Virus record (IMG/VR): IMGVR_UViG_3300045988_176782 | Location: 103,279-167,278 of that record | Length of the DNA: 64,000 nt | Source: a virus | Direction: 5' to 3' (one strand) | Shown: piece after piece, positions 1 to 64,000 of the stretch | Layout: every line of letters starts with the position of its first letter | Numbering within the stretch: the first letter of the stretch is position 1 | Notes under the pieces: generated by a model | What the model saw: the letters and a program-made list of their open reading frames with translations, nothing else | Databases searched by the model: none | Told to the model about the DNA's origin: nothing | Position numbers and translations under genes: made by a program

Positions 1-891
1 GTGGAAAAAGAAGTAGGAGATAATTTTCTTCGTAGTAAAATCTATACTACAACCTCCGGAAAACACCTACTTTTTATTAAACTTCTCGCCGCCGCAACAA
101 TTACACTAAACATTAATGCTTCTTTTGTTGATTGGGGCGACGGCACACAAAGTACTACTCTATCCCATACCTATTCTACTGCCGGCGCATACACTATAAA
201 ATGTGATGGTACAACACTAAAGGCAAACTTCATTTCTCCTAACAGCATTTTATATGAGGCGCATTTTGCAAAAGGCTTAACCACCATACAACAAAATGCC
301 TTTTCCAATCAAACTTTTCTCCAAATTCTAACGCTGCCTTCTTCTTGCACCAATATCGCTGCGGAAAATGTATTTAACGGTTGCGTTAGTTTAAATGCGT
401 TAGTGTTTCCAGCTAATTGTTCTATTACAAAGTTAAATGCTGTAAAAGTTTAGAATATAATTTTGCCTTCTACAATTTCTGAACTACCTTCTTCCTACAA
501 CAATAGTAATCCCTCTCTAAAACAAATTACTTTGCCTGAAGGTATAAAGGAAATTCCCGCCGCGTCCTTTTTGTATAATTATGGTTTGGAGCAAATTCAT
601 TTACCTTCTTCTTTGGTTTCTATTGGCTCCAATGCCTTTAAAGGATGCGCGAATTTACAAAAATTGGAAATCCCGCAATCAATTACTACCTTAAGTGTTG
701 ATTGTTTTAGGGATTGCACTGGCTTACTTTCTATTAAATTAAAGTCTCCTACGCCTCCTATTCTCCAAAATGGGCTTGTGTTTGATAAGTCAGCTTGTCC
801 CATTGTTGTGCCTAAAGGGACACTTACTACCTACAAAAACGCAACAAATTGGATATTACTCCAAGACCGCTTAAAGGAGGCCGTGCAATGA
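1..891 (+). CDS. BspA-type leucine-rich-repeat protein, 5'-truncated at window edge; one in-frame TAG (451-453) read through
   Basis: ORFs 1-453 and 463-891 share one frame and are joined by TAG. Repeated units such as LPSSLVSIGSNAFKGCANLQKLEIPQSITTL are typical of BspA-like LRRs. Stop is TGA 889-891. Confidence 0.7.
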
Positions 892-1061
892 TACAACAAA
901 AAATATATTCAACAATTCCACTTATTTACGAAACTAAAAGTGACCGTAATATGTGGATTAAAAGCGAACTTTCTGGCGCACTTTATGTTATTGCCTATGA
1001 CCCTATTCCAAAAAAATATAGCGAAACGGAGGAACCAATAAATGAGTCAACGAGTGATTGA
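888..1061 (+). CDS. hypothetical small protein (57 aa)
   Basis: ATGA start/stop overlap with the upstream gene; intact ORF; no motif recognised. Confidence 0.45.
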   Translation: MIQQKIYSTIPLIYETKSDRNMWIKSELSGALYVIAYDPIPKKYSETEEPINESTSD

Positions 1062-1707
1062 CCTTGCTAAAAAGATTTCTCCTCCTCTCCCTTGGGGTAA
1101 TTAGGGTGAGGCAGGAGCGACAGATTTATTCTTAGATATAAGTGAATTTTATATGGCCGATCCGAATGGGAAAGCCATTGTTACTTTTACCCGTCAAGAT
1201 GGACATACTTACATACACAAATTTTAGTTAGAAAATAAAAACCTATTCATAACCTTAACTGCTACCGATACACAATTAGTGGGGAAATGTGAAGTTTAGA
1301 TTAATTGGCTTTCTAAAGGGAACCGATTAACTAAATCTTATAATTATAAAAGTTTTATTCTCCCCGCTGCGTCAGAAAAGCCCTTCCCATTAACAGAAGA
1401 AAGTGTTGCTGCTTTAGATAATTTGCAATCTTATATTGAAGATGCCAAAAAAATTCTTGAAGAAGCTAAACTTAAAAAACAAATTATCTTCTGTGATGAA
1501 CTTCCATTGGAAGGTTTGAGTGAGTTTGTCTATTTACTATCAAAAGATAAAGGATTATATTATTGGTCTGATGGCTGGTATTTGCTTAATCCTAAAAGTT
1601 CTGGCGGCGGTTTAGGAGATTATGATTTTGTTTTTGGCGGCAATGCTGAAGGTCCCACAAATGAAAGTCAGTGGATTGGAGGTACTGCTAGCCAAGTAGA
1701 CCCTTAA
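1042..1707 (+). CDS. virion/baseplate-like protein, three in-frame TAG (1102, 1225, 1297)
   Basis: ATG 1042 follows GGAGG. ORF 1423-1707 is in the same frame. The N-terminal WGN*GEAGATDLFLDI resembles the BppU-N type 'QGD' motif. Confidence 0.55.
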
Positions 1708-1727
1708 TTCTTCATTGAGGTGATATT

Positions 1728-2987
1728 ATGGCAATAAGTCTTAACACCAGAATTTGCCTACGCAATGATACGGCAGCTCGCTGGGTTGAAGTAAACCCTA
1801 TTCTTAAAAAGGGCGAAATTGGCGTAGAAAATGATACTGGTAAGTTTAAAATTGGTAATGATGAAAGTAATTGGAACGACTTAGATTATGCCAATAGCGG
1901 CTCTGATGTATCTGTTGCCGCGCACTATGAAGGTGAAGCCGCAGAAGGCGAAACCGATGAAGCTGTTATTGCTCGTGTTATGGGCGCAACTGCCCCTGCA
2001 AATGACGACATTTTTGTTGTAAAACGTGTAATTAACGGCGAAAAGAAATCTTACACTTCTTACGTTTACAATGGCACTGCTTGGGCTGCGATGGATGGCA
2101 ATTATAATGCTAATAATGTGTATTTTGATGCTGATTTTGTCGCAACAGAAAAAGTTGGTACTATTACCATTCCCGCTTCTGGCAGCGCCACTGTAACAGC
2201 AGCAGGCAAAAATGTAAAAGAAGTATTGGCTTCTATTCTTGCGCAAGAAAAGAATCCTACTGTTACCCAACCCTCTGTTTCTGTTAATATAACTAATTCT
2301 ACCAAAGCATTAGAAGTAGGCTCTAAAGTAATTCCTACCTATAAAGCTACTTTTAATGCTGGTTCTTATTCTTATGGCCCTGCTACTGGCATTACTGCAA
2401 AGACTTGGGAAATTACCAACTCTGTAACTGATGAAACATTAAATACTGCCGAAGGTTCTTTTGCAGAACTAACTGTGGCAGACAACACCAACTTCTCTAT
2501 CACTGCTAAAGCAACCTATGAAGGTGGCGCAGTTCCCAAAACCAATATCGGCAATGAAAAACCCAATTTAGCTATCGCGGCTGGTTCCAAGAGCGCCGTT
2601 AGTTCTGCTAAAATTACTGGCTATCGTAATTTCTTCTACGGTTTTGTAGCCTCTAGTTCTGCCGATGTCCCTGTTGATAGCGCGCTAGTTCGTAGTTTAA
2701 CTGCTGGCGGCGCTTATAATGCAAAAAAATCCTTTACGATTAAAGCTGCAAACACTGCTGGCGCAAAGCGTATTGTTGTTGCGATTCCTGCTAACTCTAC
2801 TCGTAGCGGCTTAATTTCTGTTTCTCTTGATAGCACTATGAATCTTGACATTACTGCTGAATATAATCAAATCGCTAATGTTAATGTTGAAGGCGCTAAT
2901 GGTGCTACCGCAATTCCTTATAAGGTTTGGGTATATGAACCTGCTGAATTAGGCAGCGACCAAATTCAAACCATTACTTTAGGTTAA
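1728..2987 (+). CDS. tail-fibre-like protein with Mtd_N/hyaluronidase-type N-terminal domain
   Basis: N-terminus LNTRICLRNDTAARWVEVNPILKKGEIGVENDTGKFKIGND matches the RIQLRRDT..W...NP.L..GE motif of phage fibre N-domains. GAGGTG RBS. Confidence 0.7.
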   Translation: MAISLNTRICLRNDTAARWVEVNPILKKGEIGVENDTGKFKIGNDESNWNDLDYANSGSDVSVAAHYEGEAAEGETDEAVIARVMGATAPANDDIFVVKRVINGEKKSYTSYVYNGTAWAAMDGNYNANNVYFDADFVATEKVGTITIPASGSATVTAAGKNVKEVLASILAQEKNPTVTQPSVSVNITNSTKALEVGSKVIPTYKATFNAGSYSYGPATGITAKTWEITNSVTDETLNTAEGSFAELTVADNTNFSITAKATYEGGAVPKTNIGNEKPNLAIAAGSKSAVSSAKITGYRNFFYGFVASSSADVPVDSALVRSLTAGGAYNAKKSFTIKAANTAGAKRIVVAIPANSTRSGLISVSLDSTMNLDITAEYNQIANVNVEGANGATAIPYKVWVYEPAELGSDQIQTITLG

Positions 2988-3001
2988 GGAGGTAAGTGAA
3001 A

Positions 3002-4603
3002 ATGGCTGAAATTAAAAAGGTATTTAATGCGTCTTCCTTACCTATTGCGTTTTCTCGTGGTAATCCTATTCCAATTGACAAGAGTTCTGTATGGTACTCT
3101 AAAACGGATATGGAAAATTACGCTAAAACTGGCGCAACCGCTTATGTTGGTCAAATTTTAGCATTAGTTGATGACGTAAATAACACTTCCACTGCATACA
3201 TTATCACCGATACTACTGGCACTTTAAAGGAAGTAGGCAGTGCAACTATAGGTGATAATAAAACTATTGTATTAAACGAAGGTGCGCTTTCTTTAAAAAA
3301 CTGGGGCGTTGAATATTACCGTTGGGTAGATGCAGTAGGAGAAGAAGGGCAAGAAGGCTATGTTGCTGGGCATCATGAAAAGCAAATCGTTGATGAAACT
3401 CACCCTTGGATTGCTGGCTTAGAGCCTAAAGCAATCGCAGGCATTGATGGCACTTTTGAAATTGCTTGGTATCAGCCTTCTACTACAACTGTTGAAGGTT
3501 TAAATTCTGCTATTGGTTCTTTGCAAACTTCTGTAAATGAAATTAATAGTGCATTAGGTAATGCTGAAACTGCAGGCACCATTCGCGGTGATATTAAAGC
3601 TAATAATGATGCTTTAACCACTAAGCTCGCTCTCGCCGGTGGCACTATGACTGGTGATATTATCCTAACCGACGGCGGTAAAGCTATTTCTGATACTGCT
3701 GTTGCTGGTTTAATCGCATCTGCTGGTCATATTAAGCGCACAATTGTAGAAGTTTTACCTGAAGCCTCTACGGCTAATGCCAATACCATTTATATGGTTA
3801 AGGATGCTACAGTTACTTCTGGCGACGCATATAATGATTATATGCTTATTGACGGGGCACTAGTCCAAGTCGGCGGCACAAGCGTTGATTTAAGTGGCTA
3901 TGCTACTACAGAAGCAGTAAGTGAAGTTCAAACTGCTTTAAACAACCATAAAGCTGACACAACTCTACACATTACTAATGAGGAACGTTCTGCTTGGAAT
4001 AATAAGGTTGATAAGGCAGAGGGAAAATCTCTTGTTGCAGATGAGCAAATCACCAAGTTATTTGGTCTTGCTAACATCAAAACGATTGGGAAGAACCTTT
4101 CTCTTTCTGAAGATGGTGTTCTTGCTGCATTAGCAGAACAATATACTCTTCCTGCTGCAACCGCTAGCGACCTTGGTGGTGTCAAGAAGGGTGATGGCCT
4201 TTCTATTACCACTGAAGGTGTTTTAGCCGTTCAACTTAACACAGAAAAAGCCAACGGTCTAACTGTCAGTGCGGATGGCCTTGAATTAGCTCTAGCTTCC
4301 AATACTACCGCGGGTGCAATGAGTGCTGCCGAACATGTAAAGTTAGCCAATTTGGTAGAAAATGCACAAGCAAATATCATTGAGGGTGCTTTATTAGGTA
4401 CTGTTGCCGCAACAATTGATGAGAATAAGAATCTTGTTATTCCTGTTGCAACAGAAACCGCGCTTGGCCTTGTTAAAGGTAGTAAGGAAGATAATGAAAT
4501 TACAATCCAAGGAAATGGCGAAATGGAAGTTAATCGTCTTTCTGTTGGTAAGTTATTTGTTCCAGAAAATGAAGAGTTCATTATTAATGGTGGGAATGCT
4601 TAA
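3002..4603 (+). CDS. tail fibre protein
   Basis: AAGGAGG lies 9 nt before ATG 3002 (GTG 2996 is too close to the RBS). Ala/Thr/Gly-rich fibre-like sequence in the structural operon. Confidence 0.6.
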   Translation: MAEIKKVFNASSLPIAFSRGNPIPIDKSSVWYSKTDMENYAKTGATAYVGQILALVDDVNNTSTAYIITDTTGTLKEVGSATIGDNKTIVLNEGALSLKNWGVEYYRWVDAVGEEGQEGYVAGHHEKQIVDETHPWIAGLEPKAIAGIDGTFEIAWYQPSTTTVEGLNSAIGSLQTSVNEINSALGNAETAGTIRGDIKANNDALTTKLALAGGTMTGDIILTDGGKAISDTAVAGLIASAGHIKRTIVEVLPEASTANANTIYMVKDATVTSGDAYNDYMLIDGALVQVGGTSVDLSGYATTEAVSEVQTALNNHKADTTLHITNEERSAWNNKVDKAEGKSLVADEQITKLFGLANIKTIGKNLSLSEDGVLAALAEQYTLPAATASDLGGVKKGDGLSITTEGVLAVQLNTEKANGLTVSADGLELALASNTTAGAMSAAEHVKLANLVENAQANIIEGALLGTVAATIDENKNLVIPVATETALGLVKGSKEDNEITIQGNGEMEVNRLSVGKLFVPENEEFIINGGNA

Positions 4604-4666
4604 TTATTAAATTAATTATTCTCTTTTATAAAATACTTGCACATACACAACGAGGTGTAATTATTT

Positions 4667-6523
4667 ATGGCTGAACACATTTTAAATACACGGATTACTC
4701 TAAAGTATGATACTTATGAAAATTGGCAAAAATCTACTTTAGTTCTGAAAGCTGGCGAAGTTGCAATCTGCGCAGTTCCAAGTGGTGTAACTGTTGAAGG
4801 CATCGCTAAGCCACCCGCCGTTCTTCAAAAAATTGGCGATGGTGTAAATGTCTTCAAAGATTTACCCTGGCTTCAAGCCGTTGCTTCTGATGTTCATACT
4901 TGGGCAAAAGCAGCGAGCAAACCTACCTATAAAGCAGATGAAATTACTGGCTTAGACACTTACATTACTGGTCAGATTCAAGATACTGATACTCAATATA
5001 CAATTGTTAAAGGCGACAACGATTATACATATAAGTTAATGTCTCGTGCTAAGGGCGCAGAGAATTACTCTACTGAGGTCGCTACTTTATCCATTCCCGA
5101 CCCCAGCGCGGATATTAATGTTCTTAAGGCCCTAGTTGGTGATACCGCAGTCGCTACTCAAATTAGCGAGGCTATTGCTGCTTTAAAACTAAGCGATACT
5201 TATGAGCAAAAGGGTGCTGCCGCAGCTGTAAAGACTGCTTTATTAGGCGACGCCGCGGAATCTTATAATACTTTAGGTAAGTTAGAAGATGCTGTAATTG
5301 CTGCGAAGGCCTCTGCCGATGAAAAAACTACTATGGCTGCCGTAGAAGCCAAAGACTATGCCACTAAGACAGAAGCCCAAGGCTACGCTACTGCTGTAGT
5401 TGGCGCGGCTGCAGATACCGTAGATAAGGACACTGTAAAGGGTGCCAAAGCTTATGCTAAGGGCCTTAATGATGCCACCAACACTCGCGTAGAAGCTCTA
5501 GAAACTGCCATTGGCGAAGGCGGCTCTGTTGATTCTCAAATTGATGCTAAGATTGCAGAACTGGATGCGGCAGAGGTTGCTGTTGGCACAGGTGAAATTA
5601 TTGAGAAGATTTCTCAAACCGACGGTAAGATTTCTGTAAGTAAGCGCGCTTTGGCTGCAGGCGATATTCCCACAATTGAACAGAATCAAGTGAATGGCCT
5701 TGCTGGCGCTCTGGCCGCAAAACAAGATACCTTGGCCTTCCAAAGCGACAACTATGATAAAGAAACAAATAAGGCCATCACTAAGAGCGACTTAGACACA
5801 GCTATTGCGGGCTTGACAGGCGTAACTCACTTCAAGGGCGTAGTAGAGAATCTACCTGTTTCTGCTGAAAACGGCGATATTTACATCAAGACTGATGGCA
5901 CTGAGCATATTTATGTAAAGCCTGATGCCGCGACAGAAGGCCGTTTTGAAGAACTGGGCGATCAAAATTCCCATATCAAGCACGGCACTGTTGTAGATAG
6001 CGATATTGCCGCTAATGCTGCTATTGCTCAATCCAAGATTGCCGGTCTAACCGATGCCTTAGCCGCAAAGGCTAACACTGCTGACCTTGGTACCATGGCC
6101 GTAGAAACCGCCACAAATTATATCAAGAAAACCGAAGCTTCTGGTTATGATGATATTCTAACCACTGCTGTTGCTGGCACAACTTACGAAACCAAGAAAG
6201 ATGCTACAGCTAAGCTAACCGAAGCTAAGGGCTATGTTGATACTGAGCTTGGTAAGCTAGACCTTACAGAAGTTACTGCTGGCCAAGGCACAATCATTGG
6301 AGCGATTTCTCAAACCGATGGTCTTATTAGTGTATCTACTCGTGAATTAACTGCTGATGACATCCCTGTTTTAGCACAAAGCAAAATCACTGGTTTAGAG
6401 GCCGCTTTAAATGCGAAGGCAAATGACGCTGATTTAGCAGCAATTGCAAAGAGCGGCTCTACTGATGATTTGATTCAAGGAACAGATACCTTAGTCTTTA
6501 ATTGCGGCGGTGCGAATGCGTAA
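4667..6523 (+). CDS. tail fibre protein, Mtd_N-type N-terminus and internal duplication
   Basis: N-terminus ILNTRITLKYDTYENWQKSTLVLKAGEVAI. The segment G.IIe.ISQTDG.ISVS.R.L.A.DIP...Q....GL..AL.AK occurs twice (about 5590-5720 and 6290-6420). Confidence 0.7.
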   Translation: MAEHILNTRITLKYDTYENWQKSTLVLKAGEVAICAVPSGVTVEGIAKPPAVLQKIGDGVNVFKDLPWLQAVASDVHTWAKAASKPTYKADEITGLDTYITGQIQDTDTQYTIVKGDNDYTYKLMSRAKGAENYSTEVATLSIPDPSADINVLKALVGDTAVATQISEAIAALKLSDTYEQKGAAAAVKTALLGDAAESYNTLGKLEDAVIAAKASADEKTTMAAVEAKDYATKTEAQGYATAVVGAAADTVDKDTVKGAKAYAKGLNDATNTRVEALETAIGEGGSVDSQIDAKIAELDAAEVAVGTGEIIEKISQTDGKISVSKRALAAGDIPTIEQNQVNGLAGALAAKQDTLAFQSDNYDKETNKAITKSDLDTAIAGLTGVTHFKGVVENLPVSAENGDIYIKTDGTEHIYVKPDAATEGRFEELGDQNSHIKHGTVVDSDIAANAAIAQSKIAGLTDALAAKANTADLGTMAVETATNYIKKTEASGYDDILTTAVAGTTYETKKDATAKLTEAKGYVDTELGKLDLTEVTAGQGTIIGAISQTDGLISVSTRELTADDIPVLAQSKITGLEAALNAKANDADLAAIAKSGSTDDLIQGTDTLVFNCGGANA

Positions 6524-6530
6524 TTAATAT

Positions 6531-6561
6531 GGGGAGGAATTTTCCTCCCCTTATTTTTTTT
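6531..6561 (+). terminator. intrinsic terminator
   Basis: GGGGAGGAAT/TTTCCTCCCC hairpin followed by a T-run. Confidence 0.8.
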
Positions 6562-7014
6562 AAAGTGAAGACTTATTGTTTATTTTTTATTATAATTATT
6601 AAAGTTTGAATTTAATAAAATTTGACTTTTATGGAAATTTAATATACACTAATTAAAAAAGAAAATGATAGACAATTGTAAATACAAATTTGATTTAAAA
6701 AAAATTTTCCCTTTGTAATTTAATTAATTCTTTTGAGTCACTTAATAAGAAAATTAAATTCGTTAAATTAGTGAAGGAAAATATTTTAATCTTTAAAGTC
6801 TATCTTCTCCGTCAAAAACGGCAAATAAAGGATTTATAAAAAGTTTCTTTTATAGAAGAATTTATTAACAAACAAAATGTTCTATTAGAATGATTACTTA
6901 TAAAATTTAATTAATTTTGGCTAGAAGAATTCTTCTTGCCGCATATTTGAGTTGAAAAAAGATACTCAAAACAAATACTCGTTCTGAAAGTGACGAACAA
7001 AAGGGGTAATTTGT

Positions 7015-8136
7015 ATGGCAGAAAAAATATTGCAAACAAGAATTTAGTTAAAATATGATACTGAAACCAACTGGAATAAAGCTACAAATTTTATTCCTAA
7101 AGCTGGCGAAATTATTTTATATTCTGATGGCGGCGGTACTGGTATTCCTAAAATGAAAGTTGGGGATGGAAGTACAAAAGTTGGAAATTTAAAATTTCTT
7201 AAAGGAGATGGAGAATATCTAACCTCTGTCCCTGCTGGGACTTGGACTTGGACTAATGGTACATCTGCAGGGCCTACTGCAAAATTAACTATTGACTCTA
7301 ATGCAACAACTATCGGCGCAATTCCAGCTGCTTCTTAGAGCCAAAGTGGTATAATTACAACAACTTCTCAAGTCATTTCTGGTAATAAAGCTATGTTAGG
7401 TAATTTTTCTGTTGGTAGCAGAACTGATGCAAATTTATATACTTTAAATATTAGTCGTAAAAGTGCTTCTGATGCATCTTCTATGCTGTTTTAGGGCTAT
7501 ATTAATGAAACCGCAAACAATTTTCAAATGTGCATTTATCGTTATGGAATAGATAATACCGAAGCTTGGCGTTTAATTCTAAATTTTTTAAATGGAACAA
7601 TTACAAGTGATTCTACTACTCCAATTACTCTTGGTTCTGCGGACATTCCTTGGACTGCTGTTTATGCTAAGAAATTTGTTGGTGGTGAAGCCACAACTTC
7701 CGTAGCAGGTTTGATGAGTGCAGAAGATAAAACTGCCCTTGATAGTTTAAGCGCTGTTTTTGGTGGCAGTTCTTCTAGTTCAGCTGGCACAAAAGGTCTT
7801 GTTCCTGCTCCTGCAAGTGGGCAACAAAATTATGTTTTACGTGGCAATGGCAGTTGGTCTCAATCTGTTGTTTCTACTACTGCGACACTAACTGCCAATG
7901 GCTGGTCTTCTTCTACACCACACACTCAAATCATTAGTGTTAGCGGTATTACTACGAATTCTAAGGTAGTAATTGATGTTAATTTAAGCGGACAAAGTTC
8001 TGACAATATTTCTAGTATTCTTGAAAATTGGAGTAATGTTAATGATATTCAAACTAATAGTGGCGCATTAACAGCTTATTGCTATGGTGATGTTCCTACA
8101 GTTAATTTGCCAATTAATATTATTGATATTAAGTGA
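7015..8136 (+). CDS. tail fibre paralogue, three in-frame TAG (7045, 7336, 7492)
   Basis: ATG 7015; ORFs 7153-7338 and 7528-8136 are in the same frame. N-terminus MAEKILQTRI*LKYDTETNWNKATNFIPKAGEI is paralogous to genes 1728, 4667 and 11208. Confidence 0.7.
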
Positions 8137-8145
8137 GGTTAAGTT

Positions 8146-9261
8146 ATGGGACAATGTTTAATTACACGTCGTGGTGGAAAGACATCTGTAAATACTGACT
8201 TGCCTGCTTTAGATAATAATTATCCTCAAGATGTTATAATTTGGGGAGGAGAAGCAAATGCTTCTTTTAAAGTTGTAATTAGTCGGGCCGGAACCGACAC
8301 AAATTATGCCTATCAATGGTTTAAGGATGGTGCAGTAGTTGGGACTGCTGCAACATATTCAGAAACGACACCTACTGATTATGGTTCTCACACTATACAA
8401 TGCGTTATAACTACCTCTTAGGGAATTATATCTTCTCGTATTGCCACTTATATTGTAAAGAATCCTAATTTCTTATATTCATACACTGGTAATATAACTA
8501 CCGGTTCCAATAATACCTTCTATCTTACTACAAGTGGCACCTTAAATATTGCTAATTATGGTAAAAATGAAGATGGAATGTTTGATATTTTTCTCCTTGG
8601 TGGCGGTGCAGGTGGAGCTGTTACTGGCCTTGGTGGTGGCGGTTATTATACTATTACTTCAAAGAAGAAATTAGAAAAAAACACTAATTATCAGTTTATC
8701 ATCGGTGCAGGCGGCGCGGCTGGTTCTTTAACTGCGGCAGGCGGTAATGGCGGCTCAACTACGACGACTATTAGCAATATTAATGAAGGAGCGGGCGGAA
8801 AAGCTGGCAACAGAGTTGACGCATATATTAGTTGTACTTGCCAAAGTCCTAATGGCACAGCGGGTAATATTTACGAATATAGATATGGTTATAATCAAGA
8901 TACAGGTGTTTATACTATTACAAATCGCAGTTCTGTAGGGAGCGGAAGTCGGACTTTAAATTTATTATACCCATTAAAACAAGTTTCTGCTTTATATAAC
9001 GGCTCAGCTATTAATGTTTATCTCGCTCCAAATAAAATTGCTTATTGGTGTTATATTACAGAGCAAAAGACCATTTCTAGTAATAATGCAACTGCTGGTG
9101 CGGGCGGTTCAATAACATATATATTTGGAAGTAACTCTAATCTTCAGGTTAGCGGTCCAGGCGTGTTTAACAGCAATGCTGCTTTACGTTATGGCTAGGG
9201 CGGTAATAATAATATTTTAGCAGGTAAGAATGGACTAGCCGCGATTAGGTTTAGTTCATAA
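8146..9261 (+). CDS. Ig-like plus glycine-rich-domain tail protein, two in-frame TAG (8419, 9196)
   Basis: ORFs 8146-8421 and 8578-9198 are in the same frame and continue to TAA 9259-61. The YQWFKDGAVVG...HTIQCVIT Ig-like unit, GGGAGG tracts and ...GLAAIRFSS end parallel the next gene. Confidence 0.65.
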
Positions 9262-9271
9262 GGAGTAAAAA

Positions 9272-10315
9272 ATGAGTTCTTGTTTATTAGTGCAAAGTCT
9301 TAAAGAAAAGAAAATCCCGCCTACTTTATCACCTTATCAGCCTGCTAATGCCACAGCTTGGCAAGGTGATTCGGCAACTTTTTGGGTAGAAATCGCCACT
9401 CCTGGTGTCCCTGCGGAATATACTTATCAATGGTACCGTGATGGAGCAAAATGGTCCGGAGCGACAAAAGCAAGCGTCAGTTGGAGTAGTGCATCTATTG
9501 GAGTGCATAGTATTTATTGTATAATATCTAATGCCGCTGGAGAAGTAACAAGTCGTACAGCCACATTGACGGTAAAGAACCCCAATATGACTTACACCTA
9601 CACTGGCGGCCATGAGAAGATCGACGACGGAAGCGGCAACTGGCGCATCAAGTTCAAAAGCAGCGGCACGTTGAAATTTACCAACCTTGGCAAGTGGGAC
9701 GGCAAGCTGGACGTGTTCTGCGTGGGTGGAGGTTGCGCAGGTGGTAGCGGCTACTGGGACGCAGGCAACGGCTACGGTAAAGCTGGTAGTGGTGGGTACA
9801 CCACAACCCAAAAAAGTGTCCAATCAGCCGCAAATGTCTCTTATAACATTGTTATCGGTGCAGGTGGACAAAGTGCCTTTGCGTCTGGTGGAAACACTAC
9901 CGCTTTTGGTGTGGCGGCTGGTGGCGGCACGAAGCTGGGAGGTGGCAGCGGCGGCGGCGCTTATGGTAACAGAGAAGTGAACAACGGCGGCTCGGACGGC
10001 GGCAATGGCGAACCGCAGAACGCCGCCAACATCGGCATTGACCATTGGGGTTCCCCCGGCAAGGGGCAGGGAACCACGACCCGCGAGTTCGGCGAATCCA
10101 CCGGCACCCTCTACGCGGGCGGCGGCGGTGCTGGCGGAAACGGCTCCGCACAGGCCCATGGCGGCGCTGGCGGTGGCGGAAATGGCGCGTGGAATGGGCA
10201 CCCACAAACAAGTGGCACGGAAAACACCGGTGGCGGTGGTGGTGGCATGTACTATGGCCTAACTGTCCTGGGCAAAGGTGGTAGTGGCATAGTCGTCATA
10301 CGTAATCACCGATAA
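9272..10315 (+). CDS. Ig-like plus glycine-rich-domain tail protein (paralogue of 8146-9261) with a GC-rich C-terminal half
   Basis: YTYQWYRDGAKW...IYCIISNAAGEVTSRTATLTV followed by GGGxGG tracts ending GSGIVVIRNHR. Intact ORF. Confidence 0.75.
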   Translation: MSSCLLVQSLKEKKIPPTLSPYQPANATAWQGDSATFWVEIATPGVPAEYTYQWYRDGAKWSGATKASVSWSSASIGVHSIYCIISNAAGEVTSRTATLTVKNPNMTYTYTGGHEKIDDGSGNWRIKFKSSGTLKFTNLGKWDGKLDVFCVGGGCAGGSGYWDAGNGYGKAGSGGYTTTQKSVQSAANVSYNIVIGAGGQSAFASGGNTTAFGVAAGGGTKLGGGSGGGAYGNREVNNGGSDGGNGEPQNAANIGIDHWGSPGKGQGTTTREFGESTGTLYAGGGGAGGNGSAQAHGGAGGGGNGAWNGHPQTSGTENTGGGGGGMYYGLTVLGKGGSGIVVIRNHR

Positions 10316-10336
10316 ATGGTGGTAAAGGAGTGTTTG

Positions 10337-10612
10337 TTTATGAATTATAATTATGCTTTAATTTCTGACGGTGTTGTGCAAAATGTTATTTCGCTTTATC
10401 CAGGAAATGCGAAAGAATTTCCCACTGCAGTTCCTTTAGATGATTATCCAGTTGCAATTGGAGATACTTATGATGGAACTTATTTTTATCGTAATAATGA
10501 GCAATTAAAAACTGAAAAGCAATGTTTTCAAGAAGAAAATACAAAACTTGTCGCGGCTTTTTCAGCTTTAGGCTTAGATTTTAATTCTATGGAGGAAACA
10601 ACAAATGAGTGA
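10337..10612 (+). CDS. hypothetical protein
   Basis: AAGGAG RBS before ATG 10337 (ATG 10316 is also in frame). Confidence 0.5.
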   Translation, partial: FMNYNYALISDGVVQNVISLYPGNAKEFPTAVPLDDYPVAIGDTYDGTYFYRNNEQLKTEKQCFQEENTKLVAAFSALGLDFNSMEETTNE

Positions 10613-11012
10613 TAATCGTTATCTTGATGCTATTTTAGAATTATGCGAAGCTATGAAAAAAGCGGGTTTTTTCTTAACTGATGAGCAAGCATTAGAAGTA
10701 CAAATTATCTATCCAATTTGGACTTCTACTGGTACTTACGCAGTAGGGGATAGAGTGCGATATAATAACGCCCTTTATCGTTGCCTTATCGCTCATACCG
10801 CTCAAGAATCTTGGACTCCTGAAGCCGCAGCTAGTTTGTGGGCAAAAATCTTAACTGACCCAAGTGGTGGGATTTTACCTTGGGAGCAACCCGACAGCAC
10901 TAATCCATACAAGAAGGGTGATAAGGTTACTCATAATGGTAAAACTTGGATAAGCACAATTGATAATAATGTATGGGAACCAGGCGTTTATGGTTGGGAA
11001 GAAGTTCAATAA
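10605..11012 (+). CDS. carbohydrate-binding (CBM5/12-like) protein
   Basis: Two units of the type Y.vGD.V.YNn.lY.C..AHT....W.P....SLW (GDRVRYNNALYRCLIAHTAQESWTPEAAASLW; GDKVTHNGKTWIST). Confidence 0.55.
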   Translation: MSDNRYLDAILELCEAMKKAGFFLTDEQALEVQIIYPIWTSTGTYAVGDRVRYNNALYRCLIAHTAQESWTPEAAASLWAKILTDPSGGILPWEQPDSTNPYKKGDKVTHNGKTWISTIDNNVWEPGVYGWEEVQ

Positions 11013-11014
11013 AT

Positions 11015-11043
11015 TTGATTTTTTATAAAATTTTCTTTATAAT
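11015..11043 (+). promoter_or_regulatory. sigma-A-type promoter TTGATT-N17-TATAAT
   Basis: -35 at 11015-20, -10 at 11038-43. Confidence 0.6.
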
Positions 11044-11097
11044 ATAATTAAAGAAAAATGAAATTTATTAGCATTATTTACTTATTTTATTAAGTCA

Positions 11098-11133
11098 AAC
11101 GCCGCAGCGTCTTGTTCATTCTGCGGCGTTTTG
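11098..11133 (+). terminator. terminator-like hairpin inside the leader of gene 11208
   Basis: AACGCCGCAG...CTGCGGCGTT plus TT, located between the promoter and the RBS. Confidence 0.55.
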
Positions 11134-11207
11134 GCATCTTTATTCTGAAAAGATGAATAAAGAAATTACCAATCGTCTGAAAAGACGACGATTAGGAGGT
11201 AATAATT

Positions 11208-13403
11208 ATGGCAAAACAACTTAACGCTCGTGTTCAAACTAAACGAGACACAGAACAAAATTGGAATTAGGCAATTAACTTTATTCCTAAAGATGGCGAA
11301 ATTATTATTTATAAAGCTGATACAACCGCGGAAGAGCTTCAAACTTTTTATGAAGCATATTTGGCGGAAGTTGAAGCACTAAAATTAATTACCAATACTT
11401 CCTCAACCGAATATCAAGAACAATCTGTAAAAGTTTCTGAAGCTCTCGCCACCTATAATAATCGCTCTACACGAATTGTGCCGCGTTTTAAAGTAGGAAA
11501 TGGAGAAAAATATTTAAAAGATTTACCTTTTGTAAATGACCCATTTGTAATTAAGGAAGAAGGTAAAGGTCTTTCTGAATGTGATTATGATAAGCGTGCT
11601 CACGATATTATTGAGAACTTAAAGCAATTTGAAGATAATAATACCGGTGAAGTTTAGTATACTGACACAAAATATACTAACGGCGTCGGATTGGGGCTAT
11701 TAGAGGATACAATTCCTTCAACTTCTCAAACCCATACTTTCTACAATACTGGTATTGTTTCTATTCAAGAAAGCGCCATTAATGGTAACATTTCTGTAGC
11801 TCGTGGTAATTCCAGCACCGATACCACTGTAAGTGATATTGCAATTCACGGTTTAACTCAAACTGCTTATACTTTACCTGAAACTTTTGCTACAGCAAAA
11901 GCGGGCGAGCGCGCAATGACGGCATTGCAAAATGTCGCTACTCCTTTTGAACCAGTAAGCGTAAAAGATTTAACAATTCAAAAGTTGTTTGATTTAGGTT
12001 TCTTAAATACATCTTCTATTCCTGATTCTGCCGCATATTTACTTTCAGACGAAGGAAAAGCTAAAAAAATAGAAGAAATTCCAAGCTCCGAAAACGGTAG
12101 TATAAGTTATTTAATTTTTCTTGGCCTTTATCCATATGATGTCGCCGCACAAACAATGCTTCGTGGTACAGTTAATTTACAAAAAATGGATGAGGATGAC
12201 AATCTAATTAACCTCTATGCGCCTGTAATTGGATTGGGCAAAATGGCTTATATTGATGAAGTTAATGCTTCCAATATTAACTTGGATACTTTGCCTATTA
12301 TGACAGGTGTTAGGAAAGTTGAAACTACTGATGAAGATGGCAACATTACCGAAACAACTTATCTTTCTGGGCATAAAGGTTTGGTTCCGACTCCAACAGA
12401 AAACGATTATGGCAAAGTTCTATTTAGCGATGGCTCTTGGCGACCAATTACAGATATTGCGATTAACATTGGTGATATTCCTTCTGGTTTAGCAACCGAT
12501 AATGAAGGTAAAATTTATAATAATGGTATATTAAATTTAAGTAGTGAAGAAAATATTATAAACTTTACTCAACTTCAATTAGATGAAGCTACTCAAAAAT
12601 ATCAATTAGTTTCCTATCAACTTGAAATTCCCGCAGCGGTATCTTGGACTTCAACACTTACGAGTGGAGAACAAATTGGCACTTTAACTATTAATAACGC
12701 TGAAAATATTTTATATGCTCCGGTTGCATCCGACAGAGTGGCAAAAGCAGGAGATACAATGACCGGACGATTAATTTCTCCTGCGATAGAAATTCGCAAA
12801 GACGCTTGGCCATAGCTTCTATTAAGCAATGCTTCAGGTGGTCCTCGTGGAATGATGTATGTAGCAACCAGTGATGGTAGTGTGGGTAATTTATATCTTA
12901 GAGCATATTCTTCTGACACAGAATATTCTCAAGCTTATTTAACAACTTCTGGAACTTTTTCCGCACCAAGTGTTGAAGGCGCAGTCTTTAACGATTACGC
13001 AGAATACCGTGCTTTAAAAGACCCAATTGAATCCTACGAACCAGGTTATTGTATGACCTGCAATAGAGATGGAAAACTTTTCCGCACTTCTTCTCGTATG
13101 CAACATTGTGAAGGCATTACCTCTGATACTTTTGGTTTCTCTATTGGCCGCACAGATGAAGCTACTGTTCCTCTTGCAGTTGCAGGTCGCGTACTAGTAT
13201 ATACTTCTGAAGACCCCTCTACTTACTATACTGGTCAAGCTGTTTGTGCTAGTAGGGGTGGCCGCGTTTCTAAAATGACAGATTCTGAAATTGCTCAAAA
13301 TCCTGACCGTATTGTTGGAATAGTAAGTGAAGTTCCTACATATGAAACTTGGGGAACAAATAATGTTAAAGTTAATGGTAGAATTTGGATTACAGTAAAA
13401 TAA
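11208..13403 (+). CDS. tail spike/fibre with Mtd_N-type N-terminus and Peptidase_G2-like C-terminal autoprocessing/chaperone domain; three in-frame TAG (11268, 11655, 12813)
   Basis: ORFs 11361-11657, 11691-12815 and 12852-13403 are all in the frame of ATG 11208. The C-terminus FNDYAEYRAL...TVPLAVAGRVLVYT...GQAVCAS...IVGIVSEVP is like the phi29 pre-neck appendage C-terminal domain. Confidence 0.7.
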
Positions 13404-13452
13404 ATTTGCCTATAAACAAAAATTATTGTAAAATAATTTTGGAGGATGAAAT

Positions 13453-14910
13453 ATGAAACAAGTAAATATTATTGTAAAGTCTTCTGTGCAAGAATAGGAA
13501 AAATTTATTGGAACTTATCCAGAAAAAAACCTATTAACAATTGATGCAGAAGGACAAATTATTCAAGATGATGTAATTACTCACGGTATAAAAATTGGTG
13601 ATGGCGAAACCAAATGGGATGATTTACCTTTCTTGAAGTTGCCGCCTGATATAGCGAATGATTGGAAAGTTTTAGCAGAAAGCGCGACCAATGGCCAACT
13701 TGTGACCTTACCTGATTTGAATTTTGCATATTTATTAATTGACGCAGAAAAACTAGATAACGCACAGTATACTGAAATTGTAAATCAAATTGCTTCTCGT
13801 AATATTGGTTTATATTTAGCCGCGGCAGAATCAGAAAAATCATTATACCCTGATGGAAGTCAAATTCAAAATTATGCTCTCACAATCAACACAGACGAAG
13901 ATAAACCATTCATAACTCAAGACCCAAATGGTGCAACTGCCACAAATAGTATAGTAGATAGGTTTATTTTTAATACTTCAAATGAATCCAAGTATAATAA
14001 AATTGAAGTGAAATTAAAAGATAGTGAAGCGCAAGAAAAAATTGAACAGCTTAAAGCTACGGTAGATGATAAATTTACTACTTTTTCTGAGCAAACTAAA
14101 AAAGATATTGAACAAGTAAAAAAAGATATTAAAGAATCCACCTATATTTTTGGTAGCAATAACATCCCCGAAGGAACCACAAGTGGCCTAATTCCTTTTC
14201 CTGAAGTAGAAAAACGAACAAAAGATTACTTCCTTTCTGGCGCAGGGACTTGGGAACAAATCATTCTTACCGCTGATAAAGTAAAATACACCACTCCGAC
14301 TGGTAGCCAAACATATGTTAAAGATGTGTTAGATGATTTATTGAGCGGTGCTAGTCTAAGTTTTGCTCAAGGTAGCGCGACAGACCGTCAGGTATTTATT
14401 GTTGGCGCGACACAAGAAGGTTTGAATAATAAAAAAACTACATTAAAATATAGTCCAAGTGTGTATCTTGACTGTAAGGATAATGTACTATATGGCGGCG
14501 CTTGGAATGATATTGCTGAATTTAGGGAGTCTTTTGATTCTTATGTGGCAGGAAACTGTGTATATGAAACTGCACGAGGCAAATTGATGATTTCTGATAA
14601 GCGTATGATTCCAAATAGTTATATTGTATCTGACACTTATGGTTATGCTTTGGGTGAGAAAGATATTGATACAGTTCCTGTTACTATTGCCGGTAGAGTT
14701 TTGGCTTATTATTTAGAAGATAAAAATGAACTAAAAATTGGTGATGCTGTATGCAGCGGTCCAAATGGTGCAGTTTGTAAGATGAAGAAATGGGAAAAAA
14801 TTTTACATCCTGAATGTATTATTGGCTATGTAAGTGAAATTCCTCAATATGAGATTTGGGGCCAACATAATACTTCTGTGCGCAATCGTATTTGGATTAA
14901 GGTGAAGTAA
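13453..14910 (+). CDS. second tail spike/fibre with Peptidase_G2-like C-terminal domain; one in-frame TAG (13495)
   Basis: GGAGG RBS and ATG 13453, same frame as ORF 13633-14910. The C-terminus WNDIAEFRES...TVPVTIAGRVLAYY...GDAVCSGPNG...IIGYVSEIP is paralogous to 11208-13403. Confidence 0.7.
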
Positions 14911-14911
14911 T

Positions 14912-15604
14912 ATGGTAGAAAAAATTACAGCTTCTTGGTTTAATAGAATTATTGATGCCATTAAGCGTTTAAAGAATTTAGGATTTGCTTTTTCTACAGA
15001 AGGAGTCCCAAATAAAATTACCATAAATTCAGATGGCACAACAGGAAAACTTTATACTCCTTCTGACTTTAGTGCGATTAATGCAATAATTCAACGAATG
15101 TCAACAGATGAATACTTACAGCAAACAAATAACGCTTCTTATCCTGCACAACAAATTTATTATAATACTGTTTCTGTCGGTAAGCGTGGGCAAAGACCGT
15201 TATTAGATTGGAAAAATCAATTAGATAGAACGGTTGATTCTTGGCAATATATTACTTGCTATCACGGAACTGCAAAAACGAATGGTGTAAATAGCGTTGC
15301 GTGCCAGCATGGGGCGAATAGTAATGGTGATAATACGAATGGTTATTGCCAAAGAGGATTAACTCCTTGTGACCATGGAACTAATCATGTTTGTAATACT
15401 AATTATAGTAGTCAAGGTAATAAAGGTTGGCATACTAAAACTTGCTCCAACGCCACCGTAAAAGATGGAAAAGGCAGCAACACCAATGGTATGTATTCCC
15501 CTAACGGCACAAATAGTAACGGTACTTTTGCTAACACTTGTCCTCACGGAGATTGTCAGCAAGGTATCGATATTAACATTCGTTATAAAACAACACAAGG
15601 ATAA
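14912..15604 (+). CDS. tail-fibre-associated protein with Cys/His/Asn/Gly-rich C-terminal region (candidate radical-SAM substrate)
   Basis: N-terminus KITASWFNRIIDAIKRLKN. C-terminus has 8 Cys in CxHG-type motifs (CYHG, CQHG, CQRG, CDHG, CPHGDCQQG) amid N/G/S/T. Lies directly upstream of two rSAM genes. Confidence 0.6.
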   Translation: MVEKITASWFNRIIDAIKRLKNLGFAFSTEGVPNKITINSDGTTGKLYTPSDFSAINAIIQRMSTDEYLQQTNNASYPAQQIYYNTVSVGKRGQRPLLDWKNQLDRTVDSWQYITCYHGTAKTNGVNSVACQHGANSNGDNTNGYCQRGLTPCDHGTNHVCNTNYSSQGNKGWHTKTCSNATVKDGKGSNTNGMYSPNGTNSNGTFANTCPHGDCQQGIDINIRYKTTQG

Positions 15605-15613
15605 AAGAAAAGA

Positions 15614-16954
15614 ATGAATAAAAATTTAAAGCATACTGTCTTAACTTTATTTCCTTCCGCAGTTTGTAATTTAAACTGTACATACTGCAACATTAGTAAA
15701 AATAAGGCTCTAATTGAAATTGATAAAGAATTGAAAGATTTCTTTAACGACCCAGATTATATAATGCAACGAGTGCATAAGTATTTTGAACCTTGTGCTC
15801 TTACCACATTAGAAACCTGGGGCGGCGAACCTTTTCTCCATATGGATAGAATATATAAGGTATTGCCGCGACTTGTGGAAGATTATCCATATTTACAGAA
15901 TTTCTTCAGTTCTACAAATTTTTCTTTTTCTACTTGGATAGAACAATTTTTTGGCCTGATGCACCAATTTAAGCAATGGCCAGACCGTCAATTTAATTAC
16001 AAACTCCAAATTTCTTGTGATGGCCCAACTGAATTAAACGATTTGGGGCGCGGAAAAGGCACAACTTTAAAGTGCTTGGAAAATTATGCCAGATTGGTTG
16101 AGTCTTTAGAAAAGAGATTGCCTGCTAATATCAATCTTTCTATTGTTCCTAAGCCTACTTTAAATTTAGAAACAGTTCGTTTATTAAATACAAAAGAAAA
16201 AATTATAGAATATTACCAATTCTTTGAAGATTGTTTTATTAATTTAGTTAATAAGTTGGAATTTAATAATGTTCAAGCTTACACAAACACTCCGAATATG
16301 GGCGTTCCTTGTCCAGCAACAAAAGAGGACGGGTTATATTTTGCTAAGTTTGCGAAAAATTGTGCAGAAGTAAGCAAACACGCAAAGAAATACTTCAAAT
16401 ATTATACTAATGTGCGACCTTTTTCCATATATCAAAAACAAACGAAAAACCTAACTTTCTATCAATCCTGTATTGGTTGTGGTATGGGATATTCTAATAT
16501 TGGACTTTTGCCGCAAGACAAAATTTCAGTATGTAATGAAGGATTTGTTCAAACTGTAAAACAATATAATGAACTACGCTCTCAAGAGCAAGAAAGCGGC
16601 ACAATTGAAAAGAAAACTCGTCAATCAAAAAATCAACATCATCTATGCTATAGTGATGATGAATATGAGAAGTTTGAAGAACAAATGTGTAATTTCTGTT
16701 ATACTGCAAATACATCAGTTTTGGTTGGTTTATGCAATCAAATCACTCTTTTGGCTTTAAGCGGCCAGATTGATAAACAATATATACAGCAATCTAATGC
16801 TCTTCACGCCGCACAAGTTTTAGCAGGAGAATACTTTTGTTTAAAAGATAATTATGACATTACAGGATCTTTTTCTCTTGTTCCTGTAGGGTTAATTCGT
16901 TTATTATTAAATGGTGCTTTGCCATATTTGGAGAATAATGATGAAAACATTTAA
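15614..16954 (+). CDS. radical SAM protein (peptide/protein maturase-like)
   Basis: CNLNCTYC (CxxxCxxC) near the N-terminus; additional C-terminal Cys cluster SCIGCGMG...VCNEG...CNFC. Confidence 0.8.
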   Translation: MNKNLKHTVLTLFPSAVCNLNCTYCNISKNKALIEIDKELKDFFNDPDYIMQRVHKYFEPCALTTLETWGGEPFLHMDRIYKVLPRLVEDYPYLQNFFSSTNFSFSTWIEQFFGLMHQFKQWPDRQFNYKLQISCDGPTELNDLGRGKGTTLKCLENYARLVESLEKRLPANINLSIVPKPTLNLETVRLLNTKEKIIEYYQFFEDCFINLVNKLEFNNVQAYTNTPNMGVPCPATKEDGLYFAKFAKNCAEVSKHAKKYFKYYTNVRPFSIYQKQTKNLTFYQSCIGCGMGYSNIGLLPQDKISVCNEGFVQTVKQYNELRSQEQESGTIEKKTRQSKNQHHLCYSDDEYEKFEEQMCNFCYTANTSVLVGLCNQITLLALSGQIDKQYIQQSNALHAAQVLAGEYFCLKDNYDITGSFSLVPVGLIRLLLNGALPYLENNDENI

Positions 16955-18338
16955 AGAAGAAAATAACGATTTTTTAAAGTTTTTGTTAAATGAAAGGTTT
17001 TTTAAGAATTGGAAGAAACCTTCAAATAATGGCAAAGACTTACATTCTATTTCTCAAATTGAGTTTTATATTACTAACCAGTGTAATCAACATTGTGAGT
17101 ATTGTTATTTATATAATAATTACAATATCTATCCAAAAGAAGCCACAGAAGCAAAAACAATTCTTAATAATCTAACTATGGTTTTTAATTGGCTTATTGA
17201 AAATAATTATTATATTCAAACTATTGATTATTTTTCTGGCGAAATTTGGCATACTCAATTAGGATTGGACATTTTGGATTTGACCTTTAAAGCTTTACAA
17301 AATGGTTTGCAAGTTAAACGAATAATGATTCCTACAAATGGCTCATTTATTATGAATGATGCGGTTAAACAGAAAATTCAAAACTATATCAATGCTTTCC
17401 AAGACCTTGGGACAAGTCTTCAACTGTCTTTTTCCATTGATGGTAAAGTAATTGACAACTTGAATCGTCCACGTAATGACAGTTCTAAATTATATACTGA
17501 CGAATTTTATAATAAAGTATTTGATTTTGCTTATCATAATGATTTTTTCTTCCATCCAATGGTTGCTGCTTATTCTATTGAAAAATGGAAAGAAAACTTC
17601 TATTGGTGGAAAGAAATGTGCCAAAAATATAATTGGTCAACTCATTATCGTGTAATGATGTTGGAAGTGCGCAATGATGACTGGACGGAAGAAAAGATTA
17701 AAACTTATTGTGATTTTCTTACATTTTTAATGGATGATTTTAGAGAAGAAAATCCTCAATATGCTTCAATAGAAAATTTTTCTGAATTTATCTTTGGTAA
17801 ATATATAACACTAGAAGAAAACTATACTTACCTTCCTTGGGTACTTGCGCTAACTTCCGATGTTTTTTCTTGTACAATACCGTGTCAATTATGTATTCGT
17901 TTAGGCGATTTAGCTTTGGCACCTTGCCATAGAACAGCATACGATAAATTTATCTATGGCTATTTTCAAACTCAAAATGGTCGCATCGTAGACATTAAGG
18001 AAAATAATTTTTATCTTGCTGAACGATTTCTTTATATGAGCAATATTTACGCTACTCCTCATTGCGATACTTGTGTGTATAATAAGTTCTGTATAAAGGG
18101 ATGCGCAGGTTCACAGTATGAAAATACTGGAGATTTATTCTTCCCTATTCCCTCTGTATGCAAATTAGAAAAAGCAAAAATTAATACAGCAATTAACTAT
18201 TATCAAAAGAATGGCATAATTGATTACTACAAAAATCTTCCTATTGACCATTTTATGTATTCAAGTGCCTCAAGACTTTTAGGAGAAATTTATGCTATTC
18301 AAAAAGAAACCGAAACTTATTCAATCTCTAACTCTTGA
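16938..18338 (+). CDS. radical SAM/SPASM-domain protein
   Basis: CNQHCEYC motif. C-terminal CTIPCQLC...APCHR...HCDTCVYNKFCIKGCAG is SPASM-like. GGAGA RBS before ATG 16938. Confidence 0.85.
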   Translation: MMKTFKEENNDFLKFLLNERFFKNWKKPSNNGKDLHSISQIEFYITNQCNQHCEYCYLYNNYNIYPKEATEAKTILNNLTMVFNWLIENNYYIQTIDYFSGEIWHTQLGLDILDLTFKALQNGLQVKRIMIPTNGSFIMNDAVKQKIQNYINAFQDLGTSLQLSFSIDGKVIDNLNRPRNDSSKLYTDEFYNKVFDFAYHNDFFFHPMVAAYSIEKWKENFYWWKEMCQKYNWSTHYRVMMLEVRNDDWTEEKIKTYCDFLTFLMDDFREENPQYASIENFSEFIFGKYITLEENYTYLPWVLALTSDVFSCTIPCQLCIRLGDLALAPCHRTAYDKFIYGYFQTQNGRIVDIKENNFYLAERFLYMSNIYATPHCDTCVYNKFCIKGCAGSQYENTGDLFFPIPSVCKLEKAKINTAINYYQKNGIIDYYKNLPIDHFMYSSASRLLGEIYAIQKETETYSISNS

Positions 18339-18531
18339 ACAATCTTGTCAAGGACAATTAACTACTACGGCGGAAAAAGTAGATATATATAGTGATGATA
18401 CTGTTGTTCGTTATTATACATATTCTATTCGTCATTTTGATAATATTGATGGCATTACGCCGCTTAATTATGTAGGACAAAAAATTTATAATCAGTTAAC
18501 TGGGTATAAAGAGGAATTGACGAATTCCTAA
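18292..18531 (+). CDS. hypothetical small protein overlapping the end of the rSAM gene
   Basis: AGGAGA RBS before ATG 18292; 79 aa; last ORF before the operon terminator. Confidence 0.35.
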   Translation: MLFKKKPKLIQSLTLEQSCQGQLTTTAEKVDIYSDDTVVRYYTYSIRHFDNIDGITPLNYVGQKIYNQLTGYKEELTNS

Positions 18532-18692
18532 AATCAAAATAGATGAGACGATATTATAGCAGTTAAGTTTATTATCCAATTCACGGGAAAGCGCTTAACA
18601 GTCGCAGAAGAAAAAATAAAACTTCTCTTCTAGTGTCGGCTCAATTGATTTATCTACGGCGATTTTAACAGGTGGTAATTCCATTACGAATT

Positions 18693-18723
18693 AAGAGGAC
18701 AATTTTGTCCTCTTATTTTTTTT
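18693..18723 (+). terminator. intrinsic terminator ending the structural/rSAM operon
   Basis: AAGAGGAC/GTCCTCTT hairpin plus a T-run. Confidence 0.8.
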
Positions 18724-18749
18724 ACAAAAAAGAAAATTTCGTGTATAAT
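18721..18749 (+). promoter_or_regulatory. promoter TTTACA-N17-TATAAT
   Basis: -35 at 18721-26, -10 at 18744-49. Confidence 0.6.
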
Positions 18750-18776
18750 ACAATTAACAAAGAAAGGAGCAAAGAT

Positions 18777-19091
18777 ATGAGACAAAAACATATAATTGAA
18801 TTAGAACACGAAGATTTTCAATATTTATTAGAACATTGCGCAGAAAAGCTCTGGATATCTAAATCAAATAAAACATATTATCTTGTTATTCGCGGCTCTG
18901 AGCTGTGTCCGCATTGTCATCAAAGGACAGGTTATGGTGTTGTAGGAGAATATAATAAAATTGTTTGTCCGCAATGTGGTTTTGAGAGAACATTAATTGT
19001 ATTAGATGATGGGAATGCAAACGTAAATTTAGACCACATAAAGGCAAGTTCTTTGCTTATTTTCAAAGACAAAGGAGTACGTCATGAATGA
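18777..19091 (+). CDS. zinc-ribbon protein
   Basis: CPHC...CPQC; AAGGAG RBS; N-terminus ELEHEDFQYLLEHC is paralogous to the next gene. Confidence 0.55.
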   Translation: MRQKHIIELEHEDFQYLLEHCAEKLWISKSNKTYYLVIRGSELCPHCHQRTGYGVVGEYNKIVCPQCGFERTLIVLDDGNANVNLDHIKASSLLIFKDKGVRHE

Positions 19092-19539
19092 TTACCATAT
19101 TACATTAAAACACGAAGATTTTATGTATCTTCTTAAACATTGTACTTATCATCCAAAAGACAACTTGCAGCCTATAGTCGTCCTTGATAGTAATATTTGT
19201 CCAAATTGTGGGACTGAAGATGCCTGGCATTATGATAATAAGTCATTAACTGTCTCTTGCGCTTCTTGTGGGCATAACCGTACTAATATGTATCTTTCTG
19301 GAAGTGCGGTTCCCAGTAAAGAGGGCGGTGGCGGTGAAGTTGGATGGATGATTCCATCGGTAATTTTTCTTGATGAAAACGATGAAAAATATTTTAAGAA
19401 AATTTGTAAAAAAGCACGAAGGGAAGTATTTGTATGGAAAATCAAAAACCAACCCTCATTGTTATGGTCGGAGTTCCGGGAAGTGGTAAAGATTACCAAA
19501 TTGAAAATAGTGAATTTCTTTACGCAGATGGAGAAGTAA
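19084..19539 (+). CDS. zinc-ribbon protein (paralogue of 18777-19091)
   Basis: TLKHEDFMYLLKHC, CPNC...CASC. Confidence 0.5.
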   Translation: MNDYHITLKHEDFMYLLKHCTYHPKDNLQPIVVLDSNICPNCGTEDAWHYDNKSLTVSCASCGHNRTNMYLSGSAVPSKEGGGGEVGWMIPSVIFLDENDEKYFKKICKKARREVFVWKIKNQPSLLWSEFREVVKITKLKIVNFFTQMEK

Positions 19540-19967
19540 AAAGAGAGGTCATAAGTCGCGACCTCGTGCGGTATGGGATGGTAAGGGAAGATGAAGAATA
19601 TTTTTGTCGTGAAAAGGAAGTTTTTGAACAATATATTCTTCAAATTTCTAATGCTCTTTCAAATAATAAAATTGTAATTGCAAATGCCACTCAAGCTAAT
19701 TATGGTAGCCGCAAAAAGCTTCTCCACGCTGTTGATGAAAAGTTTGGTCGCGATTACAATATTGTTATGTATTGTATTATTTGCGATTATGAAACTGCAG
19801 ACCGTCGTAATAAGCAACGTGAAGGTAGAGCTGTTGTACCAAGCAAGGCTATGATGGAAATGTTTAATAATTTTTCTGTGCCAAATCTTAAAGAAGATGA
19901 TAGGATTGAAAAAATTATCATTGAATGTTATGGTGCGTGTAGCATTATGCGGCGACAGAAAATTTAA
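19434..19967 (+). CDS. P-loop kinase-like protein (polynucleotide-kinase-like candidate)
   Basis: TLIVMVGVPGSGKD Walker-A-like motif; about 177 aa; directly upstream of a metallophosphoesterase. Confidence 0.55.
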   Translation: MENQKPTLIVMVGVPGSGKDYQIENSEFLYADGEVKREVISRDLVRYGMVREDEEYFCREKEVFEQYILQISNALSNNKIVIANATQANYGSRKKLLHAVDEKFGRDYNIVMYCIICDYETADRRNKQREGRAVVPSKAMMEMFNNFSVPNLKEDDRIEKIIIECYGACSIMRRQKI

Positions 19968-19985
19968 GGAAAGGAGAAAGAAGAT

Positions 19986-20777
19986 ATGAATCAAGTGTAT
20001 TTTTCCTCGGATTTTCATCTGGGGCATTTGCGCGAATTTCTGTTTAAGCCTCGTGGTTTTTCTTGTATCGAAGAACACGACCGCAATATTATTGCAAATA
20101 TCAATAAGGTTGTCGCAGAAGACGATATTCTTTATATTCTTGGCGACCTTATGTTAAACGATAACGACAAGGGAATAGAATATCTAAAGCAAATTAAATG
20201 CCAAGATGTCCGTGTTGTGCTTGGCAATCACGATACGGATAATCGTAAGACTTTGTATGAATCGCTTCCTAACTTTACTATTCTTGGTTATGCTCATCCA
20301 TTTAAATATAAGAAGTGGCGTTTTATGCTTTCTCATTATCCAATGGCTACAGCAAATTATGATGATGATGAAAAGCCTTATTTGAAGGTGCATAATATTT
20401 GCGGCCATAGCCATACCAAGAATCGCTTTGACGATAAGACTGGCTCTTATCATGTGGAGTTGGATGCGCACGAAAATTTCCCTGTGAGTATTGATGAAAT
20501 TATTTCTGATATTAAAAATCGTAAAGAAATTCAAAAAGTAGATACAATTATCCCTTACGAATGTTATACTACACACGAACACAGCCCTTTCCGTTTTGAT
20601 GGTAATTGTCCTCATTGTGGCCAGCCACTTATGATTAATAGATTAAATCTACACGATATGGAAGTATGCCTTGACTCTTATAAGGGATATTCTTATCGTT
20701 TTAATGGACATTTTGTATGTGAAAATTGCGGAAAAGAAGTTAATGAATTTCAAACTTATTGGGGTGAGTTAAAGTGA
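19986..20777 (+). CDS. calcineurin-type metallophosphoesterase with C-terminal zinc ribbon
   Basis: SDFHLGH, LGDLMLND, LGNHD and GHSH motifs; CPHCG...CENCG. Confidence 0.8.
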   Translation: MNQVYFSSDFHLGHLREFLFKPRGFSCIEEHDRNIIANINKVVAEDDILYILGDLMLNDNDKGIEYLKQIKCQDVRVVLGNHDTDNRKTLYESLPNFTILGYAHPFKYKKWRFMLSHYPMATANYDDDEKPYLKVHNICGHSHTKNRFDDKTGSYHVELDAHENFPVSIDEIISDIKNRKEIQKVDTIIPYECYTTHEHSPFRFDGNCPHCGQPLMINRLNLHDMEVCLDSYKGYSYRFNGHFVCENCGKEVNEFQTYWGELK

Positions 20778-21064
20778 AGCGGCGAAAGAAAACGGTTGGA
20801 ACAAAAGTTTCTTCAGAAATTAAAACGCTATATAATAATATTATTAGAACCCATATTGTTTTATTGCACAAAACGAATAAATATGAATATTATTTTAGTC
20901 AAATATTTAATGATGCGCAATTATTAGAACTATTAAGCTTATTTAACAAGCATGGATTCCAATCCACCGCGACTCGTATTGCGTCAGTTCAAGGAACAAG
21001 TTGTAATAATTGGTTATTTCACATTACTTGGGAGAAAGGAAAAATTGATTTATGCTTAGAATGA
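20774..21064 (+). CDS. small early protein, member of a tandem paralogue array
   Basis: About 96 aa; C-terminal pattern L...GF......I.W shared with neighbours. Confidence 0.5.
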   Translation: MKRRKKTVGTKVSSEIKTLYNNIIRTHIVLLHKTNKYEYYFSQIFNDAQLLELLSLFNKHGFQSTATRIASVQGTSCNNWLFHITWEKGKIDLCLE

Positions 21065-21345
21065 CTGCACATGACGCTTATAATGAAGCAACGAGACAAG
21101 AAGATGGTTTTTTCTCTACTTTATATGAAGCTATTCAAGACAAAATTCTTGAAGCTACAAAAAAGAAGCAATTGCAAATGACTACACCTATTTATGCTTC
21201 TTTGGAAGAACTTTTTGAAGCTTTAAATATGCTTGAAAATGATGGATTTCAAACAACTGTTAGAATTATTAAATACGATGAAAAGCAACTTCCATATGTT
21301 GAAACAAGTGTTAGCGTTAATTGGTGTAATGAATTCCGTGATTAA
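21052..21345 (+). CDS. small early protein, tandem array member
   Basis: MTAHDAYNEA...LENDGFQTTV...VNW. Confidence 0.55.
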   Translation: MLRMTAHDAYNEATRQEDGFFSTLYEAIQDKILEATKKKQLQMTTPIYASLEELFEALNMLENDGFQTTVRIIKYDEKQLPYVETSVSVNWCNEFRD

Positions 21346-21365
21346 AACAAATTGGAGATTAATCT

Positions 21366-21638
21366 ATGAAACTACCAACAGCACAAGAAGCACGGGCGTG
21401 GAGTAATTATAAGTATGACGACCCGTTTATGTATATCTTAACAAAAATTTATGATGCGATTTCTAAACATCAGACTTCTACATTAATTATTTTTTCAAAT
21501 AAATACGCAAATGATGAATTAATGACACTTTATGTTGCTAATTTAGAACACAATGGTTATTCTGCATTTTACAGTAAATGGGAAGGTTTATATCACTTAT
21601 ATATTAATTGGTATGGAGAAGAAAATGATACAATTTAA
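21366..21638 (+). CDS. small early protein, tandem array member
   Basis: PTAQEARAWS...LEHNGYSAFY...INW. Confidence 0.55.
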   Translation: MKLPTAQEARAWSNYKYDDPFMYILTKIYDAISKHQTSTLIIFSNKYANDELMTLYVANLEHNGYSAFYSKWEGLYHLYINWYGEENDTI

Positions 21639-21891
21639 ACCAGCGATATATGCTCGTCAAGCAACATTAGAAGCCTTAAAAGTTGAAGAACTTGCAAAAG
21701 AAATTCAAAACAATATTAGTGCTGCTGCGAAAGCGGGCCAATGGAAAACCTGTTGTATTAATCCTAATTTTGGAACTGAAGTATGGATTTATCTAAGACG
21801 CTGTTTAGAGGCCCAAGATTACATTGTTGGTGAAATTGCAAAAGATTATGAACTTGTTGGTCTTGAAATTAAATGGATGGTATATAAATGA
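21625..21891 (+). CDS. small early protein, tandem array member
   Basis: GGAGA RBS before ATG 21625; ARQATLEAL...LEAQDYIVGE...IKW. Confidence 0.5.
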   Translation: MIQFKPAIYARQATLEALKVEELAKEIQNNISAAAKAGQWKTCCINPNFGTEVWIYLRRCLEAQDYIVGEIAKDYELVGLEIKWMVYK

Positions 21892-22196
21892 ATTGCATTG
21901 AAGAAATTTTGGGCCACGATTTAATGACTGCCGATGAGGCTTATCATTCCACAATATTTGATTGTAGTTTAGAAACATTAATATCCATTGTAGATAAACA
22001 AATTCGCGCAGCAGTAGAAATGCGGTTAGATCATGTTAAAATTGATATGTCAAACTTTTATAGCTGTGAAATTGAAAGGATGTATTATATACTTAATGAA
22101 TATGGTTATGAAGTAAAAACAGATAGTTCTTACAATCTTATTATTACTTGGAATAATAAACATTTTGACAAGGATTATGGTGAAGATGATGATTAA
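21888..22196 (+). CDS. small early protein, tandem array member
   Basis: MTADEAYHST...LNEYGYEVKT...ITW. Confidence 0.55.
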   Translation: MNCIEEILGHDLMTADEAYHSTIFDCSLETLISIVDKQIRAAVEMRLDHVKIDMSNFYSCEIERMYYILNEYGYEVKTDSSYNLIITWNNKHFDKDYGEDDD

Positions 22197-22440
22197 TGCA
22201 GACCAAGCAAGAGAATTAACCAAAGAAAGAAAAACTGTAGAACTTGACCGCTTTTTAAAAGCAGTAGAGGAAGCAGTTATCGCTACTGCAAACATAGGCG
22301 GACATATCTGTTATGTGGATATTAATAAATATGAGTATAATCTTATTAGTTATGCGCCAGAAGTATTGCAAAATTTAGGTTATGAAGCAAATTTTGAATC
22401 TGATCATCAACAAACGACTTGCTTGGTGGTGAAGTGGTAA
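22186..22440 (+). CDS. small early protein, tandem array member
   Basis: INADQARELT...LQNLGYEANF...VVKW. Confidence 0.55.
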   Translation: MMINADQARELTKERKTVELDRFLKAVEEAVIATANIGGHICYVDINKYEYNLISYAPEVLQNLGYEANFESDHQQTTCLVVKW

Positions 22441-22646
22441 TGGATAGCTTAGATAAGCGCTTTTCTAAAGAAGAATTGAATTATCTTGATGTTTTTCTTT
22501 CAGACAAAAATAGTCCTGAAGAAATTCTTCAGAAACTTAAAGAACTTAGCATTTCTCCCCTAAATCCTAATGGTACTTTTAAAACTTTTTTCACTCTCAC
22601 TGAAGAAATTATTAATGCTTTTCATCATAATAAAATTGACAATTAA
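22440..22646 (+). CDS. hypothetical protein
   Basis: TAATG overlap with the upstream gene; 68 aa. Confidence 0.45.
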   Translation: MDSLDKRFSKEELNYLDVFLSDKNSPEEILQKLKELSISPLNPNGTFKTFFTLTEEIINAFHHNKIDN

Positions 22647-22687
22647 TAAATTTTCATATATAATTTTCTTGTAAGGAGTTGAGAGTT

Positions 22688-22846
22688 ATGACTTATGAAG
22701 AATTTGTCTTATGTAAAGTGCCAAATATTATTTCTTGTGAAAATTGCCCATATTATTCAAGTATGTGTCCACCTGTTAATTGTTTAAATGATTTTGAAAG
22801 TGAAGGCATAATTTGTGAAAGGTGGCTTGCTTTAAATGAAAAATGA
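22688..22846 (+). CDS. small Cys-rich protein (52 aa)
   Basis: AAGGAG RBS; MTYEEFVLCKVPNIISCENCPYYSSMCPPVNC. Below the ORF-track length cut-off. Confidence 0.45.
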   Translation: MTYEEFVLCKVPNIISCENCPYYSSMCPPVNCLNDFESEGIICERWLALNEK

Positions 22847-22997
22847 AAAACTACCTGTAAAGCCCTGGGAAGAAGTTTATCAAAAAATGCGGCGGCAATG
22901 GCCAGAAGGTTTTAAGCCCGCTACAAAAATTGAAACCGATAAACGCAAAAAGCCACCCAAGCACAAGAAAAGAGAGGAAGAAAATTATGAAGGATGA
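22836..22997 (+). CDS. small basic protein (53 aa)
   Basis: ATG overlaps the upstream stop region; Lys/Arg-rich C-terminus. Confidence 0.4.
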   Translation: MKNEKLPVKPWEEVYQKMRRQWPEGFKPATKIETDKRKKPPKHKKREEENYEG

Positions 22998-23346
22998 TAA
23001 ATTTTGGTGGGATTTATCTGGATTAGCAAAGCGGCAATATAAGCAGGAACGCCTTAAGGAAGGCATTAGTGAATATGATTGTTGGGATTTGGATGATTAT
23101 TTAATTCATATTATTATTGTTGGGTTAAAAAAACTTGCAAATACAACTATTAGCTATCCTGGATTCGCGCCATATGAGACTCATGAAAAATGGGTAGAAT
23201 ATCTTCAAGACTTAAGCAAAAGATTCCAAGAGTATTCTGAAATTGATTCTTTTGACTATTATCCTGACCGTGCAGACGAGTTAGTTGAAAAGCGTAATCA
23301 ACTCTTTTTGGAGTTAAGTAAAGTTTTTCCTATGTTATGGAATTAA
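22987..23346 (+). CDS. hypothetical protein
   Basis: ATG 22987 within ORF 22930-23346; translationally coupled to the upstream ORF. Confidence 0.5.
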   Translation: MKDDKFWWDLSGLAKRQYKQERLKEGISEYDCWDLDDYLIHIIIVGLKKLANTTISYPGFAPYETHEKWVEYLQDLSKRFQEYSEIDSFDYYPDRADELVEKRNQLFLELSKVFPMLWN

Positions 23347-23361
23347 AAGGAGAATTGAATA

Positions 23362-24270
23362 ATGATTTGGTTTATTTTAGCAGTATTGGCATTAATTGCG
23401 GCGATTATTATTGCTATTCTACGATATCAAGGAGCGAGCATCATTACTTTTGGGGCAGCGTTCCTATTCGGGATTTTATCAATTATTGCAAGTGTGCCTG
23501 CGGGTCATGTAGGTGTTGTATCTACTTTTGGTAAAGTAGATGAAAATGCTCGTGAAGCTGGTTTGTATGTAAAGGCGCCTTGGAGCTTTGTTACTCAAAT
23601 GAGTATTCAAGAACAGCGTTATGCTTTTGATACTGTAGCTTATAGCTCTGATATTCAAGAGGCCGCGGTTAAGGGCAGTGTTAATTATATCATTGATAAA
23701 ACTGCCGCCGTCAATCTATATCGCACAGTTGGTGTAAATTATCTTGAGAAATTAATTGCTCCTCGTGTTGCGGAAAGTTTGAAAGACGTATTTTCTCATT
23801 ATCGGGCGGAAGAGTTAATTAGTCAACGTGATTCTATCTCTAAAGCTATTTGCGAAAAAATGAATAAAGAATTAGAAGTATATGGTATCACAATTGTTGG
23901 ATTACAAATTGAAGACATTGATTATTCCGATCTTTTTACTTCTGCGATTGAAGCTAAACAGGTTGCGACTCAAGAGAAGTTGCGCGCTCAAACTGAGCAA
24001 GAACGTGTAACGATGGAAAAGGAAGCTCAACTTGCTCGTGATAAAGCACAAGCCGAGACTGATGCAGAGATTAAGCGTATTAATGCCCAAGCAGAAGCAG
24101 ACCGTGTAAAGATGCTTGCAGATGCAGAGGCAGAAGCTAATAAGAAAATTAGTGAATCTTTAACTGAAGACCTTATTAAGTATACCCAAATTTCCAATTG
24201 GAATGGTGTTATGCCTACGACAGTTGTTAATGGTAATAATACTATGCCTTTACTGTCTATTGGTGAATAA
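23362..24270 (+). CDS. SPFH/Band-7 (prohibitin/HflK-C-like) membrane protein
   Basis: N-terminal TM segment, then PAGHVGVVSTFGKV...GLYVKAPW and a C-terminal charged coiled region. Confidence 0.8.
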   Translation: MIWFILAVLALIAAIIIAILRYQGASIITFGAAFLFGILSIIASVPAGHVGVVSTFGKVDENAREAGLYVKAPWSFVTQMSIQEQRYAFDTVAYSSDIQEAAVKGSVNYIIDKTAAVNLYRTVGVNYLEKLIAPRVAESLKDVFSHYRAEELISQRDSISKAICEKMNKELEVYGITIVGLQIEDIDYSDLFTSAIEAKQVATQEKLRAQTEQERVTMEKEAQLARDKAQAETDAEIKRINAQAEADRVKMLADAEAEANKKISESLTEDLIKYTQISNWNGVMPTTVVNGNNTMPLLSIGE

Positions 24271-24277
24271 AAATTTT

Positions 24278-24306
24278 GGAGTGCGAAAGCACTCTTCTTT
24301 TTTTTT
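24278..24306 (+). terminator. intrinsic terminator
   Basis: GGAGTGC-GAAA-GCACTCT hairpin plus a T-run. Confidence 0.75.
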
Positions 24307-24333
24307 GACAAAAATAAAAAATTTTTATATAAT
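24305..24333 (+). promoter_or_regulatory. promoter TTGACA-N17-TATAAT
   Basis: -35 at 24305-10, -10 at 24328-33. Confidence 0.7.
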
Positions 24334-24359
24334 ATAATTATCAAGAAAGGAGAGAAACT

Positions 24360-24665
24360 ATGATAACGGTTCAAACAGGCAAAGAATACTTTAAACATAT
24401 TCAAGGAAAACAACTTCAAATTTGTGAATGTTGGACTTGCCGCAATTTTGAAGGCGAAAACAAATGGTGTGGCCATAAAGGTATTGAAGTGAATTATAAT
24501 ACTGTTAAGGCCGATTGTGAATATTTTGACATAAAGGAATATTGCGGCGATTGTAAATTTTTCTTAAAGCGCTTTTCTTGTATTAAATATCCACATTGCA
24601 CCATTCAAACTACCGATCACGCTTGTAAAAAATTTAAACCTAAGGATAAGGAGATTTATGTTTAA
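24360..24665 (+). CDS. Cys-rich hypothetical protein
   Basis: Intact ORF; multiple CxxC-like pairs. Confidence 0.5.
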   Translation: MITVQTGKEYFKHIQGKQLQICECWTCRNFEGENKWCGHKGIEVNYNTVKADCEYFDIKEYCGDCKFFLKRFSCIKYPHCTIQTTDHACKKFKPKDKEIYV

Positions 24666-24855
24666 CTACGAAACGGAAGAAGCTATTCCACTAACAGATT
24701 ATACCAATTATGATTCTGAAACTACCAATAATATATGCTCTTGTTGTCTCCAATATGACCAATGTTCTGGTGATATAGATTATGGTTGGTGTGATAAGGA
24801 AGAAATCTTAACCAGATGGGACGCAAAAGCTTGTAAGTCTTATAGAAAATTGTGA
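24658..24855 (+). CDS. Cys-rich hypothetical protein
   Basis: Intact ORF overlapping the upstream stop. Confidence 0.45.
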   Translation: MFNYETEEAIPLTDYTNYDSETTNNICSCCLQYDQCSGDIDYGWCDKEEILTRWDAKACKSYRKL

Positions 24856-24864
24856 GTTGATACT

Positions 24865-25077
24865 ATGCGCGCCGATTTTAAAGACCGTAATAGTCATATG
24901 CGTTTTTATTCTGACATTATGAATAAACAACGCACATATTTATTAGATTCTCATTTTGAAAATGTAAATGGTTCTCGTTTTGTTTTACTAACACGAGACA
25001 AAAAACAATTAAAAGATTTTTTTCATAGATGTATTGAAATTATAGAAAAGGATGAAGCAAATGACAAAATTCTTTAA
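24865..25077 (+). CDS. hypothetical protein
   Basis: Intact ORF only. Confidence 0.4.
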   Translation: MRADFKDRNSHMRFYSDIMNKQRTYLLDSHFENVNGSRFVLLTRDKKQLKDFFHRCIEIIEKDEANDKIL

Positions 25078-25525
25078 AACTTGGTGGAAAGTTATTGTAT
25101 GGGTTTTTGTTGCAGTTCTTTTGCTAATTCTTTCCTCCTCTGCTAAAGGTGAAACGTTATATTGTACCGCTTCTTCACTCAATGGTCGCGCCTCGCCGTC
25201 AATAAATGCACGAGTAGAAGCCCATTTTGAATATGGAGACAAGTTAGAGGTTATCGGATATAATGTTAATTGGATTGAAGTTGAAGGCGGCGAAACAGGA
25301 ACTGTTTTTGTGAATGCCAAATATGTTGCTTCTTCTTTAGAAAAAGTAAAATACCAAAATACTTCTGGCGGTCGTGTTATTATTCGTGAAGAGCCAGACG
25401 GAAAGAAAACAAATGATTGGATTAAAGCGGGAAAGAAAATTACCATTTCTGTCGAATTAGATGGATGGGGTTATATTGCTGACCGAGGATGGGTTAATTT
25501 GAGTTATTTTAGTGAGGTGGAATAA
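25052..25525 (+). CDS. membrane-anchored protein with two SH3b-like domains
   Basis: N-terminal hydrophobic segment WKVIVWVFVAVLLLIL. Two units of the type LNGRASPS...G.KLEVIG....WIEV and GGRVIIREEPDG...I.AGKKI.I....GWGYI..GWVNL. Confidence 0.55.
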   Translation: MKQMTKFFKTWWKVIVWVFVAVLLLILSSSAKGETLYCTASSLNGRASPSINARVEAHFEYGDKLEVIGYNVNWIEVEGGETGTVFVNAKYVASSLEKVKYQNTSGGRVIIREEPDGKKTNDWIKAGKKITISVELDGWGYIADRGWVNLSYFSEVE

Positions 25526-25626
25526 TGGGTAATTTTGGGTGGATTTTGTGTGCTGGTTTTATTTTATTGTTTATTGCCTATTTATTTATTGATGATAATG
25601 ATAGTAGGAGGCCGCCGAAGATTTAA
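25525..25626 (+). CDS. small membrane peptide (33 aa)
   Basis: TAATG overlap; MGNFGWILCAGFILLFIAYLFI. Confidence 0.35.
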   Translation: MGNFGWILCAGFILLFIAYLFIDDNDSRRPPKI

Positions 25627-26046
25627 ATGTTTTGGTATATTATTGGTAGTTTGATTATAATTTATGTGGGTTTTACAATTTTTTCTGATAAATATTCAGG
25701 CTGGGTAACGAATACTGCTTTATTTGCTTTTGCTATTATTGGGATAGTTGCGCTATGTTCGTTTTGGTCTTTAATTAGTTCAGCAATTCATGAAGAAACT
25801 CATCCTGATTTAAATACATACACTATTTCAATAATTGAAAAAATTCCTGTTTATGCTACAGATGGTTTATTGGTTTATCGTACAGCTAATGACACAAAAG
25901 ATGTTTCTGCAGATAGTTATATATTTGCAGATGTAGAAAAACCTTATTTAGAAAAGACAATTTATTCTTATAACTCTTTTTTCGTTATGTCTTGGATGAG
26001 CACAATAACTAAAACTGTTTGCTATTTGCCAGAGAAAGGAATTTAA
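25627..26046 (+). CDS. membrane protein
   Basis: Two N-terminal TM segments; paralogous layout to the next gene. Confidence 0.5.
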   Translation: MFWYIIGSLIIIYVGFTIFSDKYSGWVTNTALFAFAIIGIVALCSFWSLISSAIHEETHPDLNTYTISIIEKIPVYATDGLLVYRTANDTKDVSADSYIFADVEKPYLEKTIYSYNSFFVMSWMSTITKTVCYLPEKGI

Positions 26047-26047
26047 T

Positions 26048-26458
26048 ATGTTCTGGATTATTCTTTTTGTATGTTTAACTATTGCGTTAATTACAATAGA
26101 TATTTGCACTCATGGACGTAGTGAGGATTTTTTACAATTCTGTTTTCTAGTGTTTTCTTTACTTATTGGAACTCTTGCAATAATGTATAGCCTTGAAGTG
26201 CATCCACCCGCAGGCCAATGCGAAATTGCAGAAATTACTAGAATTAAAGTCATTAGTGTTGAAGGCGCAATTTTAGCTGAAGATGGCAATATTTATAAAG
26301 AAATTGATCGTTGGGAATATACCAATGAAGCGAAGCCATATGTAATTAATTATAAATACAAATTTAGCGATTTCTGGCATTTACCGTGGTATAGTGATTG
26401 GAGCGAAATGGTTTTATATGTGCCGATGCAAACAACAGAAGATAGTTTAGCTGTGTAA
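26048..26458 (+). CDS. membrane protein (paralogue of 25627-26046)
   Basis: MFWIILFV... with two TM segments and a similar C-terminal domain. Confidence 0.5.
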   Translation: MFWIILFVCLTIALITIDICTHGRSEDFLQFCFLVFSLLIGTLAIMYSLEVHPPAGQCEIAEITRIKVISVEGAILAEDGNIYKEIDRWEYTNEAKPYVINYKYKFSDFWHLPWYSDWSEMVLYVPMQTTEDSLAV

Positions 26459-26480
26459 TTATTACACAGCTTATTTTTTT
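26450..26480 (+). terminator. intrinsic terminator
   Basis: GCTGTGTAAT/ATTACACAGC hairpin plus a T-run. Confidence 0.75.
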
Positions 26481-26507
26481 GACAAAAAGAAAAAATTTAT
26501 ATATAAT
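26479..26507 (+). promoter_or_regulatory. promoter TTGACA-N17-TATAAT
   Basis: -35 at 26479-84, -10 at 26502-07. Confidence 0.7.
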
Positions 26508-26526
26508 ATATACAGAAAGTGAGGTT

Positions 26527-26784
26527 ATGAAAGATATGAAGTATTATTGTGTTGATGAAAATTCTTTGGAGTATTTACAGAGTGGCCTGGGAATTTTAGT
26601 AAAGATTACTGATGCTAATAATCAAAAGACTTGTAATTATGGATACGGGGTTTTTGATGTTCAAACACACAATGTATTTATGTTTAAGGAAGTTTTCAGG
26701 AAAAACCACAAGAGTTTTATTCAACTAAATTTGAAGAAGAGGACTAAGCTATGGAACGAATTATTACAGCGGCAGTTAAATTAA
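26527..26784 (+). CDS. hypothetical protein
   Basis: GTGAGG RBS before ATG 26527. Confidence 0.45.
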   Translation: MKDMKYYCVDENSLEYLQSGLGILVKITDANNQKTCNYGYGVFDVQTHNVFMFKEVFRKNHKSFIQLNLKKRTKLWNELLQRQLN

Positions 26785-27053
26785 GTGTAAAAGGTGAAGA
26801 AAAATTCGTTCCTTGCCATCGTCATAGTGATGCCTACTTTATTTGTAAAGAATTTGGTATTAAATATGATGCTGATTCTACTGTTGAGGGTTTTATAGCT
26901 TATGACGAAGAATTTGATAAACCTACTCGTTTTGTTAATAGAGTAGAAGCGCTCCTAATTGCTGAAAAAGCAAATCAACTACGAAAAGATGATTTAGATT
27001 ATTTTGGTTATAAAAGAAATGGTAATGCACTGTTTTCGGAGGATTTGTGGTAA
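26751..27053 (+). CDS. hypothetical protein
   Basis: Intact ORF. Confidence 0.45.
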   Translation: MERIITAAVKLSVKGEEKFVPCHRHSDAYFICKEFGIKYDADSTVEGFIAYDEEFDKPTRFVNRVEALLIAEKANQLRKDDLDYFGYKRNGNALFSEDLW

Positions 27054-27481
27054 TGGGAGAAGAAGTAATTCATTTACCTTTAAAGGAAATTGACCCATTA
27101 TGTCGTAGAGCTATAATTTTATTTAACTTACTTGGACTAAAAACTCAATATTGTTGTTCTGGACATACAGATAAAGAATATTTAAATCGTTGGTATATTA
27201 TTTTTGATGAATGTGTAACTGATGACCAAATTTCCGCGTTTCAAATGGATATGTTTCATTATACTCATAAAAGTTTTCCTTTAATAAAAACTTGGACAGT
27301 AAATAGTAATACCAATCAGCCTTGTATGCGTTGGATGTGGACAGAAAATACGAATAAATTCGCGATAGAAAACCAACGGATAGCTTATTGGAAAATAAAG
27401 AACTTACAATTATTAGTTGTTTTAAGAAATAGACTTGGCGGCTTAAAACATATGGATAAACTTAAAATATTTTGTGATTAA
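27053..27481 (+). CDS. hypothetical protein
   Basis: TAATG overlap start at 27053. Confidence 0.45.
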   Translation: MGEEVIHLPLKEIDPLCRRAIILFNLLGLKTQYCCSGHTDKEYLNRWYIIFDECVTDDQISAFQMDMFHYTHKSFPLIKTWTVNSNTNQPCMRWMWTENTNKFAIENQRIAYWKIKNLQLLVVLRNRLGGLKHMDKLKIFCD

Positions 27482-27493
27482 GAGAAGAGAGCT

Positions 27494-27703
27494 ATGGATA
27501 ATGAAATTAAAACAACTTGTCCAATTTGCGGTCAAGCCGCGGGACAACCATTAGTGCTTTTAAAGAATCTTCATCATACTCAAGTTTTATATACAATAGA
27601 TTGCCAACCTCTTTGTTCTTGTAAGTGGTGCGGCGCCATTTTTGTCGGAACAAATGATATGAATGAAAAATTAAAAACTATGATAAAAATTGACGTAAAT
27701 TAA
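27494..27703 (+). CDS. zinc-ribbon protein
   Basis: CPICG...CSCKWCG. Confidence 0.45.
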   Translation: MDNEIKTTCPICGQAAGQPLVLLKNLHHTQVLYTIDCQPLCSCKWCGAIFVGTNDMNEKLKTMIKIDVN

Positions 27704-27720
27704 AATTTAATATATAATAT
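27692..27720 (+). promoter_or_regulatory. promoter TTGACG-N17-TATAAT
   Basis: -35 at 27692-97 (inside the end of the upstream CDS), -10 at 27715-20. Confidence 0.65.
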
Positions 27721-27748
27721 ATCCATAAGCTAATAAAGGAGTGGTGTT

Positions 27749-27949
27749 ATGGACTTAATCGGAAATGAAGGAATTGCCTATTTCCATAAAATAAAAGACC
27801 CAAATAATCATCATGGAGAATTAATTCGTTGTGATTTTTGTGGTGAAGTGTCCGAAATTTACACTGAAATTTGTCCATTTTGCCACAGACGATTTGTAAA
27901 TAAGAAAGATAAAACACTTTATATTTTTGGAGAGGAAAAGGAGAAATAA
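27749..27949 (+). CDS. zinc-ribbon protein
   Basis: CDFCG...CPFCH; AAGGAG RBS. Confidence 0.5.
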   Translation: MDLIGNEGIAYFHKIKDPNNHHGELIRCDFCGEVSEIYTEICPFCHRRFVNKKDKTLYIFGEEKEK

Positions 27950-27950
27950 T

Positions 27951-28538
27951 ATGAATTTCAATACTACTAATATGTTTAACGGAATGTTCGGTAAGATTGC
28001 TTCTGGTATGTGCCGGCTTAGTATGAGCGGCGAGATGGCAATCAAGACTTCTCAGGGTTATAAGACTTATGATGTAGAAACTGGTCATCTAACTAATTGT
28101 GATAGCTTTGTTTTTGATATTGGTGAAGATTTTTTCTTTCTAATTCCTACTAACCATCTTGAAAAGGGCGATGTTATTCTTGCTGGTGGCAAGCCGCGTT
28201 GTGTAATTGAGGTAAAGAATAACGAAATTAAGACCTTCTGCTATGAAGATTCTACTATTTCTACCATTGTTCCTGAGCATCATGTGTTTATGGGCAAGAC
28301 TTATTTCTATGGTAAAATTGTTTCTCTCTTTAATCTTGGTGGCAAGGATAAGGGTATGAAGAATATGATGAAGTATTATATGATGTCTAAAATGTTTAGG
28401 GGTGACAATCCTTCTTCTGACCCTATGAGTAATATGTTGCCTATGATGATGTTTATGAATAGTAATATGGGTGATATGTTTGATGGCATTGGAGAAATGT
28501 TTGACTTCTCTAATGATTCTACCGAAGAAGATAAGTAA
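27951..28538 (+). CDS. hypothetical protein with Met-rich C-terminus
   Basis: ATG 27951; C-terminus MKNMMKYYMMSKMF...MLPMMMFMNSNMGDMF. Confidence 0.5.
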   Translation: MNFNTTNMFNGMFGKIASGMCRLSMSGEMAIKTSQGYKTYDVETGHLTNCDSFVFDIGEDFFFLIPTNHLEKGDVILAGGKPRCVIEVKNNEIKTFCYEDSTISTIVPEHHVFMGKTYFYGKIVSLFNLGGKDKGMKNMMKYYMMSKMFRGDNPSSDPMSNMLPMMMFMNSNMGDMFDGIGEMFDFSNDSTEEDK

Positions 28539-28549
28539 GGAGTGATATT

Positions 28550-29428
28550 GTGGGAAGCGGAAATTGGACCTCAATGGCTTATACCTCTAAAATGGCAGAG
28601 AGAGGTATTAAGACTACACTTAATTCTGCAACTATGTCTGCCGTTGCTGACCTTAGTAGTATATCAACTTTACAATATTATACTCAACGCACTATTAGCG
28701 ACAGACTTAATCCATATCAAGTAATGCGTGAATGTGTAGATTCAAGTGAGCATCCTAATACAATTCCGGTGCTCCTTGCACTTGACGTAACTGGGTCAAT
28801 GGGCCAAACAGCAAATGCTTGCGCCGCCAAGCTAAACGAAATTATGGAACTACTTTATCGTCAAATTACAGATGTTGAATTTATGATTTGTGCTCTTGGC
28901 GACCTTTCTTATGATTCTGCACCTTTTCAAGCAGGTCAGTTTGAAAGTGATATTCGTATTTCTGACCAATTAGACTTAGTTTATTTTGAAGCTGGTGGCG
29001 GTGGTAATCGCTTTGAGAGTTATACATTGCCTTGGTATTTTGGGCTACATAATACTTCTCTTGATTGTTGGAAACGCAATAAGAAGGGTATTATTATTAC
29101 GATGGGCGATGAACCTTTGAATCCATACATGCCTCATCTAGAGTTAAATGTTTGCCTTGGTTGCCATGAGCAATCAGATATTAATACTAAAGAATTGTAT
29201 CAAGCCGCACGAGAAAAGTTTGATATTTATCATCTTTCCATTGACGAAAGAACTAGCTCTTATAATTATCATAAAAATGATGCAGATAAGATTTGGCGGC
29301 AAGTTTTAGGTGAAAATTATCGTGTAACTAATCTTGATAACCTATCTCAAACTATTTCTGATATTATTATTAATGCAAAAACCGATATGAATACTGTCGT
29401 ATCTTCCGCTGACGGTATTAGTTGGTAA
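28550..29428 (+). CDS. von Willebrand factor A (vWA) domain protein
   Basis: MIDAS-like LALDVTGSMG; downstream ...IIITMGDEP; GTG start after AAGGAG. Confidence 0.65.
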   Translation: MGSGNWTSMAYTSKMAERGIKTTLNSATMSAVADLSSISTLQYYTQRTISDRLNPYQVMRECVDSSEHPNTIPVLLALDVTGSMGQTANACAAKLNEIMELLYRQITDVEFMICALGDLSYDSAPFQAGQFESDIRISDQLDLVYFEAGGGGNRFESYTLPWYFGLHNTSLDCWKRNKKGIIITMGDEPLNPYMPHLELNVCLGCHEQSDINTKELYQAAREKFDIYHLSIDERTSSYNYHKNDADKIWRQVLGENYRVTNLDNLSQTISDIIINAKTDMNTVVSSADGISW

Positions 29429-29441
29429 GAAAGGAGAAAGT

Positions 29442-30575
29442 ATGAAGCGTTTTCAGGCAGTAATAGATTGCGGTTTTGGTGACGCAGGAAAAGGCTTAGT
29501 TTCTCGTTGGCTTGCAAAGCAAGCATTTGAGCGTAAAGAAAAAACTTTAACTGTATTTTTTAGTGGCGGTTGCCAACGCGCCCATACCACTATTGAAGGC
29601 GTTTTTCATACTTTACCTGCTGGGTTATTTTTTGACAGTGATATTCTATATAGCGAAATGTTTGTCATTGACCCTATCGCTATTTATTTAGAATATGAAA
29701 GTTGGAAGCAAAGTTTCGGGCCATTTATTGAACCAAAACTTTATGTAAGCCCACATTGTCGTGTGGTTACTCCTTTTGATGTCTGGAATAATCGTCTAAA
29801 AGAAACTCGTCGTGGCGCGCAAAAACATGGCAGTTGCGGTATGGGCATTTTTGAAACCGTATTTAGAGATAAGAGTTTATTTGAATTAAAAGCCAGAGAC
29901 CTTTCCAACCCTTGGAAACTTTGGGAACAACTAAAGAAAATTGAAGAACTTTATAGCAATTCTTGCAGTGATATGGTCTATAATGCCCACAACTTTATGA
30001 AGGCCGCGGAATGGTTTACTAAAAATGTAGAGCAATTTGAAACATATGAAGTATTAAAAAAATATGATACCATTATTTTTGAAGGAAGCCAAGGTTTGTT
30101 GCTTTCTCAAACTAATGTGGATTTCTTTCCATACTTAACTCCTGCCTCTACCGGTGTTGATAATATTGAACATTGGTTCAATTTAGGCGCGGCGGAAGAA
30201 AAAGAAATCTACTATGTTTCTCGCTCTTATATGACACGACACGGTGCTGGGCCTTTTCCAACAGAATGTAAGAAGAAAGATATTAATCCCACAATTGTTG
30301 ATTCTACTAATATTCCTAATAAATGGCAAAATAATTTGCGTTTTGGATACTATGATGTAAAACTTATTGGTGATGCTATTGTTAAGGATACTTGTAGAAT
30401 TACGAACAATAAGGTAAAATTTAATATGGTATTTACGCAACTTAACTATACTAATGGCAAAGTAAGATGCGGCAAGAATGACGATTTGGATATTAATAAT
30501 GATTTATTTTTCTTTCTCAATTTTGACCATCTATATGGTTCTTGGGATAAAGAAAATGTAGAAAGGATTATGTAA
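29442..30575 (+). CDS. adenylosuccinate-synthetase-family enzyme, short phage type (PurZ-like candidate)
   Basis: GFGDAGKGLV (cf. PurA GDEGKGK), GSCGMGIFET..RDK (cf. GIGPAY.DK), EGSQGLLLS (cf. EGAQG.LLD), YMTRHGAGPFPTE (cf. TRVG.GPFPTE). 377 aa, shorter than cellular PurA. Confidence 0.7.
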   Translation: MKRFQAVIDCGFGDAGKGLVSRWLAKQAFERKEKTLTVFFSGGCQRAHTTIEGVFHTLPAGLFFDSDILYSEMFVIDPIAIYLEYESWKQSFGPFIEPKLYVSPHCRVVTPFDVWNNRLKETRRGAQKHGSCGMGIFETVFRDKSLFELKARDLSNPWKLWEQLKKIEELYSNSCSDMVYNAHNFMKAAEWFTKNVEQFETYEVLKKYDTIIFEGSQGLLLSQTNVDFFPYLTPASTGVDNIEHWFNLGAAEEKEIYYVSRSYMTRHGAGPFPTECKKKDINPTIVDSTNIPNKWQNNLRFGYYDVKLIGDAIVKDTCRITNNKVKFNMVFTQLNYTNGKVRCGKNDDLDINNDLFFFLNFDHLYGSWDKENVERIM

Positions 30576-30577
30576 TT

Positions 30578-30709
30578 ATGATTTATTCTAAGGAAACTCG
30601 TATTGGTATGCTACAATATCGTATTTCTCTTCTAATGCGTGATGAAGTAAAGAACTTCAATCTTCTGCGTAAGACACGTCGTGAATTGCGCAAGCTACAA
30701 GAGTCGTAA
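30578..30709 (+). CDS. small basic protein (43 aa)
   Basis: ATG 30578 lies 2 nt after the upstream stop. Confidence 0.35.
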   Translation: MIYSKETRIGMLQYRISLLMRDEVKNFNLLRKTRRELRKLQES

Positions 30710-30716
30710 ATATTTG

Positions 30717-30741
30717 CCTCCTACTATCGTAGGAGGTTTTT
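30717..30741 (+). terminator. intrinsic terminator
   Basis: CCTCCTAC/GTAGGAGG hairpin plus TTTTT. Confidence 0.75.
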
Positions 30742-30768
30742 GACTTTTTAGAAAAAATTTTATATAAT
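30740..30768 (+). promoter_or_regulatory. promoter TTGACT-N17-TATAAT
   Basis: -35 at 30740-45, -10 at 30763-68. Confidence 0.7.
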
Positions 30769-30790
30769 ATATTAGTAAGGAGTTGAGATA

Positions 30791-30925
30791 ATGATTTGGT
30801 TTCTATGCGGTTTAGTATGTGGAATTTTTGTTGGGATAAAAATGTCAGGAGATGTGATTGCAAATTATTATCCTGATATTTACGATGATTTATACAATAG
30901 AATGACGAGGGATACAAAGAAATGA
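30791..30925 (+). CDS. small membrane protein (44 aa)
   Basis: AAGGAG RBS; MIWFLCGLVCGIFVGI. Confidence 0.4.
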   Translation: MIWFLCGLVCGIFVGIKMSGDVIANYYPDIYDDLYNRMTRDTKK

Positions 30926-31113
30926 CAATTAGAAGTCGCGAAGAAATGCTTGGTGAAGTTGATATGCTTAGAGGAAATATTAATCGTATTTGTGTTAGTG
31001 ATAATGTAGAAGAAATTTCCCAAATGTATCATTATGCTTTAATGCGTCTTGAAGAAATTATGAAATATAATGTACGGCGAGTTGTAGAAAGGAAGAAGAA
31101 TATTGAAGACTAA
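30922..31113 (+). CDS. hypothetical protein
   Basis: ATGA overlap with the upstream ORF. Confidence 0.45.
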   Translation: MTIRSREEMLGEVDMLRGNINRICVSDNVEEISQMYHYALMRLEEIMKYNVRRVVERKKNIED

Positions 31114-31546
31114 GAAAATTTATCTTGCCACTCCTGTTGGTGACCCTACAGAAATAAATATTCGCAGGAATGCAGAACAAGTTAAAAAAATTCTTGAATC
31201 TAAAGGGTTTGAGGTATATGCCCCCTGGCAGATGCATATACCGCGGGCGTGGGATTATCCAAATCAGGAATGGGGTTTAATGGTATTTACGGCTGATTTA
31301 CAGCATTTGCAAGAATGCGATATTGTAGTTGTATTGTCCTATGGTCGTATTGGCACAGCAGGGACGGCTTGGGAACAAGGCTTTGCTTATGCAAAGGGCA
31401 AAAAGATTCTTGTTGTAGAGATAACTAATCATATTCAAAGTCTTATGGTTATTAATGGCGCTAATGCTGTGATTAAATTCAAAGACCTTAATTCTTATGA
31501 TTTTGAAAAATTCCCCTACTGCCGCACTTTAACGGAGCAAAAATAA
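31103..31546 (+). CDS. nucleoside 2-deoxyribosyltransferase-family protein
   Basis: KIYLATPVG...CDIVVVLS...GTAWEQGFAYAKGKKILV is typical of the NDT fold. Apparent TTG start. Confidence 0.65.
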   Translation: MKTKKIYLATPVGDPTEINIRRNAEQVKKILESKGFEVYAPWQMHIPRAWDYPNQEWGLMVFTADLQHLQECDIVVVLSYGRIGTAGTAWEQGFAYAKGKKILVVEITNHIQSLMVINGANAVIKFKDLNSYDFEKFPYCRTLTEQK

Positions 31547-32184
31547 TGAATACAAAAATTACTTTAAAGAAAATTATTGGTCACCTCAGAACTATCCATC
31601 TCCATCGCAAATGGGTTAGGTATTTCTGTTTTAAATTTGGCTTATACAAACAAGGGTTATTGCACGATTTAAGCAAATATTCTCCAACTGAATTTTGGGA
31701 AAGTATTCGTTACTATTCTGGCACTGATAGCCCGATTAATGCCGCTAAGAAAGATAAAGGATATTCTGATGCTTGGCTTCATCATCGTGGTCGCAATATG
31801 CATCACTATGTTGCGTGGATTGATAACTTTGATAAAGGCGGAACTCCAATTCCTATGCCATATAAGTATATGATGGAGTTAATTGCTGACTATCTTGGTG
31901 CGGGCGCAGCATATAACAAGATTAAGTCTAAAAAGGATATTAATGAAATTTTCTATCGTAATGAGTATAAATGGTGGGAGCGAAATAAAGAGGGCCAAGT
32001 TATTAATCTAGTTACTAAAGATTGGATTGAATACTATTTAAAAAACTTTTGTATGAATTCTACTTTCCTGCAAGAGGAGCGTTGGCAAGCTTATCGTAAA
32101 ACTGGTCGCGTAGCAGATGAAATTATATATGAAAATCGTTGTACGGAAGAATTTCATAAACTAAAAGAAATCCTTAACGCCTGA
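31546..32184 (+). CDS. HD-motif protein (phosphohydrolase-like, function unverified)
   Basis: HLHRKW...GLLHDLSKY...WLHHRGRNMHHY His/Asp clusters. Confidence 0.4.
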   Translation: MNTKITLKKIIGHLRTIHLHRKWVRYFCFKFGLYKQGLLHDLSKYSPTEFWESIRYYSGTDSPINAAKKDKGYSDAWLHHRGRNMHHYVAWIDNFDKGGTPIPMPYKYMMELIADYLGAGAAYNKIKSKKDINEIFYRNEYKWWERNKEGQVINLVTKDWIEYYLKNFCMNSTFLQEERWQAYRKTGRVADEIIYENRCTEEFHKLKEILNA

Positions 32185-32204
32185 AATAGGGCGTTTTATT
32201 TTTT
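32176..32204 (+). terminator. intrinsic terminator
   Basis: AACGCC...GGCGTT hairpin plus a T-run. Confidence 0.7.
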
Positions 32205-32230
32205 ACTTTTTTAAAAAATCTTGTTATAAT
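32202..32230 (+). promoter_or_regulatory. promoter TTTACT-N17-TATAAT
   Basis: -35 at 32202-07, -10 at 32225-30. Confidence 0.5.
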
Positions 32231-32257
32231 AACTTATAAATGAAAGGAAGTAAGAGA

Positions 32258-32689
32258 ATGAATAAACGCGATACGCATATGTTTGAGTTGGCAAAATCGG
32301 AGAGCTTGTTGTCGGATTATAAGGGTTATAGTAATGTAAAAATTGGTTGTGTTGTAAGTTATAATGGCTCCATTATCGCACGAGGCCACAACACCGATAA
32401 GACCTCAACAATTCAATCTCGTTACAACTGTTTAAGATACGCTGAAAGTCCTACCCGATATTTTGCCGCAAAGGGACACGCGGAAATTCTTGCTCTTACT
32501 AAAATTAAGTATTTAGATATTGATTTTTCTAAAGTAAAGGTATTTGTATACCGAGAAACTAAAAATGGAAAGCCAGCTATGGCGCGACCTTGTCCTTCGT
32601 GTATGGGTTTTATTAAAGAATTGGGCATTAAAAAGATTTACTACACTACTGATTGTGGCTTTGCCTATGAAGAGCTTAAATATGATTGA
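32258..32689 (+). CDS. dCMP/cytidine deaminase-family zinc enzyme
   Basis: HAEILAL and PCPSCMGFI zinc-binding motifs. ATG 32240 is an alternative start. Confidence 0.8.
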   Translation: MNKRDTHMFELAKSESLLSDYKGYSNVKIGCVVSYNGSIIARGHNTDKTSTIQSRYNCLRYAESPTRYFAAKGHAEILALTKIKYLDIDFSKVKVFVYRETKNGKPAMARPCPSCMGFIKELGIKKIYYTTDCGFAYEELKYD

Positions 32690-33044
32690 TAGAGAAGATT
32701 TTAAAAATTATATTGATGGATTAGAAAGATATTATCGCAAAACAGAACCAGTTCTTGACTTACTGCGCAACACAGAAGATTTTGATGAACTATATTCTTC
32801 TGCCATTCAGTTACTGGCTCAATTGGTGGCATATGGTTCTTCCATTAATCCTAAATGGGTTTTAGATGATTTAGAGTATTTTATCTACGAATTAGATTAC
32901 GGTCGAGAGTATGAGCCGGGCATGATTACAGACGAACAATATCCAGGCAATATTGTTGATTTTTCCGATGCTGACCATTTATATGACTATTTAGTTTGGA
33001 GAGAACAAAATGCAAGTCTTTATATCCCTTCCAATGAAAGATAA
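32682..33044 (+). CDS. hypothetical protein
   Basis: ATG 32682 overlaps the deaminase stop. The upstream part of ORF 32544-33044 lies inside the deaminase gene. Confidence 0.45.
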   Translation: MIDREDFKNYIDGLERYYRKTEPVLDLLRNTEDFDELYSSAIQLLAQLVAYGSSINPKWVLDDLEYFIYELDYGREYEPGMITDEQYPGNIVDFSDADHLYDYLVWREQNASLYIPSNER

Positions 33045-33309
33045 AACGGAAGAAGAAATTAAAAATAATTTAAAAAATGCATTAGAAGAAGTGCGCTCTC
33101 TTACTTCTTCTTCTATGGAGCTATTAGATACTTATATTAATTTAGGGCCAGAAGCAGACGGCTTTGATTATATTGCAGAAAGCATTAAACTTATGAAAAA
33201 GGCAGATGCAATATATTTTTATGATAATTGGAAAGAAAGCAAGGGCTGTTTAATTGAACGAGTAGTTGCGGAACTTTATTGTCCAGATAAAATTATTCAA
33301 AAAAAATAA
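33010..33309 (+). CDS. DUF4406-like (nucleoside 2-deoxyribosyltransferase-fold) protein
   Basis: MQVFISLPM...ADAIYFYDNWKESKGCLIERVVA matches the W..S.G...E pattern of that family. Confidence 0.5.
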   Translation: MQVFISLPMKDKTEEEIKNNLKNALEEVRSLTSSSMELLDTYINLGPEADGFDYIAESIKLMKKADAIYFYDNWKESKGCLIERVVAELYCPDKIIQKK

Positions 33310-33330
33310 GAGGGCCGAAGCCCTCTTATT
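33301..33330. terminator. bidirectional terminator between convergent genes
   Basis: AAGAGGGC-CGAA-GCCCTCTT hairpin flanked by an A-run and T-rich sequence. Confidence 0.75.
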
Positions 33331-33619
33331 AAAGTTTTTCTATTCTATGAATTAGTGAATTTTTCCAGTCTTCTAATTCTTCAAGTGCAATAGATGCAAT
33401 AGAATCTGGTTCTTCTTTTGTTTTTTCCATAATTGCTTCAATTACAGCCTTTGTTTCTTTATAGTCTTTAGTTAGTCTGCCCGCTGCAGTTGTTATAAAG
33501 AACTTCATAATATCAGCCATTTCTGGTTCATTTTTTAGTTCTTCTGCATAATCTAATAACATAGCCGCGTCTTTAGTGTGGTCATTTAATATTTTATACA
33601 AATGTCCTAAAACTTTCAT
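33329..33619 (-). CDS. hypothetical helical protein
   Basis: Intact ORF, last gene of the minus-strand module. Confidence 0.5.
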   Translation of the reverse strand: MKVLGHLYKILNDHTKDAAMLLDYAEELKNEPEMADIMKFFITTAAGRLTKDYKETKAVIEAIMEKTKEEPDSIASIALEELEDWKNSLIHRIEKL

Positions 33620-34047
33620 AATTGTGCCCTCACTCTATAAACAGTTAATGCAGCATTAGTATATGTCGCAGCCAAGCCAGTATTTACAACTGTGAGAGTC
33701 TTTGGCATATTATTAGAAACAGCGCAGCAATTAGGCTGAACTTTAACTAAGGTAGCAAAAGAAAGATTTCCAATATCTGTTGCGGCGGTAGAATAAAATG
33801 TTGCCTCTGCTCCAGGATAAACCGTGCCATCAACTTCTAATTGAGCAGTAACGTTGCCAGCAGTAGAGCCTGTTATGGCAGCATCAGCGTTAAAAATTAC
33901 AAGATAATAGCCAGTTCCAGTTAAAGCAGTAGATGCGCTACCAGCAGTATGACGAACAAACTGACAAGCAGAAATAGCAGTATTATTGAAAGTTAGGGTT
34001 TCATTAACTGCAACTGCTTGGGAGGTATTGGTGTAGGTATTTAACAT
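33616..34047 (-). CDS. C1q/TNF-like (BclA-C-terminal-domain-like) protein
   Basis: ...TGTGYYLVIFNADAA...VDGTVYPGA... beta-rich pattern resembling exosporium BclA C-domains. No collagen repeats. Confidence 0.4.
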   Translation of the reverse strand: MLNTYTNTSQAVAVNETLTFNNTAISACQFVRHTAGSASTALTGTGYYLVIFNADAAITGSTAGNVTAQLEVDGTVYPGAEATFYSTAATDIGNLSFATLVKVQPNCCAVSNNMPKTLTVVNTGLAATYTNAALTVYRVRAQL

Positions 34048-34061
34048 TTTACCTCACCTCG

Positions 34062-34829
34062 TTAACCATTATAAGTATTATAGGTTCCACCGCAGCCGCC
34101 TTGAGAGTTGCATACACCGTAAGAAGGAATTGCACGAGGTTTAAGGATATTAACAAGATACTGAGTTTGGTTATATTGACTGATTTGGTTATTAGCTTCA
34201 ACAAGGTCACGGTCACGGTCAGCAAGACGGTCGCGCAGGTCTTGGATAGTGTTTTGAGTAATTAAGCCACGAGTAAGTTCGCCTTCTTGGTGAATTGCGG
34301 TAGTAATTTCACAAGTATTGCGATAGTCTTCGGCGGCGAGGTTAGAGATTAGCTGTTTATTTTCACAGCAGCATTGAGCCTGTTGCGCGGCGAGCTGAGC
34401 AATAGAGCCTTGAATGCCATTAAAGCCAGAACATAAATCACGGCCAACTTGATTAAAGCCTTGTAGGCTAGCAATGTTAGCACTATTAAAGCCTTGAAGC
34501 ATATTGGTATTGGTGGTATTAAAGCTCTGGAGATTGCTGGTATTTACAGTGCTAAAGCCTTGGCACAGAGACTGTGCGATGTCATTTAGCTGATTGTCTA
34601 AAGACTGATAGTTTAGGCCATCATACAGTTCTCCGCGAGTTAACGCGCCTTGAAGTGCGGCGTTTCCGTCGCCCCAGCCATTTCCAAACATACGGAAAGC
34701 ATACATCCAAATAAGATAAACGAAAGGGTTATTCCAGAGTCCATTCATACCGTAATCATCGCAATTACGATTTCCCATCATTGCTGCGATGTCAGCAGGA
34801 GACATACCGTTTTCTAACATATAGAACAC
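34062..34829 (-). CDS. Asn/Gln-rich repeat protein with Cys clusters
   Basis: Repeats LQSFN/LQGFN/LQGFNQ, a CCCEN cluster, C-terminal GVCNSQGGCGG. Confidence 0.5.
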   Translation of the reverse strand: MFYMLENGMSPADIAAMMGNRNCDDYGMNGLWNNPFVYLIWMYAFRMFGNGWGDGNAALQGALTRGELYDGLNYQSLDNQLNDIAQSLCQGFSTVNTSNLQSFNTTNTNMLQGFNSANIASLQGFNQVGRDLCSGFNGIQGSIAQLAAQQAQCCCENKQLISNLAAEDYRNTCEITTAIHQEGELTRGLITQNTIQDLRDRLADRDRDLVEANNQISQYNQTQYLVNILKPRAIPSYGVCNSQGGCGGTYNTYNG

Positions 34830-34842
34830 CTCTTATAATATA

Positions 34843-35061
34843 TTAAAAGCCTGAGCGTAAGCTATTAATGAAACTCATACCTTGATTAATTTCTTCCTCA
34901 CTAATTCCTTGCGCACGAGCTTGCTATTGAAGTTGGGATAACATATTATTGTTCAGTTTGGGAAGCCAAGCTTTAAATTGTTCTGGATTTATTTTAGGTT
35001 TCCCATTCTGTGGGAGTTGGTTTGCGGGCACTGGCATTGGATATTGGCTATACTGCATCAT
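34843..35061 (-). CDS. small protein, one in-frame TAG
   Basis: GGAGG RBS; MMQYSQYPMPVP...LSQLQ*QARAQGISEEEINQG. Confidence 0.5.
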
Positions 35062-35413
35062 TATTATTATTGCCTCCTAATAAAGTTTTTAACTTCTGTT
35101 CCAGCGCATTAACGCGAGCTTCTAAGTCAGAAGTTTCATTGTTGGTAGTTTGTGTTTGTGTTTGTGTTTGCGGTCCTTCATTGTAGGGCGCAATTCTGTA
35201 TGCTAAAAAGCTTGGAACGCCATTCTACATGGATTTAATATAAAGTAAGTTTTCACCTAAACAAAGTGCTAATGTGATTCCTGCACCGGCGGGAATATTC
35301 GCAACCTCAAGACTATTTTGGATTACATATACATTTCCATTAGGTTGCGGGAACATTGGTTGTTGCTATGGAGCATAATAGGGTGCGTTATTGCCAACAT
35401 AAGGATAACCCAT
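34994..35413 (-). CDS. hypothetical protein, three in-frame TAG
   Basis: GGGAGG RBS; MGYPYVGNNAPYYAP*QQPMFPQPNGNVYVIQNSLEVANIP...; (QT)n tract; ends TAA 34994-96, overlapping the next gene. Confidence 0.5.
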
Positions 35414-35546
35414 TATACCACCTCCCTTCATAGTATAAGTGAAAATAACGATGGGAAAACAAAAACTAATGATAAAATCGCATATTACATTAAAATATCT
35501 GAAATTATTACAAAATTATTGTAAATATGAAGATTTTGTAATAAAT

Positions 35547-35575
35547 TTGATTTATTTAAAATTTTTATCTATAAT
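35547..35575 (+). promoter_or_regulatory. promoter TTGATT-N17-TATAAT
   Basis: -35 at 35547-52, -10 at 35570-75. Confidence 0.6.
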
Positions 35576-35608
35576 ATCAATATTAGAAATACGCGAGGTG
35601 AAATTTAT

Positions 35609-35950
35609 ATGGTGACGCGAGCAATTTTAGTATGGCCCAATGATAGTGGTATTACAAGTACAAAATCACGAATATTTGACCATTCAGACCCAGAAAACTT
35701 TTCATATAGTGCGGCTTTGGTGGCTTTTGTTTTAACTCGTAAAAAGGATATTAAAGGTGGCACGATGTTTTTAGATGATGCGCCTTCTTTTGAAGGGGCA
35801 AAAGCGATTGTTGAGGCTGAACTTAAAAAAGTTGTTTATGCCAAGCAGGCGCTAACAGCAGATCAAATTTCTGCAATTCAACTTTTAGAACAATTTGGAA
35901 TTGAAACTTATTACAATCCCGGAATTGTGTTAGCAGGAGAGGAATTATAA
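35609..35950 (+). CDS. hypothetical protein
   Basis: GAGGTG RBS; intact ORF. Confidence 0.5.
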   Translation: MVTRAILVWPNDSGITSTKSRIFDHSDPENFSYSAALVAFVLTRKKDIKGGTMFLDDAPSFEGAKAIVEAELKKVVYAKQALTADQISAIQLLEQFGIETYYNPGIVLAGEEL

Positions 35951-36378
35951 TGGATTATCAACAAATTATTATTCTTGTTATTGGTGCGCTCTTTTTGGGC
36001 GGTTTAGGTGTTTGTTTTTATTTAGGGAAGGATTATTTAAAGTATCATAATATCTTTGCCCCTGTTCTTAAAGGTTTAGTTTCTGCCGCAAAAGCTTTAA
36101 GCGGCGCTGTTCCTGATAACCAGACTTTAAAAATCATTGCTTTTGTTATGAATGCAGCACTGGATGGCGCGCAAAGGGCGGAAGAACTGTGGCTAAATGG
36201 TGAGCTTGATAAAGAACAGCGTAATCATTATGCAAAACTTTATATTGCTGATATGTTGGAAAAGGCTGGTATTGACGTTAATGATAATATAAGTGCAATG
36301 ATTGATGGTTTTATCGCAGTTGCTTGTGCAATTTTCCCACACGGTCAGACACCAAAGACCAAAGAAGAAGAAAAGTAA
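35950..36378 (+). CDS. holin, LL-H-family-like
   Basis: Single N-terminal TM segment IIILVIGALFLGGLGVCFYL, and HYAKLYIADMLEKAGIDVN...IDGFIAVA as in LL-H holins. Confidence 0.6.
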   Translation: MDYQQIIILVIGALFLGGLGVCFYLGKDYLKYHNIFAPVLKGLVSAAKALSGAVPDNQTLKIIAFVMNAALDGAQRAEELWLNGELDKEQRNHYAKLYIADMLEKAGIDVNDNISAMIDGFIAVACAIFPHGQTPKTKEEEK

Positions 36379-36407
36379 GAGGCATTAGTGCCTCTTATTT
36401 TTTTTAT
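36378..36407 (+). terminator. intrinsic terminator
   Basis: AAGAGGCA/TGCCTCTT hairpin plus a T-run. Confidence 0.75.
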
Positions 36408-36465
36408 AAAAAACCAAAGCATAATAATTTTCTCTCTTCACTTACAAAATGAAGGAGGGATAAAT

Positions 36466-37119
36466 ATGTCTAAACAGCAAATCCCAATCAATGACCTTTT
36501 ACAATATTTGGATGAACAAGAAGAAAATAATACTATTTCTTGTGGCTGGACAATTATTGATTATATTTATGGCCATTATAATTTATTAAGTAAAAGAAAT
36601 ATACACACTCCAACGGCCTGGATTTTTTCTAACTGGTGTTTTGGAAACCATGGAACAATTTCAGAATACACTATCTTTATGCCCGGTATGTTAGTAAGAA
36701 AGCCAGGTTTATTTGGCGTTATACACGAAGGGAAAAATCTTCATAAACGAGAACAAACTTCCAATCTTTGGGTCTATTATACAGATACAAAATTTGGAAC
36801 AATTCTTGATGTTCCTTTTTACGCGCCGGAATGGGAACAATGGGGAACAATGAGCCAGATTTATGATTATTCTATTTATAAGCCTCAAAAGAATTTTTAT
36901 ATGTTAGGTAAGCGCAAACTCTCCATTGGAGACCATGGACTGGATGTTTTAATTTTGCAAATTGCACTTTTAAATTTTGGAGAATAGGTAAAGGTAAATG
37001 ATGATTATGATTTTGCCACTAAAACCGCTATTGAAAATATTTAGAAGTGTTTTTCTTTACCTGTTAATGGTATTGTGGATATTGATGATAATTTATTATC
37101 TTACTTACATAAGGAGTAA
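36466..37119 (+). CDS. cell-wall-associated protein with C-terminal PG_binding_1 domain; two in-frame TAG (36985, 37042)
   Basis: GGAGGG RBS. C-terminus GDHGLDVLILQIALLNFGE*VKVNDDYDFATKTAIENI*KCFSLPVNGIVD matches the peptidoglycan-binding repeat (FQ column = TAG). Confidence 0.65.
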
Positions 37120-37121
37120 AT

Positions 37122-37754
37122 ATGAATATAACAGTTAAGTTATATAATGATAAAAATATTAAATTCTATGGCTCTAATCAAATTACAATAGATTTAGAGG
37201 AATATTTGGTTGGATGTGTCGCGGCAGAAATAGGAAATGCACCACTTGAAGCTTGTAAGTCTTAGGCTGTGGCAAGCAGAACTTTTGCTCTAAATGCAAT
37301 TAAAAGTAAAGGTTATATCACAGATAAAAGTTCTTCTGACCAAGCTTTCAGAAGTGAGCGTTTAACGGGTTATCCTAATGTAATTTAGGCCGTTAAAGAT
37401 ACCGAAGGAGAAGTTTTATATTACAATGATAAACTCGCTAAAGCCTATTACTCTGCTTCTAATGGCGGCTATATGATTAGTGCAAAAACACGATGGGGTG
37501 GCGACCTGCCTTATTCTGTAAGTGGCGTTGATAAATACGATGATGGTAAAGGCAATGGCCACGGAGTTTAGTTGAGTTAGATTGGCGCGAAAAATCGTGC
37601 AAAAGCCGGTTTTGAATATAAGTAGATTTTAAGTTTTTATTATCCTGGGACAAATATTCATAAAATTGAAGAACAATCATATGAAATTAAAATCCCAATA
37701 ACTTCTGAATTATATAAAAATCTCTCAACTGCTGAGGTTGAAATGAGGAGGTGA
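37122..37754 (+). CDS. SpoIID/LytB-family lytic enzyme; five in-frame TAG
   Basis: LEEYLVGCVAAEIGNAPLEACKS*AVASRTFAL (cf. EEYL.GVV..EM....EALKAQAVAARTYA), YSASNGG, GHGV*LS*IGA (cf. GHGVGMSQ.GA), YK*ILSFYYPG. Confidence 0.8.
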
Positions 37755-37762
37755 TGCCTCTT

Positions 37763-38562
37763 ATGACTACAAACGAACAAAAAATTATAAATTGGGCAGA
37801 GTCCAAAGTCGGTTGTGGTTATGTATCGTTTGGGGAGCAACAGGATATGTATTAACAAAAACGAAGTTGCAAGAGTTAATCGCTCAGTACCCTCAATATG
37901 TTTCTGAATCAAAAAATAGTAAGTATCTTGGAAAGGCTGTATATGATTGCGCGTCGCTGGTTCGTTATGCTATGAAACAAATTGGCATTTCTATGGTAAG
38001 CGGCGCAACCAGCCAATGGAAGAAAACCAAATGGGCTCGTAAAGGCACAATTGATTAGCTTCCTAAAGATTAGGTTGCTTGCCTGTATCGTTGGACAGGC
38101 TCAGTTATGCAACATACTGGCATCTATCTTGGCAATGGCTATGTAATTGACGCCCGTGGTAGTAGTGCTGGAGTTATTAAGTCTAAGCTTTCTTCTTATC
38201 CTTGGACCCACTTTGGGCAGCCGCAAGGACTAATTAAAAAAAAACAAACTAACGAGGTGATAAGCGTGAATTATCAAGCAAAAGTAGTAGCAGACAGTGG
38301 CTCAACAGTTCGTATGCGTTCTGCTCCTTCTAAAGAAGCTAGTGTTTCTGCCACCATTGCTCTTGGGGCAATTGTTGATGTTGTTGAAGAAGCAGAAGGT
38401 TGGTGCGGCATTGTATATAATGGGCAGAAAGGCTATATGATGAGCCAATTCCTTGAAAAAACTAAAAGCGAGGAGGGGTTATATTATGTCCGAATTAAAT
38501 GCGGAAGTCAAAGTGAAGCAGAACAATTAGCAAACCTCTTACGACAAGCAACAACAAACTGA
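37763..38562 (+). CDS. NlpC/P60-type endolysin with C-terminal SH3b; needs a frame change near 37826-37832; two in-frame TAG (38056, 38071)
   Basis: AGGAGG RBS and ATG 37763 give MTTNEQKIINWAESKVGCGYVSF, stopping at 37853. Frame -1 continues WGATGYV...YDCASLVRYAMKQIGI...HTGIYLGNGYVIDA and an SH3b domain (ORFs 37792-38058 and 38107-38562). Confidence 0.65.
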
Positions 38563-38878
38563 AGAAGGAAAGCATTTCTGGCGTAATTTGTTCGCACGAG
38601 CAAACGAATTTAGTAAAAAAATTGCATTAATAGATACTTTTTCTTACATTGCTTTAATTATTTTGCTATTAATTATAATGTGGATTAGACCTGATTTGGC
38701 GATGTATTGTGTTCAAATTGTGCCTTATCTTACAACCACAGTAGTATCTTTGCGTCTTGCTTATGCGGGAAAAGCTTCTGTGGAAAACTGGAAGAAAATT
38801 TCTGCATCTGTTCAAACCCTTGATACTTCCGCCGATTTTAACGCGGAAGCAAAGGACGAAGAAAATACTTAGGGCTAA
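38486..38878 (+). CDS. membrane protein of the lysis cassette (holin/antiholin/spanin-like); two in-frame TAG
   Basis: GAGGAGGGG RBS and ATG 38486, same frame as ORF 38588-38872. Two TM segments. TAG 38870 then GGC TAA. Confidence 0.5.
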
Positions 38879-38881
38879 AAT

Positions 38882-38910
38882 TTGATTTTTTTAAAAATTT
38901 AATCTATAAT
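38882..38910 (+). promoter_or_regulatory. promoter TTGATT-N17-TATAAT
   Basis: -35 at 38882-87, -10 at 38905-10. Confidence 0.65.
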
Positions 38911-38913
38911 ATA

Positions 38914-38959
38914 TTTACAAAGTGAGGGAAGGAATTCTCTCCTTTGTAAATGTTTTTTT
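38914..38959 (+). terminator. promoter-proximal terminator-like hairpin (possible attenuator)
   Basis: TTTACAAAG...CTTTGTAAA 9-bp stem plus inner pairing, followed by TGTTTTTTT. Begins a few nt after the -10. Confidence 0.5.
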
Positions 38960-38979
38960 ATGAAAGAAGGATATAATAT

Positions 38980-39279
38980 ATGAAGTATTATTCTGAACAA
39001 CTATCTAAGTTCTATGACACTGCCGAAGCCTGTGAGGCCGCAGAAGTAGAAGCTAAGTCTGCTCAAGAAGCCAAGAAGGCGGCGGAAAATGATGCTAAGG
39101 CCCAATTACAGATTCAACAAGATACTGTAAATGCAATTCGTGAGCAATATAATGCTCTTGGCAAGCACTATAATGAAGAATACACTAAGCTAAGTAAGAT
39201 GCTAAGTGCCTATTCTCGTAAGTATGGCTATGTGCCTAAGGGTTTTAGTACCTTAGATATGTTGTTTGATTTGCTGTAA
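38980..39279 (+). CDS. hypothetical coiled-coil protein
   Basis: Intact ORF, AAGGA RBS. Confidence 0.5.
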   Translation: MKYYSEQLSKFYDTAEACEAAEVEAKSAQEAKKAAENDAKAQLQIQQDTVNAIREQYNALGKHYNEEYTKLSKMLSAYSRKYGYVPKGFSTLDMLFDLL

Positions 39280-39301
39280 GAAAATTTTATAGAATTAAAT
39301 T

Positions 39302-39330
39302 TTGACAAAAATAAAAATTTAATCTATAAT
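39302..39330 (+). promoter_or_regulatory. promoter TTGACA-N17-TATAAT driving the suppressor-tRNA transcript
   Basis: -35 at 39302-07, -10 at 39325-30. Confidence 0.7.
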
Positions 39331-39463
39331 ATATACAGAAAGTGAGAGAGAAATCTTTCACCAGACTGGCGATAGGAGTGGTGCTTATGAAACACGCTTT
39401 TACTCTGACTGGAGATAAAACTCCACCTCGCTATAAAGGGGAGAAGTAATTCTCCCCATACGA

Positions 39464-39553
39464 TGGCCCTTAGTTGAATGGTGACAACAGCTGACTCTAA
39501 ATCAGTAAGTGGGGTTGACCCCGCAGGTCTTGGTTCGAATCCAAGAGGGCTAA
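39464..39553 (+). tRNA. suppressor tRNA, anticodon CUA (reads UAG), class II (long variable arm), no encoded CCA
   Basis: Acceptor TGGCCCT/AGGGCTA (U1-A72, G2-U71). D stem GTTG/CAAC. Anticodon stem GCTGA/TCAGT with loop CT-CTA-AA (CTA 39497-99). 22-nt variable region with GGGG-TTGA-CCCC hairpin. T arm CTTGG-TTCGAAT-CCAAG. Discriminator A. Confidence 0.8.
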
Positions 39554-39607
39554 GGTATCAAATGGTCTGCCTTCTCGTGGCGATACTGACTGAAATAACG
39601 AAAGGCC
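39554..39607 (+). ncRNA. HDV-like (theta-type) self-cleaving ribozyme candidate abutting the tRNA 3' end
   Basis: P1 GGTATC/GATACT with G1-U. P2 GGTCT/AGGCC. P3 GCC/GGC with L3 TTCTCGT. J4/2 CGAA. The string ATGGTC..GCCT.CTCG.TGGC is close to the genomic HDV ribozyme. Confidence 0.65.
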
Positions 39608-39700
39608 TTTACAATGAAAGGGAGCATTAGAGTAATTAACTAATGAGTAATGTGCCCCATACACAAGCTTTCATATTGTTTATAATATGGGGTGAATTTT

Positions 39701-40537
39701 ATGGGATATATTTATAAAATTACTAATGATATTAATGGAAAAGTTTATATTGGTAAAACATTAAATACGGTTGAAGCAAGATGGAAAGAACATTGTTATG
39801 ATAAAGACCGGAGAAAAGTAGAAAATCGTCCGCTTTATTAGGCAATGAATAAATATGGTCTTCAGCATTTTTCTATTGAGACTGTAGAAGAATGTAAAAC
39901 TAATTTAGAAGAACGAGAAGTTTATTGGATTAAATATTATAATTCTTATATTGGTTGGCCAAATAGCAATGGTTATAACGCTACTTTAGGTGGAGATGGA
40001 AAACAATATATTAATTATGATATGATTCGTGAATTAGCAAATACAGAAAAAACTTAGGTTGAAATTGCTGCTATTGTTGGATGTAATGTTGATACTGTGG
40101 CAAAAGTTTATTTATAGGATAATCAAGAAAATTATAATTATAATAAACGGATTAGTATCGCTGTTTATCAGAAAGATAAAGATGGTAATATTATTGCAGA
40201 GTATCCAACAATAAAATCCGCCGCAGAAGCAACCTTAACTAGTCCAAGTCATATTGGACAATGTTGTGCTGGGAAACGAAAAACTTGTGGTGGTTATTAT
40301 TGGGAATATGTTAATACTAAAGAAGGTTAGACACGGCGAGCAATTAGTAATTAGCCTAAAGTAAATATCCCGCGTGAAATATTAAAATCATTAATAAGAG
40401 AACATCCTATGGAAGAAATTGGCCGTATATATGAATGTTCTGCAGCATCAATTAGACGATGTTGCGAACGGCTAAATCTTCCACGAACTAAAAAAGAAAT
40501 CAATTCTTATTCTGATGAAGAATGGTTTAAAATATAA
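39701..40537 (+). CDS. GIY-YIG homing endonuclease with C-terminal DNA-binding modules; five in-frame TAG
   Basis: MGYIYKITNDINGKVYIGKT...RPLY*AMNKYG...REVYWIKYYNS...GYNATLGG, then NUMOD/IENR-like CGGYYWEY and an HTH-like tail. ORF 39845-40057 is in the same frame. Confidence 0.8.
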
Positions 40538-40610
40538 AGTTGTTATGGTGTGAAAATCCAACCCATCAAGCCTCTTAATAATGCTCAAACCGATGGGAGT
40601 TTCATAGCTT

Positions 40611-40681
40611 AAGACGCATACAGCCAATTATTAATGTAAGTTTTTATTAGAAATAAAATAATACAAATAATTCGCGTCTTG
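40611..40681 (+). repeat. AAGAC..GTCTT element copy (E1)
   Basis: AAGACGC-ATACAGCCAAT...GCGTCTT-G followed by T-rich sequence. Confidence 0.6.
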
Positions 40682-40708
40682 TATTCATTTTCTTCTTTTC
40701 TTTTTTAA

Positions 40709-40773
40709 AAGACATATACAGCAAAAGATTTTACATCGCATAATAGTTGGCTGATTACCTACAATGTGTCTTG
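40709..40773 (+). repeat. AAGAC..GTCTT element copy (E2)
   Basis: AAGACAT-ATACAGCAAAA...GTGTCTT-G. Confidence 0.6.
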
Positions 40774-40781
40774 AAAAAAAT

Positions 40782-40810
40782 TTGACAAAAATAAAAAATT
40801 AAATTATAAT
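40782..40810 (+). promoter_or_regulatory. promoter TTGACA-N17-TATAAT driving a non-coding transcript
   Basis: -35 at 40782-87, -10 at 40805-10. Confidence 0.7.
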
Positions 40811-40816
40811 AAATCC

Positions 40817-41425
40817 ATAATAAAGAAAAGATATTTTTCTTTACTATATGATACCTCGGTGAAGAGCATTTGGCCAATGTGCCGAGAACAAACGGAAGAT
40901 AGCCAGCTCCATATGATGGATACATTATATGCCTGAGCCGCGAAAACAGTGATGTTTAGCGATAGGAGAAAAGACTCCAATATCAAGTTTGTGTGCTTTG
41001 TATTTCGCAATTTAACGCATAATTTCTCTGGAGAACACAATAGAAAGCAGGATGAATAGTCCTGCCGAATCCAAGGCGCCGTTAGCTGGTGACTGTCGGG
41101 GAAAAGATACGGCCTTGGAAACAACCACAAGTTCTTTTGTGATGAAACACAGAAATGTGATATAACAGAGGTTTGTAGTCTGAGTAGCTCAACACAGCGA
41201 ACAAAAAGATGATACAAATTGGCTATTGTTTCTAATTTGCTGAATGGCTTGGGTGAAAAGTGCGAGTAGTCAATCTCGTTAGAGCGTTGTTTGGATAAAG
41301 AAGTCAAGGAGTAGCTAACTTGGCTCAGCCTTTATCTTCTCTATGGCGGAATAAGATTGAAGAAATCACAAAGTAGGGCGAAGGTCCATCAGTTAGTAGA
41401 GAAAAATATCTTTTCTTTTTTTTAT
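40817..41425 (+). ncRNA. large (about 600 nt) structured RNA closed by a 25-bp terminal helix (ROOL/GOLLD-class candidate)
   Basis: 40822-40846 AAAGAAAAGATATTTTTCTTTACTA pairs with 41394-41418 TAGTAGAGAAAAATATCTTTTCTTT (one mismatch), followed by a T-run. No sense ORF. Many internal helices, e.g. CCAAGGC...GCCTTGG and GCAGGA..TCCTGC. Confidence 0.65.
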
Positions 41426-41442
41426 TTATGAAAGGAGATACT

Positions 41443-41607
41443 ATGTATAGTAGTAGAAGATTCTTTAGTGAAGATGCTTGGGTTGATTTTAATGAATGGC
41501 TTAGGGATTTTCACGGTGAAATTGTAAATGTAAGTCATACAACGGTTCCGATTGGAAGATTTGATTTCTGGATGGATATTGTGGTGGTTTATAAAAATTT
41601 GACATAA
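41443..41607 (+). CDS. small hypothetical protein (54 aa)
   Basis: AAAGGAG RBS; ends inside the next promoter. Confidence 0.4.
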   Translation: MYSSRRFFSEDAWVDFNEWLRDFHGEIVNVSHTTVPIGRFDFWMDIVVVYKNLT

Positions 41608-41626
41608 AAAATAATTACGATATAAT
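41599..41626 (+). promoter_or_regulatory. promoter TTGACA-N16-TATAAT
   Basis: -35 at 41599-604, -10 at 41621-26. Confidence 0.6.
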
Positions 41627-41655
41627 ATAGAAAATTAAGAAAGGAAGTTAAATCT

Positions 41656-41781
41656 ATGGAATGGATTTTAGGAATAGGTTGTTTGGCTTTTTTGTTTGTG
41701 TTGTATAAGCCGAATATTGAAAGAATGATTTACAGCATTAAAGATTGGATTGAGAAAGGAAATAAAGAAAATGACATTTGA
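41656..41781 (+). CDS. small membrane protein (41 aa)
   Basis: AAGGAAG RBS; MEWILGIGCLAFLFVLY. Confidence 0.4.
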   Translation: MEWILGIGCLAFLFVLYKPNIERMIYSIKDWIEKGNKENDI

Positions 41782-42220
41782 AACACTCCAGCAAGAAATG
41801 TATTCTGCTATGAAGTCCGGAGATAAATTTCGTAAAGAAGTTATTTCTGGTCTTATTGCTGACATTAAGCGCGTAGCTATTGATAAAAATTGTCGTGATA
41901 ATATTACTGAAGAAGTCGTAAATACAGTTCTTCTAAAAAGTCGTAAGATGGCACAAGAAATGATTGATACTTGTCCTGAATCTCGTCTTGACCTTCTTGA
42001 ACAATATAAACAAAACGCCGTAATTATGGACGAGTATGTTCCTAAGCTTATTACAGACACAAACGAAATTGCAGCGATTATTAGTCAACTTTTAGTTAAG
42101 TTTAATGTTGAACCTGTCAAAGCTAATATGGGTAAGATTATGAAACTTTGTAAGGAAAACCTTAATGGCAAAGTTGATATGAAAATTGTAAGTAATATTG
42201 TAAAATCTATTTTAGTCTAA
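41771..42220 (+). CDS. GatB/YqeY-domain protein
   Basis: MTFETLQQEMYSAMKSGDKFRKEVISGLIADIKR...ITEEVVNTVLLKS.K...E is the typical YqeY layout. Confidence 0.65.
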   Translation: MTFETLQQEMYSAMKSGDKFRKEVISGLIADIKRVAIDKNCRDNITEEVVNTVLLKSRKMAQEMIDTCPESRLDLLEQYKQNAVIMDEYVPKLITDTNEIAAIISQLLVKFNVEPVKANMGKIMKLCKENLNGKVDMKIVSNIVKSILV

Positions 42221-42236
42221 AGAAAGGAAGAGAAAA

Positions 42237-43565
42237 ATGTCTGAACATGTAGGTTATGTTGTAAAAATTAATTCATTGCGGCCTCATTCTAATGCTGACC
42301 GTCTTCAAATTGCTACTATTTTTGACTCTAATGTTATTGTTAGTCTTGATACCCATCTTGATGACATTGGCGTGTATTTTCCTTCTGATATTCAGCTCTC
42401 TAAGGAATTTTGTAAAGTAAATGACCTTGTTCGTCGTAAAGATGAAAATGGCAATCCTGCAGGTGGCTATCTTGACCCAAATAAGCGTAATATTCGTCCG
42501 TTGAAGTTGCGCGGTGAAAAAAGTGATGGTCTATATCTGCCCATTACTTGTATGATGGAGTTCTGTCCTATTTCTGACCTTAAGGTTGGCGACACTATTG
42601 GTGTTGTAAATGGGCACGAAATTTGTAAGAAGTATATTCCCCATCGCACGAAGGCATACCATTATACTGAAAAAGTAAGGAAGCAAAAGGTTAATTTTGC
42701 TCCTACCTTTTTTGAGCATTGCGATACCGCTCAACTTGCATACAACCTTGAAGCTTTCCGTGCAGGAGATGTTGTAGAGCTAACTCTTAAAATGCACGGG
42801 ACCAGTGCGAGAATGGGCTATCTGCCTTTGCTGCAACCTCGGACTTTGCTAGATAAAATTCTTCGTCGCACTCGCAAAACTTATGGAAATGTTATTGGCA
42901 CTCGCCGCGTTGTATTGGATGAAACTCATACTGGTGGTTTTTATGAGGACAATGCTTTCCGACGCCATATTGCTAAAAAGGTTGAAGGAAAACTCCATCG
43001 TGGAGAAACTATTTATGGAGAAATTGTAGGCTTTCAAGGTCCCAATGGCGCGCCTATTATGTCTTCTGTGAAAAACTCTAAAATTTCCGATAAAGCATTC
43101 ACGAAGCAATATGGTGAAGAAACTGTATTCTCTTATGATTGTAATGCTGCGAATGGTTATGAAGATGAACATCCTTGTTGTGAATTATATGTTTATCGTA
43201 TGACTATGGTAAATGATGACGGCGATGTGGTAGATTACTCTCCTGCGCAAATCCGTTATCGTTGTGAGCAAATGGGAGTTAAAGTTGTTCCTCAATTTGA
43301 AGTATTCGTAATTCCTCAAGATGAACCCCATCCTGGTGAATATGTAGTACGTAAAGTTGAAGAATACTATGACGGTCCTGACCCTATTGGTAAAACCCAT
43401 GTACGCGAAGGCGTTGTTGCTCGTATTTTGAATCGGAATAATTTTGCGGTTTATAAAATGAAGAATTGGAACTTCAAATGCCTTGAGGGTATTGTTAAGG
43501 ATGAAGCGGCAGAACCAGATATGGAAGAAGCGCAAGAAGAACTAGTGGAGGAGCAAACTGAATGA
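42237..43565 (+). CDS. RNA ligase with N-terminal OB/tRNA-binding-like domain (Rnl5-like architecture)
   Basis: N-terminus VVKINSLRPHSNADRLQIATI (tRNA_bind-like). Nucleotidyl-transferase motif I LKMHGTS (KxHG). Confidence 0.65.
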   Translation: MSEHVGYVVKINSLRPHSNADRLQIATIFDSNVIVSLDTHLDDIGVYFPSDIQLSKEFCKVNDLVRRKDENGNPAGGYLDPNKRNIRPLKLRGEKSDGLYLPITCMMEFCPISDLKVGDTIGVVNGHEICKKYIPHRTKAYHYTEKVRKQKVNFAPTFFEHCDTAQLAYNLEAFRAGDVVELTLKMHGTSARMGYLPLLQPRTLLDKILRRTRKTYGNVIGTRRVVLDETHTGGFYEDNAFRRHIAKKVEGKLHRGETIYGEIVGFQGPNGAPIMSSVKNSKISDKAFTKQYGEETVFSYDCNAANGYEDEHPCCELYVYRMTMVNDDGDVVDYSPAQIRYRCEQMGVKVVPQFEVFVIPQDEPHPGEYVVRKVEEYYDGPDPIGKTHVREGVVARILNRNNFAVYKMKNWNFKCLEGIVKDEAAEPDMEEAQEELVEEQTE

Positions 43566-44182
43566 CCTTTAGTTCGCTTTTTACTGGCTCTCTTCTTGCT
43601 GGTATTTTAATCGCTTTAGGAAATATGATGTATGTATGTATTGAGAATAAGATTGTTGCCGCGTTCTTATTCTCAATTGCATTATGCTTTATTAGAATCA
43701 AAGAACTAAATCTATTTACTGGTTCCATTGGGAAACTTTATTTTGATAAAAATTTAAAGATATACCATTTAATTTTTATCCTTTTGTTTAATATCACCGG
43801 CACAGCTATAATGCGTTTAGTGCCAAATTTTCCAGTGGATGTATATGCAATTGCAAGAATGAAATTCCTTGATGTTAGCTTATTGCGAGTTGGTTTTTAT
43901 TCTATTTTTTGCGGTATGTTAATGGTTATTGCTACAGATTCGCTAACTCCTATGTGGCTAACTATTATGTGTGTAGCTGGTTTTTTGCTTGCTGGTTTTA
44001 GACACAGTATTGCTGATAGTTGGTATTTTTGGTATTTACCGTTGGCAAACTACAAGACCGGATTAAAAGTTCTCGGTATTGAAATTTTAGGTAATTTCAT
44101 TGGCGGTTCTTTCATTGCTATTTTTATTAAAGAAAATTTACAAGACAAAGCAAAACCCCTATTAAATATAAAGAATCTTTAA
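43562..44182 (+). CDS. formate/nitrite-transporter (FNT)-like membrane protein, short
   Basis: ELNLFTGS and GFRHSIADSWYF resemble FocA ELFTGN / GFEHSIANM. Multiple TM segments. Confidence 0.45.
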   Translation: MTFSSLFTGSLLAGILIALGNMMYVCIENKIVAAFLFSIALCFIRIKELNLFTGSIGKLYFDKNLKIYHLIFILLFNITGTAIMRLVPNFPVDVYAIARMKFLDVSLLRVGFYSIFCGMLMVIATDSLTPMWLTIMCVAGFLLAGFRHSIADSWYFWYLPLANYKTGLKVLGIEILGNFIGGSFIAIFIKENLQDKAKPLLNIKNL

Positions 44183-44199
44183 TACTTTATTTAGAGAAG

Positions 44200-44230
44200 A
44201 AGACCGAGTTAATGCTCGGTCTTTTATTTA
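44200..44230 (+). terminator. intrinsic terminator
   Basis: AAGACCGAG/CTCGGTCTT hairpin plus T-rich tail. Confidence 0.75.
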
Positions 44231-44244
44231 TAAGGGAGATAGTT

Positions 44245-44439
44245 ATGGATGTTATTACTTATGCTTTATTAAGAAAAATTGAGCAAAGTGGCAGTAGCGG
44301 CGCGCCGGGAAAAAGTGCTTACGAGATTGCCAAAGAGCACGGTTTTTCTGGAACAGAACAAGAATGGTTAGAGAGCTTAAAAGCGGAATCTGACTTAGTT
44401 TTTGCTACTGATGATGACATCAGAGCTATTGTAAAATAA
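44245..44439 (+). CDS. small tail-fibre-motif protein
   Basis: GAPGKSAYEIAKEHGFSGTEQEWLESLKA motif is common in phage fibres. GGGAG RBS. Confidence 0.5.
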   Translation: MDVITYALLRKIEQSGSSGAPGKSAYEIAKEHGFSGTEQEWLESLKAESDLVFATDDDIRAIVK

Positions 44440-44453
44440 AGGAGGTTTTTAAT

Positions 44454-45257
44454 ATGGCAATGATTAAGAACGAAAATGATGGAAAAGTTCTTTTAACTAA
44501 TCATTTAGCCTTATTTTATAATTTAATTAAAGACAAATTCATTAGTCGTGATGAAATTGCAACTACTCAAGATGTTGAAAAATTATTCGCTACCTTACAA
44601 CAACTTAATACTTATGAAAAATTAAATGAAAAATTCCAAGAAGGCGGCGAAATTAAACTAACAAACAATATTATTATTCCCGCTGCGAATACAACAGAAG
44701 AAAGTCGCACAAAAATTACCAAAGATGCTTTTGTAGATTTTGGTAATAATATGGTTTTAGTTCCTGCTGAATTAGGAGGCTCTGATTCCAGTAATTGGGC
44801 AGGCTTATATGCCGATGGAGATAAAATTACTGTTATCCTAAATGGCAATGAAGGCGGTATCGCCACTGCTACAGCGACTGAAAACTTAGATTGTCCTTAT
44901 TGCGTAGGCGTATTAAATGGTGCTACTGTTATTATTAATGGTGGTCATTATAAAGGTTCCGGTAGTGCAATATATGTTCGCAATGGTTCTTGTATTATCA
45001 ATGGCGGTTTCTTTGAAGCCTATCCTTGGCAGAATGGAGTAAATGGTGAACTTAAGCCTTGGACTTTAAATTGTCAAAACGATACTTATAAGAAAGGCCT
45101 AGCTCATATTATTGTCCGCGGCGGCACCTATGTTAATTTTGACCCATCTAATCCTAAGACAGATGATGCAGAAACTTATGTTGATGCAAATTATCAGGTG
45201 GTTTCTGAAACTAAAACCAATGGAGATATTTGGTATTCTGTTGTAAAGAAAAATTGA
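44454..45257 (+). CDS. hypothetical protein (beta-helix-like?)
   Basis: AAGGAGG RBS; repeats INGGHYKG / INGGFFEA / VRGGTYVN. Confidence 0.5.
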   Translation: MAMIKNENDGKVLLTNHLALFYNLIKDKFISRDEIATTQDVEKLFATLQQLNTYEKLNEKFQEGGEIKLTNNIIIPAANTTEESRTKITKDAFVDFGNNMVLVPAELGGSDSSNWAGLYADGDKITVILNGNEGGIATATATENLDCPYCVGVLNGATVIINGGHYKGSGSAIYVRNGSCIINGGFFEAYPWQNGVNGELKPWTLNCQNDTYKKGLAHIIVRGGTYVNFDPSNPKTDDAETYVDANYQVVSETKTNGDIWYSVVKKN

Positions 45258-45282
45258 CTTTTATAAAAAATTCTTTTATAAT
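45254..45282 (+). promoter_or_regulatory. promoter TTGACT-N17-TATAAT
   Basis: -35 at 45254-59, -10 at 45277-82. Confidence 0.7.
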
Positions 45283-45313
45283 ATATACATAAGATGAAGA
45301 AAGGAAAGACGTT

Positions 45314-45631
45314 ATGAAGTTTTTATTATATGATTTGCAAACAGCTTTTGAAGCTGGCGTATCAGAGCATCCACAAGAACAGATGGGTAAATTATTTAAA
45401 GTAATTCATTGTGTTCCGCAATCAATTGGTGAATGCTGGTGGTTTTGTGTTGAAGATTATAATATAAAGCAACTTCCTCCTTATCTTACAGAAATGCGAC
45501 CATACAATCTTACTTATTGGCGAGATGGTTGTTATAAAACTTGCTCTTTTTGGCAAAAAACTAAAGGAGCTTGTTGCCATGGCGGCTGGGACTGTATAAA
45601 TAATTATAAAGAGGTAGAATCCGATGTTTGA
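45314..45631 (+). CDS. Cys/Trp-rich hypothetical protein
   Basis: Intact ORF, GAAAGGAAAG RBS. Confidence 0.5.
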   Translation: MKFLLYDLQTAFEAGVSEHPQEQMGKLFKVIHCVPQSIGECWWFCVEDYNIKQLPPYLTEMRPYNLTYWRDGCYKTCSFWQKTKGACCHGGWDCINNYKEVESDV

Positions 45632-45761
45632 TTTGGATGATTTGTATAAGATTACTTGTGAAGAATATTACAACTATATGGGATTTGATACATATGCTCC
45701 TGATTACGAAGGCGGTTCTACTGAAGAATTTGAATTAAAATTTGACGAAAACGAAAAATAA
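45624..45761 (+). CDS. small acidic protein (45 aa)
   Basis: ATG overlaps the upstream stop; ends inside the next promoter. Confidence 0.35.
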   Translation: MFDLDDLYKITCEEYYNYMGFDTYAPDYEGGSTEEFELKFDENEK

Positions 45762-45770
45762 ATATATAAT
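45742..45770 (+). promoter_or_regulatory. promoter TTGACG-N17-TATAAT driving a tRNA-like transcript
   Basis: -35 at 45742-47, -10 at 45765-70. Confidence 0.65.
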
Positions 45771-45901
45771 ATATTCAGAAAGTGAGAAACGGACAAGGCT
45801 TTGGCAAGTGAAGGAACTTTGATGTAGGAGATGAAAGTCGTTTGAACTAATAAAAAGTTCCTAATAAATTGGTGGGATGCGAGTGGTTTCTTACTTCTTA
45901 T

Positions 45902-46022
45902 GTGGGGTTAGTGTAATGGCAGCACGTTGGTTATAAGTGAGTCTTGGCAAAGAGTCATCAGCAATTATTCTTTCTTGCAGGGAGCCCGAAGGACAGGGTT
46001 CAATTCCCTTGACCCTACACCA
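45902..46022 (+). ncRNA. tRNA-like gene with oversized anticodon/variable region (about 121 nt), encoded CCA
   Basis: Acceptor GTGGGGT/ACCCTAC plus A plus CCA. U8, D arm GTGT-AATGGCA-GCAC. T-arm-like CAGGG-TTCAATTC-CCTTG. About 45 extra nt between the D and T arms; anticodon not assignable. Confidence 0.4.
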
Positions 46023-46067
46023 ACAATCATTTTGCAATTAAAGTAAAAGAAGAAAGGAAATAAGAAT

Positions 46068-46274
46068 ATGTTTGAGTATAAAGTTCGTTTTCGCAATGAA
46101 GATGGTGATATTAGTTTGTCTCATGGTGTAATCGGCGCGAAGTCTTACTCTAAAGCAGCAAAAGAAATTATAGAATATTTCGGTACAGAAATTATCACTA
46201 TGGAACTTTCTGAATTAATGAATCCTTTAGAAGAAGATGGCCTGAAAGGTTTTATGGAGGAAAATTTTGAATGA
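46068..46274 (+). CDS. hypothetical protein
   Basis: Intact ORF with RBS. Confidence 0.5.
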   Translation: MFEYKVRFRNEDGDISLSHGVIGAKSYSKAAKEIIEYFGTEIITMELSELMNPLEEDGLKGFMEENFE

Positions 46275-46603
46275 AAGTAGCAATTCTTGCAGGCAGTCAG
46301 TCTTTTTCTTATGACCAAGGAATATATGACTTTACCATTGAAGAAGTAAATAATATTGAAGAAGCTAATGAAATCGGCGCAGAAATGTCTCGTGATGTAA
46401 TTGATAGTTATCATTGTATTTCTTCTTTAATTGAAGATGCTGCTCATGACGCACAAGAAAATGGTGAAGATTATGATGAAGCATATGAAGATGCTTTACT
46501 ACAAGAACTTTTTTGGGAAGTTTTTGAGTTAAAGGATGACGCGCCAAAATCAATTAAAATTGATGAAGATTATGAAGATTTTCTTAAGAAATGGAGAAAA
46601 TAA
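46271..46603 (+). CDS. highly acidic protein
   Basis: ATGA overlap. Asp/Glu-rich (DAQENGEDYDEAYEDA..., DEDYEDF). Confidence 0.5.
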   Translation: MKVAILAGSQSFSYDQGIYDFTIEEVNNIEEANEIGAEMSRDVIDSYHCISSLIEDAAHDAQENGEDYDEAYEDALLQELFWEVFELKDDAPKSIKIDEDYEDFLKKWRK

Positions 46604-47164
46604 ATGACGCCTAAAGAATTGGGTCAATTATTTGTTGATTTAATAGAAATTGATGATAATGGTTGTTCTCCTCAAATTTATATGAAAGATTTAGTTGAAA
46701 TTGAACCAGAATTTCGTACTACTAATGGTTCTCAATGGAGCCGAGCTAATGGTTGGCTAGGAAAACAGTATTTAATTCAAAAAACTTATAAATCTGGACG
46801 AGTTGATTCAATTCAATTAGTAGGCAAAAATACTTCAAATGAAAATCATTCTGTTCCTGCAGAAGTATATGCTTATTATAAAGGAAAGCCTTGTGTTTTC
46901 ACAGGAACAACAAACAATATTGAAATTGACCATAAAAATGCTCGTTATAATAATTCAGAATATACAATGGCCGATTTTCAGCCTGTATGCAAAATGATGA
47001 ATGATATTAAACGAGAAATTTGTAAAAAATGTCGTCTAAACAAACTTAGGCCAAAAGCATCTTCTCTTGGCTTTTTAAAAGATTTTATTTCTGGCGACGA
47101 AAAATCTGAAACTTGTCAAGGATGTTATTATTATGACCCAATTGAATTTAGAAGAAACCTATAA
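46604..47164 (+). CDS. HNH/beta-beta-alpha-Me nuclease-like protein (candidate restriction endonuclease)
   Basis: NNIEIDHKNARYNN plus Cys pairs CKKC...CQGC. Overlaps the methyltransferase gene. Confidence 0.45.
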   Translation: MTPKELGQLFVDLIEIDDNGCSPQIYMKDLVEIEPEFRTTNGSQWSRANGWLGKQYLIQKTYKSGRVDSIQLVGKNTSNENHSVPAEVYAYYKGKPCVFTGTTNNIEIDHKNARYNNSEYTMADFQPVCKMMNDIKREICKKCRLNKLRPKASSLGFLKDFISGDEKSETCQGCYYYDPIEFRRNL

Positions 47165-47861
47165 AAATCAAAGCTGTTTTGAGTTCCTTCCTACTATTCC
47201 TTCTAAATCCATTAATCTTATTCTAATTGACCCGCCATATGAAATTTCTCGCGCCACTAATTTTCAAAGTGGAGAAGAAACTGGAACTGATACTGACCGT
47301 TTTCGTATCTCTATGGATTTTGGCGATTGGGATAAGAATTTTTTTGGCTTAGAAAAGGTTTTTAAAGAAGCACAGCGGATTTTGGTTGATGGCGGCACAA
47401 TGATTTGTTTTTATGATTTATGGAAAATTGAAACAATTAAACAATATTATGAAAATAATAAGTTTAAACAAATTCGCTTTCTTGAATGGATTAAAACCAA
47501 TCCTGTGCCAATTAATAGCAAAATCAACTATTTAACTAACACTCGTGAAGTTGCGGTTTTGGGAATAAAAAAATCTAAACCAACTTTTAATAGTTCATAT
47601 GATAAGGGAATTTATGAATATCCTATTTGTCATGAAAAAGGCCGCTTCCATCCCACACAAAAGCCATTAGAGTTAATGGAAGCTTTGATTCTAAAACATT
47701 CTAATGAAGGCGACACTGTTTTAGATTGTTTTGCAGGAAGTGGCACAACTGGTGTTGCTGCGATTAAAAACAATCGGAAATTTATTGGTTGTGAAATTTC
47801 TCCAGAATATTATTCTCAATCTTTGGAACGACTAAAAAATTTGACAAAAATGAAAAATTAA
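47133..47861 (+). CDS. DNA methyltransferase, beta-class (N6A or N4C)
   Basis: LILIDPPYE (motif IV) near the N-terminus, and VLDCFAGSGTTGVAA (motif I) near the C-terminus. Confidence 0.8.
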   Translation: MTQLNLEETYKNQSCFEFLPTIPSKSINLILIDPPYEISRATNFQSGEETGTDTDRFRISMDFGDWDKNFFGLEKVFKEAQRILVDGGTMICFYDLWKIETIKQYYENNKFKQIRFLEWIKTNPVPINSKINYLTNTREVAVLGIKKSKPTFNSSYDKGIYEYPICHEKGRFHPTQKPLELMEALILKHSNEGDTVLDCFAGSGTTGVAAIKNNRKFIGCEISPEYYSQSLERLKNLTKMKN

Positions 47862-47869
47862 ATTATAAT
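47841..47869 (+). promoter_or_regulatory. promoter TTGACA-N17-TATAAT for the tRNA island
   Basis: -35 at 47841-46 (inside the end of the MTase CDS), -10 at 47864-69. Confidence 0.65.
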
Positions 47870-47882
47870 TAATACATAATGA

Positions 47883-47945
47883 ACGGCAGATACAGCAAAT
47901 TTTTAAGCTTGTGATTAGGGATTACAAATGCGATTTCCTGCCGTG
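47883..47945 (+). repeat. AAGAC..GTCTT-type element, covarying variant (E3)
   Basis: ACGGCAG-ATACAGCAAAT...CTGCCGT-G: same core, different but complementary flanks. Confidence 0.6.
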
Positions 47946-47950
47946 TTTAT

Positions 47951-48024
47951 AGGCGAATAAGATAATGGTAGTCCCGCGCTCTCCAAAAGCGTTCGTCCCT
48001 GTTCAAATCGGGGTTCGCCTGCCA
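47951..48024 (+). tRNA. tRNA-Trp (CCA anticodon), CCA end encoded
   Basis: Acceptor AGGCGAA/TTCGCCT. Anticodon stem GCGCT/AGCGT, loop CT-CCA-AA. T arm CCCTG-TTCAAAT-CGGGG. Confidence 0.75.
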
Positions 48025-48029
48025 AAATA

Positions 48030-48108
48030 AAGACGCATACAGCTAATATTTTGGTTAAAAAGTTTTCTACAAAAAAGCTTAAGAGATTCAATTTCTCAAT
48101 GCGTCTTG
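48030..48108 (+). repeat. AAGAC..GTCTT element copy (E4)
   Basis: AAGACGC-ATACAGCTAAT...GCGTCTT-G-TTTTT. Confidence 0.6.
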
Positions 48109-48115
48109 TTTTTAT

Positions 48116-48190
48116 GGCTCGTTAGCCTAGTGGTTTAGGCAGTAGACTGTTAATCTACCTAGGCTGGTTCAATTCCAGCACGAGCCTCCA
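48116..48190 (+). tRNA. tRNA-Asn (GTT)
   Basis: Acceptor GGCTCGT/ACGAGCC. D arm GCCT..AGGC. Loop CT-GTT-AA. T arm GCTGG-TTCAATT-CCAGC. CCA encoded. Confidence 0.85.
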
Positions 48191-48412
48191 TTAATTCAAT
48201 AATACGCGTGAGGCCGCGGTGCATATTGGCAAGAACAAGTATCATGAACTCAGCGCCCGAAGGAGAGGTAAATATCGGTTAACTACCGAGGCGCACCTAT
48301 GTGATGAATTGGACCCTTTCAAGTTGAAAGACACCTACGAGGGAGACGACGGAATAATTGGCCGCCTTTAAACGCTTGTCCATGAAAATGGCACTATTAT
48401 TGAATATTTAAA
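48191..48412 (+). ncRNA. structured RNA of about 220 nt closed by an 11-bp helix
   Basis: ATTCAATAATA (48194-204) pairs with TATTATTGAAT (48395-405). The interior is visibly GC-richer than the genome, with several complementary segments. No ORF. Confidence 0.45.
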
Positions 48413-48624
48413 AAACTCTGTCCTCAACGTGGATCGGAAAGTAATTTGCCTATTATTATAGGTAAGTCCACGACCTGATAATAGGTAAATTATGAAGTTT
48501 GTAACAGTGTTCTTCAAAATAACTTCTGAACAGCGGCATAAGAGCCACGCCAGAGGAGCGGATTGGTGTGAAAGATAGAGAGTTGCAATTATCTATTTAT
48601 TCACAGGCCATAAAGAAGTTATAT

Positions 48625-48740
48625 GCCAAGGTAGCTTAATTGGTAGAGCAATAGAGTAAAAAGGAATCTTGTAAAAGATTTTGGCCGCGATTGTTTATAT
48701 TTGGGTCTGTGTGTTCTCGGTTCAAGTCCGAGCCTTGGCT
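48625..48740 (+). ncRNA. tRNA-like gene with a 43-nt insertion in the anticodon loop
   Basis: Canonical acceptor GCCAAGG/CCTTGGC, D arm GCTT-AATTGGTA-GAGC, anticodon stem ATAGA/TCTGT, 5-nt variable region and T arm CTCGG-TTCAAGT-CCGAG. The loop is 50 nt and contains the hairpin AATCTT-GTAA-AAGATT. The 3' loop part ATTTGGG would give anticodon TTG. Confidence 0.45.
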
Positions 48741-48747
48741 TTACCAT

Positions 48748-48824
48748 TGCGGAGTAGAGAAGTGGTTTATCTCGTCAGCCTCATGAGCTGAAAAACGGAG
48801 GTTCAAATCCTCCCTCCGCAACCA
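48748..48824 (+). tRNA. tRNA with CAT anticodon (Met or Ile2)
   Basis: Acceptor TGCGGAG/CTCCGCA. Stem TCAGC/GCTGA, loop CT-CAT-GA. T arm GGAGG-TTCAAAT-CCTCC. CCA encoded. Confidence 0.8.
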
Positions 48825-48892
48825 ATAGAACTTTGAAAAACTTTATCCTTTGCCAAGTTTACCATAAAGAGGGTTTAAAGGCGAGGTCATGA

Positions 48893-48967
48893 TGCTCAAT
48901 AGCTTAACGGTAGAGCAGCGATTTCATAAGTCGTTAGATATAGGTTCAAATCCTATTTGAGCAACCA
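48893..48967 (+). tRNA. second tRNA with CAT anticodon (Met/fMet/Ile2)
   Basis: Acceptor TGCTCAA/TTGAGCA. D arm GCTT..GAGC. Loop TT-CAT-AA. T arm ATAGG-TTCAAAT-CCTAT. CCA encoded. Confidence 0.8.
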
Positions 48968-49093
48968 AGCGCTACACAGATTCCCACTAAACTACCACTG
49001 GCGTCTCAGACCCAATAGGAGAGCGGCGATATGTAGCTTGCGGAAGCGCTATATAAGAAGCGAAGTAAGTGGTGGGCGGTTTACCGCCCGATA

Positions 49094-49167
49094 TGCGGGT
49101 GTAGCTCAATGGTAGAATTCTAGCCTTCCAAGCTGGTTACGTGGGTTCGATTCCCATTACTCGCTCC
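49094..49167 (+). tRNA. tRNA-Gly (TCC)
   Basis: Acceptor GCGGGTG/TACTCGC. Stem CTAGC/GCTGG, loop CT-TCC-AA. T arm GTGGG-TTCGATT-CCCAT. CCA encoded. Confidence 0.8.
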
Positions 49168-49431
49168 AATTGATTTCAAGTAGAACAAGTTAGCTTCTTG
49201 TGAAAGAAATCTGCGCTATGACTACGGAAGACAGCGAGTCAGGGTTTGTAGAATTTTCCATACAATTCTACCGTGAACCAGTTCAATTACTGTTGCTCTG
49301 CTCTGCGACTGCGTGAAGGTCGGTTAAAAAGGTGAAGCGGGTTATTACTGCTTCCAAGAGGAGTAAGCGGGAGATGGGCGCAAAGTCTGCGGTGAGTCTA
49401 AATCCGTGCTAGCAAAATAGACCAATATTAT
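49168..49431 (+). ncRNA. structured inter-tRNA spacer (264 nt)
   Basis: No ORF. Perfect hairpins GTAGAATT..AATTCTAC and GATTTC..GAAATC. GC-richer than the flanks. Confidence 0.35.
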
Positions 49432-49506
49432 GGCTCCGTAGTCAAGCGGTTAAGACGCTGGGTTTTCATCCCAGAGACGCGAGTTCGACTCTCGCCGGAG
49501 CTACCA
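49432..49506 (+). tRNA. tRNA-Glu (TTC)
   Basis: Acceptor GGCTCCG/CGGAGCT. Stem CTGGG/CCCAG, loop TT-TTC-AT. T arm GCGAG-TTCGACT-CTCGC. CCA encoded. Confidence 0.8.
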
Positions 49507-49511
49507 TAGTA

Positions 49512-49611
49512 AAGACACAGGTTAAACAGCAATACTTATAGTGGTTAATAAAATTTTTGTTGTATAAAATTTTTAATGGGTTCAAATCCCACAAAAGAAC
49601 CCTGCGTCTTG
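49512..49611 (+). repeat. AAGAC..GTCTT element copy with inserted T-arm-like remnant (E5)
   Basis: AAGACAC...AACAGCAATAC...TGGGTTCAAATCCCA...GCGTCTT-G-TTTTTT. Confidence 0.5.
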
Positions 49612-49617
49612 TTTTTT

Positions 49618-49708
49618 GGAAAGGTGGCTGAGTTGGTTTAAAGTGACAGATTGCTAATCTGTTGAGGGATTTTCCCCTCCGGAGGTTCAAATCCTCTCCT
49701 TTCCGCCA
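49618..49708 (+). tRNA. tRNA-Ser (GCT), class II
   Basis: Acceptor GGAAAGG/CCTTTCC. Stem ACAGA/TCTGT, loop TT-GCT-AA. Long variable arm. T arm GGAGG-TTCAAAT-CCTCT. CCA encoded. Confidence 0.85.
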
Positions 49709-49711
49709 TAT

Positions 49712-49790
49712 GTGCGCGAGTAACCGAATTGGCATAGGTACTGGTCTAAGAAGCCAGGTTTTATGAGTTTAAGTCTCACCTTGCACACCA
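49712..49790 (+). tRNA. atypical tRNA, anticodon AAG (Leu codon CUU) but short variable region
   Basis: Stem CTGGT/GCCAG, loop CT-AAG-AA. Acceptor GTGCGCG/CTTGCAC has one mismatch. Irregular D arm. CCA encoded. Confidence 0.45.
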
Positions 49791-49793
49791 TTT

Positions 49794-49853
49794 AAGATAC
49801 TAATAACGATTATTATTTTCTTTACAGTTTTTAAAGAACAAGAATGTGTCTTG
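49794..49853 (+). repeat. AAGAC..GTCTT element, divergent copy (E6)
   Basis: AAGATAC...GTGTCTT-G. Confidence 0.4.
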
Positions 49854-49858
49854 ATTAT

Positions 49859-49933
49859 GGGGCAGTGACGCAATGGTAGCGTGTTAGCTTTGCAAGCTGA
49901 AAGTTGAGGGTTCAAATCCCTTCTGCTCCACCA
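49859..49933 (+). tRNA. tRNA-Ala (TGC)
   Basis: Acceptor GGGGCAG/CTGCTCC. D arm ACGC..GCGT. Loop TT-TGC-AA. T arm GAGGG-TTCAAAT-CCCTT. CCA encoded. Confidence 0.85.
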
Positions 49934-50053
49934 GACGTGCCAGTTTCTCCGATGGCCGTATAACTTAGAAATAAGTGAAGCAGAAAGTAGCTATTTTGCA
50001 TCGGAAAGCAAGTCTCCTTATTCCTTGCCATACATAAAAGAATAAGGACGCGT

Positions 50054-50130
50054 GCGCTGATAGCCCAATTGGCAGAGGCAATAGACTTAGGATCTATTCA
50101 GTGAGAGTTCAAATCTCTCTTGGCGTACCA
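50054..50130 (+). tRNA. tRNA with TAG anticodon (Leu CUA/CUG) but class I short variable region
   Basis: Acceptor GCGCTGA/TTGGCGT (3 wobbles). Stem ATAGA/TCTAT, loop CT-TAG-GA. T arm GAGAG-TTCAAAT-CTCTC. A73, CCA encoded. Confidence 0.6.
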
Positions 50131-50133
50131 TTT

Positions 50134-50198
50134 AAGACAGTTACAGCAAATCCTCAAAAGATGCGATTGTTAAAATTACGTTATTATTTACTGTCTTG
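50134..50198 (+). repeat. AAGAC..GTCTT element copy (E7)
   Basis: AAGACAG-TTACAGCAAAT...CTGTCTT-G. Confidence 0.6.
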
Positions 50199-50204
50199 CT
50201 ATTT

Positions 50205-50268
50205 CGGGATATAGTGCGATGTGCTGATAACATGCAAGTCGCGGATTCAAATCCCGCCCCTGTAACCA
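50205..50268 (+). ncRNA. truncated tRNA-like element (CUGAUAA loop, T arm, ..ACCA tail)
   Basis: Loop CT-GAT-AA at 50224-30. T-arm-like GCGGA-TTCAAAT-CCCGC. No convincing 5' acceptor strand or D arm. Alternative long hairpin CGGGAT...ATCCCG. Confidence 0.3.
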
Positions 50269-50269
50269 T

Positions 50270-50345
50270 CGGGGAATACGTCAATTGGCAGACGGCTTGC
50301 TTTGGGAGCAAGCAGCTCTCAGTTCAAATCTGAGTTCTCCGACCA
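50270..50345 (+). tRNA. tRNA-Pro (TGG)
   Basis: Acceptor CGGGGAA/TTCTCCG. D arm CGTC..GACG. Stem CTTGC/GCAAG, loop TT-TGG-GA. T arm CTCAG-TTCAAAT-CTGAG. CCA encoded. Confidence 0.85.
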
Positions 50346-50398
50346 GAGGAATTTATAATCCTTTTTCATAACAAATGGGAGAATTTCTCCCATCTCCT

Positions 50399-50468
50399 TG
50401 GCCGCAAGTAGAGAAATGTTATCTCACCGTTTTAACGGAGTAGGCGGTTCAATTCCGCCCTCGGCCAT
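50399..50468 (+). ncRNA. aberrant tRNA-like element with a 6-nt TTTTAA anticodon-type loop
   Basis: Good T arm GGCGG-TTCAATT-CCGCC and 6-bp acceptor TGGCCG/CGGCCA. The anticodon-type stem CACCG/CGGAG (one mismatch) encloses only TTTTAA, and the variable region is too short. Confidence 0.3.
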
Positions 50469-50598
50469 TAGTCGCCCTGGCACAGGGAGAAATGTGTTGC
50501 TCGGTAGGAGGGCATCCGCGGAGAATATACTATCCTACACAAAACAAAATGGGACTGATGCAGGTCCCACTTATAAGGGGAAGTTCCCCTTTTAATAT

Positions 50599-50684
50599 GG
50601 AGGAGTGGCGGAATGACGAGACGCAGTTGACTCAAAATCAACCACGAAGAAACACTGAGAGTTCAAATCTCTTCTCCTCTACCA
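50599..50684 (+). tRNA. tRNA-Leu (CAA), class II
   Basis: Acceptor GGAGGAG/CTCCTCT. Stem GTTGA/TCAAC, loop CT-CAA-AA. Long variable arm. T arm GAGAG-TTCAAAT-CTCTT. A73, CCA encoded. Confidence 0.85.
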
Positions 50685-50690
50685 GGCCTT

Positions 50691-50765
50691 AAGACAGATC
50701 AGCAATTTATTTAGATGAATGCATTTTTCACCTCCAAGGTAGGCTCTTGGTTGTATCCTGTCTTG
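50691..50765 (+). repeat. AAGAC..GTCTT element copy (E8)
   Basis: AAGACAG-ATCAGCAATTT...CTGTCTT-G-TTTTT. Confidence 0.55.
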
Positions 50766-50793
50766 TTTTTATTTCATATGAAAGGAACTAATT

Positions 50794-51033
50794 ATGATTA
50801 GAGCAAATATTGAATTAATTACTGCTACTGACATGCGAAGTTTTATTTCTTGTGTTAATAGCGATGGCACCGCAGACAAGTATACTCTTGAGAATTTTGA
50901 TGGCAGTTATCGTGCTGATGCACGTTCTATGTTAGGTGTTGCCTACGCGACCGCGGAATTTGATAGTTTATTTCTTGTTAATAGAATTCATGATGGTGTT
51001 TTTCCAAAAGGTATTGATAAATTTCGTAAGTGA
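50794..51033 (+). CDS. hypothetical protein
   Basis: Intact ORF with RBS. Confidence 0.5.
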   Translation: MIRANIELITATDMRSFISCVNSDGTADKYTLENFDGSYRADARSMLGVAYATAEFDSLFLVNRIHDGVFPKGIDKFRK

Positions 51034-51065
51034 AGTCGTAATGTAATATTACGACTTTATTTTTT
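51034..51065 (+). terminator. intrinsic terminator
   Basis: AGTCGTAAT/ATTACGACT hairpin plus a T-run. Confidence 0.75.
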
Positions 51066-51092
51066 GACAAAAGTAAATTTTTCTTTTATAAT
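51064..51092 (+). promoter_or_regulatory. promoter TTGACA-N17-TATAAT
   Basis: -35 at 51064-69, -10 at 51087-92. Confidence 0.7.
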
Positions 51093-51113
51093 AAAAGAAA
51101 AGGAGATAAAAAC

Positions 51114-51386
51114 ATGATAAAAAGTGTGCCTATTAAATATGAAGAAAGTATTGAAGTGCAACGTTTATTTCATAAGTATAATGCATTGCTTGCAGTTTTG
51201 GCTTATATGAATGATAATAGTTCTAAATATACAGATTTTTTAGATAAAAAAGTGAATGAAGCTACCGAGTTATATATTGAATTAGAACAAGCAAAAGATA
51301 AATATGGCATGCGATATAAGCCACAAGGTGATTGGCAACATTATACTTTTGACTTTGATAATAATGTTATTATATATGAGGATTAA
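51114..51386 (+). CDS. small accessory protein of the CXXX-repeat modification locus
   Basis: AAGGAG RBS; 90 aa; directly precedes the rSAM maturase (TAAATG junction). Confidence 0.5.
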   Translation: MIKSVPIKYEESIEVQRLFHKYNALLAVLAYMNDNSSKYTDFLDKKVNEATELYIELEQAKDKYGMRYKPQGDWQHYTFDFDNNVIIYED

Positions 51387-52691
51387 ATGAAAAAGTCTTA
51401 TTTAGATTTAATTGCAACTTTATATTCAGAACCTGATTTACGAAGTTGTAGAAACATTACCTTATAGGTTTGCGATGATTGCTGTTTAAAATGTTCATAT
51501 TGCTATCAAATTCATAAAAGCCACAATTATATGACAAAAGAGACTGCAAAAGCCATTATTGATTTACTATTTAGAATGTATGATGAAGATAAGCCAGACG
51601 CATTTATCAATCATACAACTCATGGTATAATTCTTGATTTTATCGGTGGCGAGCCTCTAATGAACGTTGAAATTATGGAATTTGCTACTGAATACTTTAT
51701 TGACCAATGTTTGCAAAAAAATCACGAGTGGCTTTATAATTTTCGCACAAGTTTTGCAACAAATGGTATTCTTTATTTTGAACCAAAAGTATAGGCATAT
51801 TTACAAAAATTTCACAATTTTATTTCTATGACCGTTAGTATTGATGGCCCAAAAGAAATTCATGATATTTGCCGTCTTGACCGTGATGGTAATGGTAGTT
51901 TTGAACGAGCAAGTACCGCGGCGCACCATTATTGGGAATATTATGGAAAAGATGTCGGGGGACGAGATGAAACTAAAGTTACCATTGCTCCAGACAATTT
52001 ATCTCAATTAAATAAAATTGTAGATTATTTCTTAAATGAAGGCGTTACAGTGATTAATGCCAATCCAGTTTATGAAGTAGAATGGACAGTAGAATAGGCA
52101 AAAATATATTATAATGAATTAAAAAAATTAGCAAATAAATTGTTATTAAATTTAGAAATTAAATGTAGTATTTTTGATAGCCATTAGAACGTCCCCTTGC
52201 CTATTAGTGATAATACGAACTGGTGCGGCGGTGATGGACATATGTTAGCTTTTGACCCGCACGGAAATGCTTATCCTTGTTTGAGATATATGGAAAGCTC
52301 TTTAGGTGGAGAAGTTGAGCCTTTAATTATTGGTGATACTAATGGTATTTATAATACGCCAGAAAGTCAAGAAATTAGGTGTAAACTTTGTACATTAACT
52401 CGTAGTAATTAGTCTACGGAAGAATGTACGCATTGTTCAATCGCCGCGGGCTGCTCTTGGTGCAGTGCTTGGAATTATCAGCAATTTAAAAAGATCGGTA
52501 AGCGTAGCACGAATATTTGTTGGATGCACCGAGCCGCAGCATTGGCCAATGTCTATTATTGGAATCTTAAATACCGTTTAGAAGAAAATGAAAAAAGATT
52601 CCCAATTTATCTTGAACAAAAATATGCTTTGTAGATAATACCCTCTGAAGAATATGATTTGTTGCTTTCACTTTCTCAATGGGGAGAGTGA
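51387..52691 (+). CDS. radical SAM/SPASM peptide maturase (CXXX-repeat-target type candidate); six in-frame TAG
   Basis: ORFs 51531-51794, 51828-52097 and 52197-52412 are all in the frame of ATG 51387. ITL*VCDDCCLKCSYCYQ (CxxxCxxC). C-terminal CGGDG...PCLRY...CTHCSIAAGCSWCSAWN is SPASM-like. Confidence 0.75.
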
Positions 52692-52696
52692 TATTT

Positions 52697-53239
52697 ATGA
52701 GCTGGCTAAAAGGAGATAAAATTACAGCAGAGGATTTCATTGCTATTAAAGAAAAAGTTAAAAACGAATTAGCTCGGCGAAATGCAGAAGGAAGTGTAGC
52801 AAACTATGCAACGAGCTATACTGATATGCCTGTATAGAAAGGGAAAATAAAAGTTAGCCATATTACAGAAATTGTTGAACCATTGAGTCATATTAATAAT
52901 GTAGATTATGATTTAAATAAACCAATTACAATAAAATCTTTAACTACAATTCAAACAATGTTAAATAGTTTAACCACAGCAGAAAAGGCTGCATCAACAT
53001 TAGAAGCAACCGGGTGTAAAGCTTCCTGCACTGGTTTATGTTATACATCTTGTTCAGAAACGTGTCGTTCTTGTGGAGATAGTTGCAGTCAAAATTGTGA
53101 TACTGGATGCAATTGGACTTGTAAAGGGTCATGCCGCAATACTTGTTCTGGACGCTGCAAAGGTAGCTGTGGAACTACTTGCCAATTGGGCTGTTCTAAC
53201 AATTGCAAAGGAAGCAGTGTAGGTGGCTGTTCTGCATAA
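52697..53239 (+). CDS. CXXX-repeat protein: tail-fibre-like N-domain plus C-terminal run of 18 Cys; one in-frame TAG (52835)
   Basis: MSWLKGDKITAEDFIAIKEKVKNEL N-terminus. C-terminus CKASCTGLCYTSCSETCRSCGDSCSQNCDTGCNWTCKGSCRNTCSGRCKGSCGTTCQLGCSNNC (15 of 17 spacings are exactly CxxxC). Confidence 0.7.
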
Positions 53240-53476
53240 AATATACAGTAAATTAAATAAATATTAAGTGCTATAATGATCGAACAAAAATTTATTCCTT
53301 TAATAATTCAATATAATATATTCAATATATTAAATACTAAATTGCTTGTATTATTAGATTTGATTTTCCTAACCACAAAACCGTTGCTTTAGAATCTATT
53401 ATAAAATAAGGCATAGAATAATTTCCTAATTTTAACCTAAAACAAATTTAATCTAGGAGCTTCGTTGCTCCTACTT

Positions 53477-53550
53477 GCCGAAATAGCATAATGGTAGTGC
53501 AAGGCTCTTGTAAAGCTTAGATTTCAGTTCAATTCTGAATTTCGGCTCCA
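53477..53550 (+). tRNA. tRNA-Thr (TGT)
   Basis: Acceptor GCCGAAA/TTTCGGC. D arm GCAT..GTGC. Stem AGGCT/AGCTT, loop CT-TGT-AA. T arm TTCAG-TTCAATT-CTGAA. CCA encoded. Confidence 0.85.
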
Positions 53551-53992
53551 TTTAACCAGACTGAGAGTTAGAGGTAAATACCTGCTCGTGATGATTTTAA
53601 ATGTAATCATGAAAACCTCATAAAATATGGCACGCAGAGAGCTAGGCTCTACAATGGAAACGCTATACGAGATAGGAGACCCCTTACAGACGTAACAGTG
53701 TATGCCAAGATGCCGCGGCATAAGGTGCAATTCCTGAGTAATTGGTGTCGGCAAGTCCGAGCTGTTTTAAAGGAGCGGGCAGAGCGCAAAAATATGATGG
53801 GACAACTGCTTACCTCATATTTTGCTCAGTAGGCGGTCGTGCCGCAGGAAGGCCCACAGGTATGTGGAGTATAGCAAGTCGGGGAGTTAGATGCAAGCCA
53901 GAATTGGGTTAGAACCGACAGGGAGAATAATTCTCTAACAGAGTAAAGGTATGGATGCGGCAATGAGACGCGACCTTTACTCTTTTTATTTT
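53551..53992 (+). ncRNA. structured RNA of about 440 nt between tRNA-Thr and the DUF2828/Ro-like gene, ending in an intrinsic terminator
   Basis: No sense ORF; GC-richer than the surroundings. Long-range GTTAGAG (53566-72) / CTCTAAC (53927-33). T-arm-like GTCGG-CAAGT-CCGAG. Terminal hairpin AGAGTAAAGGT...ACCTTTACTCT plus a T-run. Confidence 0.5.
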
Positions 53993-53997
53993 AAAAT

Positions 53998-54026
53998 TTG
54001 ACTTTTCTAAAATTTTCTCCTATAAT
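53998..54026 (+). promoter_or_regulatory. promoter TTGACT-N17-TATAAT
   Basis: -35 at 53998-54003, -10 at 54021-26. Confidence 0.7.
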
Positions 54027-54087
54027 ATGTCTATAAAAGATAAGCAATAGCTCTATTGCTTCCAAAATGAAAAGGAGAAAAGAAAAC

Positions 54088-55575
54088 ATGAATAATCTAC
54101 TAAATTCCCTAAAGCAAGAAACCAACTATACCTACACCACCAATGGCGCAGTAGCGCACAAATCTACCCTAAACAAAGTCCTTGATCTATTTGCCCTTGG
54201 CGGCGCTTATCGTGTAAAGAGTGACAATGACGTTATTCTTCTCTTTAAAGAAGCATATGACGAGAATCCTGAACTCGCGCTAAAGTGCTTGTTCTTTATT
54301 CGTGATATTCGCGGCAATGGTTATGGTGAACGTCGCTTTTTCCGTGTATGCCTTCATTGGCTTGCTACACAACATCCCGAAGTTGTGAAGCGAAATATTA
54401 ACTATATTCCATTTGTTGGCCGTTATGACGACCTCTATGCTATAATGGATACTCCTTGTATGCTGGATGCTTTTACTTTCTTTGATCGCCAACTGCGACT
54501 TGATATGGAATGCCAAACTCCCAGTTTATGTGCAAAGTGGATTTGGTCAATGAATTGTTCTTCTGCCGAACATAAGAAATATGGTAAGGCACTTGCAGAT
54601 TATATGCGTTTAACTCCTAAGCAATATCGTAAGATGCTTACTGGTTTGCGCGCGAAGATTAAGATTGTTGAAACTCTAATGTCTCAGAATCGTTGGGATG
54701 AAATTCAATTTGATAAATTACCTTCTAAGGCCGGCTTTAAGTATCGTAATGCTTTTGCAAAGAACGATTACACTAAAGAACGCTATGAAGCCTTTATGAA
54801 GTCTAAGACCACTAAGGTAAATGCAAAAACCTTATTCCCCTATGAAGTCGTAAAGCAAGCTATTAACGCTGATTGGCAAGATGAACTAACCTGCAATACT
54901 CTTGAGAAGTATTGGGAGAATCTTGCTGACTATTTCAATAATGCTACTTTTAATGCTCTGGCCATTGTTGATACTTCTGGTTCTATGCGTAGTGGTGCTG
55001 CTTCCGCCGCGCCTATTGATGTGGCAATTTCTCTTGGTATGTATTGTGCGGAAAAAGCTAATGGTCCTTTTAAGAATCATTATATCAGTTTTTCCTCTAA
55101 GCCTCAATTGATTGAAATTAAGGGTGTCAATTTTGTTGACAAGGTTCAGCGTATTTACCAAACTAATCTTTGTGAAAATACTAACATTGAAGCTACTTTT
55201 GATCTTCTTTTAAATAATATTGTGAAGTATAATTTAAATGAAGAAGATATTCCAGAGTATCTTGTAATTATTTCCGATATGCAGTGGGACGAAGGGGTTT
55301 GTGAAATTCGCGGGCGATACTATATGCCTGCGGCGAATCCTCAAACTTTAATTGACCAAATTAAAGAAAAGTGGAAAAGTGTCGGAATAAGGATGCCTAA
55401 ATTAATTTTCTGGAATGTCAACGCAAAACATCCTGTCATCCCTGCTCTTGATGGAAATTACAGTTATATCAGCGGCTTTAGCCCCGCGATTTTTGAACAA
55501 ATTATGACCGGTAAAACCGGCGTAGAACTAATGCTTGAAGCACTAAGTTCTGAACGTTATAAAGACATTCATTAA
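54088..55575 (+). CDS. DUF2828-type protein: helical-repeat N-domain plus C-terminal vWA (Ro60/TROVE-like architecture)
   Basis: YTTNGAVAHKSTLNKVLDLFALGGAYR N-terminal signature. MIDAS IVDTSGSM. GGAGAA RBS before ATG 54088 (ATG 54067 is also in frame). Confidence 0.6.
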   Translation: MNNLLNSLKQETNYTYTTNGAVAHKSTLNKVLDLFALGGAYRVKSDNDVILLFKEAYDENPELALKCLFFIRDIRGNGYGERRFFRVCLHWLATQHPEVVKRNINYIPFVGRYDDLYAIMDTPCMLDAFTFFDRQLRLDMECQTPSLCAKWIWSMNCSSAEHKKYGKALADYMRLTPKQYRKMLTGLRAKIKIVETLMSQNRWDEIQFDKLPSKAGFKYRNAFAKNDYTKERYEAFMKSKTTKVNAKTLFPYEVVKQAINADWQDELTCNTLEKYWENLADYFNNATFNALAIVDTSGSMRSGAASAAPIDVAISLGMYCAEKANGPFKNHYISFSSKPQLIEIKGVNFVDKVQRIYQTNLCENTNIEATFDLLLNNIVKYNLNEEDIPEYLVIISDMQWDEGVCEIRGRYYMPAANPQTLIDQIKEKWKSVGIRMPKLIFWNVNAKHPVIPALDGNYSYISGFSPAIFEQIMTGKTGVELMLEALSSERYKDIH

Positions 55576-55601
55576 GAGAGCTTAGGCTCTCTTATTTTTT
55601 T
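55574..55601 (+). terminator. intrinsic terminator
   Basis: AAGAGAGC/GCTCTCTT hairpin plus a T-run. Confidence 0.75.
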
Positions 55602-55616
55602 AGGTGGTGAAACTTT

Positions 55617-57911
55617 ATGAGTGGAGGATTTTCTGGCGTTGGCGGCTATGCTGTTATTCTAACTCCAGAAGGCGCATCGCTATATGGCGGCGGAAATGCA
55701 AGTTTTGAAGCACTTGTCACTGCTGCAACAGGCCAAATAGATATTGAGGCAACAACATAGGAAATTCTTGCTATTTTATATTAGCAATATGAAGAACAAA
55801 CAATAATAGAAAGGAATATACGGGCAGCTTATGGCAATGAAACTATTGAAAATATTATAAAATCCTTACGCGGAGAAACTTCTAAAGTAATGAGCGGCAC
55901 ACCAGAAATGATACAAAATCTTAAGCAAAATTTGGCCGACTGGCAGAACAAAGAAAAGAGTCGTAAAGAAACAATCGCCCAAATTCGTGGAGATTCTGAA
56001 CATTATTATCAAGTTTATAATACTTTAGTAGACGGATTAGTTGCCTTAGCTAATCAATTAACTAATATGGATGAAAAAGCATTACGAACTGGTCCTGGTA
56101 TCATTGAAACATTAATTCATAAATGGGAAAATTCTTCCAGTCAATTAGAGCAAGAAGCCGCGAAAATGGCGCAATCTTTTTCCAAATTAGATTTAGATAA
56201 TGAATCATTTATTAAAGATATGAATAGTACCTTTGACAAAATTAGAGAGACAATTAACAAAGAAGACATGGCCTATTCTTATGACCCTACTTCTAATACC
56301 ACTGAACTTAAAAATCCAGAATTAACCGCGGCTATTTAGGAATTACTTGCCTTTCAAGAAAAAATCCGCAGTGATATAGATAAAAAAAGTAAACGCAGTA
56401 AAAAGAAAAAACAAAGACTTCTTGCTATGTGGAATAATATTAAATTTGCCAATTGGAATGCAAGAACCAGTAAACTTGGTCAGGCATTAAATCAAAAAGG
56501 TAAAAACGACCCAATGATAATTTTAAATAGTTTAAGGCAAAAAGTCTATGATGTGGCTAAATAGCAATTAGAGGAAAACACTGGACGAAAAGCCACAGAT
56601 AAAGAGCAACAAAAACTTCGTTCTTCAATTACAGAAATTCAAACTAAAGCTGTCAATGAGCTAAGTGAACAAACTAAAGACTATGCAGTACGGCAACTTA
56701 TTTCACTTGTATTTGGCGACCAAGCACAAATTGGTCCATTAAAAGGACTACTTGCCGAGCAATTTAAAACTGCAATGGCTAAATCCTATATACAAGATGT
56801 AAATAATTCAGTTCAGCAAGCCTATCAATAGGCCATTGGTGCAGTATGGGAAGAAATTATAACAAAGCTTTGGCTAACAGGGAAAGATACAAGAAATGTA
56901 AAAATATTAGTACCAGGCCCTGAAGACCTTAAAGACATAGTATAGTCTGATGATGATTTAAGAATAGGAACAGATATTAATGCTTTTGATAATGAAAATA
57001 AACGGTATGGCACGCAACATCGTTTAAAGCGAACGAATGAAGAAATTTTTAAAGGCTATCAAAAAAATAAGAATAAAAAAGATGCCCTTAGCGTTTCATA
57101 GCGCGAACTCAAAACTTGGTTAAAGTCAATTAGCGGGAAAAAAGATTTACCAAACTTACAAGCAAGTTTAGACAACTATTTTAATGAAAATATTATTGAC
57201 CTCCCTTCTATTCAAAAACAATTTGATAAAGTAGATAGTGTTCAAGCGGCGACAGTGGGAAAGAATCCATATTACATTGCTTTCTCAGAAAAGCAACGTA
57301 CTGCAGGTGGTATGACTGGTTCTATTGGTTTAATGGGCGATGATATTAGCAGATTTAATAATATGAAAGCTTCTGGAACTAATTTATATAGTTCTTTAGA
57401 TTTAATTAGTTAGAATGGTTCAGACAAATCTATTCCTACTGCACAAATAATGTTCGCAATGCTGAATCAATCTACTGCTTCTATATATCATGGTGATGCT
57501 GGTGTTCAGGAGTAGATAAGAAATTATATTAAAATGCAACTTGCGGCAAAAGTATTAGATTTGGCATTTAATAGAGTAAATTTTTTCTTCAATCAGCAAC
57601 AAAAAGGTATTGATATGAATCAAAAAAATACTCTATTTGTTATGAATGTTAATAATCTTTATGTCTCTTCCACGGCCATATTACGCGGCCTTATTGAAAA
57701 ATTTCAAAATTATCAAGACGTAATTGCTGACATCGTTTATGTTAATGTAGAATTTGATACTGCCCACCAAGCTTATCCCCTATGGATGACCGCGATTGCA
57801 AGTCAAGGTGGCGGCGATGCAAATCAAGCAGCCCGTTGGGGATTTGTTGCTAATCAAGTTGCTGCTAATACTAAATTGAATGTTTCTCTCAGCATTGCAA
57901 ATTTAATGTAG
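55617..57911 (+). CDS. large (764 aa) virion-type protein, nine in-frame TAG
   Basis: ATG 55617; ORFs 55890-56339 and 57534-57911 are in the same frame, and the frame stays open throughout if TAG is read as sense. Confidence 0.6.
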
Positions 57912-57928
57912 TTATTTGATTTTTAAAT

Positions 57929-57957
57929 TTGACATAAATAAAAATTTTAAATATAAT
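57929..57957 (+). promoter_or_regulatory. promoter TTGACA-N17-TATAAT
   Basis: -35 at 57929-34, -10 at 57952-57. Confidence 0.7.
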
Positions 57958-57988
57958 AAAGAAAAAAATAAGGAAGTGAACGCCTACT

Positions 57989-59236
57989 ATGAAGGCATAT
58001 TTAGCAGCGCCCATTTTTACTGAACGAGACCGAAATTTTAATTCTTATTTAGAAGCAGAAATTTTGAAAGTATGCCCTGATTTAGATTTGTATTTGGCGC
58101 AAAATAACCAAACAATTAACGATAAATCACAATGTGCAACTTCTGCTGATATTTATGTAGGAGATATTTCTCGGCTAAAACAAGCAGATTTAGTAATTAG
58201 TATTATGTCTGGAGACCTTCCTCCTATAGGAAGCTCCTATGAAACGGCGTATTTTTGTGCATTATGCGAACAAGACGACCGAAAAACTATTATTGCACTT
58301 TATGACGATAGCCGAGAAGGCAGCAAAACTTATTCTTCTGGTAAATTGGACGCAATGTTAAGTGGGATTGGCGAGAATCAATGGCCATATGTTAATTTGT
58401 TAGCAGTTGGTTACGTTAAAAAGAATGGCGTAATTTGTTCTACCAGTGAAGAACTTATTCAGCAAGTAAAGCGCCAATACGACCTTTTTACTGATTCTCG
58501 CCAAAGCGGTATTTATAAAATTACAAATTTAAAGAACAATATGATTTATATTGGTCAAACAAAAAACCTCCACGATAGGAAACTTCAGCATTGGCGACCT
58601 AGCGAACGTGAGAAGTATCGTGATGCTCCTTTATATCAAGATATGAATCAAATAGGTTTAGATTATTTTAAATTTGAGATTATTGAAAAATGTGATTTAG
58701 AGCAATTATCTGAACGTGAGCGATATTGGATTGACTACTATGATAGTTATAATTTAGGTTATAATCGTAGCAATGGTGGCTGTACTCTTGAAAATATGGA
58801 TAACTTTACAAGTAGTCAAACCACAGAAATTTATTGTTATAACTTAGATGGCAGTTTTGATAAAAAATATTGCAGTATCTCAAGTGCCGCTCGTGCTATA
58901 GGTTTTCCTCAAAGTCGTGGCGATATAAGCAGATGTGCTTTATTAAATGACAACCATCATCAATCCGGGGGAAAAATGTGGAGTTATCACTATACTGAGA
59001 ATTTTCCTCCATATCAACCTCCATTAAGGGGAAAACAGATTCATTGCTATGATTTAAAAACCAGATTATATATAAAAAGCTATGATAATGCCGTTCGTGC
59101 TGGTGAGGAAATTTTTGGGCATCGCGCTCCACATATTAATGATGCCGCTACAGGAAAGCGTTGTAGCTGTGGTGGGTATCTTTGGGCATATAAATATTTT
59201 GAACGTCTGCCAGAGAAATATCATGAAAATTTATGA
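57989..59236 (+). CDS. fusion protein: nucleoside 2-deoxyribosyltransferase-like N-domain plus GIY-YIG nuclease plus DNA-binding repeats
   Basis: N-terminus MKAYLAAPIFTERDRNFN...ADLVISIM...SSYETAYF (NDT fold). Middle SGIYKITNLKNNMIYIGQTKNL...RERYWIDYYDS..GYNRSNGG (GIY-YIG). C-terminal GGKMWSY / CGGYLWAY repeats. Confidence 0.65.
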   Translation: MKAYLAAPIFTERDRNFNSYLEAEILKVCPDLDLYLAQNNQTINDKSQCATSADIYVGDISRLKQADLVISIMSGDLPPIGSSYETAYFCALCEQDDRKTIIALYDDSREGSKTYSSGKLDAMLSGIGENQWPYVNLLAVGYVKKNGVICSTSEELIQQVKRQYDLFTDSRQSGIYKITNLKNNMIYIGQTKNLHDRKLQHWRPSEREKYRDAPLYQDMNQIGLDYFKFEIIEKCDLEQLSERERYWIDYYDSYNLGYNRSNGGCTLENMDNFTSSQTTEIYCYNLDGSFDKKYCSISSAARAIGFPQSRGDISRCALLNDNHHQSGGKMWSYHYTENFPPYQPPLRGKQIHCYDLKTRLYIKSYDNAVRAGEEIFGHRAPHINDAATGKRCSCGGYLWAYKYFERLPEKYHENL

Positions 59237-59261
59237 ATAAAGAATATGTTAAGGAGTTTTG

Positions 59262-60512
59262 ATGATGATTTATAATATTTCTGACCGCCCACCTTTTGGA
59301 AAGAATCTTCTATTCTCTCTCCAACTTGTGCTTGCCTGTTTCGTCGCAACTTGTTTAATTGCTCAAATTTGCGGTGTTTCCGCAGCTGCTGCACTTGTCG
59401 GCGCAGGTATTGGCACGATTTTTTATCTGATTATTACTAACTTCAAAAGCCCAATGTATATTAGTAGTTCTGGCGCTTTTGTTGCACCTGTTCTCGCCGC
59501 TCTAACTCTTGGAGGTTATACTGGTGCGGTGATTGGTGGAATTATTTCTTGTATTGTATATTGTATTTTTGGATACATTTTTTCCAAAGTTGATGTTGAT
59601 AATATTTATAAGATTTTCCCAAAAACTTTAATTGGCGCTATTACCGCAGTTATTGGTATTAATCTTATGCCGTTCTGCTTAACTTATGTACAAATTGCAG
59701 GTCAGACTTCAATTTGGGGCGTTGTAATTGCTTTTATTACTATGACCGCAATTGCATTAATCTCCCAATATGCTAAGGGACTTGGTAAAATTTTGCCTTT
59801 CTTACTCGGCACACTAATTGGTTATGGAGTCGCAATTATTTTAACTCTAACTGGTATTTATCCCATTGTTGATTTTAGCGTATTCCAGAATCTTAAGTTA
59901 TTCGCTGTTCCTGATTTTGGATTCTTCCATTTCTCAACAATTTCTTGGAGTGCAATTCTTTCTATTGTTGTTCTGTATATTGTTTATACCGTTTCCGCTT
60001 CTATGGAATTGCTTTCTGACCACGCCGCACTTGGTGCGATTATTGGAACAGATCTATATAGAAACCCTGGCCTAAGTAAGATTTATTTTGGTGAAGGCGC
60101 AGCTAACTTGGTTAATGGCTTATTTAGCGGATTAGGTTCATGCTCATACGGAGAAGGAATTAGCACCGTCGGGTTTTCTAAGGTAGCATCAACTTGGACC
60201 ACACTTTGGGCTGCAATTATTATGATTGTTCTTGGTTTCTTTGGTCCAGTGCAAGCGTTAATTACTTCTATTCCTTCTTGTGTATTCTGTGGCGCAGCAT
60301 TGATTTTGTATGGTTTTATCACTTGTAGTGGTATTAAGATGTTACAACAAGTAGATTTAAATAATAATAAGAACATTACCGTCGTTTCTGTTGTTCTTTC
60401 TCTAGGTATTAGTGGTATTGCCATTGGCAGCACAACCTTTGCCTTATCTGGTGTAGCACTTGCTTTAATTGCTGGTGTTGTGCTTAACTTGATTTTAAAA
60501 AATAAAAATTAA
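59262..60512 (+). CDS. nucleobase:cation symporter-2 (uracil/xanthine permease-like)
   Basis: SDRPPFGKNLLFSLQLVLACFVAT resembles UraA ERPPL...LSLQHLFAMFGAT. At least 10 TM segments. Confidence 0.7.
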   Translation: MMIYNISDRPPFGKNLLFSLQLVLACFVATCLIAQICGVSAAAALVGAGIGTIFYLIITNFKSPMYISSSGAFVAPVLAALTLGGYTGAVIGGIISCIVYCIFGYIFSKVDVDNIYKIFPKTLIGAITAVIGINLMPFCLTYVQIAGQTSIWGVVIAFITMTAIALISQYAKGLGKILPFLLGTLIGYGVAIILTLTGIYPIVDFSVFQNLKLFAVPDFGFFHFSTISWSAILSIVVLYIVYTVSASMELLSDHAALGAIIGTDLYRNPGLSKIYFGEGAANLVNGLFSGLGSCSYGEGISTVGFSKVASTWTTLWAAIIMIVLGFFGPVQALITSIPSCVFCGAALILYGFITCSGIKMLQQVDLNNNKNITVVSVVLSLGISGIAIGSTTFALSGVALALIAGVVLNLILKNKN

Positions 60513-60537
60513 AGTGCTTCGGCACTTTATTTTTTTT
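60511..60537 (+). terminator. intrinsic terminator
   Basis: AAAGTGC-TTCG-GCACTTT hairpin plus a T-run. Confidence 0.75.
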
Positions 60538-60592
60538 ACTTTTTTTAAAATTTATCGTATAATACTTATATAAAAGGAAAGGAAGTTGAACT

Positions 60593-61405
60593 ATGGATAT
60601 TATTATTGAATTAAATAAACATGCTCACAAAGCAGAAGAATATGCTCGTGAAAGAAACAATATTCCATTTATCACATTACTTCAAGGCAGTCAAAATTAC
60701 AATCTTGACGATGAAAATAGCGATATAGATACAAAAACTATCGTTGTTCCAACTTGGAGAAAAATGGTTTTGGATAAACAGCCTCTTTCCACCACTTTAG
60801 AAATGCCGGATTCTTCTCATGTAGACATTAAAGATGCACGAGAGATGATTGCTTGTTATAAAAAACAAAACATTAATTTCGTAGAAACACTATTCACAGA
60901 CTATAGCGATTTATCTTATAAAATTAATGTCTATACCGACCTCTGGAATGAACTTTTGCGACATCGTGAAGATATTGCTCACTATAATCGTTATGCCGCA
61001 ATTCAGTGTGTAAGAGGCCAAGCATATAACAAATATAGGGGTTTTAGCCATCCAAGTGAAGGTAATAAAAAAATCTTTGAAGAATATGGTTATATGCCAA
61101 AAGAACTACATCATCTACATCGTAATTTAATTTTTCTCAAAAAATATTTAAATGATATGCCATATAAGGAATGTTTAGTTTGTTCTGAAAAAGAACGCGA
61201 AATCCTTATGCACTTTAAACGAGACAAACTTCCATTTGAACAAGCCGAGAAAAGTCGTGAGTGGGCTTTTAAACAAATTGACACTATTTGTGATAACTAC
61301 TGTTTAACTCATAAAAATGAATTTAATAAGCAAACTAATGACTTCCTAAATGATTGGCTTTATAGACTATTCAAAACTGTTAATGAAAAACAAGGAGAAA
61401 GATAA
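60593..61405 (+). CDS. predicted nucleotidyltransferase (RlaP/PF10127-like)
   Basis: ITLLQGSQNYNLDDENSDIDTKTIV matches the GS..yg....SD.D signature. Confidence 0.55.
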   Translation: MDIIIELNKHAHKAEEYARERNNIPFITLLQGSQNYNLDDENSDIDTKTIVVPTWRKMVLDKQPLSTTLEMPDSSHVDIKDAREMIACYKKQNINFVETLFTDYSDLSYKINVYTDLWNELLRHREDIAHYNRYAAIQCVRGQAYNKYRGFSHPSEGNKKIFEEYGYMPKELHHLHRNLIFLKKYLNDMPYKECLVCSEKEREILMHFKRDKLPFEQAEKSREWAFKQIDTICDNYCLTHKNEFNKQTNDFLNDWLYRLFKTVNEKQGER

Positions 61406-61406
61406 T

Positions 61407-61817
61407 ATGCTTGTTAGCGATATGACAATTGAAAACTTCGCGAACTTACCAGACTTTGAAGATTTACCTGAAAGTATGCAAGTTGAAGTTGTAGATGGGT
61501 TTGTAGTAATTCCAGATGAAACATATGAAAAAGGAATTTCTGGCCGCACATTTTTTAAATTTGCATTGTGTAAAAATGAAACTCCATTTTGTATTAAACA
61601 TATTCATGCAGACATTCTTTCACTTTATGATACTGGATGGCAAGCCATTTATCTAAGTAAAAGTGGTTATATGTATTTTTATAATTATGATGCAACGACT
61701 TTTAAACGCAATGATTTTCGTTGCGGTGAAGAAAATGGTGCTGTTGGTTTAGTTGATGAGCATTCTTCTTTAAATCGTAAGAGTGATATAGTTCGTAGAT
61801 TATTATGGTCTTGTTGA
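61407..61817 (+). CDS. hypothetical protein
   Basis: GGAGAAAG RBS before ATG 61407 within ORF 61350-61817. Confidence 0.5.
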   Translation: MLVSDMTIENFANLPDFEDLPESMQVEVVDGFVVIPDETYEKGISGRTFFKFALCKNETPFCIKHIHADILSLYDTGWQAIYLSKSGYMYFYNYDATTFKRNDFRCGEENGAVGLVDEHSSLNRKSDIVRRLLWSC

Positions 61818-61864
61818 TGAAAGAGAAAAACATCTTACTACATTAGAAAGGAAAATAAATAAAA

Positions 61865-62113
61865 ATGTTAAAACTCGCACCCGCAATTGAAATTAAAGAA
61901 GTTAAAAATTACGATGAATTTGCCAAGAAAATCATTGTAAGTTTTATGATGTTTCCAAATTACGATGGGCATATTTATGATTTGGATAAAAACGCAGAGC
62001 CATTCCTTCCCACTTTTTATAAGGAGCCAGGCTTTCGTGTAATGTATAATGAAGAAATGAAGCGGCTGTATGTACAAAAATTTGAAGAAATGGAGAAGAA
62101 AGAAAATGAGTAA
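61865..62113 (+). CDS. hypothetical protein
   Basis: Intact ORF. Confidence 0.45.
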   Translation: MLKLAPAIEIKEVKNYDEFAKKIIVSFMMFPNYDGHIYDLDKNAEPFLPTFYKEPGFRVMYNEEMKRLYVQKFEEMEKKENE

Positions 62114-62831
62114 TCGTATTTACGTAAGAGGAGACACGCATGGCTCCTATGATTGGCTTGAAAAATTTTGCCAAGACGAACAAACAGACTATTCTGACAT
62201 CCTTATTCTTCTTGGCGACCATGCCCTTCGTTTTGAAGGATACAATAATCGTAGAGAAGTTCGTAGAAAAGAACAAGTGTCTAAATTTCCAATTACAATT
62301 TTTGGCTTGCAAGGAAACCATGACCGGCCGCCGCGCCCGGACATTCAAAAAACACATTGTCCTTTAACAGTCCAACCAATGCTACACGATGAAAAATATT
62401 CTAATCTATGGTATTTTTGCGAGAACGAATTTCCCGTTTGGGAGATTTATGGGAAGCTTTTTCTTGTCCTTCAAGGCGCATATTCGGTAGATAAAGAATG
62501 GCGGCAATTGATGCATTGGACTTGGTATGAAGATGAGCAGCTCACACCGGAACTTCAAAATACCATTCTTGAAGAACTAAAGAAATATCAAAATAACCTT
62601 AAATATGATTTTGTTCTTTCCCACACTTGCCCTGAAAGTTGGGAACCTACAGACCTATTTATGAAGGGTGTAATTGACCAAAGCAAAGTAGACCACCGCA
62701 CAGAAGAATGGTTAGAGGAAATTAAAAATACTATTAATTTTGACCATTGGTATTTTGGACATTATCACGATAATAGAGAAATTAATGATAAGGCGACAAT
62801 GTTGTATGAAGAAGTTAGGAGAATAGTATGA
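62106..62831 (+). CDS. metallophosphoesterase (Ser/Thr-phosphatase-type)
   Basis: RGDTHG, LLGDH and QGNHD motifs. ATG 62106 overlaps the upstream stop. Confidence 0.75.
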   Translation: MSNRIYVRGDTHGSYDWLEKFCQDEQTDYSDILILLGDHALRFEGYNNRREVRRKEQVSKFPITIFGLQGNHDRPPRPDIQKTHCPLTVQPMLHDEKYSNLWYFCENEFPVWEIYGKLFLVLQGAYSVDKEWRQLMHWTWYEDEQLTPELQNTILEELKKYQNNLKYDFVLSHTCPESWEPTDLFMKGVIDQSKVDHRTEEWLEEIKNTINFDHWYFGHYHDNREINDKATMLYEEVRRIV

Positions 62832-63100
62832 CGAAGAAGACTATCCTTATTTTAGTGTTACTAATTTGTATTTTTCTTTTTTCTTCTTGCACATCTACAA
62901 GTTATCTTAGTCTCGGTGGAAAAACTGAGTTGGATTTGCCAGAGGGCGAAAAACTAGTAGATATTTCTTGGCATTCAAGTGAAAACAATTTATGGATTTT
63001 AGTTACTGCACGAGAAGATAATGAAGAACCTAAAACTTACTATTTTTACCAATGGGGCGGCATCATTCAAAGTGGCGGTTTAACCATAAAGGAGCATTAA
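62828..63100 (+). CDS. lipoprotein
   Basis: Signal peptide with lipobox LFSSC. Confidence 0.6.
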   Translation: MTKKTILILVLLICIFLFSSCTSTSYLSLGGKTELDLPEGEKLVDISWHSSENNLWILVTAREDNEEPKTYYFYQWGGIIQSGGLTIKEH

Positions 63101-63102
63101 CG

Positions 63103-63133
63103 GAGGAAGAAATTTGACTTCCTCTTTTTTTTA
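63103..63133 (+). terminator. intrinsic terminator
   Basis: GAGGAAG...CTTCCTC hairpin plus a T-run. The -35 of the next promoter lies in its loop. Confidence 0.65.
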
Positions 63134-63142
63134 TTATATAAT
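63114..63142 (+). promoter_or_regulatory. promoter TTGACT-N17-TATAAT
   Basis: -35 at 63114-19, -10 at 63137-42. Confidence 0.6.
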
Positions 63143-63170
63143 TTCTATATAAAAGAAAGAAGGTAAAAAT

Positions 63171-63443
63171 ATGGCTAAAACAGTTTTATCAAAAGAACAA
63201 TATGATTTACTAATTAGAACTTACAATGAAAAAGGCACTTATGCTGCCGCCGCAAGAGCAGTTGGAATTTCTTCTTCTGTTGCGACAAGAATTATAAAAG
63301 AGTTTCTTGAAAGTGGCGTTTCATTAGAAGAAGAACCAAAAGAAATCCTCGCTTATTCTGGGCCGCAACCGAAAGAAAACCCTGAATATAATGACATCTA
63401 TTATTGTCTTTGGAATAATGAAGAATGGTGTGATTTAATATGA
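63171..63443 (+). CDS. helix-turn-helix protein
   Basis: YNEKGTYAAAARAVGISSSVATRIIKE. Confidence 0.55.
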   Translation: MAKTVLSKEQYDLLIRTYNEKGTYAAAARAVGISSSVATRIIKEFLESGVSLEEEPKEILAYSGPQPKENPEYNDIYYCLWNNEEWCDLI

Positions 63444-63799
63444 CAAATTATAAATATTTTAATTTTGATAAAAGCCCCTGGGTTTCTTATGAGTGTTATT
63501 TTATTTCTGGTTCTACAGAGGTTTGGGAACTTTTTACCAAATGCCCACATCACAATACTTCATTGTTTGGTATTCAAGTGTTTGAAGCTGCGTTATTTGG
63601 TTTGAAGCCAGAAGACTTTTATAACTATATTGCTTTAGTATATAATGCTCACGTGTTACGTTCTGATAAGTCAGTTTGGCGAAAAATTTTCTTTGACAAT
63701 ATTAAAGACGCAAATATCTTTGTAAAAGAATTAAATCGTAGAATGGAATTTGCGGTAAAAAATAAATTCTTTGAGGGGCAATATGGGCAAGAAGTATGA
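63440..63799 (+). CDS. hypothetical protein
   Basis: ATGA overlap; intact ORF. Confidence 0.5.
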   Translation: MTNYKYFNFDKSPWVSYECYFISGSTEVWELFTKCPHHNTSLFGIQVFEAALFGLKPEDFYNYIALVYNAHVLRSDKSVWRKIFFDNIKDANIFVKELNRRMEFAVKNKFFEGQYGQEV

Positions 63800-64000
63800 A
63801 CCTACTCCGGAATTACTTGAAGAAATTCTAACCAAATATGCTCAAAAAGGCAATTACTCCCAAACTGCGCGTAGTGTAGGAATGTCTACTTCAGTTGTTA
63901 CAAGAATTATCAAAGAAAATTATAAACCAAATGAAACTAAAATAAAACAAATCCAATTGATCTATAATGGTTTAACACCGCGAGAACCCGAAAAAAAAGA
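63783..64000 (+). CDS. helix-turn-helix protein (paralogue of 63171-63443), 3'-truncated at window edge
   Basis: YAQKGNYSQTARSVGMSTSVVTRIIKE; ATG 63783. Confidence 0.5.
   Translation, partial: MGKKYEPTPELLEEILTKYAQKGNYSQTARSVGMSTSVVTRIIKENYKPNETKIKQIQLIYNGLTPREPEKK

What the first reader, a model, noticed from the sequence alone, without database searches (positions are those of the whole stretch)
1..57911. TAG is a sense codon (best fit Gln) in late-type genes, while long early blocks are TAG-free
- About 49 in-frame TAGs sit between same-frame ORF fragments in 16 genes. Examples are 7015-8136, 11208-13403, 37122-37754, 51387-52691 and 55617-57911. The fragments lack their own RBS or start, and the protein domains continue across the TAG.
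- Where TAG falls in a motif I recognise, the expected residue is Gln:
  - SpoIID ALKAQAVAARTY versus ACKS*AVASRTF (37263-65).
  - GMSQ.GA versus LS*IGA (37578-80).
  - The PG_binding_1 FQ column versus NI*K (37042-44).
  - Fibre N-domain RIQLRRDT versus RI*LKYDT (7045-47).
- All genes end in TAA or TGA.
- The blocks 14912-33309, 41443-47861 and 57989-64000 contain no in-frame TAG.
- This pattern fits the published idea that amber recoding delays late and lysis gene expression until a suppressor tRNA is available.
Basis: partly seen in the sequence, partly recalled or inferred. Interest (0 to 1): 0.75.

Follow-up and report, generated by a model that had tools for sequence, protein, structure and literature searches.

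The report
Phage reads TAG stop as glutamine
This stretch of a roughly 165-kb phage genome uses the stop codon TAG as a glutamine codon in its tail-fibre, lysis and a few other genes but never in its early genes, which is a known phage habit; the less ordinary part is its own TAG-reading tRNA, which has an extra arm and sits beside a mobile endonuclease gene.

Summary
I count about 50 in-frame TAGs in 16 genes. No gene ends in TAG (64 TAA, 29 TGA). Three long blocks have no in-frame TAG.

The TAGs are translated:
- Pfam domains run across them.
- Substitutions against two 93%-identical relatives pile up at third codon positions on both sides of every TAG.
- Only 1 of 46 TAGs is followed by a start codon with a ribosome-binding site.

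TAG means Gln. At 35 sites where the window and the close relatives differ and one has TAG, the other has CAA or CAG at 26. Gln is the maximum-likelihood identity by more than 170 log units, and it also wins against more distant relatives.

TAG-free blocks coincide with near-perfect host-type promoters. The tail-fibre and lysis modules have none, so the early/late split has independent support.

This is the published "code 15" phage pattern, so the window is a new member of a known kind.

Beyond the finding, the window encodes a tRNA(CUA) at 39464-39553 behind a perfect promoter. It has a Gln-type acceptor end plus a long variable arm. It belongs to a family found only in viral contigs and is repeatedly followed by a TAG-containing GIY-YIG endonuclease gene. 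In two sister phages the same locus holds different alleles, one split by a group I intron.

The parts
1..891 (+). Partial gene in the tail-fibre module; 1 in-frame TAG (451)
   Evidence: The TAG is conserved in both relatives. Third-position substitution bias on both sides.
1042..1707 (+). Gene with 3 in-frame TAGs (1102, 1225, 1297)
   Evidence: Relatives carry a fourth TAG where the window has CAG (1669).
7015..8136 (+). Tail-fibre-like gene with 3 TAGs (7045, 7336, 7492)
   Evidence: PHROG tail hits. In distant loci the window TAGs of this gene align mostly to Gln (9 Gln, 5 Leu, 1 Ala, 1 Cys).
8146..9261 (+). Tail protein gene with 2 TAGs (8419, 9196)
11208..13403 (+). Large fibre gene with 3 TAGs (11268, 11655, 12813)
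   Evidence: The relative has TAG where the window has CAA (12594).
13453..14910 (+). Fibre gene with 1 TAG (13495)
34843..35061 (-). Small - strand gene behind an AGGAGG ribosome-binding site; 1 TAG (34926)
34994..35413 (-). - strand gene with 3 TAGs (35050, 35227, 35368)
   Evidence: GGGAGGTGG ribosome-binding site. TAGs conserved in both relatives. The homologue in L031 has Gln at two of the TAG columns.
36466..37119 (+). PG_binding_1 lysis-cassette gene with 2 TAGs (36985, 37042)
   Evidence: Pfam hit. 36985 is CAG in relative 173030.
37122..37754 (+). SpoIID-like lytic enzyme gene with 5 TAGs (37263, 37386, 37569, 37578, 37623)
   Evidence: Pfam SpoIID, E = 3e-14, spanning TAGs. PDB alignment.
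37763..38562 (+). NlpC/P60 + SH3 endolysin gene with 2 TAGs (38056, 38071). A 5-nt insertion at 37823-37827 shifts its frame relative to the relatives.
38486..38878 (+). Membrane protein gene (holin-like position) with 2 TAGs (38528, 38870)
39302..39330 (+). Perfect TTGACA-17-TATAAT promoter about 135 nt upstream of the suppressor tRNA
39464..39553 (+). tRNA with anticodon CUA, 90 nt. It has a long variable arm, U1-A72, G2.U71, G3-C70 and A73.
   Evidence: ARAGORN, Rfam tRNA 58.9 bits, fold, family covariation.
39701..40537 (+). GIY-YIG homing-endonuclease gene with 5 TAGs against 5 CAA/CAG. It is absent from both close relatives.
   Evidence: Pfam. The same tRNA-endonuclease arrangement occurs in other lineages.
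51387..52691 (+). Radical-SAM/SPASM-type enzyme gene with 6 TAGs
   Evidence: All six are CAA/CAG in relative 173030.
52697..53239 (+). Cys-rich protein gene with 1 TAG (52835)
55617..57926 (+). 769-aa gene of unknown function with 10 TAGs
14912..33309 (+). TAG-free block: 39 genes, 208 Gln codons, 0 TAG. It holds nucleotide and RNA metabolism genes and seven consensus promoters.
41443..47861 (+). TAG-free block holding RNA ligase and DNA methyltransferase genes and consensus promoters
57989..64000 (+). TAG-free block behind a perfect promoter at 57929-57957

Best explanation
The window comes from a large tailed phage. Its sister contigs are 165-168 kb. Its closest cultured relatives are Bacillus Tsamsa/PBC2-like phages, at 40% identity in one protein.

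In this phage UAG is decoded as glutamine in a subset of genes, the 'genetic code 15' pattern already described for gut and other phages.

**Shown**
- UAG is translated, and it stands for Gln.
- UAG is never used as a stop.
- UAG is absent from the transcription units that carry host-type consensus promoters. It is concentrated in the lysis cassette, where TAG makes up 22% of Gln positions (TAG plus CAA/CAG), in tail-fibre genes (8%), in a homing-endonuclease gene (50%) and in the 51387-57926 cluster (17%).

**Inferred**
- The decoder is the phage's own tRNA(CUA) at 39464-39553, transcribed by host RNA polymerase from a perfect promoter.
- Its weak 1-72 pair and its G2, G3-C70 and G10 match the glutamine identity set used by GlnRS, and by misacylating GluRS plus the amidotransferase. 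It would therefore be charged with Gln despite its extra arm.
- Early genes avoid TAG because they must be translated while host RF1 still terminates at UAG.
- TAG-bearing genes become translatable only once the suppressor has accumulated. That holds back lysis and virion proteins, and also the endonuclease.
For: **TAG is translated**
- Domains span the TAGs.
- Third-position substitution excess appears on both sides of every TAG.
- Downstream fragments have no independent starts.
- 57 TAG-TAG pairs are conserved against two relatives.

**TAG is Gln**
- 26 of 35 variable TAG sites pair with CAA or CAG.
- Gln is the likelihood winner at two divergence levels.
- Two conserved SpoIID Gln positions are TAG in the window.

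**Distribution**
- Stops are 64 TAA, 29 TGA and 0 TAG. Block heterogeneity has p = 3e-13.
- The same genes are TAG-free in both relatives.
- Consensus promoters mark the TAG-free units and are absent from the tail-fibre and lysis modules.

**The tRNA**
- tRNA(CUA) is detected by ARAGORN and Rfam.
- A perfect promoter lies upstream.
- The cloverleaf is supported by covariation across 11 family members: 90.8% of cells paired, and 0 of 500 shuffles reach the observed score.
- The 1-72 pair is A-U, U-A, G.U or a mismatch, never G-C. This matches the tRNA-Gln(UUG/CUG) genes of related phages, whereas all their Ser, Leu and Tyr tRNAs have G1-C72.
- The Gln identity rules are taken from PMC9976931.

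**Published model:**
Against: - No protein or RNA data exist. Timing is inferred from promoters only.
- The suppressor has an early-type promoter, so any delay must come from accumulation or competition with RF1, not from late transcription of the tRNA.
- Four tail-fibre-module genes carry no TAG, and a TAG-rich operon sits behind an early-type promoter. The partition is therefore not a clean early/late one.
- The tRNA has a long variable arm, which in bacteria marks Ser, Leu and Tyr tRNAs. In this window its discriminator is A73 rather than G73.
- Only 64 kb of about 165 kb was seen, so a second, conventional tRNA-Gln(CUA) may exist elsewhere in the genome.
- Sister phage 173030 has only an aberrant tRNA-like element at this locus, yet it uses TAG heavily.
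- Three of five TAG columns in SpoIID align to Glu, Gly and Asp in solved structures.
Confidence: 0.8

Rival explanations
1. TAG is an ordinary stop. The same-frame fragments are separate small genes, pseudogenes or assembly errors.
For: Under table 11 the fragments are legal ORFs, which is why standard gene callers split them.
Against: - Pfam domains cross the TAGs.
- The coding-type substitution pattern continues in frame across every TAG.
- Fragments lack starts and ribosome-binding sites.
- TAG interchanges with CAA/CAG in relatives.
- No gene ends in TAG.
Confidence: 0.01
2. TAG is sense but stands for another residue. It would be Ser, Leu or Tyr, as the class-II shape of the tRNA suggests, or pyrrolysine, as ARAGORN's label suggests.
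For: The tRNA(CUA) has a long variable arm. ARAGORN prints 'tRNA-Pyl' for any CUA anticodon.
Against: - No Ser, Leu or Tyr partner occurs at the 35 variable sites in close relatives. Lys occurs at 2 sites.
- The log-likelihood gap to Gln exceeds 170 units.
- The tRNA has an ordinary D loop with GG, an ordinary T loop and a weak 1-72 pair. It is not Pyl-like, and it differs from the G1-C72 Ser, Leu and Tyr tRNAs of the same phages.
- None of the 26 ORFs of 250 aa or more that were scanned is a pyl gene or an aminoacyl-tRNA synthetase gene.
Confidence: 0.04
3. TAG = Gln, but the extra-arm tRNA in the window is not the main decoder. A conventional tRNA-Gln(CUA) elsewhere in the genome, or a host factor, does the work, and the extra-arm tRNA has another role.
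For: - Only 64 kb of about 165 kb was examined.
- Locus L042 carries both a 90-nt and a 76-nt tRNA(CUA).
- Sister phage 173030 has only an aberrant element at this locus.
- Distant relatives use 75-76-nt tRNA(CUA).
Against: - The extra-arm family has Gln-type acceptor features and strong covariation.
- It was found in 12 TAG-using phage loci from 11 metagenome datasets.
- It has a perfect promoter.
Confidence: 0.2
4. The TAG pattern is not a lysis timer. It is a by-product: a mobile suppressor-plus-endonuclease cassette entered an AT-rich phage with few TAG stops, and CAG/CAA-to-TAG changes then drifted into genes expressed after the tRNA. Alternatively, recoding serves to sabotage host or competitor translation.
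For: - The tRNA-endonuclease cassette recurs in unrelated lineages, and the locus is polymorphic.
- TAG presence varies between close relatives. The radical-SAM gene has 6, 4 and 0 TAGs.
- Some late genes have none.
- The anti-host idea is raised in PMC7886860.
Against: - TAG use is highest in the lysis cassette, as in other recoded phage clades.
- 57 TAGs are conserved across relatives.
- This rival concerns purpose, not mechanism, and is compatible with the best explanation.
Confidence: 0.25

Closest known systems
TAG-to-Gln recoded phages ('genetic code 15': crAss-like, Lak, Garnet, Amethyst, Topaz, Sapphire clades; phAss-1 group)
   Same: - In-frame TAG in structural and lysis genes, with standard-code early genes.
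- A phage-encoded tRNA(CUA).
- TAG aligning to Gln.
- A homing-endonuclease gene that is recoded.
- Infection of standard-code Firmicutes or Bacteroidetes.

Sources: 10.1101/2021.08.26.457843, PMC9523058, PMC10607447 and PMC7886860.
   Different: - No nucleotide match to any GenBank phage, so this is a different lineage. The nearest cultured phages are Bacillus Tsamsa/PBC2-like, at 40% in one protein.
- The suppressor has a long variable arm.
- No release-factor or synthetase gene was seen in the window.
Classical amber suppressors that insert Gln: supE tRNA-Gln(CUA), and tRNA-Tyr or tRNA-Trp amber suppressors misacylated by GlnRS (my own knowledge of the E. coli genetics literature, not checked here)
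   Same: - CUA anticodon.
- A weak first base pair and G2/G3 in the acceptor stem as Gln determinants.
- A tRNA with a long variable arm can be a Gln acceptor once its acceptor end is changed.
   Different: - Those are single-mutation laboratory or host alleles.
- This is a naturally maintained phage gene family with its own promoter.
- No cellular counterpart was found in one genome per species.
Free-standing homing endonucleases in phage tRNA regions (T4 SegB, a GIY-YIG enzyme in the T4 tRNA cluster; my own knowledge) and group I introns in bacterial tRNA anticodon loops
   Same: - A GIY-YIG gene directly downstream of a tRNA gene.
- Allelic replacement of the tRNA gene between near-identical phages.
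- In one sister phage, a group I intron sits in the anticodon loop.
   Different: - Here the linked tRNA is the code-changing suppressor.
- The endonuclease gene needs that suppressor, because it has 5 TAGs.
- Cleavage specificity is unknown.

Membership tests
Phage with TAG reassigned to Gln (code 15 type) | In-frame TAG inside conserved protein-coding genes, with the coding signal continuing across it | tested here: met
Phage with TAG reassigned to Gln (code 15 type) | TAG columns correspond to Gln in homologues | tested here: met
   - 26 of 35 variable sites pair with CAA/CAG.
- Gln is the likelihood winner.
- 2 of 5 SpoIID TAG columns align to Gln in PDB structures.
Phage with TAG reassigned to Gln (code 15 type) | TAG is not used as a terminator | tested here: met
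   93 genes: 64 TAA, 29 TGA, 0 TAG. Two TAGs lie 2 and 5 codons before a TAA (38870, 57909). The second is CAA in a relative.
Phage with TAG reassigned to Gln (code 15 type) | Phage-encoded suppressor tRNA with anticodon CUA | tested here: met
   39464-39553.
Phage with TAG reassigned to Gln (code 15 type) | Recoding concentrated in late, structural and lysis genes | tested here: met
   Exceptions are four TAG-free tail-module genes and a TAG-rich operon behind an early-type promoter.
Phage with TAG reassigned to Gln (code 15 type) | Gln found at TAG positions in peptides; host uses the standard code | not testable with these tools
   No proteome is available and the host is not identified.
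tRNA-Gln (bacterial identity set) | Weak 1-72 pair (U1-A72 or A1-U72) with G2 and G3-C70 | tested here: met
   - Window: U1-A72, G2.U71, G3-C70.
- Family: A-U in 6, U-A in 1, G.U in 1, mismatch in 3, and no G-C.
- Rule taken from PMC9976931.
tRNA-Gln (bacterial identity set) | Discriminator G73 | tested here: not met
   The window tRNA has A73. Nine of the other ten family members have G73.
tRNA-Gln (bacterial identity set) | Class I shape with a short variable loop | tested here: not met
   The variable region is 22 nt and contains a hairpin. For this reason I say it works like a Gln suppressor, not that it is a canonical tRNA-Gln.
tRNA-Gln (bacterial identity set) | Charged with Gln | not testable with these tools
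   Needs an aminoacylation assay or tRNA sequencing.
Class II tRNAs (Ser, Leu, Tyr) | Long variable arm together with G1-C72, a 3-bp D stem and the isotype's discriminator base | tested here: not met
   A long arm is present. However, the 1-72 pair is never G-C and the D stem has 4 bp. No Ser, Leu or Tyr appears at the variable TAG sites.
tRNA-Pyl | Small D loop, 6-bp anticodon stem, 3-nt variable loop, and pyl genes | tested here: not met
   No pyl genes were found among the scanned ORFs.

The most novel reading that the evidence does not exclude
The amber decoder of this phage group is a previously undescribed kind of tRNA. It has a glutamine-type acceptor end and a CUA anticodon. It also carries a conserved extra arm whose loop always contains UGA.

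This tRNA travels as a mobile 'code-change cassette' with a GIY-YIG homing endonuclease whose own translation needs the suppressor. Endonuclease pressure would explain why three 93%-identical phages carry three different alleles at one locus:
- a plain tRNA plus the endonuclease gene (the window);
- a tRNA split by a group I intron in the anticodon loop;
- an aberrant GC-rich tRNA-like element.

Three full-text searches found no description of an extra-arm Gln suppressor. That is an absence in the held library only.
Probability: 0.4. Interest if true: 0.7.

Novelty: new member of a known kind. Interest (0 to 1): 0.42.

Why it matters
**The finding as given.** It adds one more lineage, a large phage distantly related to Bacillus Tsamsa/PBC2-like phages, to the phages that read TAG as Gln.
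- Practically, table 11 shatters at least 16 of its genes, so it must be annotated with table 15.
- The coincidence of TAG-free genes with host-type consensus promoters is a clean, sequence-only confirmation of the early/late logic proposed for such phages.

**The side story.** It could matter more.
- An extra-arm tRNA charged with Gln would be a natural example of a class-II-shaped tRNA with a class-I identity. That is of interest for tRNA identity rules and for orthogonal suppressor design.
- A suppressor linked to a homing endonuclease suggests how code change spreads between phages.

Tried and rejected
- **ORF coverage under different codes.** Not discriminating, because overlapping and opposite-strand ORFs inflate all recodings.
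- **GenBank phage searches** with the tRNA, a 19-kb block and the radical-SAM gene. No match.
- **My automatic gene caller.** It mis-set several starts and picked two spurious ORFs. I removed 27747-28574(-) and 53578-53946 after substitution-periodicity tests. 'ORF' 40804-41307(-) is in fact the ROOL RNA.
- **PDB alignment of the radical-SAM protein.** TAG columns fall in poorly conserved positions (for example His, Lys), so distant homologues are weak evidence for residue identity.
- **Sequence similarity of the suppressor to other tRNAs in 64 loci.** It gave no isotype. The family clusters only with itself.
- **Search for more copies of the aberrant L029 element.** It found only the same contig.
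- **Two scans of one genome per bacterial or archaeal species** for the family's anticodon arm, with and without a fixed anticodon. Seven chance matches, none a tRNA.
- **PHROG searches** of the 769-aa TAG-rich protein and several small genes. No function found.
- **Tools not run.** I did not use the large protein-database searches or structure prediction, because the codon-exchange evidence had already settled the question.


Full report
**1. What the window is**

The window is 64 kb at 36% GC, with genes almost all on the + strand.
- It has no nucleotide match in GenBank phages.
- IMG/VR holds two sister contigs from one metagenome, 3300045988_170892 (165.6 kb) and 3300045988_173030 (168.2 kb). 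They cover most of the window at about 93% amino-acid identity.
- A DUF2828 protein (54088-55575) is 40% identical to proteins of the 165-kb Bacillus phages Tsamsa, PBC2 and Thrax.
- The lysis genes are of the Gram-positive type: SpoIID, NlpC/P60 with SH3, and PG_binding_1.
- A Bacillota host is therefore likely, but this is not shown.

**2. Checking the observation**

With only TAA and TGA as stops, long + strand ORFs appear that contain internal TAGs.

After curating starts and removing false ORFs, 14 + strand genes hold 46 in-frame TAGs. Two - strand genes with strong ribosome-binding sites add four more: 34994-35413 and 34843-35061.

Two ORFs were rejected:
- ORF 53578-53946, because substitutions against the relatives show no third-position excess.
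- The - strand ORF 27747-28574, because the excess lies in the + frame 27900-28538.

All 93 accepted genes end in TAA (64) or TGA (29). The TAG-free genes also have no TAG close to their ends, so TAG is not used as a terminator.

Out-of-frame TAG occurs there at the normal density. Heterogeneity across seven blocks gives chi-square 70.9, p = 3e-13.

**3. TAG is translated**

- Pfam domains run across TAGs in the SpoIID, NlpC/P60, GIY-YIG, radical-SAM and PG_binding_1 proteins.
- For every fragment between TAGs, differences from the two relatives concentrate at the third codon position of the same frame, on both sides of each TAG.
- Only 1 of 46 TAGs is followed within 30 codons by an in-frame start with a Shine-Dalgarno-like motif. 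That is no more than after ordinary Gln codons, 5 of 172.
- 57 TAG-TAG codon pairs are conserved against the two relatives.

**4. TAG means glutamine**

I mapped codons between the window and the two relatives.
- There are 35 sites where one genome has TAG and another has a sense codon. The sense codon is CAA or CAG at 26.
- The other nine are Pro, Gly, Ala, Thr, Lys, Arg, Gly, Lys and Asp. None is Ser, Leu or Tyr.
- All six TAGs of the radical-SAM gene are CAA or CAG in contig 173030.

Using the substitution frequencies seen in the same alignments, the log-likelihood of the TAG partners is -87 for Gln and -260 for the runner-up, Lys. The two relatives are not independent, so the site count is the fairer number.

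I repeated the test by tblastn against 56 further phage loci at about 25-78% identity. Gln partners are the commonest (57), and Gln again has the best likelihood, -697 against -803.

The other three in that gene align to Glu, Gly and Asp. The motif argument alone would not have carried the claim. The codon exchanges do.

**5. Early and late genes**

PHROG and Pfam assign the genes as follows:

| Region | Content |
|---|---|
| 1-14910 | Tail fibres |
| 36466-38878 | Lysis |
| TAG-free blocks | Radical-SAM enzyme, polynucleotide kinase, phosphoesterase, adenylosuccinate-synthetase-like enzyme, RNA ligase, DNA methyltransferase, nucleotidyltransferase and transporters |

As an independent marker I scanned for TTGACA-(16-18)-TATAAT with at most one mismatch.
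- There are 17 on the + strand and 3 on the - strand, against roughly 0.4 per strand expected by a rough uniform-composition estimate of my own.
- Thirteen of the 17 lie in, or directly in front of, the TAG-free blocks.
- None lies in 1-14910 or 35531-39279.
- The other four precede the suppressor tRNA (39302), the ROOL RNA (40782), the operon 51114-53239 (51064) and gene 54088 (53998).

So TAG-free genes are those that host RNA polymerase can transcribe at once.

The partition is not perfect.
- Tail-module genes 1728-6523 and 9272-10315 have no TAG. Their homologues in more distant phages do. These genes have a higher GC content, 40-55%.
- The TAG-rich radical-SAM operon sits behind a perfect early-type promoter. 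There a translational gate would act on an early transcript.

**6. The decoder**

ARAGORN and Rfam find a tRNA with anticodon CUA at 39464-39553. It lies just downstream of the lysis cassette and 135 nt downstream of a perfect consensus promoter.

ARAGORN's 'Pyl' label only reflects the anticodon. The tRNA is 90 nt long because it has a 22-nt variable region with a 6-bp hairpin. In bacteria that shape belongs to Ser, Leu and Tyr tRNAs, which seemed to clash with Gln.

A pattern scan of IMG/VR found 12 more such tRNAs, 88-93 nt long, in contigs from 11 metagenome datasets. The flanking loci also use in-frame TAG.

In an alignment of 11 distinct members:
- The cloverleaf is strongly supported: 90.8% of cells paired, 15 pairs with double changes, and 0 of 500 shuffles as good.
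- The base of the extra arm is conserved, and its loop always contains UGA.
- The 1-72 pair is A-U, U-A, G.U or a mismatch, never G-C.
- G2 is invariant, G3-C70 is usual and G10 is invariant.
- The discriminator is G in nine of the other ten members. The window's is A.

The ordinary tRNA-Gln(UUG/CUG) genes of related phage loci have the same A1-U72 or U1-A72 plus G73. All their Ser, Leu and Tyr tRNAs begin G1-C72.

A weak 1-72 pair is the feature read by GlnRS, by misacylating GluRS and by the Glu-tRNA-Gln amidotransferase (PMC9976931).

My inference is that this is a Gln-accepting suppressor with an added arm. It works like supE but is not a canonical tRNA-Gln. Charging has not been tested.

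No cellular tRNA with this anticodon arm was found in one genome per species. Three literature searches found no description of such a suppressor.

None of the 26 window ORFs of 250 aa or more that were scanned is a release factor or an aminoacyl-tRNA synthetase.

**7. A polymorphic, probably mobile locus**

The flanks of the tRNA locus are conserved in both sister phages, but the content differs.

| Genome | Content of the locus |
|---|---|
| Window | tRNA followed by a GIY-YIG homing-endonuclease gene (39701-40537), which has 5 TAGs against 5 CAA/CAG |
| Contig 170892 | An orthologous tRNA(CUA) split after CUCU in the anticodon loop by a 253-nt group I intron (Rfam 45.9 bits, E = 1e-10, just under the gathering score). 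Spliced in silico, it is a 91-nt extra-arm tRNA(CUA). |
| Contig 173030 | An 86-nt GC-rich element. ARAGORN accepts it as tRNA(CUA) only at a relaxed threshold and Rfam does not. I found it nowhere else. |

The arrangement 'extra-arm tRNA(CUA) then TAG-containing GIY-YIG gene' recurs in two other lineages: L034/L040/L042 and L041.

This looks like a suppressor that spreads with a homing endonuclease whose own translation depends on it. That is an inference. A recoded intron endonuclease has been noted before in TGA-recoded phages.

**8. Comparison with what is known, and verdict**

The following are all published for phages:
- Reassignment of TAG to Gln.
- Its bias to late and lysis genes.
- Phage-encoded suppressors.
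- The timing hypothesis.

Sources are 10.1101/2021.08.26.457843, PMC9523058 with proteomic proof, PMC7886860 and PMC10607447.

The finding is real and correctly interpreted, and it is a new member of a known kind.

The parts that go beyond the literature I could search are:
- the extra-arm Gln-type suppressor family;
- its link to an endonuclease gene;
- the three-allele locus.

They raise the interest somewhat but rest on sequence inference only.

Noticed in passing
window 40831-41406 (+): A full-length ROOL RNA (Rfam RF03087, 295.8 bits against a gathering score of 99.1) directly behind a perfect TTGACA-17-TATAAT promoter at 40782-40810. The - strand 'ORF' 40804-41307 is therefore not a gene.
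   Followed up: partly
window 40562-40598 (+): An abiF RNA motif (RF03085, 49.9 bits, gathering score 37) between the endonuclease gene and the ROOL RNA. The same motif is conserved in both sister contigs.
   Followed up: no
L030 13342-13594 (IMG/VR 3300045988_170892): A group I intron (Rfam 45.9 bits, E = 1e-10) inside the anticodon loop of the sister phage's tRNA(CUA). Removing it in silico gives a 91-nt tRNA that ARAGORN accepts.
   Followed up: partly
L029 11642-11731 (IMG/VR 3300045988_173030): At the same locus, an 86-nt element with 65% GC. It has a CUCUAAA loop, a 6-bp anticodon stem, a tiny D loop and a non-standard T loop. It is found only in this contig, and its function is unclear although that phage uses TAG heavily.
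   Followed up: partly
window 48625-48740 (+) and 49714-49787 (+): Two Rfam tRNA hits that ARAGORN missed. The first has a 50-nt insert in place of the anticodon loop, too short for a group I intron. The second looks like tRNA-Leu(AAG).
   Followed up: no
window 37823-37827: A 5-nt insertion (GTATC) relative to both sister phages shifts the frame of the NlpC/P60 endolysin gene after about 20 codons. It is either a real frameshift or an assembly error.
   Followed up: partly
window 29442-30575 (+): An adenylosuccinate-synthetase-like gene that hits the PHROG named '2-aminooxy adenylosuccinate synthetase' (E = 2e-51). This family includes PurZ of phages with 2-aminoadenine DNA (my own knowledge), so the DNA may be modified.
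   Followed up: no
window 51114-53239 (+): A radical-SAM/SPASM-type enzyme gene followed by a gene for a very Cys-rich 180-aa protein. The best solved relative of the enzyme is 5wgg. This looks like a peptide or protein cross-linking pair. The enzyme and its upstream small gene are also found in the L034/L040/L042 lineage next to the suppressor tRNA.
   Followed up: no
window 57989-59236 (+): One ORF combines a nucleoside 2-deoxyribosyltransferase-like N-terminal half with a GIY-YIG endonuclease-like part. It has no TAG, unlike the endonuclease gene next to the tRNA.
   Followed up: no
window 43562-44182 and 59262-60512 (+): Membrane transporter genes in early blocks: one formate/nitrite-transporter-like and one xanthine/uracil permease (Pfam E = 3e-51). 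These are unusual cargo for a phage.
   Followed up: no
window 9272-10315 (+): This gene has 54.8% GC in a 36% GC genome and carries no TAG. It was probably acquired recently from elsewhere.
   Followed up: no
window 19434-20777, 42237-43565, 60593-61405: Polynucleotide kinase, phosphoesterase, RNA ligase and nucleotidyltransferase genes. They look like a tRNA-repair set, next to 13-15 tRNA genes.
   Followed up: no
L032 4060-4131 (IMG/VR 3300045988_149268): A related 166-kb contig carries a tRNA with anticodon UUA, an ochre type, beside its extra-arm tRNA(CUA).
   Followed up: no

Follow-up and report, generated by a model that had tools for sequence, protein, structure and literature searches.

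Within the 64,000-nucleotide stretch of viral DNA analyzed here (the window), we propose that positions 14912-18531 probably constitute a self-contained, RiPP-like post-translational maturation cassette of a large TAG-recoded gut Clostridia phage. As judged by profile comparison, the cassette appears to fit no curated family, and it seems to be a widespread, so far undescribed relative of bacterial RiPP machinery that is carried by phages. Its gene order is a putative substrate gene, two genes for radical SAM (rSAM) enzymes, rSAM-1 and rSAM-2, and a small ORF. Because the synteny is conserved and the N-terminal domain of the 230-aa first protein co-varies with the enzymes, the assignment of this protein as the putative substrate of both enzymes is strongly supported.

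Cassette anatomy and operon context

An ORF check of the window located four densely spaced + strand ORFs at 14912-18531, encoding the 230-aa protein (14912-15604), rSAM-1 (15614..16954, 446 aa), rSAM-2 (16941..18338, 465 aa) and a 79-aa small accessory protein (18292..18531). The rSAM-2 frame is open from 16911 (475 aa); the start at 16941 is most likely and gives a 14-nt overlap with rSAM-1, and the small ORF in turn begins within rSAM-2, sharing its first 47 nt with the 3' end of that gene. The operon ends at a terminator-like hairpin on the + strand (18692..18715; a 10-bp GC-containing stem plus a T-run), 3' of which lies a near-consensus + strand promoter, TTTACA-17-TATAAT (18721-18749).

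Upstream, on the same strand, the operon is opened by tail-spike/fibre gene 1 (11208..13403, 731 aa, in-frame TAG read as sense), which appears under the standard code as three ORFs in one frame with TAG as the sole separators, and continues with tail-spike/fibre gene 2 (13453..14910, 485 aa, one in-frame TAG). The C-terminal domain common to both matches the C-terminal part of phi29 gp12, the pre-neck appendage (tail-spike) protein (6qz9/3suc/3gqh, E 9e-5), which supports the tail-spike label for the two genes. By eye, the N-terminal motif of gene 1 resembles that of the ORF at 1728-2987, which matches tail-fibre PHROGs. A single nucleotide separates the stop codon of gene 2 from the ATG of the substrate gene, whose Shine-Dalgarno sequence AGGTGA (14900..14905, +), as read from the sequence, lies within the last codons of gene 2; the substrate gene is thus predicted to be translationally coupled to fibre gene 2. 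These results bear out the initial annotation in its account of two tail-spike genes just upstream in the same operon, followed by the 230-aa protein, two rSAM enzymes, a 79-aa ORF and a terminator.

The phage carries a suppressor tRNA-CTA at 39464-39553 and reads TAG as sense, and in-frame TAG is present in both adjacent tail-spike genes but absent from all four cassette genes. Purifying selection acts on all four, with dN/dS values relative to locus L005 of 0.10 (substrate), 0.04 (rSAM-1), 0.04 (rSAM-2) and 0.15 (79-aa ORF).

The 230-aa protein falls into three parts, all on the + strand. Residues 1-115 (14912..15256) form a conserved, leader-like N-terminal domain that stops at the ITC116 boundary, with helices predicted at 7-22, 50-73 and 96-105 in a low-confidence AF2 model. 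With the window protein left out, a profile of 16 other loci recovered this domain (18.5 bits; E 1e-7 for this single comparison), and the full profile, window protein included, gave 87 bits to the window protein. Residues 116-217 (15257..15562) form a variable polar core of xNG/SNG units, and residues 218-230 plus the stop codon (15563..15604) form a conserved tail, G-IDINIRYKTTQG, which corresponds to the 'T.IDI.N' tail seen in many family members. All eight Cys fall in the C-terminal half, in residues 116-215, which bears out the number first noted; four lie in CxHG (C116, C131, C153 and C210) and two in CxxG contexts (C146 and C215). Across 12 homologues, one of them at 49% identity, four Cys are invariant, and three more are kept in 11 of the 12. 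Core residues 146-180 are the most variable (65% mean identity, against 92% pairwise in the N-domain among close homologues); core dN/dS is 0.10 despite low complexity, and a search of the core region for DNA tandem repeats found none. The AF2 model of the whole protein, three helices and a disordered core at pLDDT 40, is uninformative. Its cluster holds 247 member sequences on contigs of up to 172 kb.

Enzyme class and family-wide variation

Both enzymes group with peptide- and protein-modifying SPASM enzymes (anSME, CteB, ChlB, TigE and EpeE), and not with QueE or NrdG, the kind of family whose membership would have spoken against the initial annotation. Neither attains the cutoff of any curated NCBIfam model, and the best sub-threshold matches include the RiPP and protein maturases PapB, SCIFF, QhpD, nif11, GrrM/OscB and YhhB. 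Triceptide-type maturase models reach 12-20 bits against cutoffs of 310-450. Pairwise comparison of the two enzymes with each other found no similarity.

rSAM-1 carries CNLNCTYC, with CX3CX2C at residues 18-25, and combines a reduced SPASM/twitch-like region with a helical C-terminal domain; C289-x17-C307 and C409 are invariant in a 20-sequence alignment. Its Pfam scores lie slightly below the respective cutoffs (PF04055, 26.5 bits; PF13353, 21.7 bits), and it matches PHROG 1802 (E 1.8e-13). Through Foldseek comparison of its AF2 model (pLDDT 85), we observed anSME as the top match (E 2.8e-9), followed by CteB, ChlB, TigE and EpeE. The best TM-scores (0.55-0.64) were those of leader-bound ChlB, which is also the sole PDB sequence-profile match of this enzyme. 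MoaA and lysine aminomutase ranked well below the maturases in the fold search, and no QueE-type enzyme was among its PDB matches. A QueE-annotated entry is present low in the BFVD list.

rSAM-2 carries CNQHCEYC and a SPASM region that has two auxiliary-cluster motifs and seven invariant Cys, C311/C329...C375-x2-C378-x5-C384-x3-C388...C407 (465-aa numbering), as expected from the full SPASM cluster first ascribed to it. It scores 20.5 bits against the TIGR04085 SPASM model (cutoff 27), its C-terminal part weakly matches the SCIFF and QhpD models, and a PDB profile search matched the CteB SPASM region (E 4e-6).

To survey the family, we assembled 40 non-redundant loci, fetched via rSAM-1 patterns only; the relatives derive from viral contigs of 90-200 kb and from MAGs of gut Clostridia. 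rSAM-2 lies directly downstream of rSAM-1 in 39 of these 40 loci; directly upstream stands an N-domain protein in 31 and a second, D/S/Y-rich substrate class in four. This recurrence of gene order is far above chance. A small ORF at the post-rSAM-2 position was seen 47 times across loci, and a profile of 12 of these, with the window ORF left out, matched the 79-aa ORF, a short member of this positional family (25.7 bits; E 2.5e-8, referring to that ORF set).

Family substrates have in common the ~115-aa N-domain, joined to an unalignable Ser/Asn/Gly/Thr-rich repeat core that often ends in the 'T.IDI.N' tail. The N-domain co-varies with the enzymes, whereas the cores do not: between L003 and L016, identity is 54% (R1) and 45% (R2) for the enzymes, 54% for the N-domain and 21% for the core. 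Core types include ~40 copies of GSWSQSV, NSNGT repeats, CxxxC arrays and FNSSNYGYN, and core sizes of up to ~350 aa lie well beyond those of classical RiPPs. Common to the cores are Ser/Asn/Gly/Thr (mean 57%; Ser, at a mean of 20%, is the commonest residue) and at least 5% aromatic residues plus His, the aromatics often being periodic, such as W every seven residues in L003. Cys ranges from 0 to 43 per core among 27 non-redundant cores; four of the 27 have two or fewer, and L003 has three in 317 residues of GSWSQSV repeats.

Genomic neighborhoods vary, and some include accessory genes of RiPP type, which favor the maturation reading. In L009, L010 and L016 the gene immediately 5' of the substrate encodes a YcaO protein (PF02624, E 1.7e-30; TIGR00702, 106.8 bits, cutoff 75.65), and GT2 glycosyltransferases and U32-like pairs occur at other loci. 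At least four unrelated lineages have tail-fibre-type genes next to the cassette. A gp12-like C-terminal domain is encoded upstream also in L020, L074 and L075, small fibre-like proteins in L008, L061, L065 and L072, and a tape-measure gene in L024. Tail adjacency is not universal, however. L019-type loci lie among NrdD, dUTPase and RuvC genes, the L003 cassette sits among small unknown ORFs, and no tail genes were found in the analyzed flanks of the YcaO-bearing loci.

Proposed maturation and alternative explanations

We infer from this arrangement that modification occurs, together with the following chemistry and role. The ~115-aa helical N-domain would serve as the leader-like recognition element for the enzymes, the ~100-aa polar Cys/His/Asn/Gly/Ser/Thr core would be the part that is modified, and the 79-aa protein is possibly a chaperone or recognition factor. 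Each enzyme would generate a 5'-deoxyadenosyl radical and use it to remove hydrogen at many positions of the core, most likely yielding intramolecular cross-links, either C-C cyclophane-type links from aromatic residues or His or, in the window member, C-S thioethers from Cys; alternatively, backbone or beta carbons may be oxidized or epimerized. A floppy polar sequence would in either case become a rigid, protease-resistant structure. Against this reading stand the sub-cutoff HMM scores of both enzymes, cores far longer than those of classical RiPPs and, at all loci examined, the lack of a protease or exporter gene. The core sequences do not appear to spell out one common chemistry, and what they share is richness in Ser/Asn/Gly/Thr with aromatic residues and His. 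Since the cassette would be co-transcribed with, and coupled to, the tail-spike genes, its product may be synthesized late, alongside the host-recognition apparatus. Our best guess is an accessory protein that associates with the virion or interacts with the host surface; virion association as such is a tentative possibility and somewhat doubtful, since tail adjacency is not universal.

Less probable is a non-structural effector, a RiPP-like product that acts intracellularly or is released at lysis, such as a bacteriocin or a toxin against competitors, a signaling molecule, a metal binder or an anti-defense decoy, with the tail-spike adjacency an incidental insertion at the operon end. Such a role, which we consider unlikely, would suit the leader-like domain, hypervariable core and YcaO, GT2 and U32-like genes, an architecture typical of natural-product clusters, and the varied neighborhoods of what behaves like a mobile module. 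The phage also has a second, unrelated RiPP-type locus distant from its tail genes, and the cassette, which is free of the in-frame TAG found in the neighboring late fibre genes, could be translated ahead of suppressor tRNA action. Against an effector, no leader protease, exporter or transporter, or immunity gene was found at any locus examined, cores reach 350 aa, the conserved C-terminal tail points to an intact protein product, and the recurrent adjacency to tail-fibre-type genes and the tight coupling to fibre gene 2 also count against it.

The initial annotation had envisaged a fibre-like protein of receptor-binding type with SPASM-made thioethers from Cys to Asn, Asp or Thr, as in ranthipeptides and QhpC; such links would stiffen a tail-tip structure. 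The conserved core Cys, mostly in CxHG/CxxG, the two NxxC motifs in the core (NGYC and NHVC), the coupling to the tail-spike genes and the nearness of the rSAM-2 SPASM region to the thioether formers CteB/SCIFF, QhpD and PapB all speak for this model. However, the same enzyme pair stands beside cores with 0-3 Cys (L031, L027, L030, L011 and L003), and thioether-maturase models reach only 24-28 bits against cutoffs of 340-453. Because several family cores are almost devoid of Cys, thioethers are not the common chemistry and do not define the system, although their formation is possible in the Cys-bearing window member. The fibre-like label did not survive either: Pfam and PHROG searches of the 230-aa protein detected no fibre, tail or other domain, its core is modeled as disordered, and homologous cassettes also lie outside tail modules. 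Taken as a whole, we regard this model as improbable.

Finally, it is very improbable, and largely refuted, that the rSAM pair acts in DNA modification or in the metabolism of nucleotides or cofactors, as QueE-, NrdG-, MoaA- or viperin-like enzymes would, beside an unmodified small structural or zinc-binding Cys-rich protein: QueE/NrdG-type genes are common in large phages, one BFVD entry is annotated as QueE, prokaryotic viperin tops the NCBIfam matches of rSAM-2 and MoaA and QueE models reach E 0.02-0.1, but the viperin match (31 bits, cutoff 180) covers only the generic N-terminal rSAM core, viperins to our knowledge lack the SPASM domain that rSAM-2 has, the fold search places maturases far above MoaA and lysine aminomutase, and the near-obligate three-gene synteny and leader/enzyme co-variation would go unexplained.

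Comparison with known systems

Under the preferred reading of a maturation cassette, several known systems offer partial parallels. anSME acts on a folded-protein substrate and oxidizes Ser or Cys side chains, recognizing the motif (C/S)-x-(P/A)-x-R. As anSME/AslB it is the top structural match of rSAM-1, and some source databases name family members accordingly; Ser, moreover, is the commonest residue of the family cores. However, most SPASM Cys have been lost from rSAM-1, sequence identity amounts to 14-16%, the motif was not seen in cassette-family cores and no sulfatase gene lies near the cassette.

Proteusins (such as polytheonamide and landornamide), described in part in PMC10858898, have a long structured leader of ~80-100 aa (NHLP/Nif11) and polar, Asn/Gly/Thr-rich cores on which rSAM enzymes act at many sites. 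The cassette resembles them in its long leader domain, polar core and rSAM enzymes, and rSAM-2 weakly matches the nif11-peptide maturase model (29 bits). In contrast, domain and profile searches detected no NHLP/Nif11 domain in the N-domain, the enzymes are SPASM-type rather than PoyD-type, and the system is phage-borne with much longer, repetitive cores.

Triceptide enzymes (ChlB, XyeB, GrrM/OscB and YhhB) are rSAM/SPASM proteins that install many identical cross-links on repetitive aromatic-x-x precursors. The likeness lies in the TM-score of ChlB to rSAM-1 and in the aromatic plus His content of every core; unlike triceptides, the cassette family has NSNGT-type cores poor in aromatics, precursors of 150-470 aa, no leader protease found, and an obligatory second enzyme as well as a small accessory protein, likewise obligatory.

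The CXXX system (TIGR04114-04117) likewise has, besides a precursor (~110-aa N-terminal region and repetitive core), a maturase of SPASM type and a companion protein of ~90 aa, and its arrays are paralleled by the CxxxC arrays of L009. It is represented in the window at 51114-53239, by a locus of the already curated TIGR04115 CXXX-repeat maturase family (330 bits). The two loci had been counted as independent examples of one kind, a view that falls away with this different family: the CXXX system uses a single enzyme, its locus runs companion, enzyme, precursor, and neither cassette rSAM matches TIGR04115. Of the N-terminal resemblance claimed between the precursors, a weak helix motif stands, but at 9-21 bits and an hhalign probability of 37% the match is marginal and homology is not established; the two proteins appear to share at most this short motif.

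Ranthipeptide/SCIFF and QhpC systems (CteB, PapB and QhpD), like the cassette, place a SPASM rSAM gene beside a Cys-containing substrate, and the SPASM part of rSAM-2 can be aligned with CteB, QhpD and the maturase of SCIFF. QhpD acts on a protein-sized substrate, and that of the cassette is protein-sized as well. By contrast, the cassette enzymes score ~6% of these family cutoffs, and many cores of this phage-borne family are without Cys. Whereas a ranthipeptide is a six-Cys peptide of ~45 aa, the cassette substrate joins a conserved 115-aa N-domain to a 100-350-aa repeat core, and the cassette always pairs two different rSAM enzymes.

Gene order, recoding and genomic setting

Read under the standard code, positions 14912-18531 contain four consecutive ORFs on the + strand. 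The first encodes a 230-aa protein (14912-15604), which we treat as the substrate, and is followed by two radical-SAM enzymes, rSAM-1 (15614-16954, 446 aa, motif CNLNCTYC) and rSAM-2 (16911-18338, 475 aa, motif CNQHCEYC; 465 aa if begun at 16941, the start used by homologues and gene callers), and by a small ORF of 79 aa (18292-18531). The substrate gene starts 1 nt past the TAA of the upstream gene, with its Shine-Dalgarno sequence (AGGTGA, 14900-14905) within the last codons of that gene, and its stop lies 9 nt ahead of the rSAM-1 start. rSAM-1 and rSAM-2 overlap by 14 nt, and rSAM-2 and the small ORF by 47 nt. A terminator-like hairpin (18692-18715, 10-bp stem and T-run), with a near-consensus promoter directly after it (18721-18749), marks the end of the operon.

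Several window genes are broken up by nothing but in-frame TAG codons, which occur within 11208-14910 and 51387-53239. The upstream fibre gene consists of three same-frame ORFs with TAG as the sole separator, and in a second radical-SAM locus the TIGR04115 match of a 434-aa maturase runs unbroken over five or six TAGs. The tRNA at 39464-39553 (90 nt, anticodon CTA, labelled Pyl by ARAGORN) is a suppressor tRNA. Together with this tRNA, the gene breaks show that TAG is a sense codon in this phage, as has already been described for gut phages (for example PMC9523058). The four cassette genes contain no TAG, unlike their late-gene neighbours, so that their boundaries are unaffected by recoding.

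With TAG read through, the two genes preceding the cassette encode proteins of 731 aa (11208-13403) and 485 aa (13453-14910). They share a C-terminal domain of about 170 aa (12852-13403 and 14398-14910; motifs NDxAE, SDTxG and VPxAxxGRV) similar to the C-terminal region of gp12, the pre-neck appendage protein of phi29 (6qz9, 3suc, 3gqh; E 9e-5), where gp12 has its auto-chaperone. This identifies both genes as coding for tail spikes or fibres, which agrees with the initial annotation and was not apparent from PHROG profiles alone. The domain has no Pfam model, and its sole PHROG match is one family of unknown function (two of five members).

The same setting recurs elsewhere. Among related loci on other contigs (labelled L001 onward), L001 resembles the window in having two gp12-like tail-spike genes ahead of the cassette, and the gene directly upstream of the substrate bears the gp12-like domain in L020 (4439-4930), L074 (4594-5082) and L075 (4984-5487). 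Cassettes with such an upstream gene include loci on an Omnitrophota MAG and a Woesearchaeota MAG contig. Small fibre-like proteins stand ahead of the cassette in L008, L061, L065 and L072, and a tape-measure gene and a 480-aa protein in L024. Other cassettes come after NrdD, dUTPase and RuvC genes (L019-type phages) or sit amid small ORFs of unknown kind (L003). With contexts so varied, the association with tail genes is recurrent yet not obligatory. Viral contigs of about 90-200 kb, many of which are TAG-recoded, carry such loci, and so do phage-sized contigs that were binned with MAGs of Oscillospiraceae, Faecalibacterium, Lachnospiraceae, Roseburia and Clostridium. Two loci come from isolate genomes, and Oscillospiraceae isolate B35_35_AM_H (L060/L061) and Clostridiales Family XIII PM5-7 (L080) have related cassettes.

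Further features of the window were recorded in passing. Directly past the cassette terminator lie two paralogous zinc-ribbon proteins (HEDFxYLLxHC ... CPxC ... CxxCG; 18777-19091 and 19084-19539), with an AAA_33 kinase and a metallophosphoesterase nearby and an RNA ligase further on (positions 19434-20777 and 42237-43565); as a group, they may be an RNA-repair set. Two glycine-rich proteins (PF21722, Gly_rich_2; 8578-9198 and 9272-10315), the second with an Ig-like N-terminus, are encoded where the tail region is locally GC-rich. A short adenylosuccinate-synthetase homologue of 377 aa is located at 29442-30575 (PF00709, 113 bits); phage PurA-like proteins of about this size can be PurZ, the maker of 2-aminoadenine (Z) DNA. 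A transporter of the xanthine/uracil permease family (PF00860, 175 bits) is also present, and its gene adjoins a fusion of a nucleoside 2-deoxyribosyltransferase domain and a GIY-YIG nuclease domain (positions 59259-60512 and 57989-59236).

The cassette across related loci

Only rSAM-1 patterns were used to retrieve loci, in viral contigs and in prokaryotic genomes limited to one per species; their ORFs were called with and without TAG read-through and scored against profiles. Collapsing at 90 % identity left 40 rSAM-1 clusters, this clustering being the only control for relatedness in viral and MAG collections that hold related contigs. In the higher-GC loci L008, L061 and L065, TAG is a true stop and read-through fuses the substrate and rSAM-1 ORFs; these were treated by hand.

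rSAM-2 lay immediately downstream of rSAM-1 on the same strand in 39 of the 40 clusters, the lone exception being a truncated 3.2-kb contig. A protein matching the profile of the substrate N-domain (about 115 aa) lay immediately upstream in 31; in four clusters its place was taken by a D/S/Y-rich protein or a tandem pair of them, with a related but shorter N-terminus, and five had nothing detectable there, at least one of which (L062) was cut by the contig end just upstream of rSAM-1. Small ORFs overlapping the end of rSAM-2 occurred 47 times across the loci. The profile of their largest group, with the window ORF left out, matched the window 79-aa ORF at 25.7 bits; jackhmmer started from the latter found only the L005 orthologue. 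The window itself carries only the minimal four-gene version.

The substrates share a common anatomy, namely an N-domain with a '..v.C(R)N' boundary at its end, then a repeat-rich core and, in many members, a 'T.IDI.N....' tail, whose window counterpart is G-IDINIRYKTTQG. This wider family was detected solely via synteny and the hand-built N-domain profile. Built without the window protein, that profile still finds it at E 1e-7 in a single comparison, HMM search E-values here referring to very small search spaces. The cores are highly diverse: that of L003 holds about 40 copies of GSWSQSV, those of L006, L008 and L061 NSNGT pentads, that of L009 CxxxC arrays and then HTHGTNSNACNNSSHS repeats, and those of L016, L017 and L031 are built on CSNSAHSNT, FFNGVNYTYFATHCSNYC and FNSSNYGYN, respectively. 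Across 27 non-redundant cores (31-354 aa, with the boundary fixed at residue 120), Ser was the commonest residue, Ser, Asn, Gly and Thr together averaged 57 % (range 38-73 %), aromatic residues and His made up 5-32 %, and Cys numbered 0-43, with at most two in four cores and three in the 317 residues of L003.

Between L003 and L016, identity was 54 % for rSAM-1, 45 % for rSAM-2 and 54 % for the N-domain, and 21 % for the core. Such co-variation of N-domain and enzymes alongside unalignable cores is the signature of leader-directed modification, and the accessory genes of other loci point the same way. The substrate gene is immediately preceded by a YcaO gene (protein of about 600 aa) in L009 (2716-4635), L010 (3410-5200) and L016 (3147-4952) (PF02624, E 1.7e-30; TIGR00702, 106.8 bits against a cutoff of 75.65), which implies further backbone or azoline-type chemistry on their Cys/Ser/Thr-rich cores; the window has no YcaO gene. 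A GT2 glycosyltransferase is found in L007, L018 and others, and paired proteins of about 290 aa occur in many loci, with a weak Peptidase_U32 match in one of four members scanned.

A second class of substrates, usually encoded by two tandem genes (L020, 4941-5980; L024, 5101-5995; L074, 5086-6007; L022, 9943-11087), is served by the same enzyme pair. These proteins are strongly acidic, with Asp/Ser/Tyr-rich cores (SYDSSYDSGYD) after a short 'IRASHFNEIKDN..DY.DDMNYC' N-terminus. Some phages have extra radical-SAM gene copies or two full cassettes in one genome (L015, 3319-4605; L028, 172-1569; contig IMGVR_UViG_3300045988_177309, which bears L014 and L028).

The window protein belongs to a narrow subfamily, comprising 16 clusters at 90 % identity, and an exhaustive search of representatives with its family profile returned only six at 50 % identity. 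Its eight Cys all lie in residues 116-215, with four CxHG and two CxxG contexts among them; homologues keep four of the eight invariantly, and 11 of 12 homologues keep another three. The initial annotation had regarded it as fibre-like or receptor-binding. We found no tail or fibre domain in it with Pfam, PHROG or NCBIfam and no tblastn match among 50,697 phage records, leaving the neighbouring tail spikes as its only such connection. Its AF2 model, built on a 12-sequence alignment, was uninformative (pLDDT 40).

Against the 94 %-identical contig L005 (168 kb), dN/dS was 0.10 for the substrate and likewise for its low-complexity core alone, 0.04 for each enzyme and 0.15 for the 79-aa ORF. In the more distant L001, the substrate retains 49 % identity, as against 72-77 % for both fibre genes and the rSAM-1 start; its dN of 0.40, compared with 0.14-0.18 for the neighbours, means that it evolves two to three times faster than they do. 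This comparison gave no signal of positive selection in the substrate. Identity among close relatives drops from 92 % in the N-domain to 65 % in residues 146-180, which fall into two alternative 'alleles'. The substrate gene contains no DNA tandem repeats and, judged from this, we saw no sign of a DGR-type or tandem-repeat DNA mechanism for core variability.

Enzyme class and proposed maturation

The radical-SAM motifs of rSAM-1 (residues 18-25) and rSAM-2 (residues 48-55 in the 465-aa numbering) are invariant in 20-sequence alignments, and both enzymes have the CX3CX2C signature of the superfamily, with the rSAM-1 model (AF2, pLDDT 85) showing the beta/alpha core and resembling radical-SAM structures. 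Profile scores fell below threshold for PF04055 (26.5 bits for rSAM-1 and 17.8 for rSAM-2; gathering cutoff 29.5) and slightly so for Fer4_12 (rSAM-1, 21.7 bits); rSAM-1 matched PHROG 1802 ('radical SAM') at E 1.8e-13. The SPASM pattern of seven Cys (CX9-15GX4C ... CX2CX5CX3C ... C) for two auxiliary clusters is complete and invariant across 20 homologues of rSAM-2 (C311, C329, C375-x2-C378-x5-C384-x3-C388, C407), which scores 20.5 bits against TIGR04085 (cutoff 27). rSAM-1 has it in part: beyond the SAM cluster, 20 homologues share only C289-x17-C307 and C409, which makes for a reduced, twitch-like auxiliary region. The two enzymes show no significant pairwise similarity, and we rejected the idea that they are recent paralogues on this basis.

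Neither enzyme reached the cutoff of a curated family. The top NCBIfam matches of both are almost all peptide maturases (PapB, geopeptide, DynA, GrrM/OscB, YhhB, XyeB, nif11, SCIFF, QhpD, HxsB), at 12-31 bits against cutoffs of 180-855. In PDB profile searches the sole match of rSAM-1 was the ChlB radical-SAM domain (E 2.7e-4) and that of rSAM-2 the CteB SPASM region (E 4e-6). The rSAM-1 model was nearest to anSME (E 2.8e-9), CteB, leader-bound ChlB (TM 0.55-0.64), TigE and EpeE, with SpeY, lysine aminomutase and MoaA ranking lower, at E above 1e-3. ChlB belongs to the triceptide class and synthesises multiple cyclophanes (PMC12912966 and its references 51 and 52). From the maturase matches and the fold ranking it follows that the enzymes do not group with cofactor- or nucleotide-modifying families, the outcome that the initial annotation had named as counting against its proposal. 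Viperin, the top match of rSAM-2 (31 bits against 180), aligns through the generic core only, and the cutoff, the SPASM motif and the fold ranking speak against it. The same three lines of evidence led us to reject MoaA and QueE.

Homologues (E below 1e-5; 40-50 % identity over full length) form 380 clusters at 90 % identity for rSAM-1 and 479 for rSAM-2, almost entirely on phage-sized contigs of gut Firmicutes in public metagenomes; most are unnamed, and none is named beyond the generic 'AslB' or 'radical SAM'. At about 400-500 clusters per enzyme, the cassette is not a one-off. GenBank phages contained no homologue of rSAM-1 or the substrate, and a nucleotide search with the cassette region was likewise empty; BFVD matches were uncharacterised SPASM-type enzymes of Campylobacter, Erwinia and Vibrio phages, at 12-19 % identity.

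The observation behind the initial annotation is confirmed, and its interpretation is supported in part. What we say about function is drawn from sequence, synteny and predicted structure; the reading best supported is that of a putative RiPP-like protein-maturation cassette. The N-domain would serve as recognition element and the core as the modified part, maturation being the task of the two unlike radical-SAM enzymes along with a small accessory protein. That the 230-aa protein is the substrate of the cassette is probable.

Three chemistries can be envisaged. The enzymes may form cyclophane-type C-C links, ChlB having the closest fold and aromatic residues or His occurring in every core. 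They may instead introduce thioethers in Cys-bearing members, including that of the window, the SPASM domain of rSAM-2 resembling those of CteB, SCIFF maturases and QhpD. Or they may catalyse Ser/Cys oxidation or epimerisation, with anSME and EpeE among the top structural matches and Ser the commonest core residue. Cys thioethers had initially been put forward as the chemistry; since the enzyme pair is kept whether or not the core has Cys, they cannot be the family-defining reaction, and we consider it unlikely that they are the main modification in the window's member.

The coupling of its translation to that of the tail-spike genes suggests that the product is made late, along with the host-recognition apparatus. 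Judged from this context, a virion-associated role of the product is a tentative possibility, and the product may instead be a released or intracellular effector. A more far-reaching proposal, which we regard as improbable, is a so far unrecognised 'mega-RiPP' class in large gut-Clostridia phages, in which a conserved N-terminal handle would recruit an obligate radical-SAM pair that cross-links a hypervariable, repeat-rich polar core into a rigid module. Displayed beside the tail spikes, this module would be an exchangeable element for binding host or mucus. If this were true, radical chemistry, not protein folding, would generate viral receptor-binding diversity.

Comparison with known maturation systems

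Radical-SAM maturation of ribosomal peptides is a bacterial route to antibiotics and cofactors, and to our knowledge it is essentially unexplored in viruses. The window has a second, different RiPP-type locus, a true CXXX-repeat system consisting of a TIGR04116-like companion (51114-51386), the 434-aa radical-SAM maturase (51387-52691; TIGR04115, 330 bits) and a precursor of 186 aa with about 20 CxxxC repeats (52679-53239). It sits in a tRNA region, flanked by a 12-tRNA array (47951-50684 and 53477-53550; Trp, Asn, two Met, Gly, Glu, Ser, Ala, two Leu, Pro and Thr) and beside a DUF2828/DUF7788 (TROVE-like) gene at 54067-55575. The resemblance earlier noted between the N-termini of the two precursors comes down to a short '(K)ITA.DF..IK.KV' helix motif common to the CXXX precursor and the N-domain family, at 9-21 bits and an hhalign probability of 37 %. 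The CXXX precursors at hand came from only two close loci, a diversity too low for a profile. As 51114-53239 belongs to a curated CXXX family and the precursors have merely this motif in common, to speak of two loci of one kind, as was done initially, overstates the link. The presence in a single phage of two distinct loci for radical-SAM peptide maturation is still notable.

The cassette itself differs from the CXXX system (TIGR04115/04114/04116), since TIGR04115 is among the matches of neither enzyme and the 230-aa core lacks a CxxxC array. Scores are far from those of ranthipeptide and SCIFF maturases (PapB, 27.3 and 23.7 bits against 340; SCIFF, 28 against 425), whose precursors are short with about six Cys, whereas the cassette substrate has 230 aa with a 115-aa N-domain. 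The QhpD/QhpC family (TIGR03906) is matched by the C-terminal region only (27.8 bits against 453), and no qhp genes lie in the cassette neighbourhood. Proteusins have an NHLP or Nif11 leader, and neither was matched by seven diverse N-domains (E up to 10) or by the full protein. Phage tail fibres and receptor-binding proteins are set apart by a recognisable fibre, spike or attachment domain or by homology to known tail proteins, neither of which was detected for the 230-aa protein. Triceptide maturases (TIGR04496 XyeB, TIGR04261 GrrM/OscB, NF041707 YhhB) score 12-20 bits against 310-450; in structure, however, ChlB is the best TM match of the rSAM-1 model, and aromatic-x-x motifs are abundant in many cores of the cassette family and sparse in those of the NSNGT type.

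The general definition of a RiPP, a precursor with leader region and variable core beside its enzymes, does describe the cassette, with synteny in 35-39 of 40 non-redundant loci. No sign of a leader protease or of small-peptide export was found: the recurrent neighbours include no protease or transporter family, a weak Peptidase_U32 match in the F1 family (23.6 bits) being the sole protease-related one. Core lengths of 31-354 aa, together with the conservation of the C-terminal tail, point to a product that stays an intact protein, hence the label 'RiPP-like'.

Because its substrates are proteins, not short peptides, and have extraordinarily diverse cores, the cassette could yield new cross-linking chemistry on long repeats, which would serve peptide and protein engineering, and the minimal four-gene version is a convenient construct. 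It could also reveal a new way for phages to make surface or effector proteins that are variable and stable in a gut that is anoxic and rich in proteases. Literature searches, including those aimed at this arrangement, found no description of it. The cassette works like the radical-SAM/SPASM RiPP pathways and is in none of the curated families tested; it appears to represent a variant of RiPP-type radical-SAM maturation that is new, widespread and carried by phages, and that acts on protein-sized, hypervariable repeat substrates.
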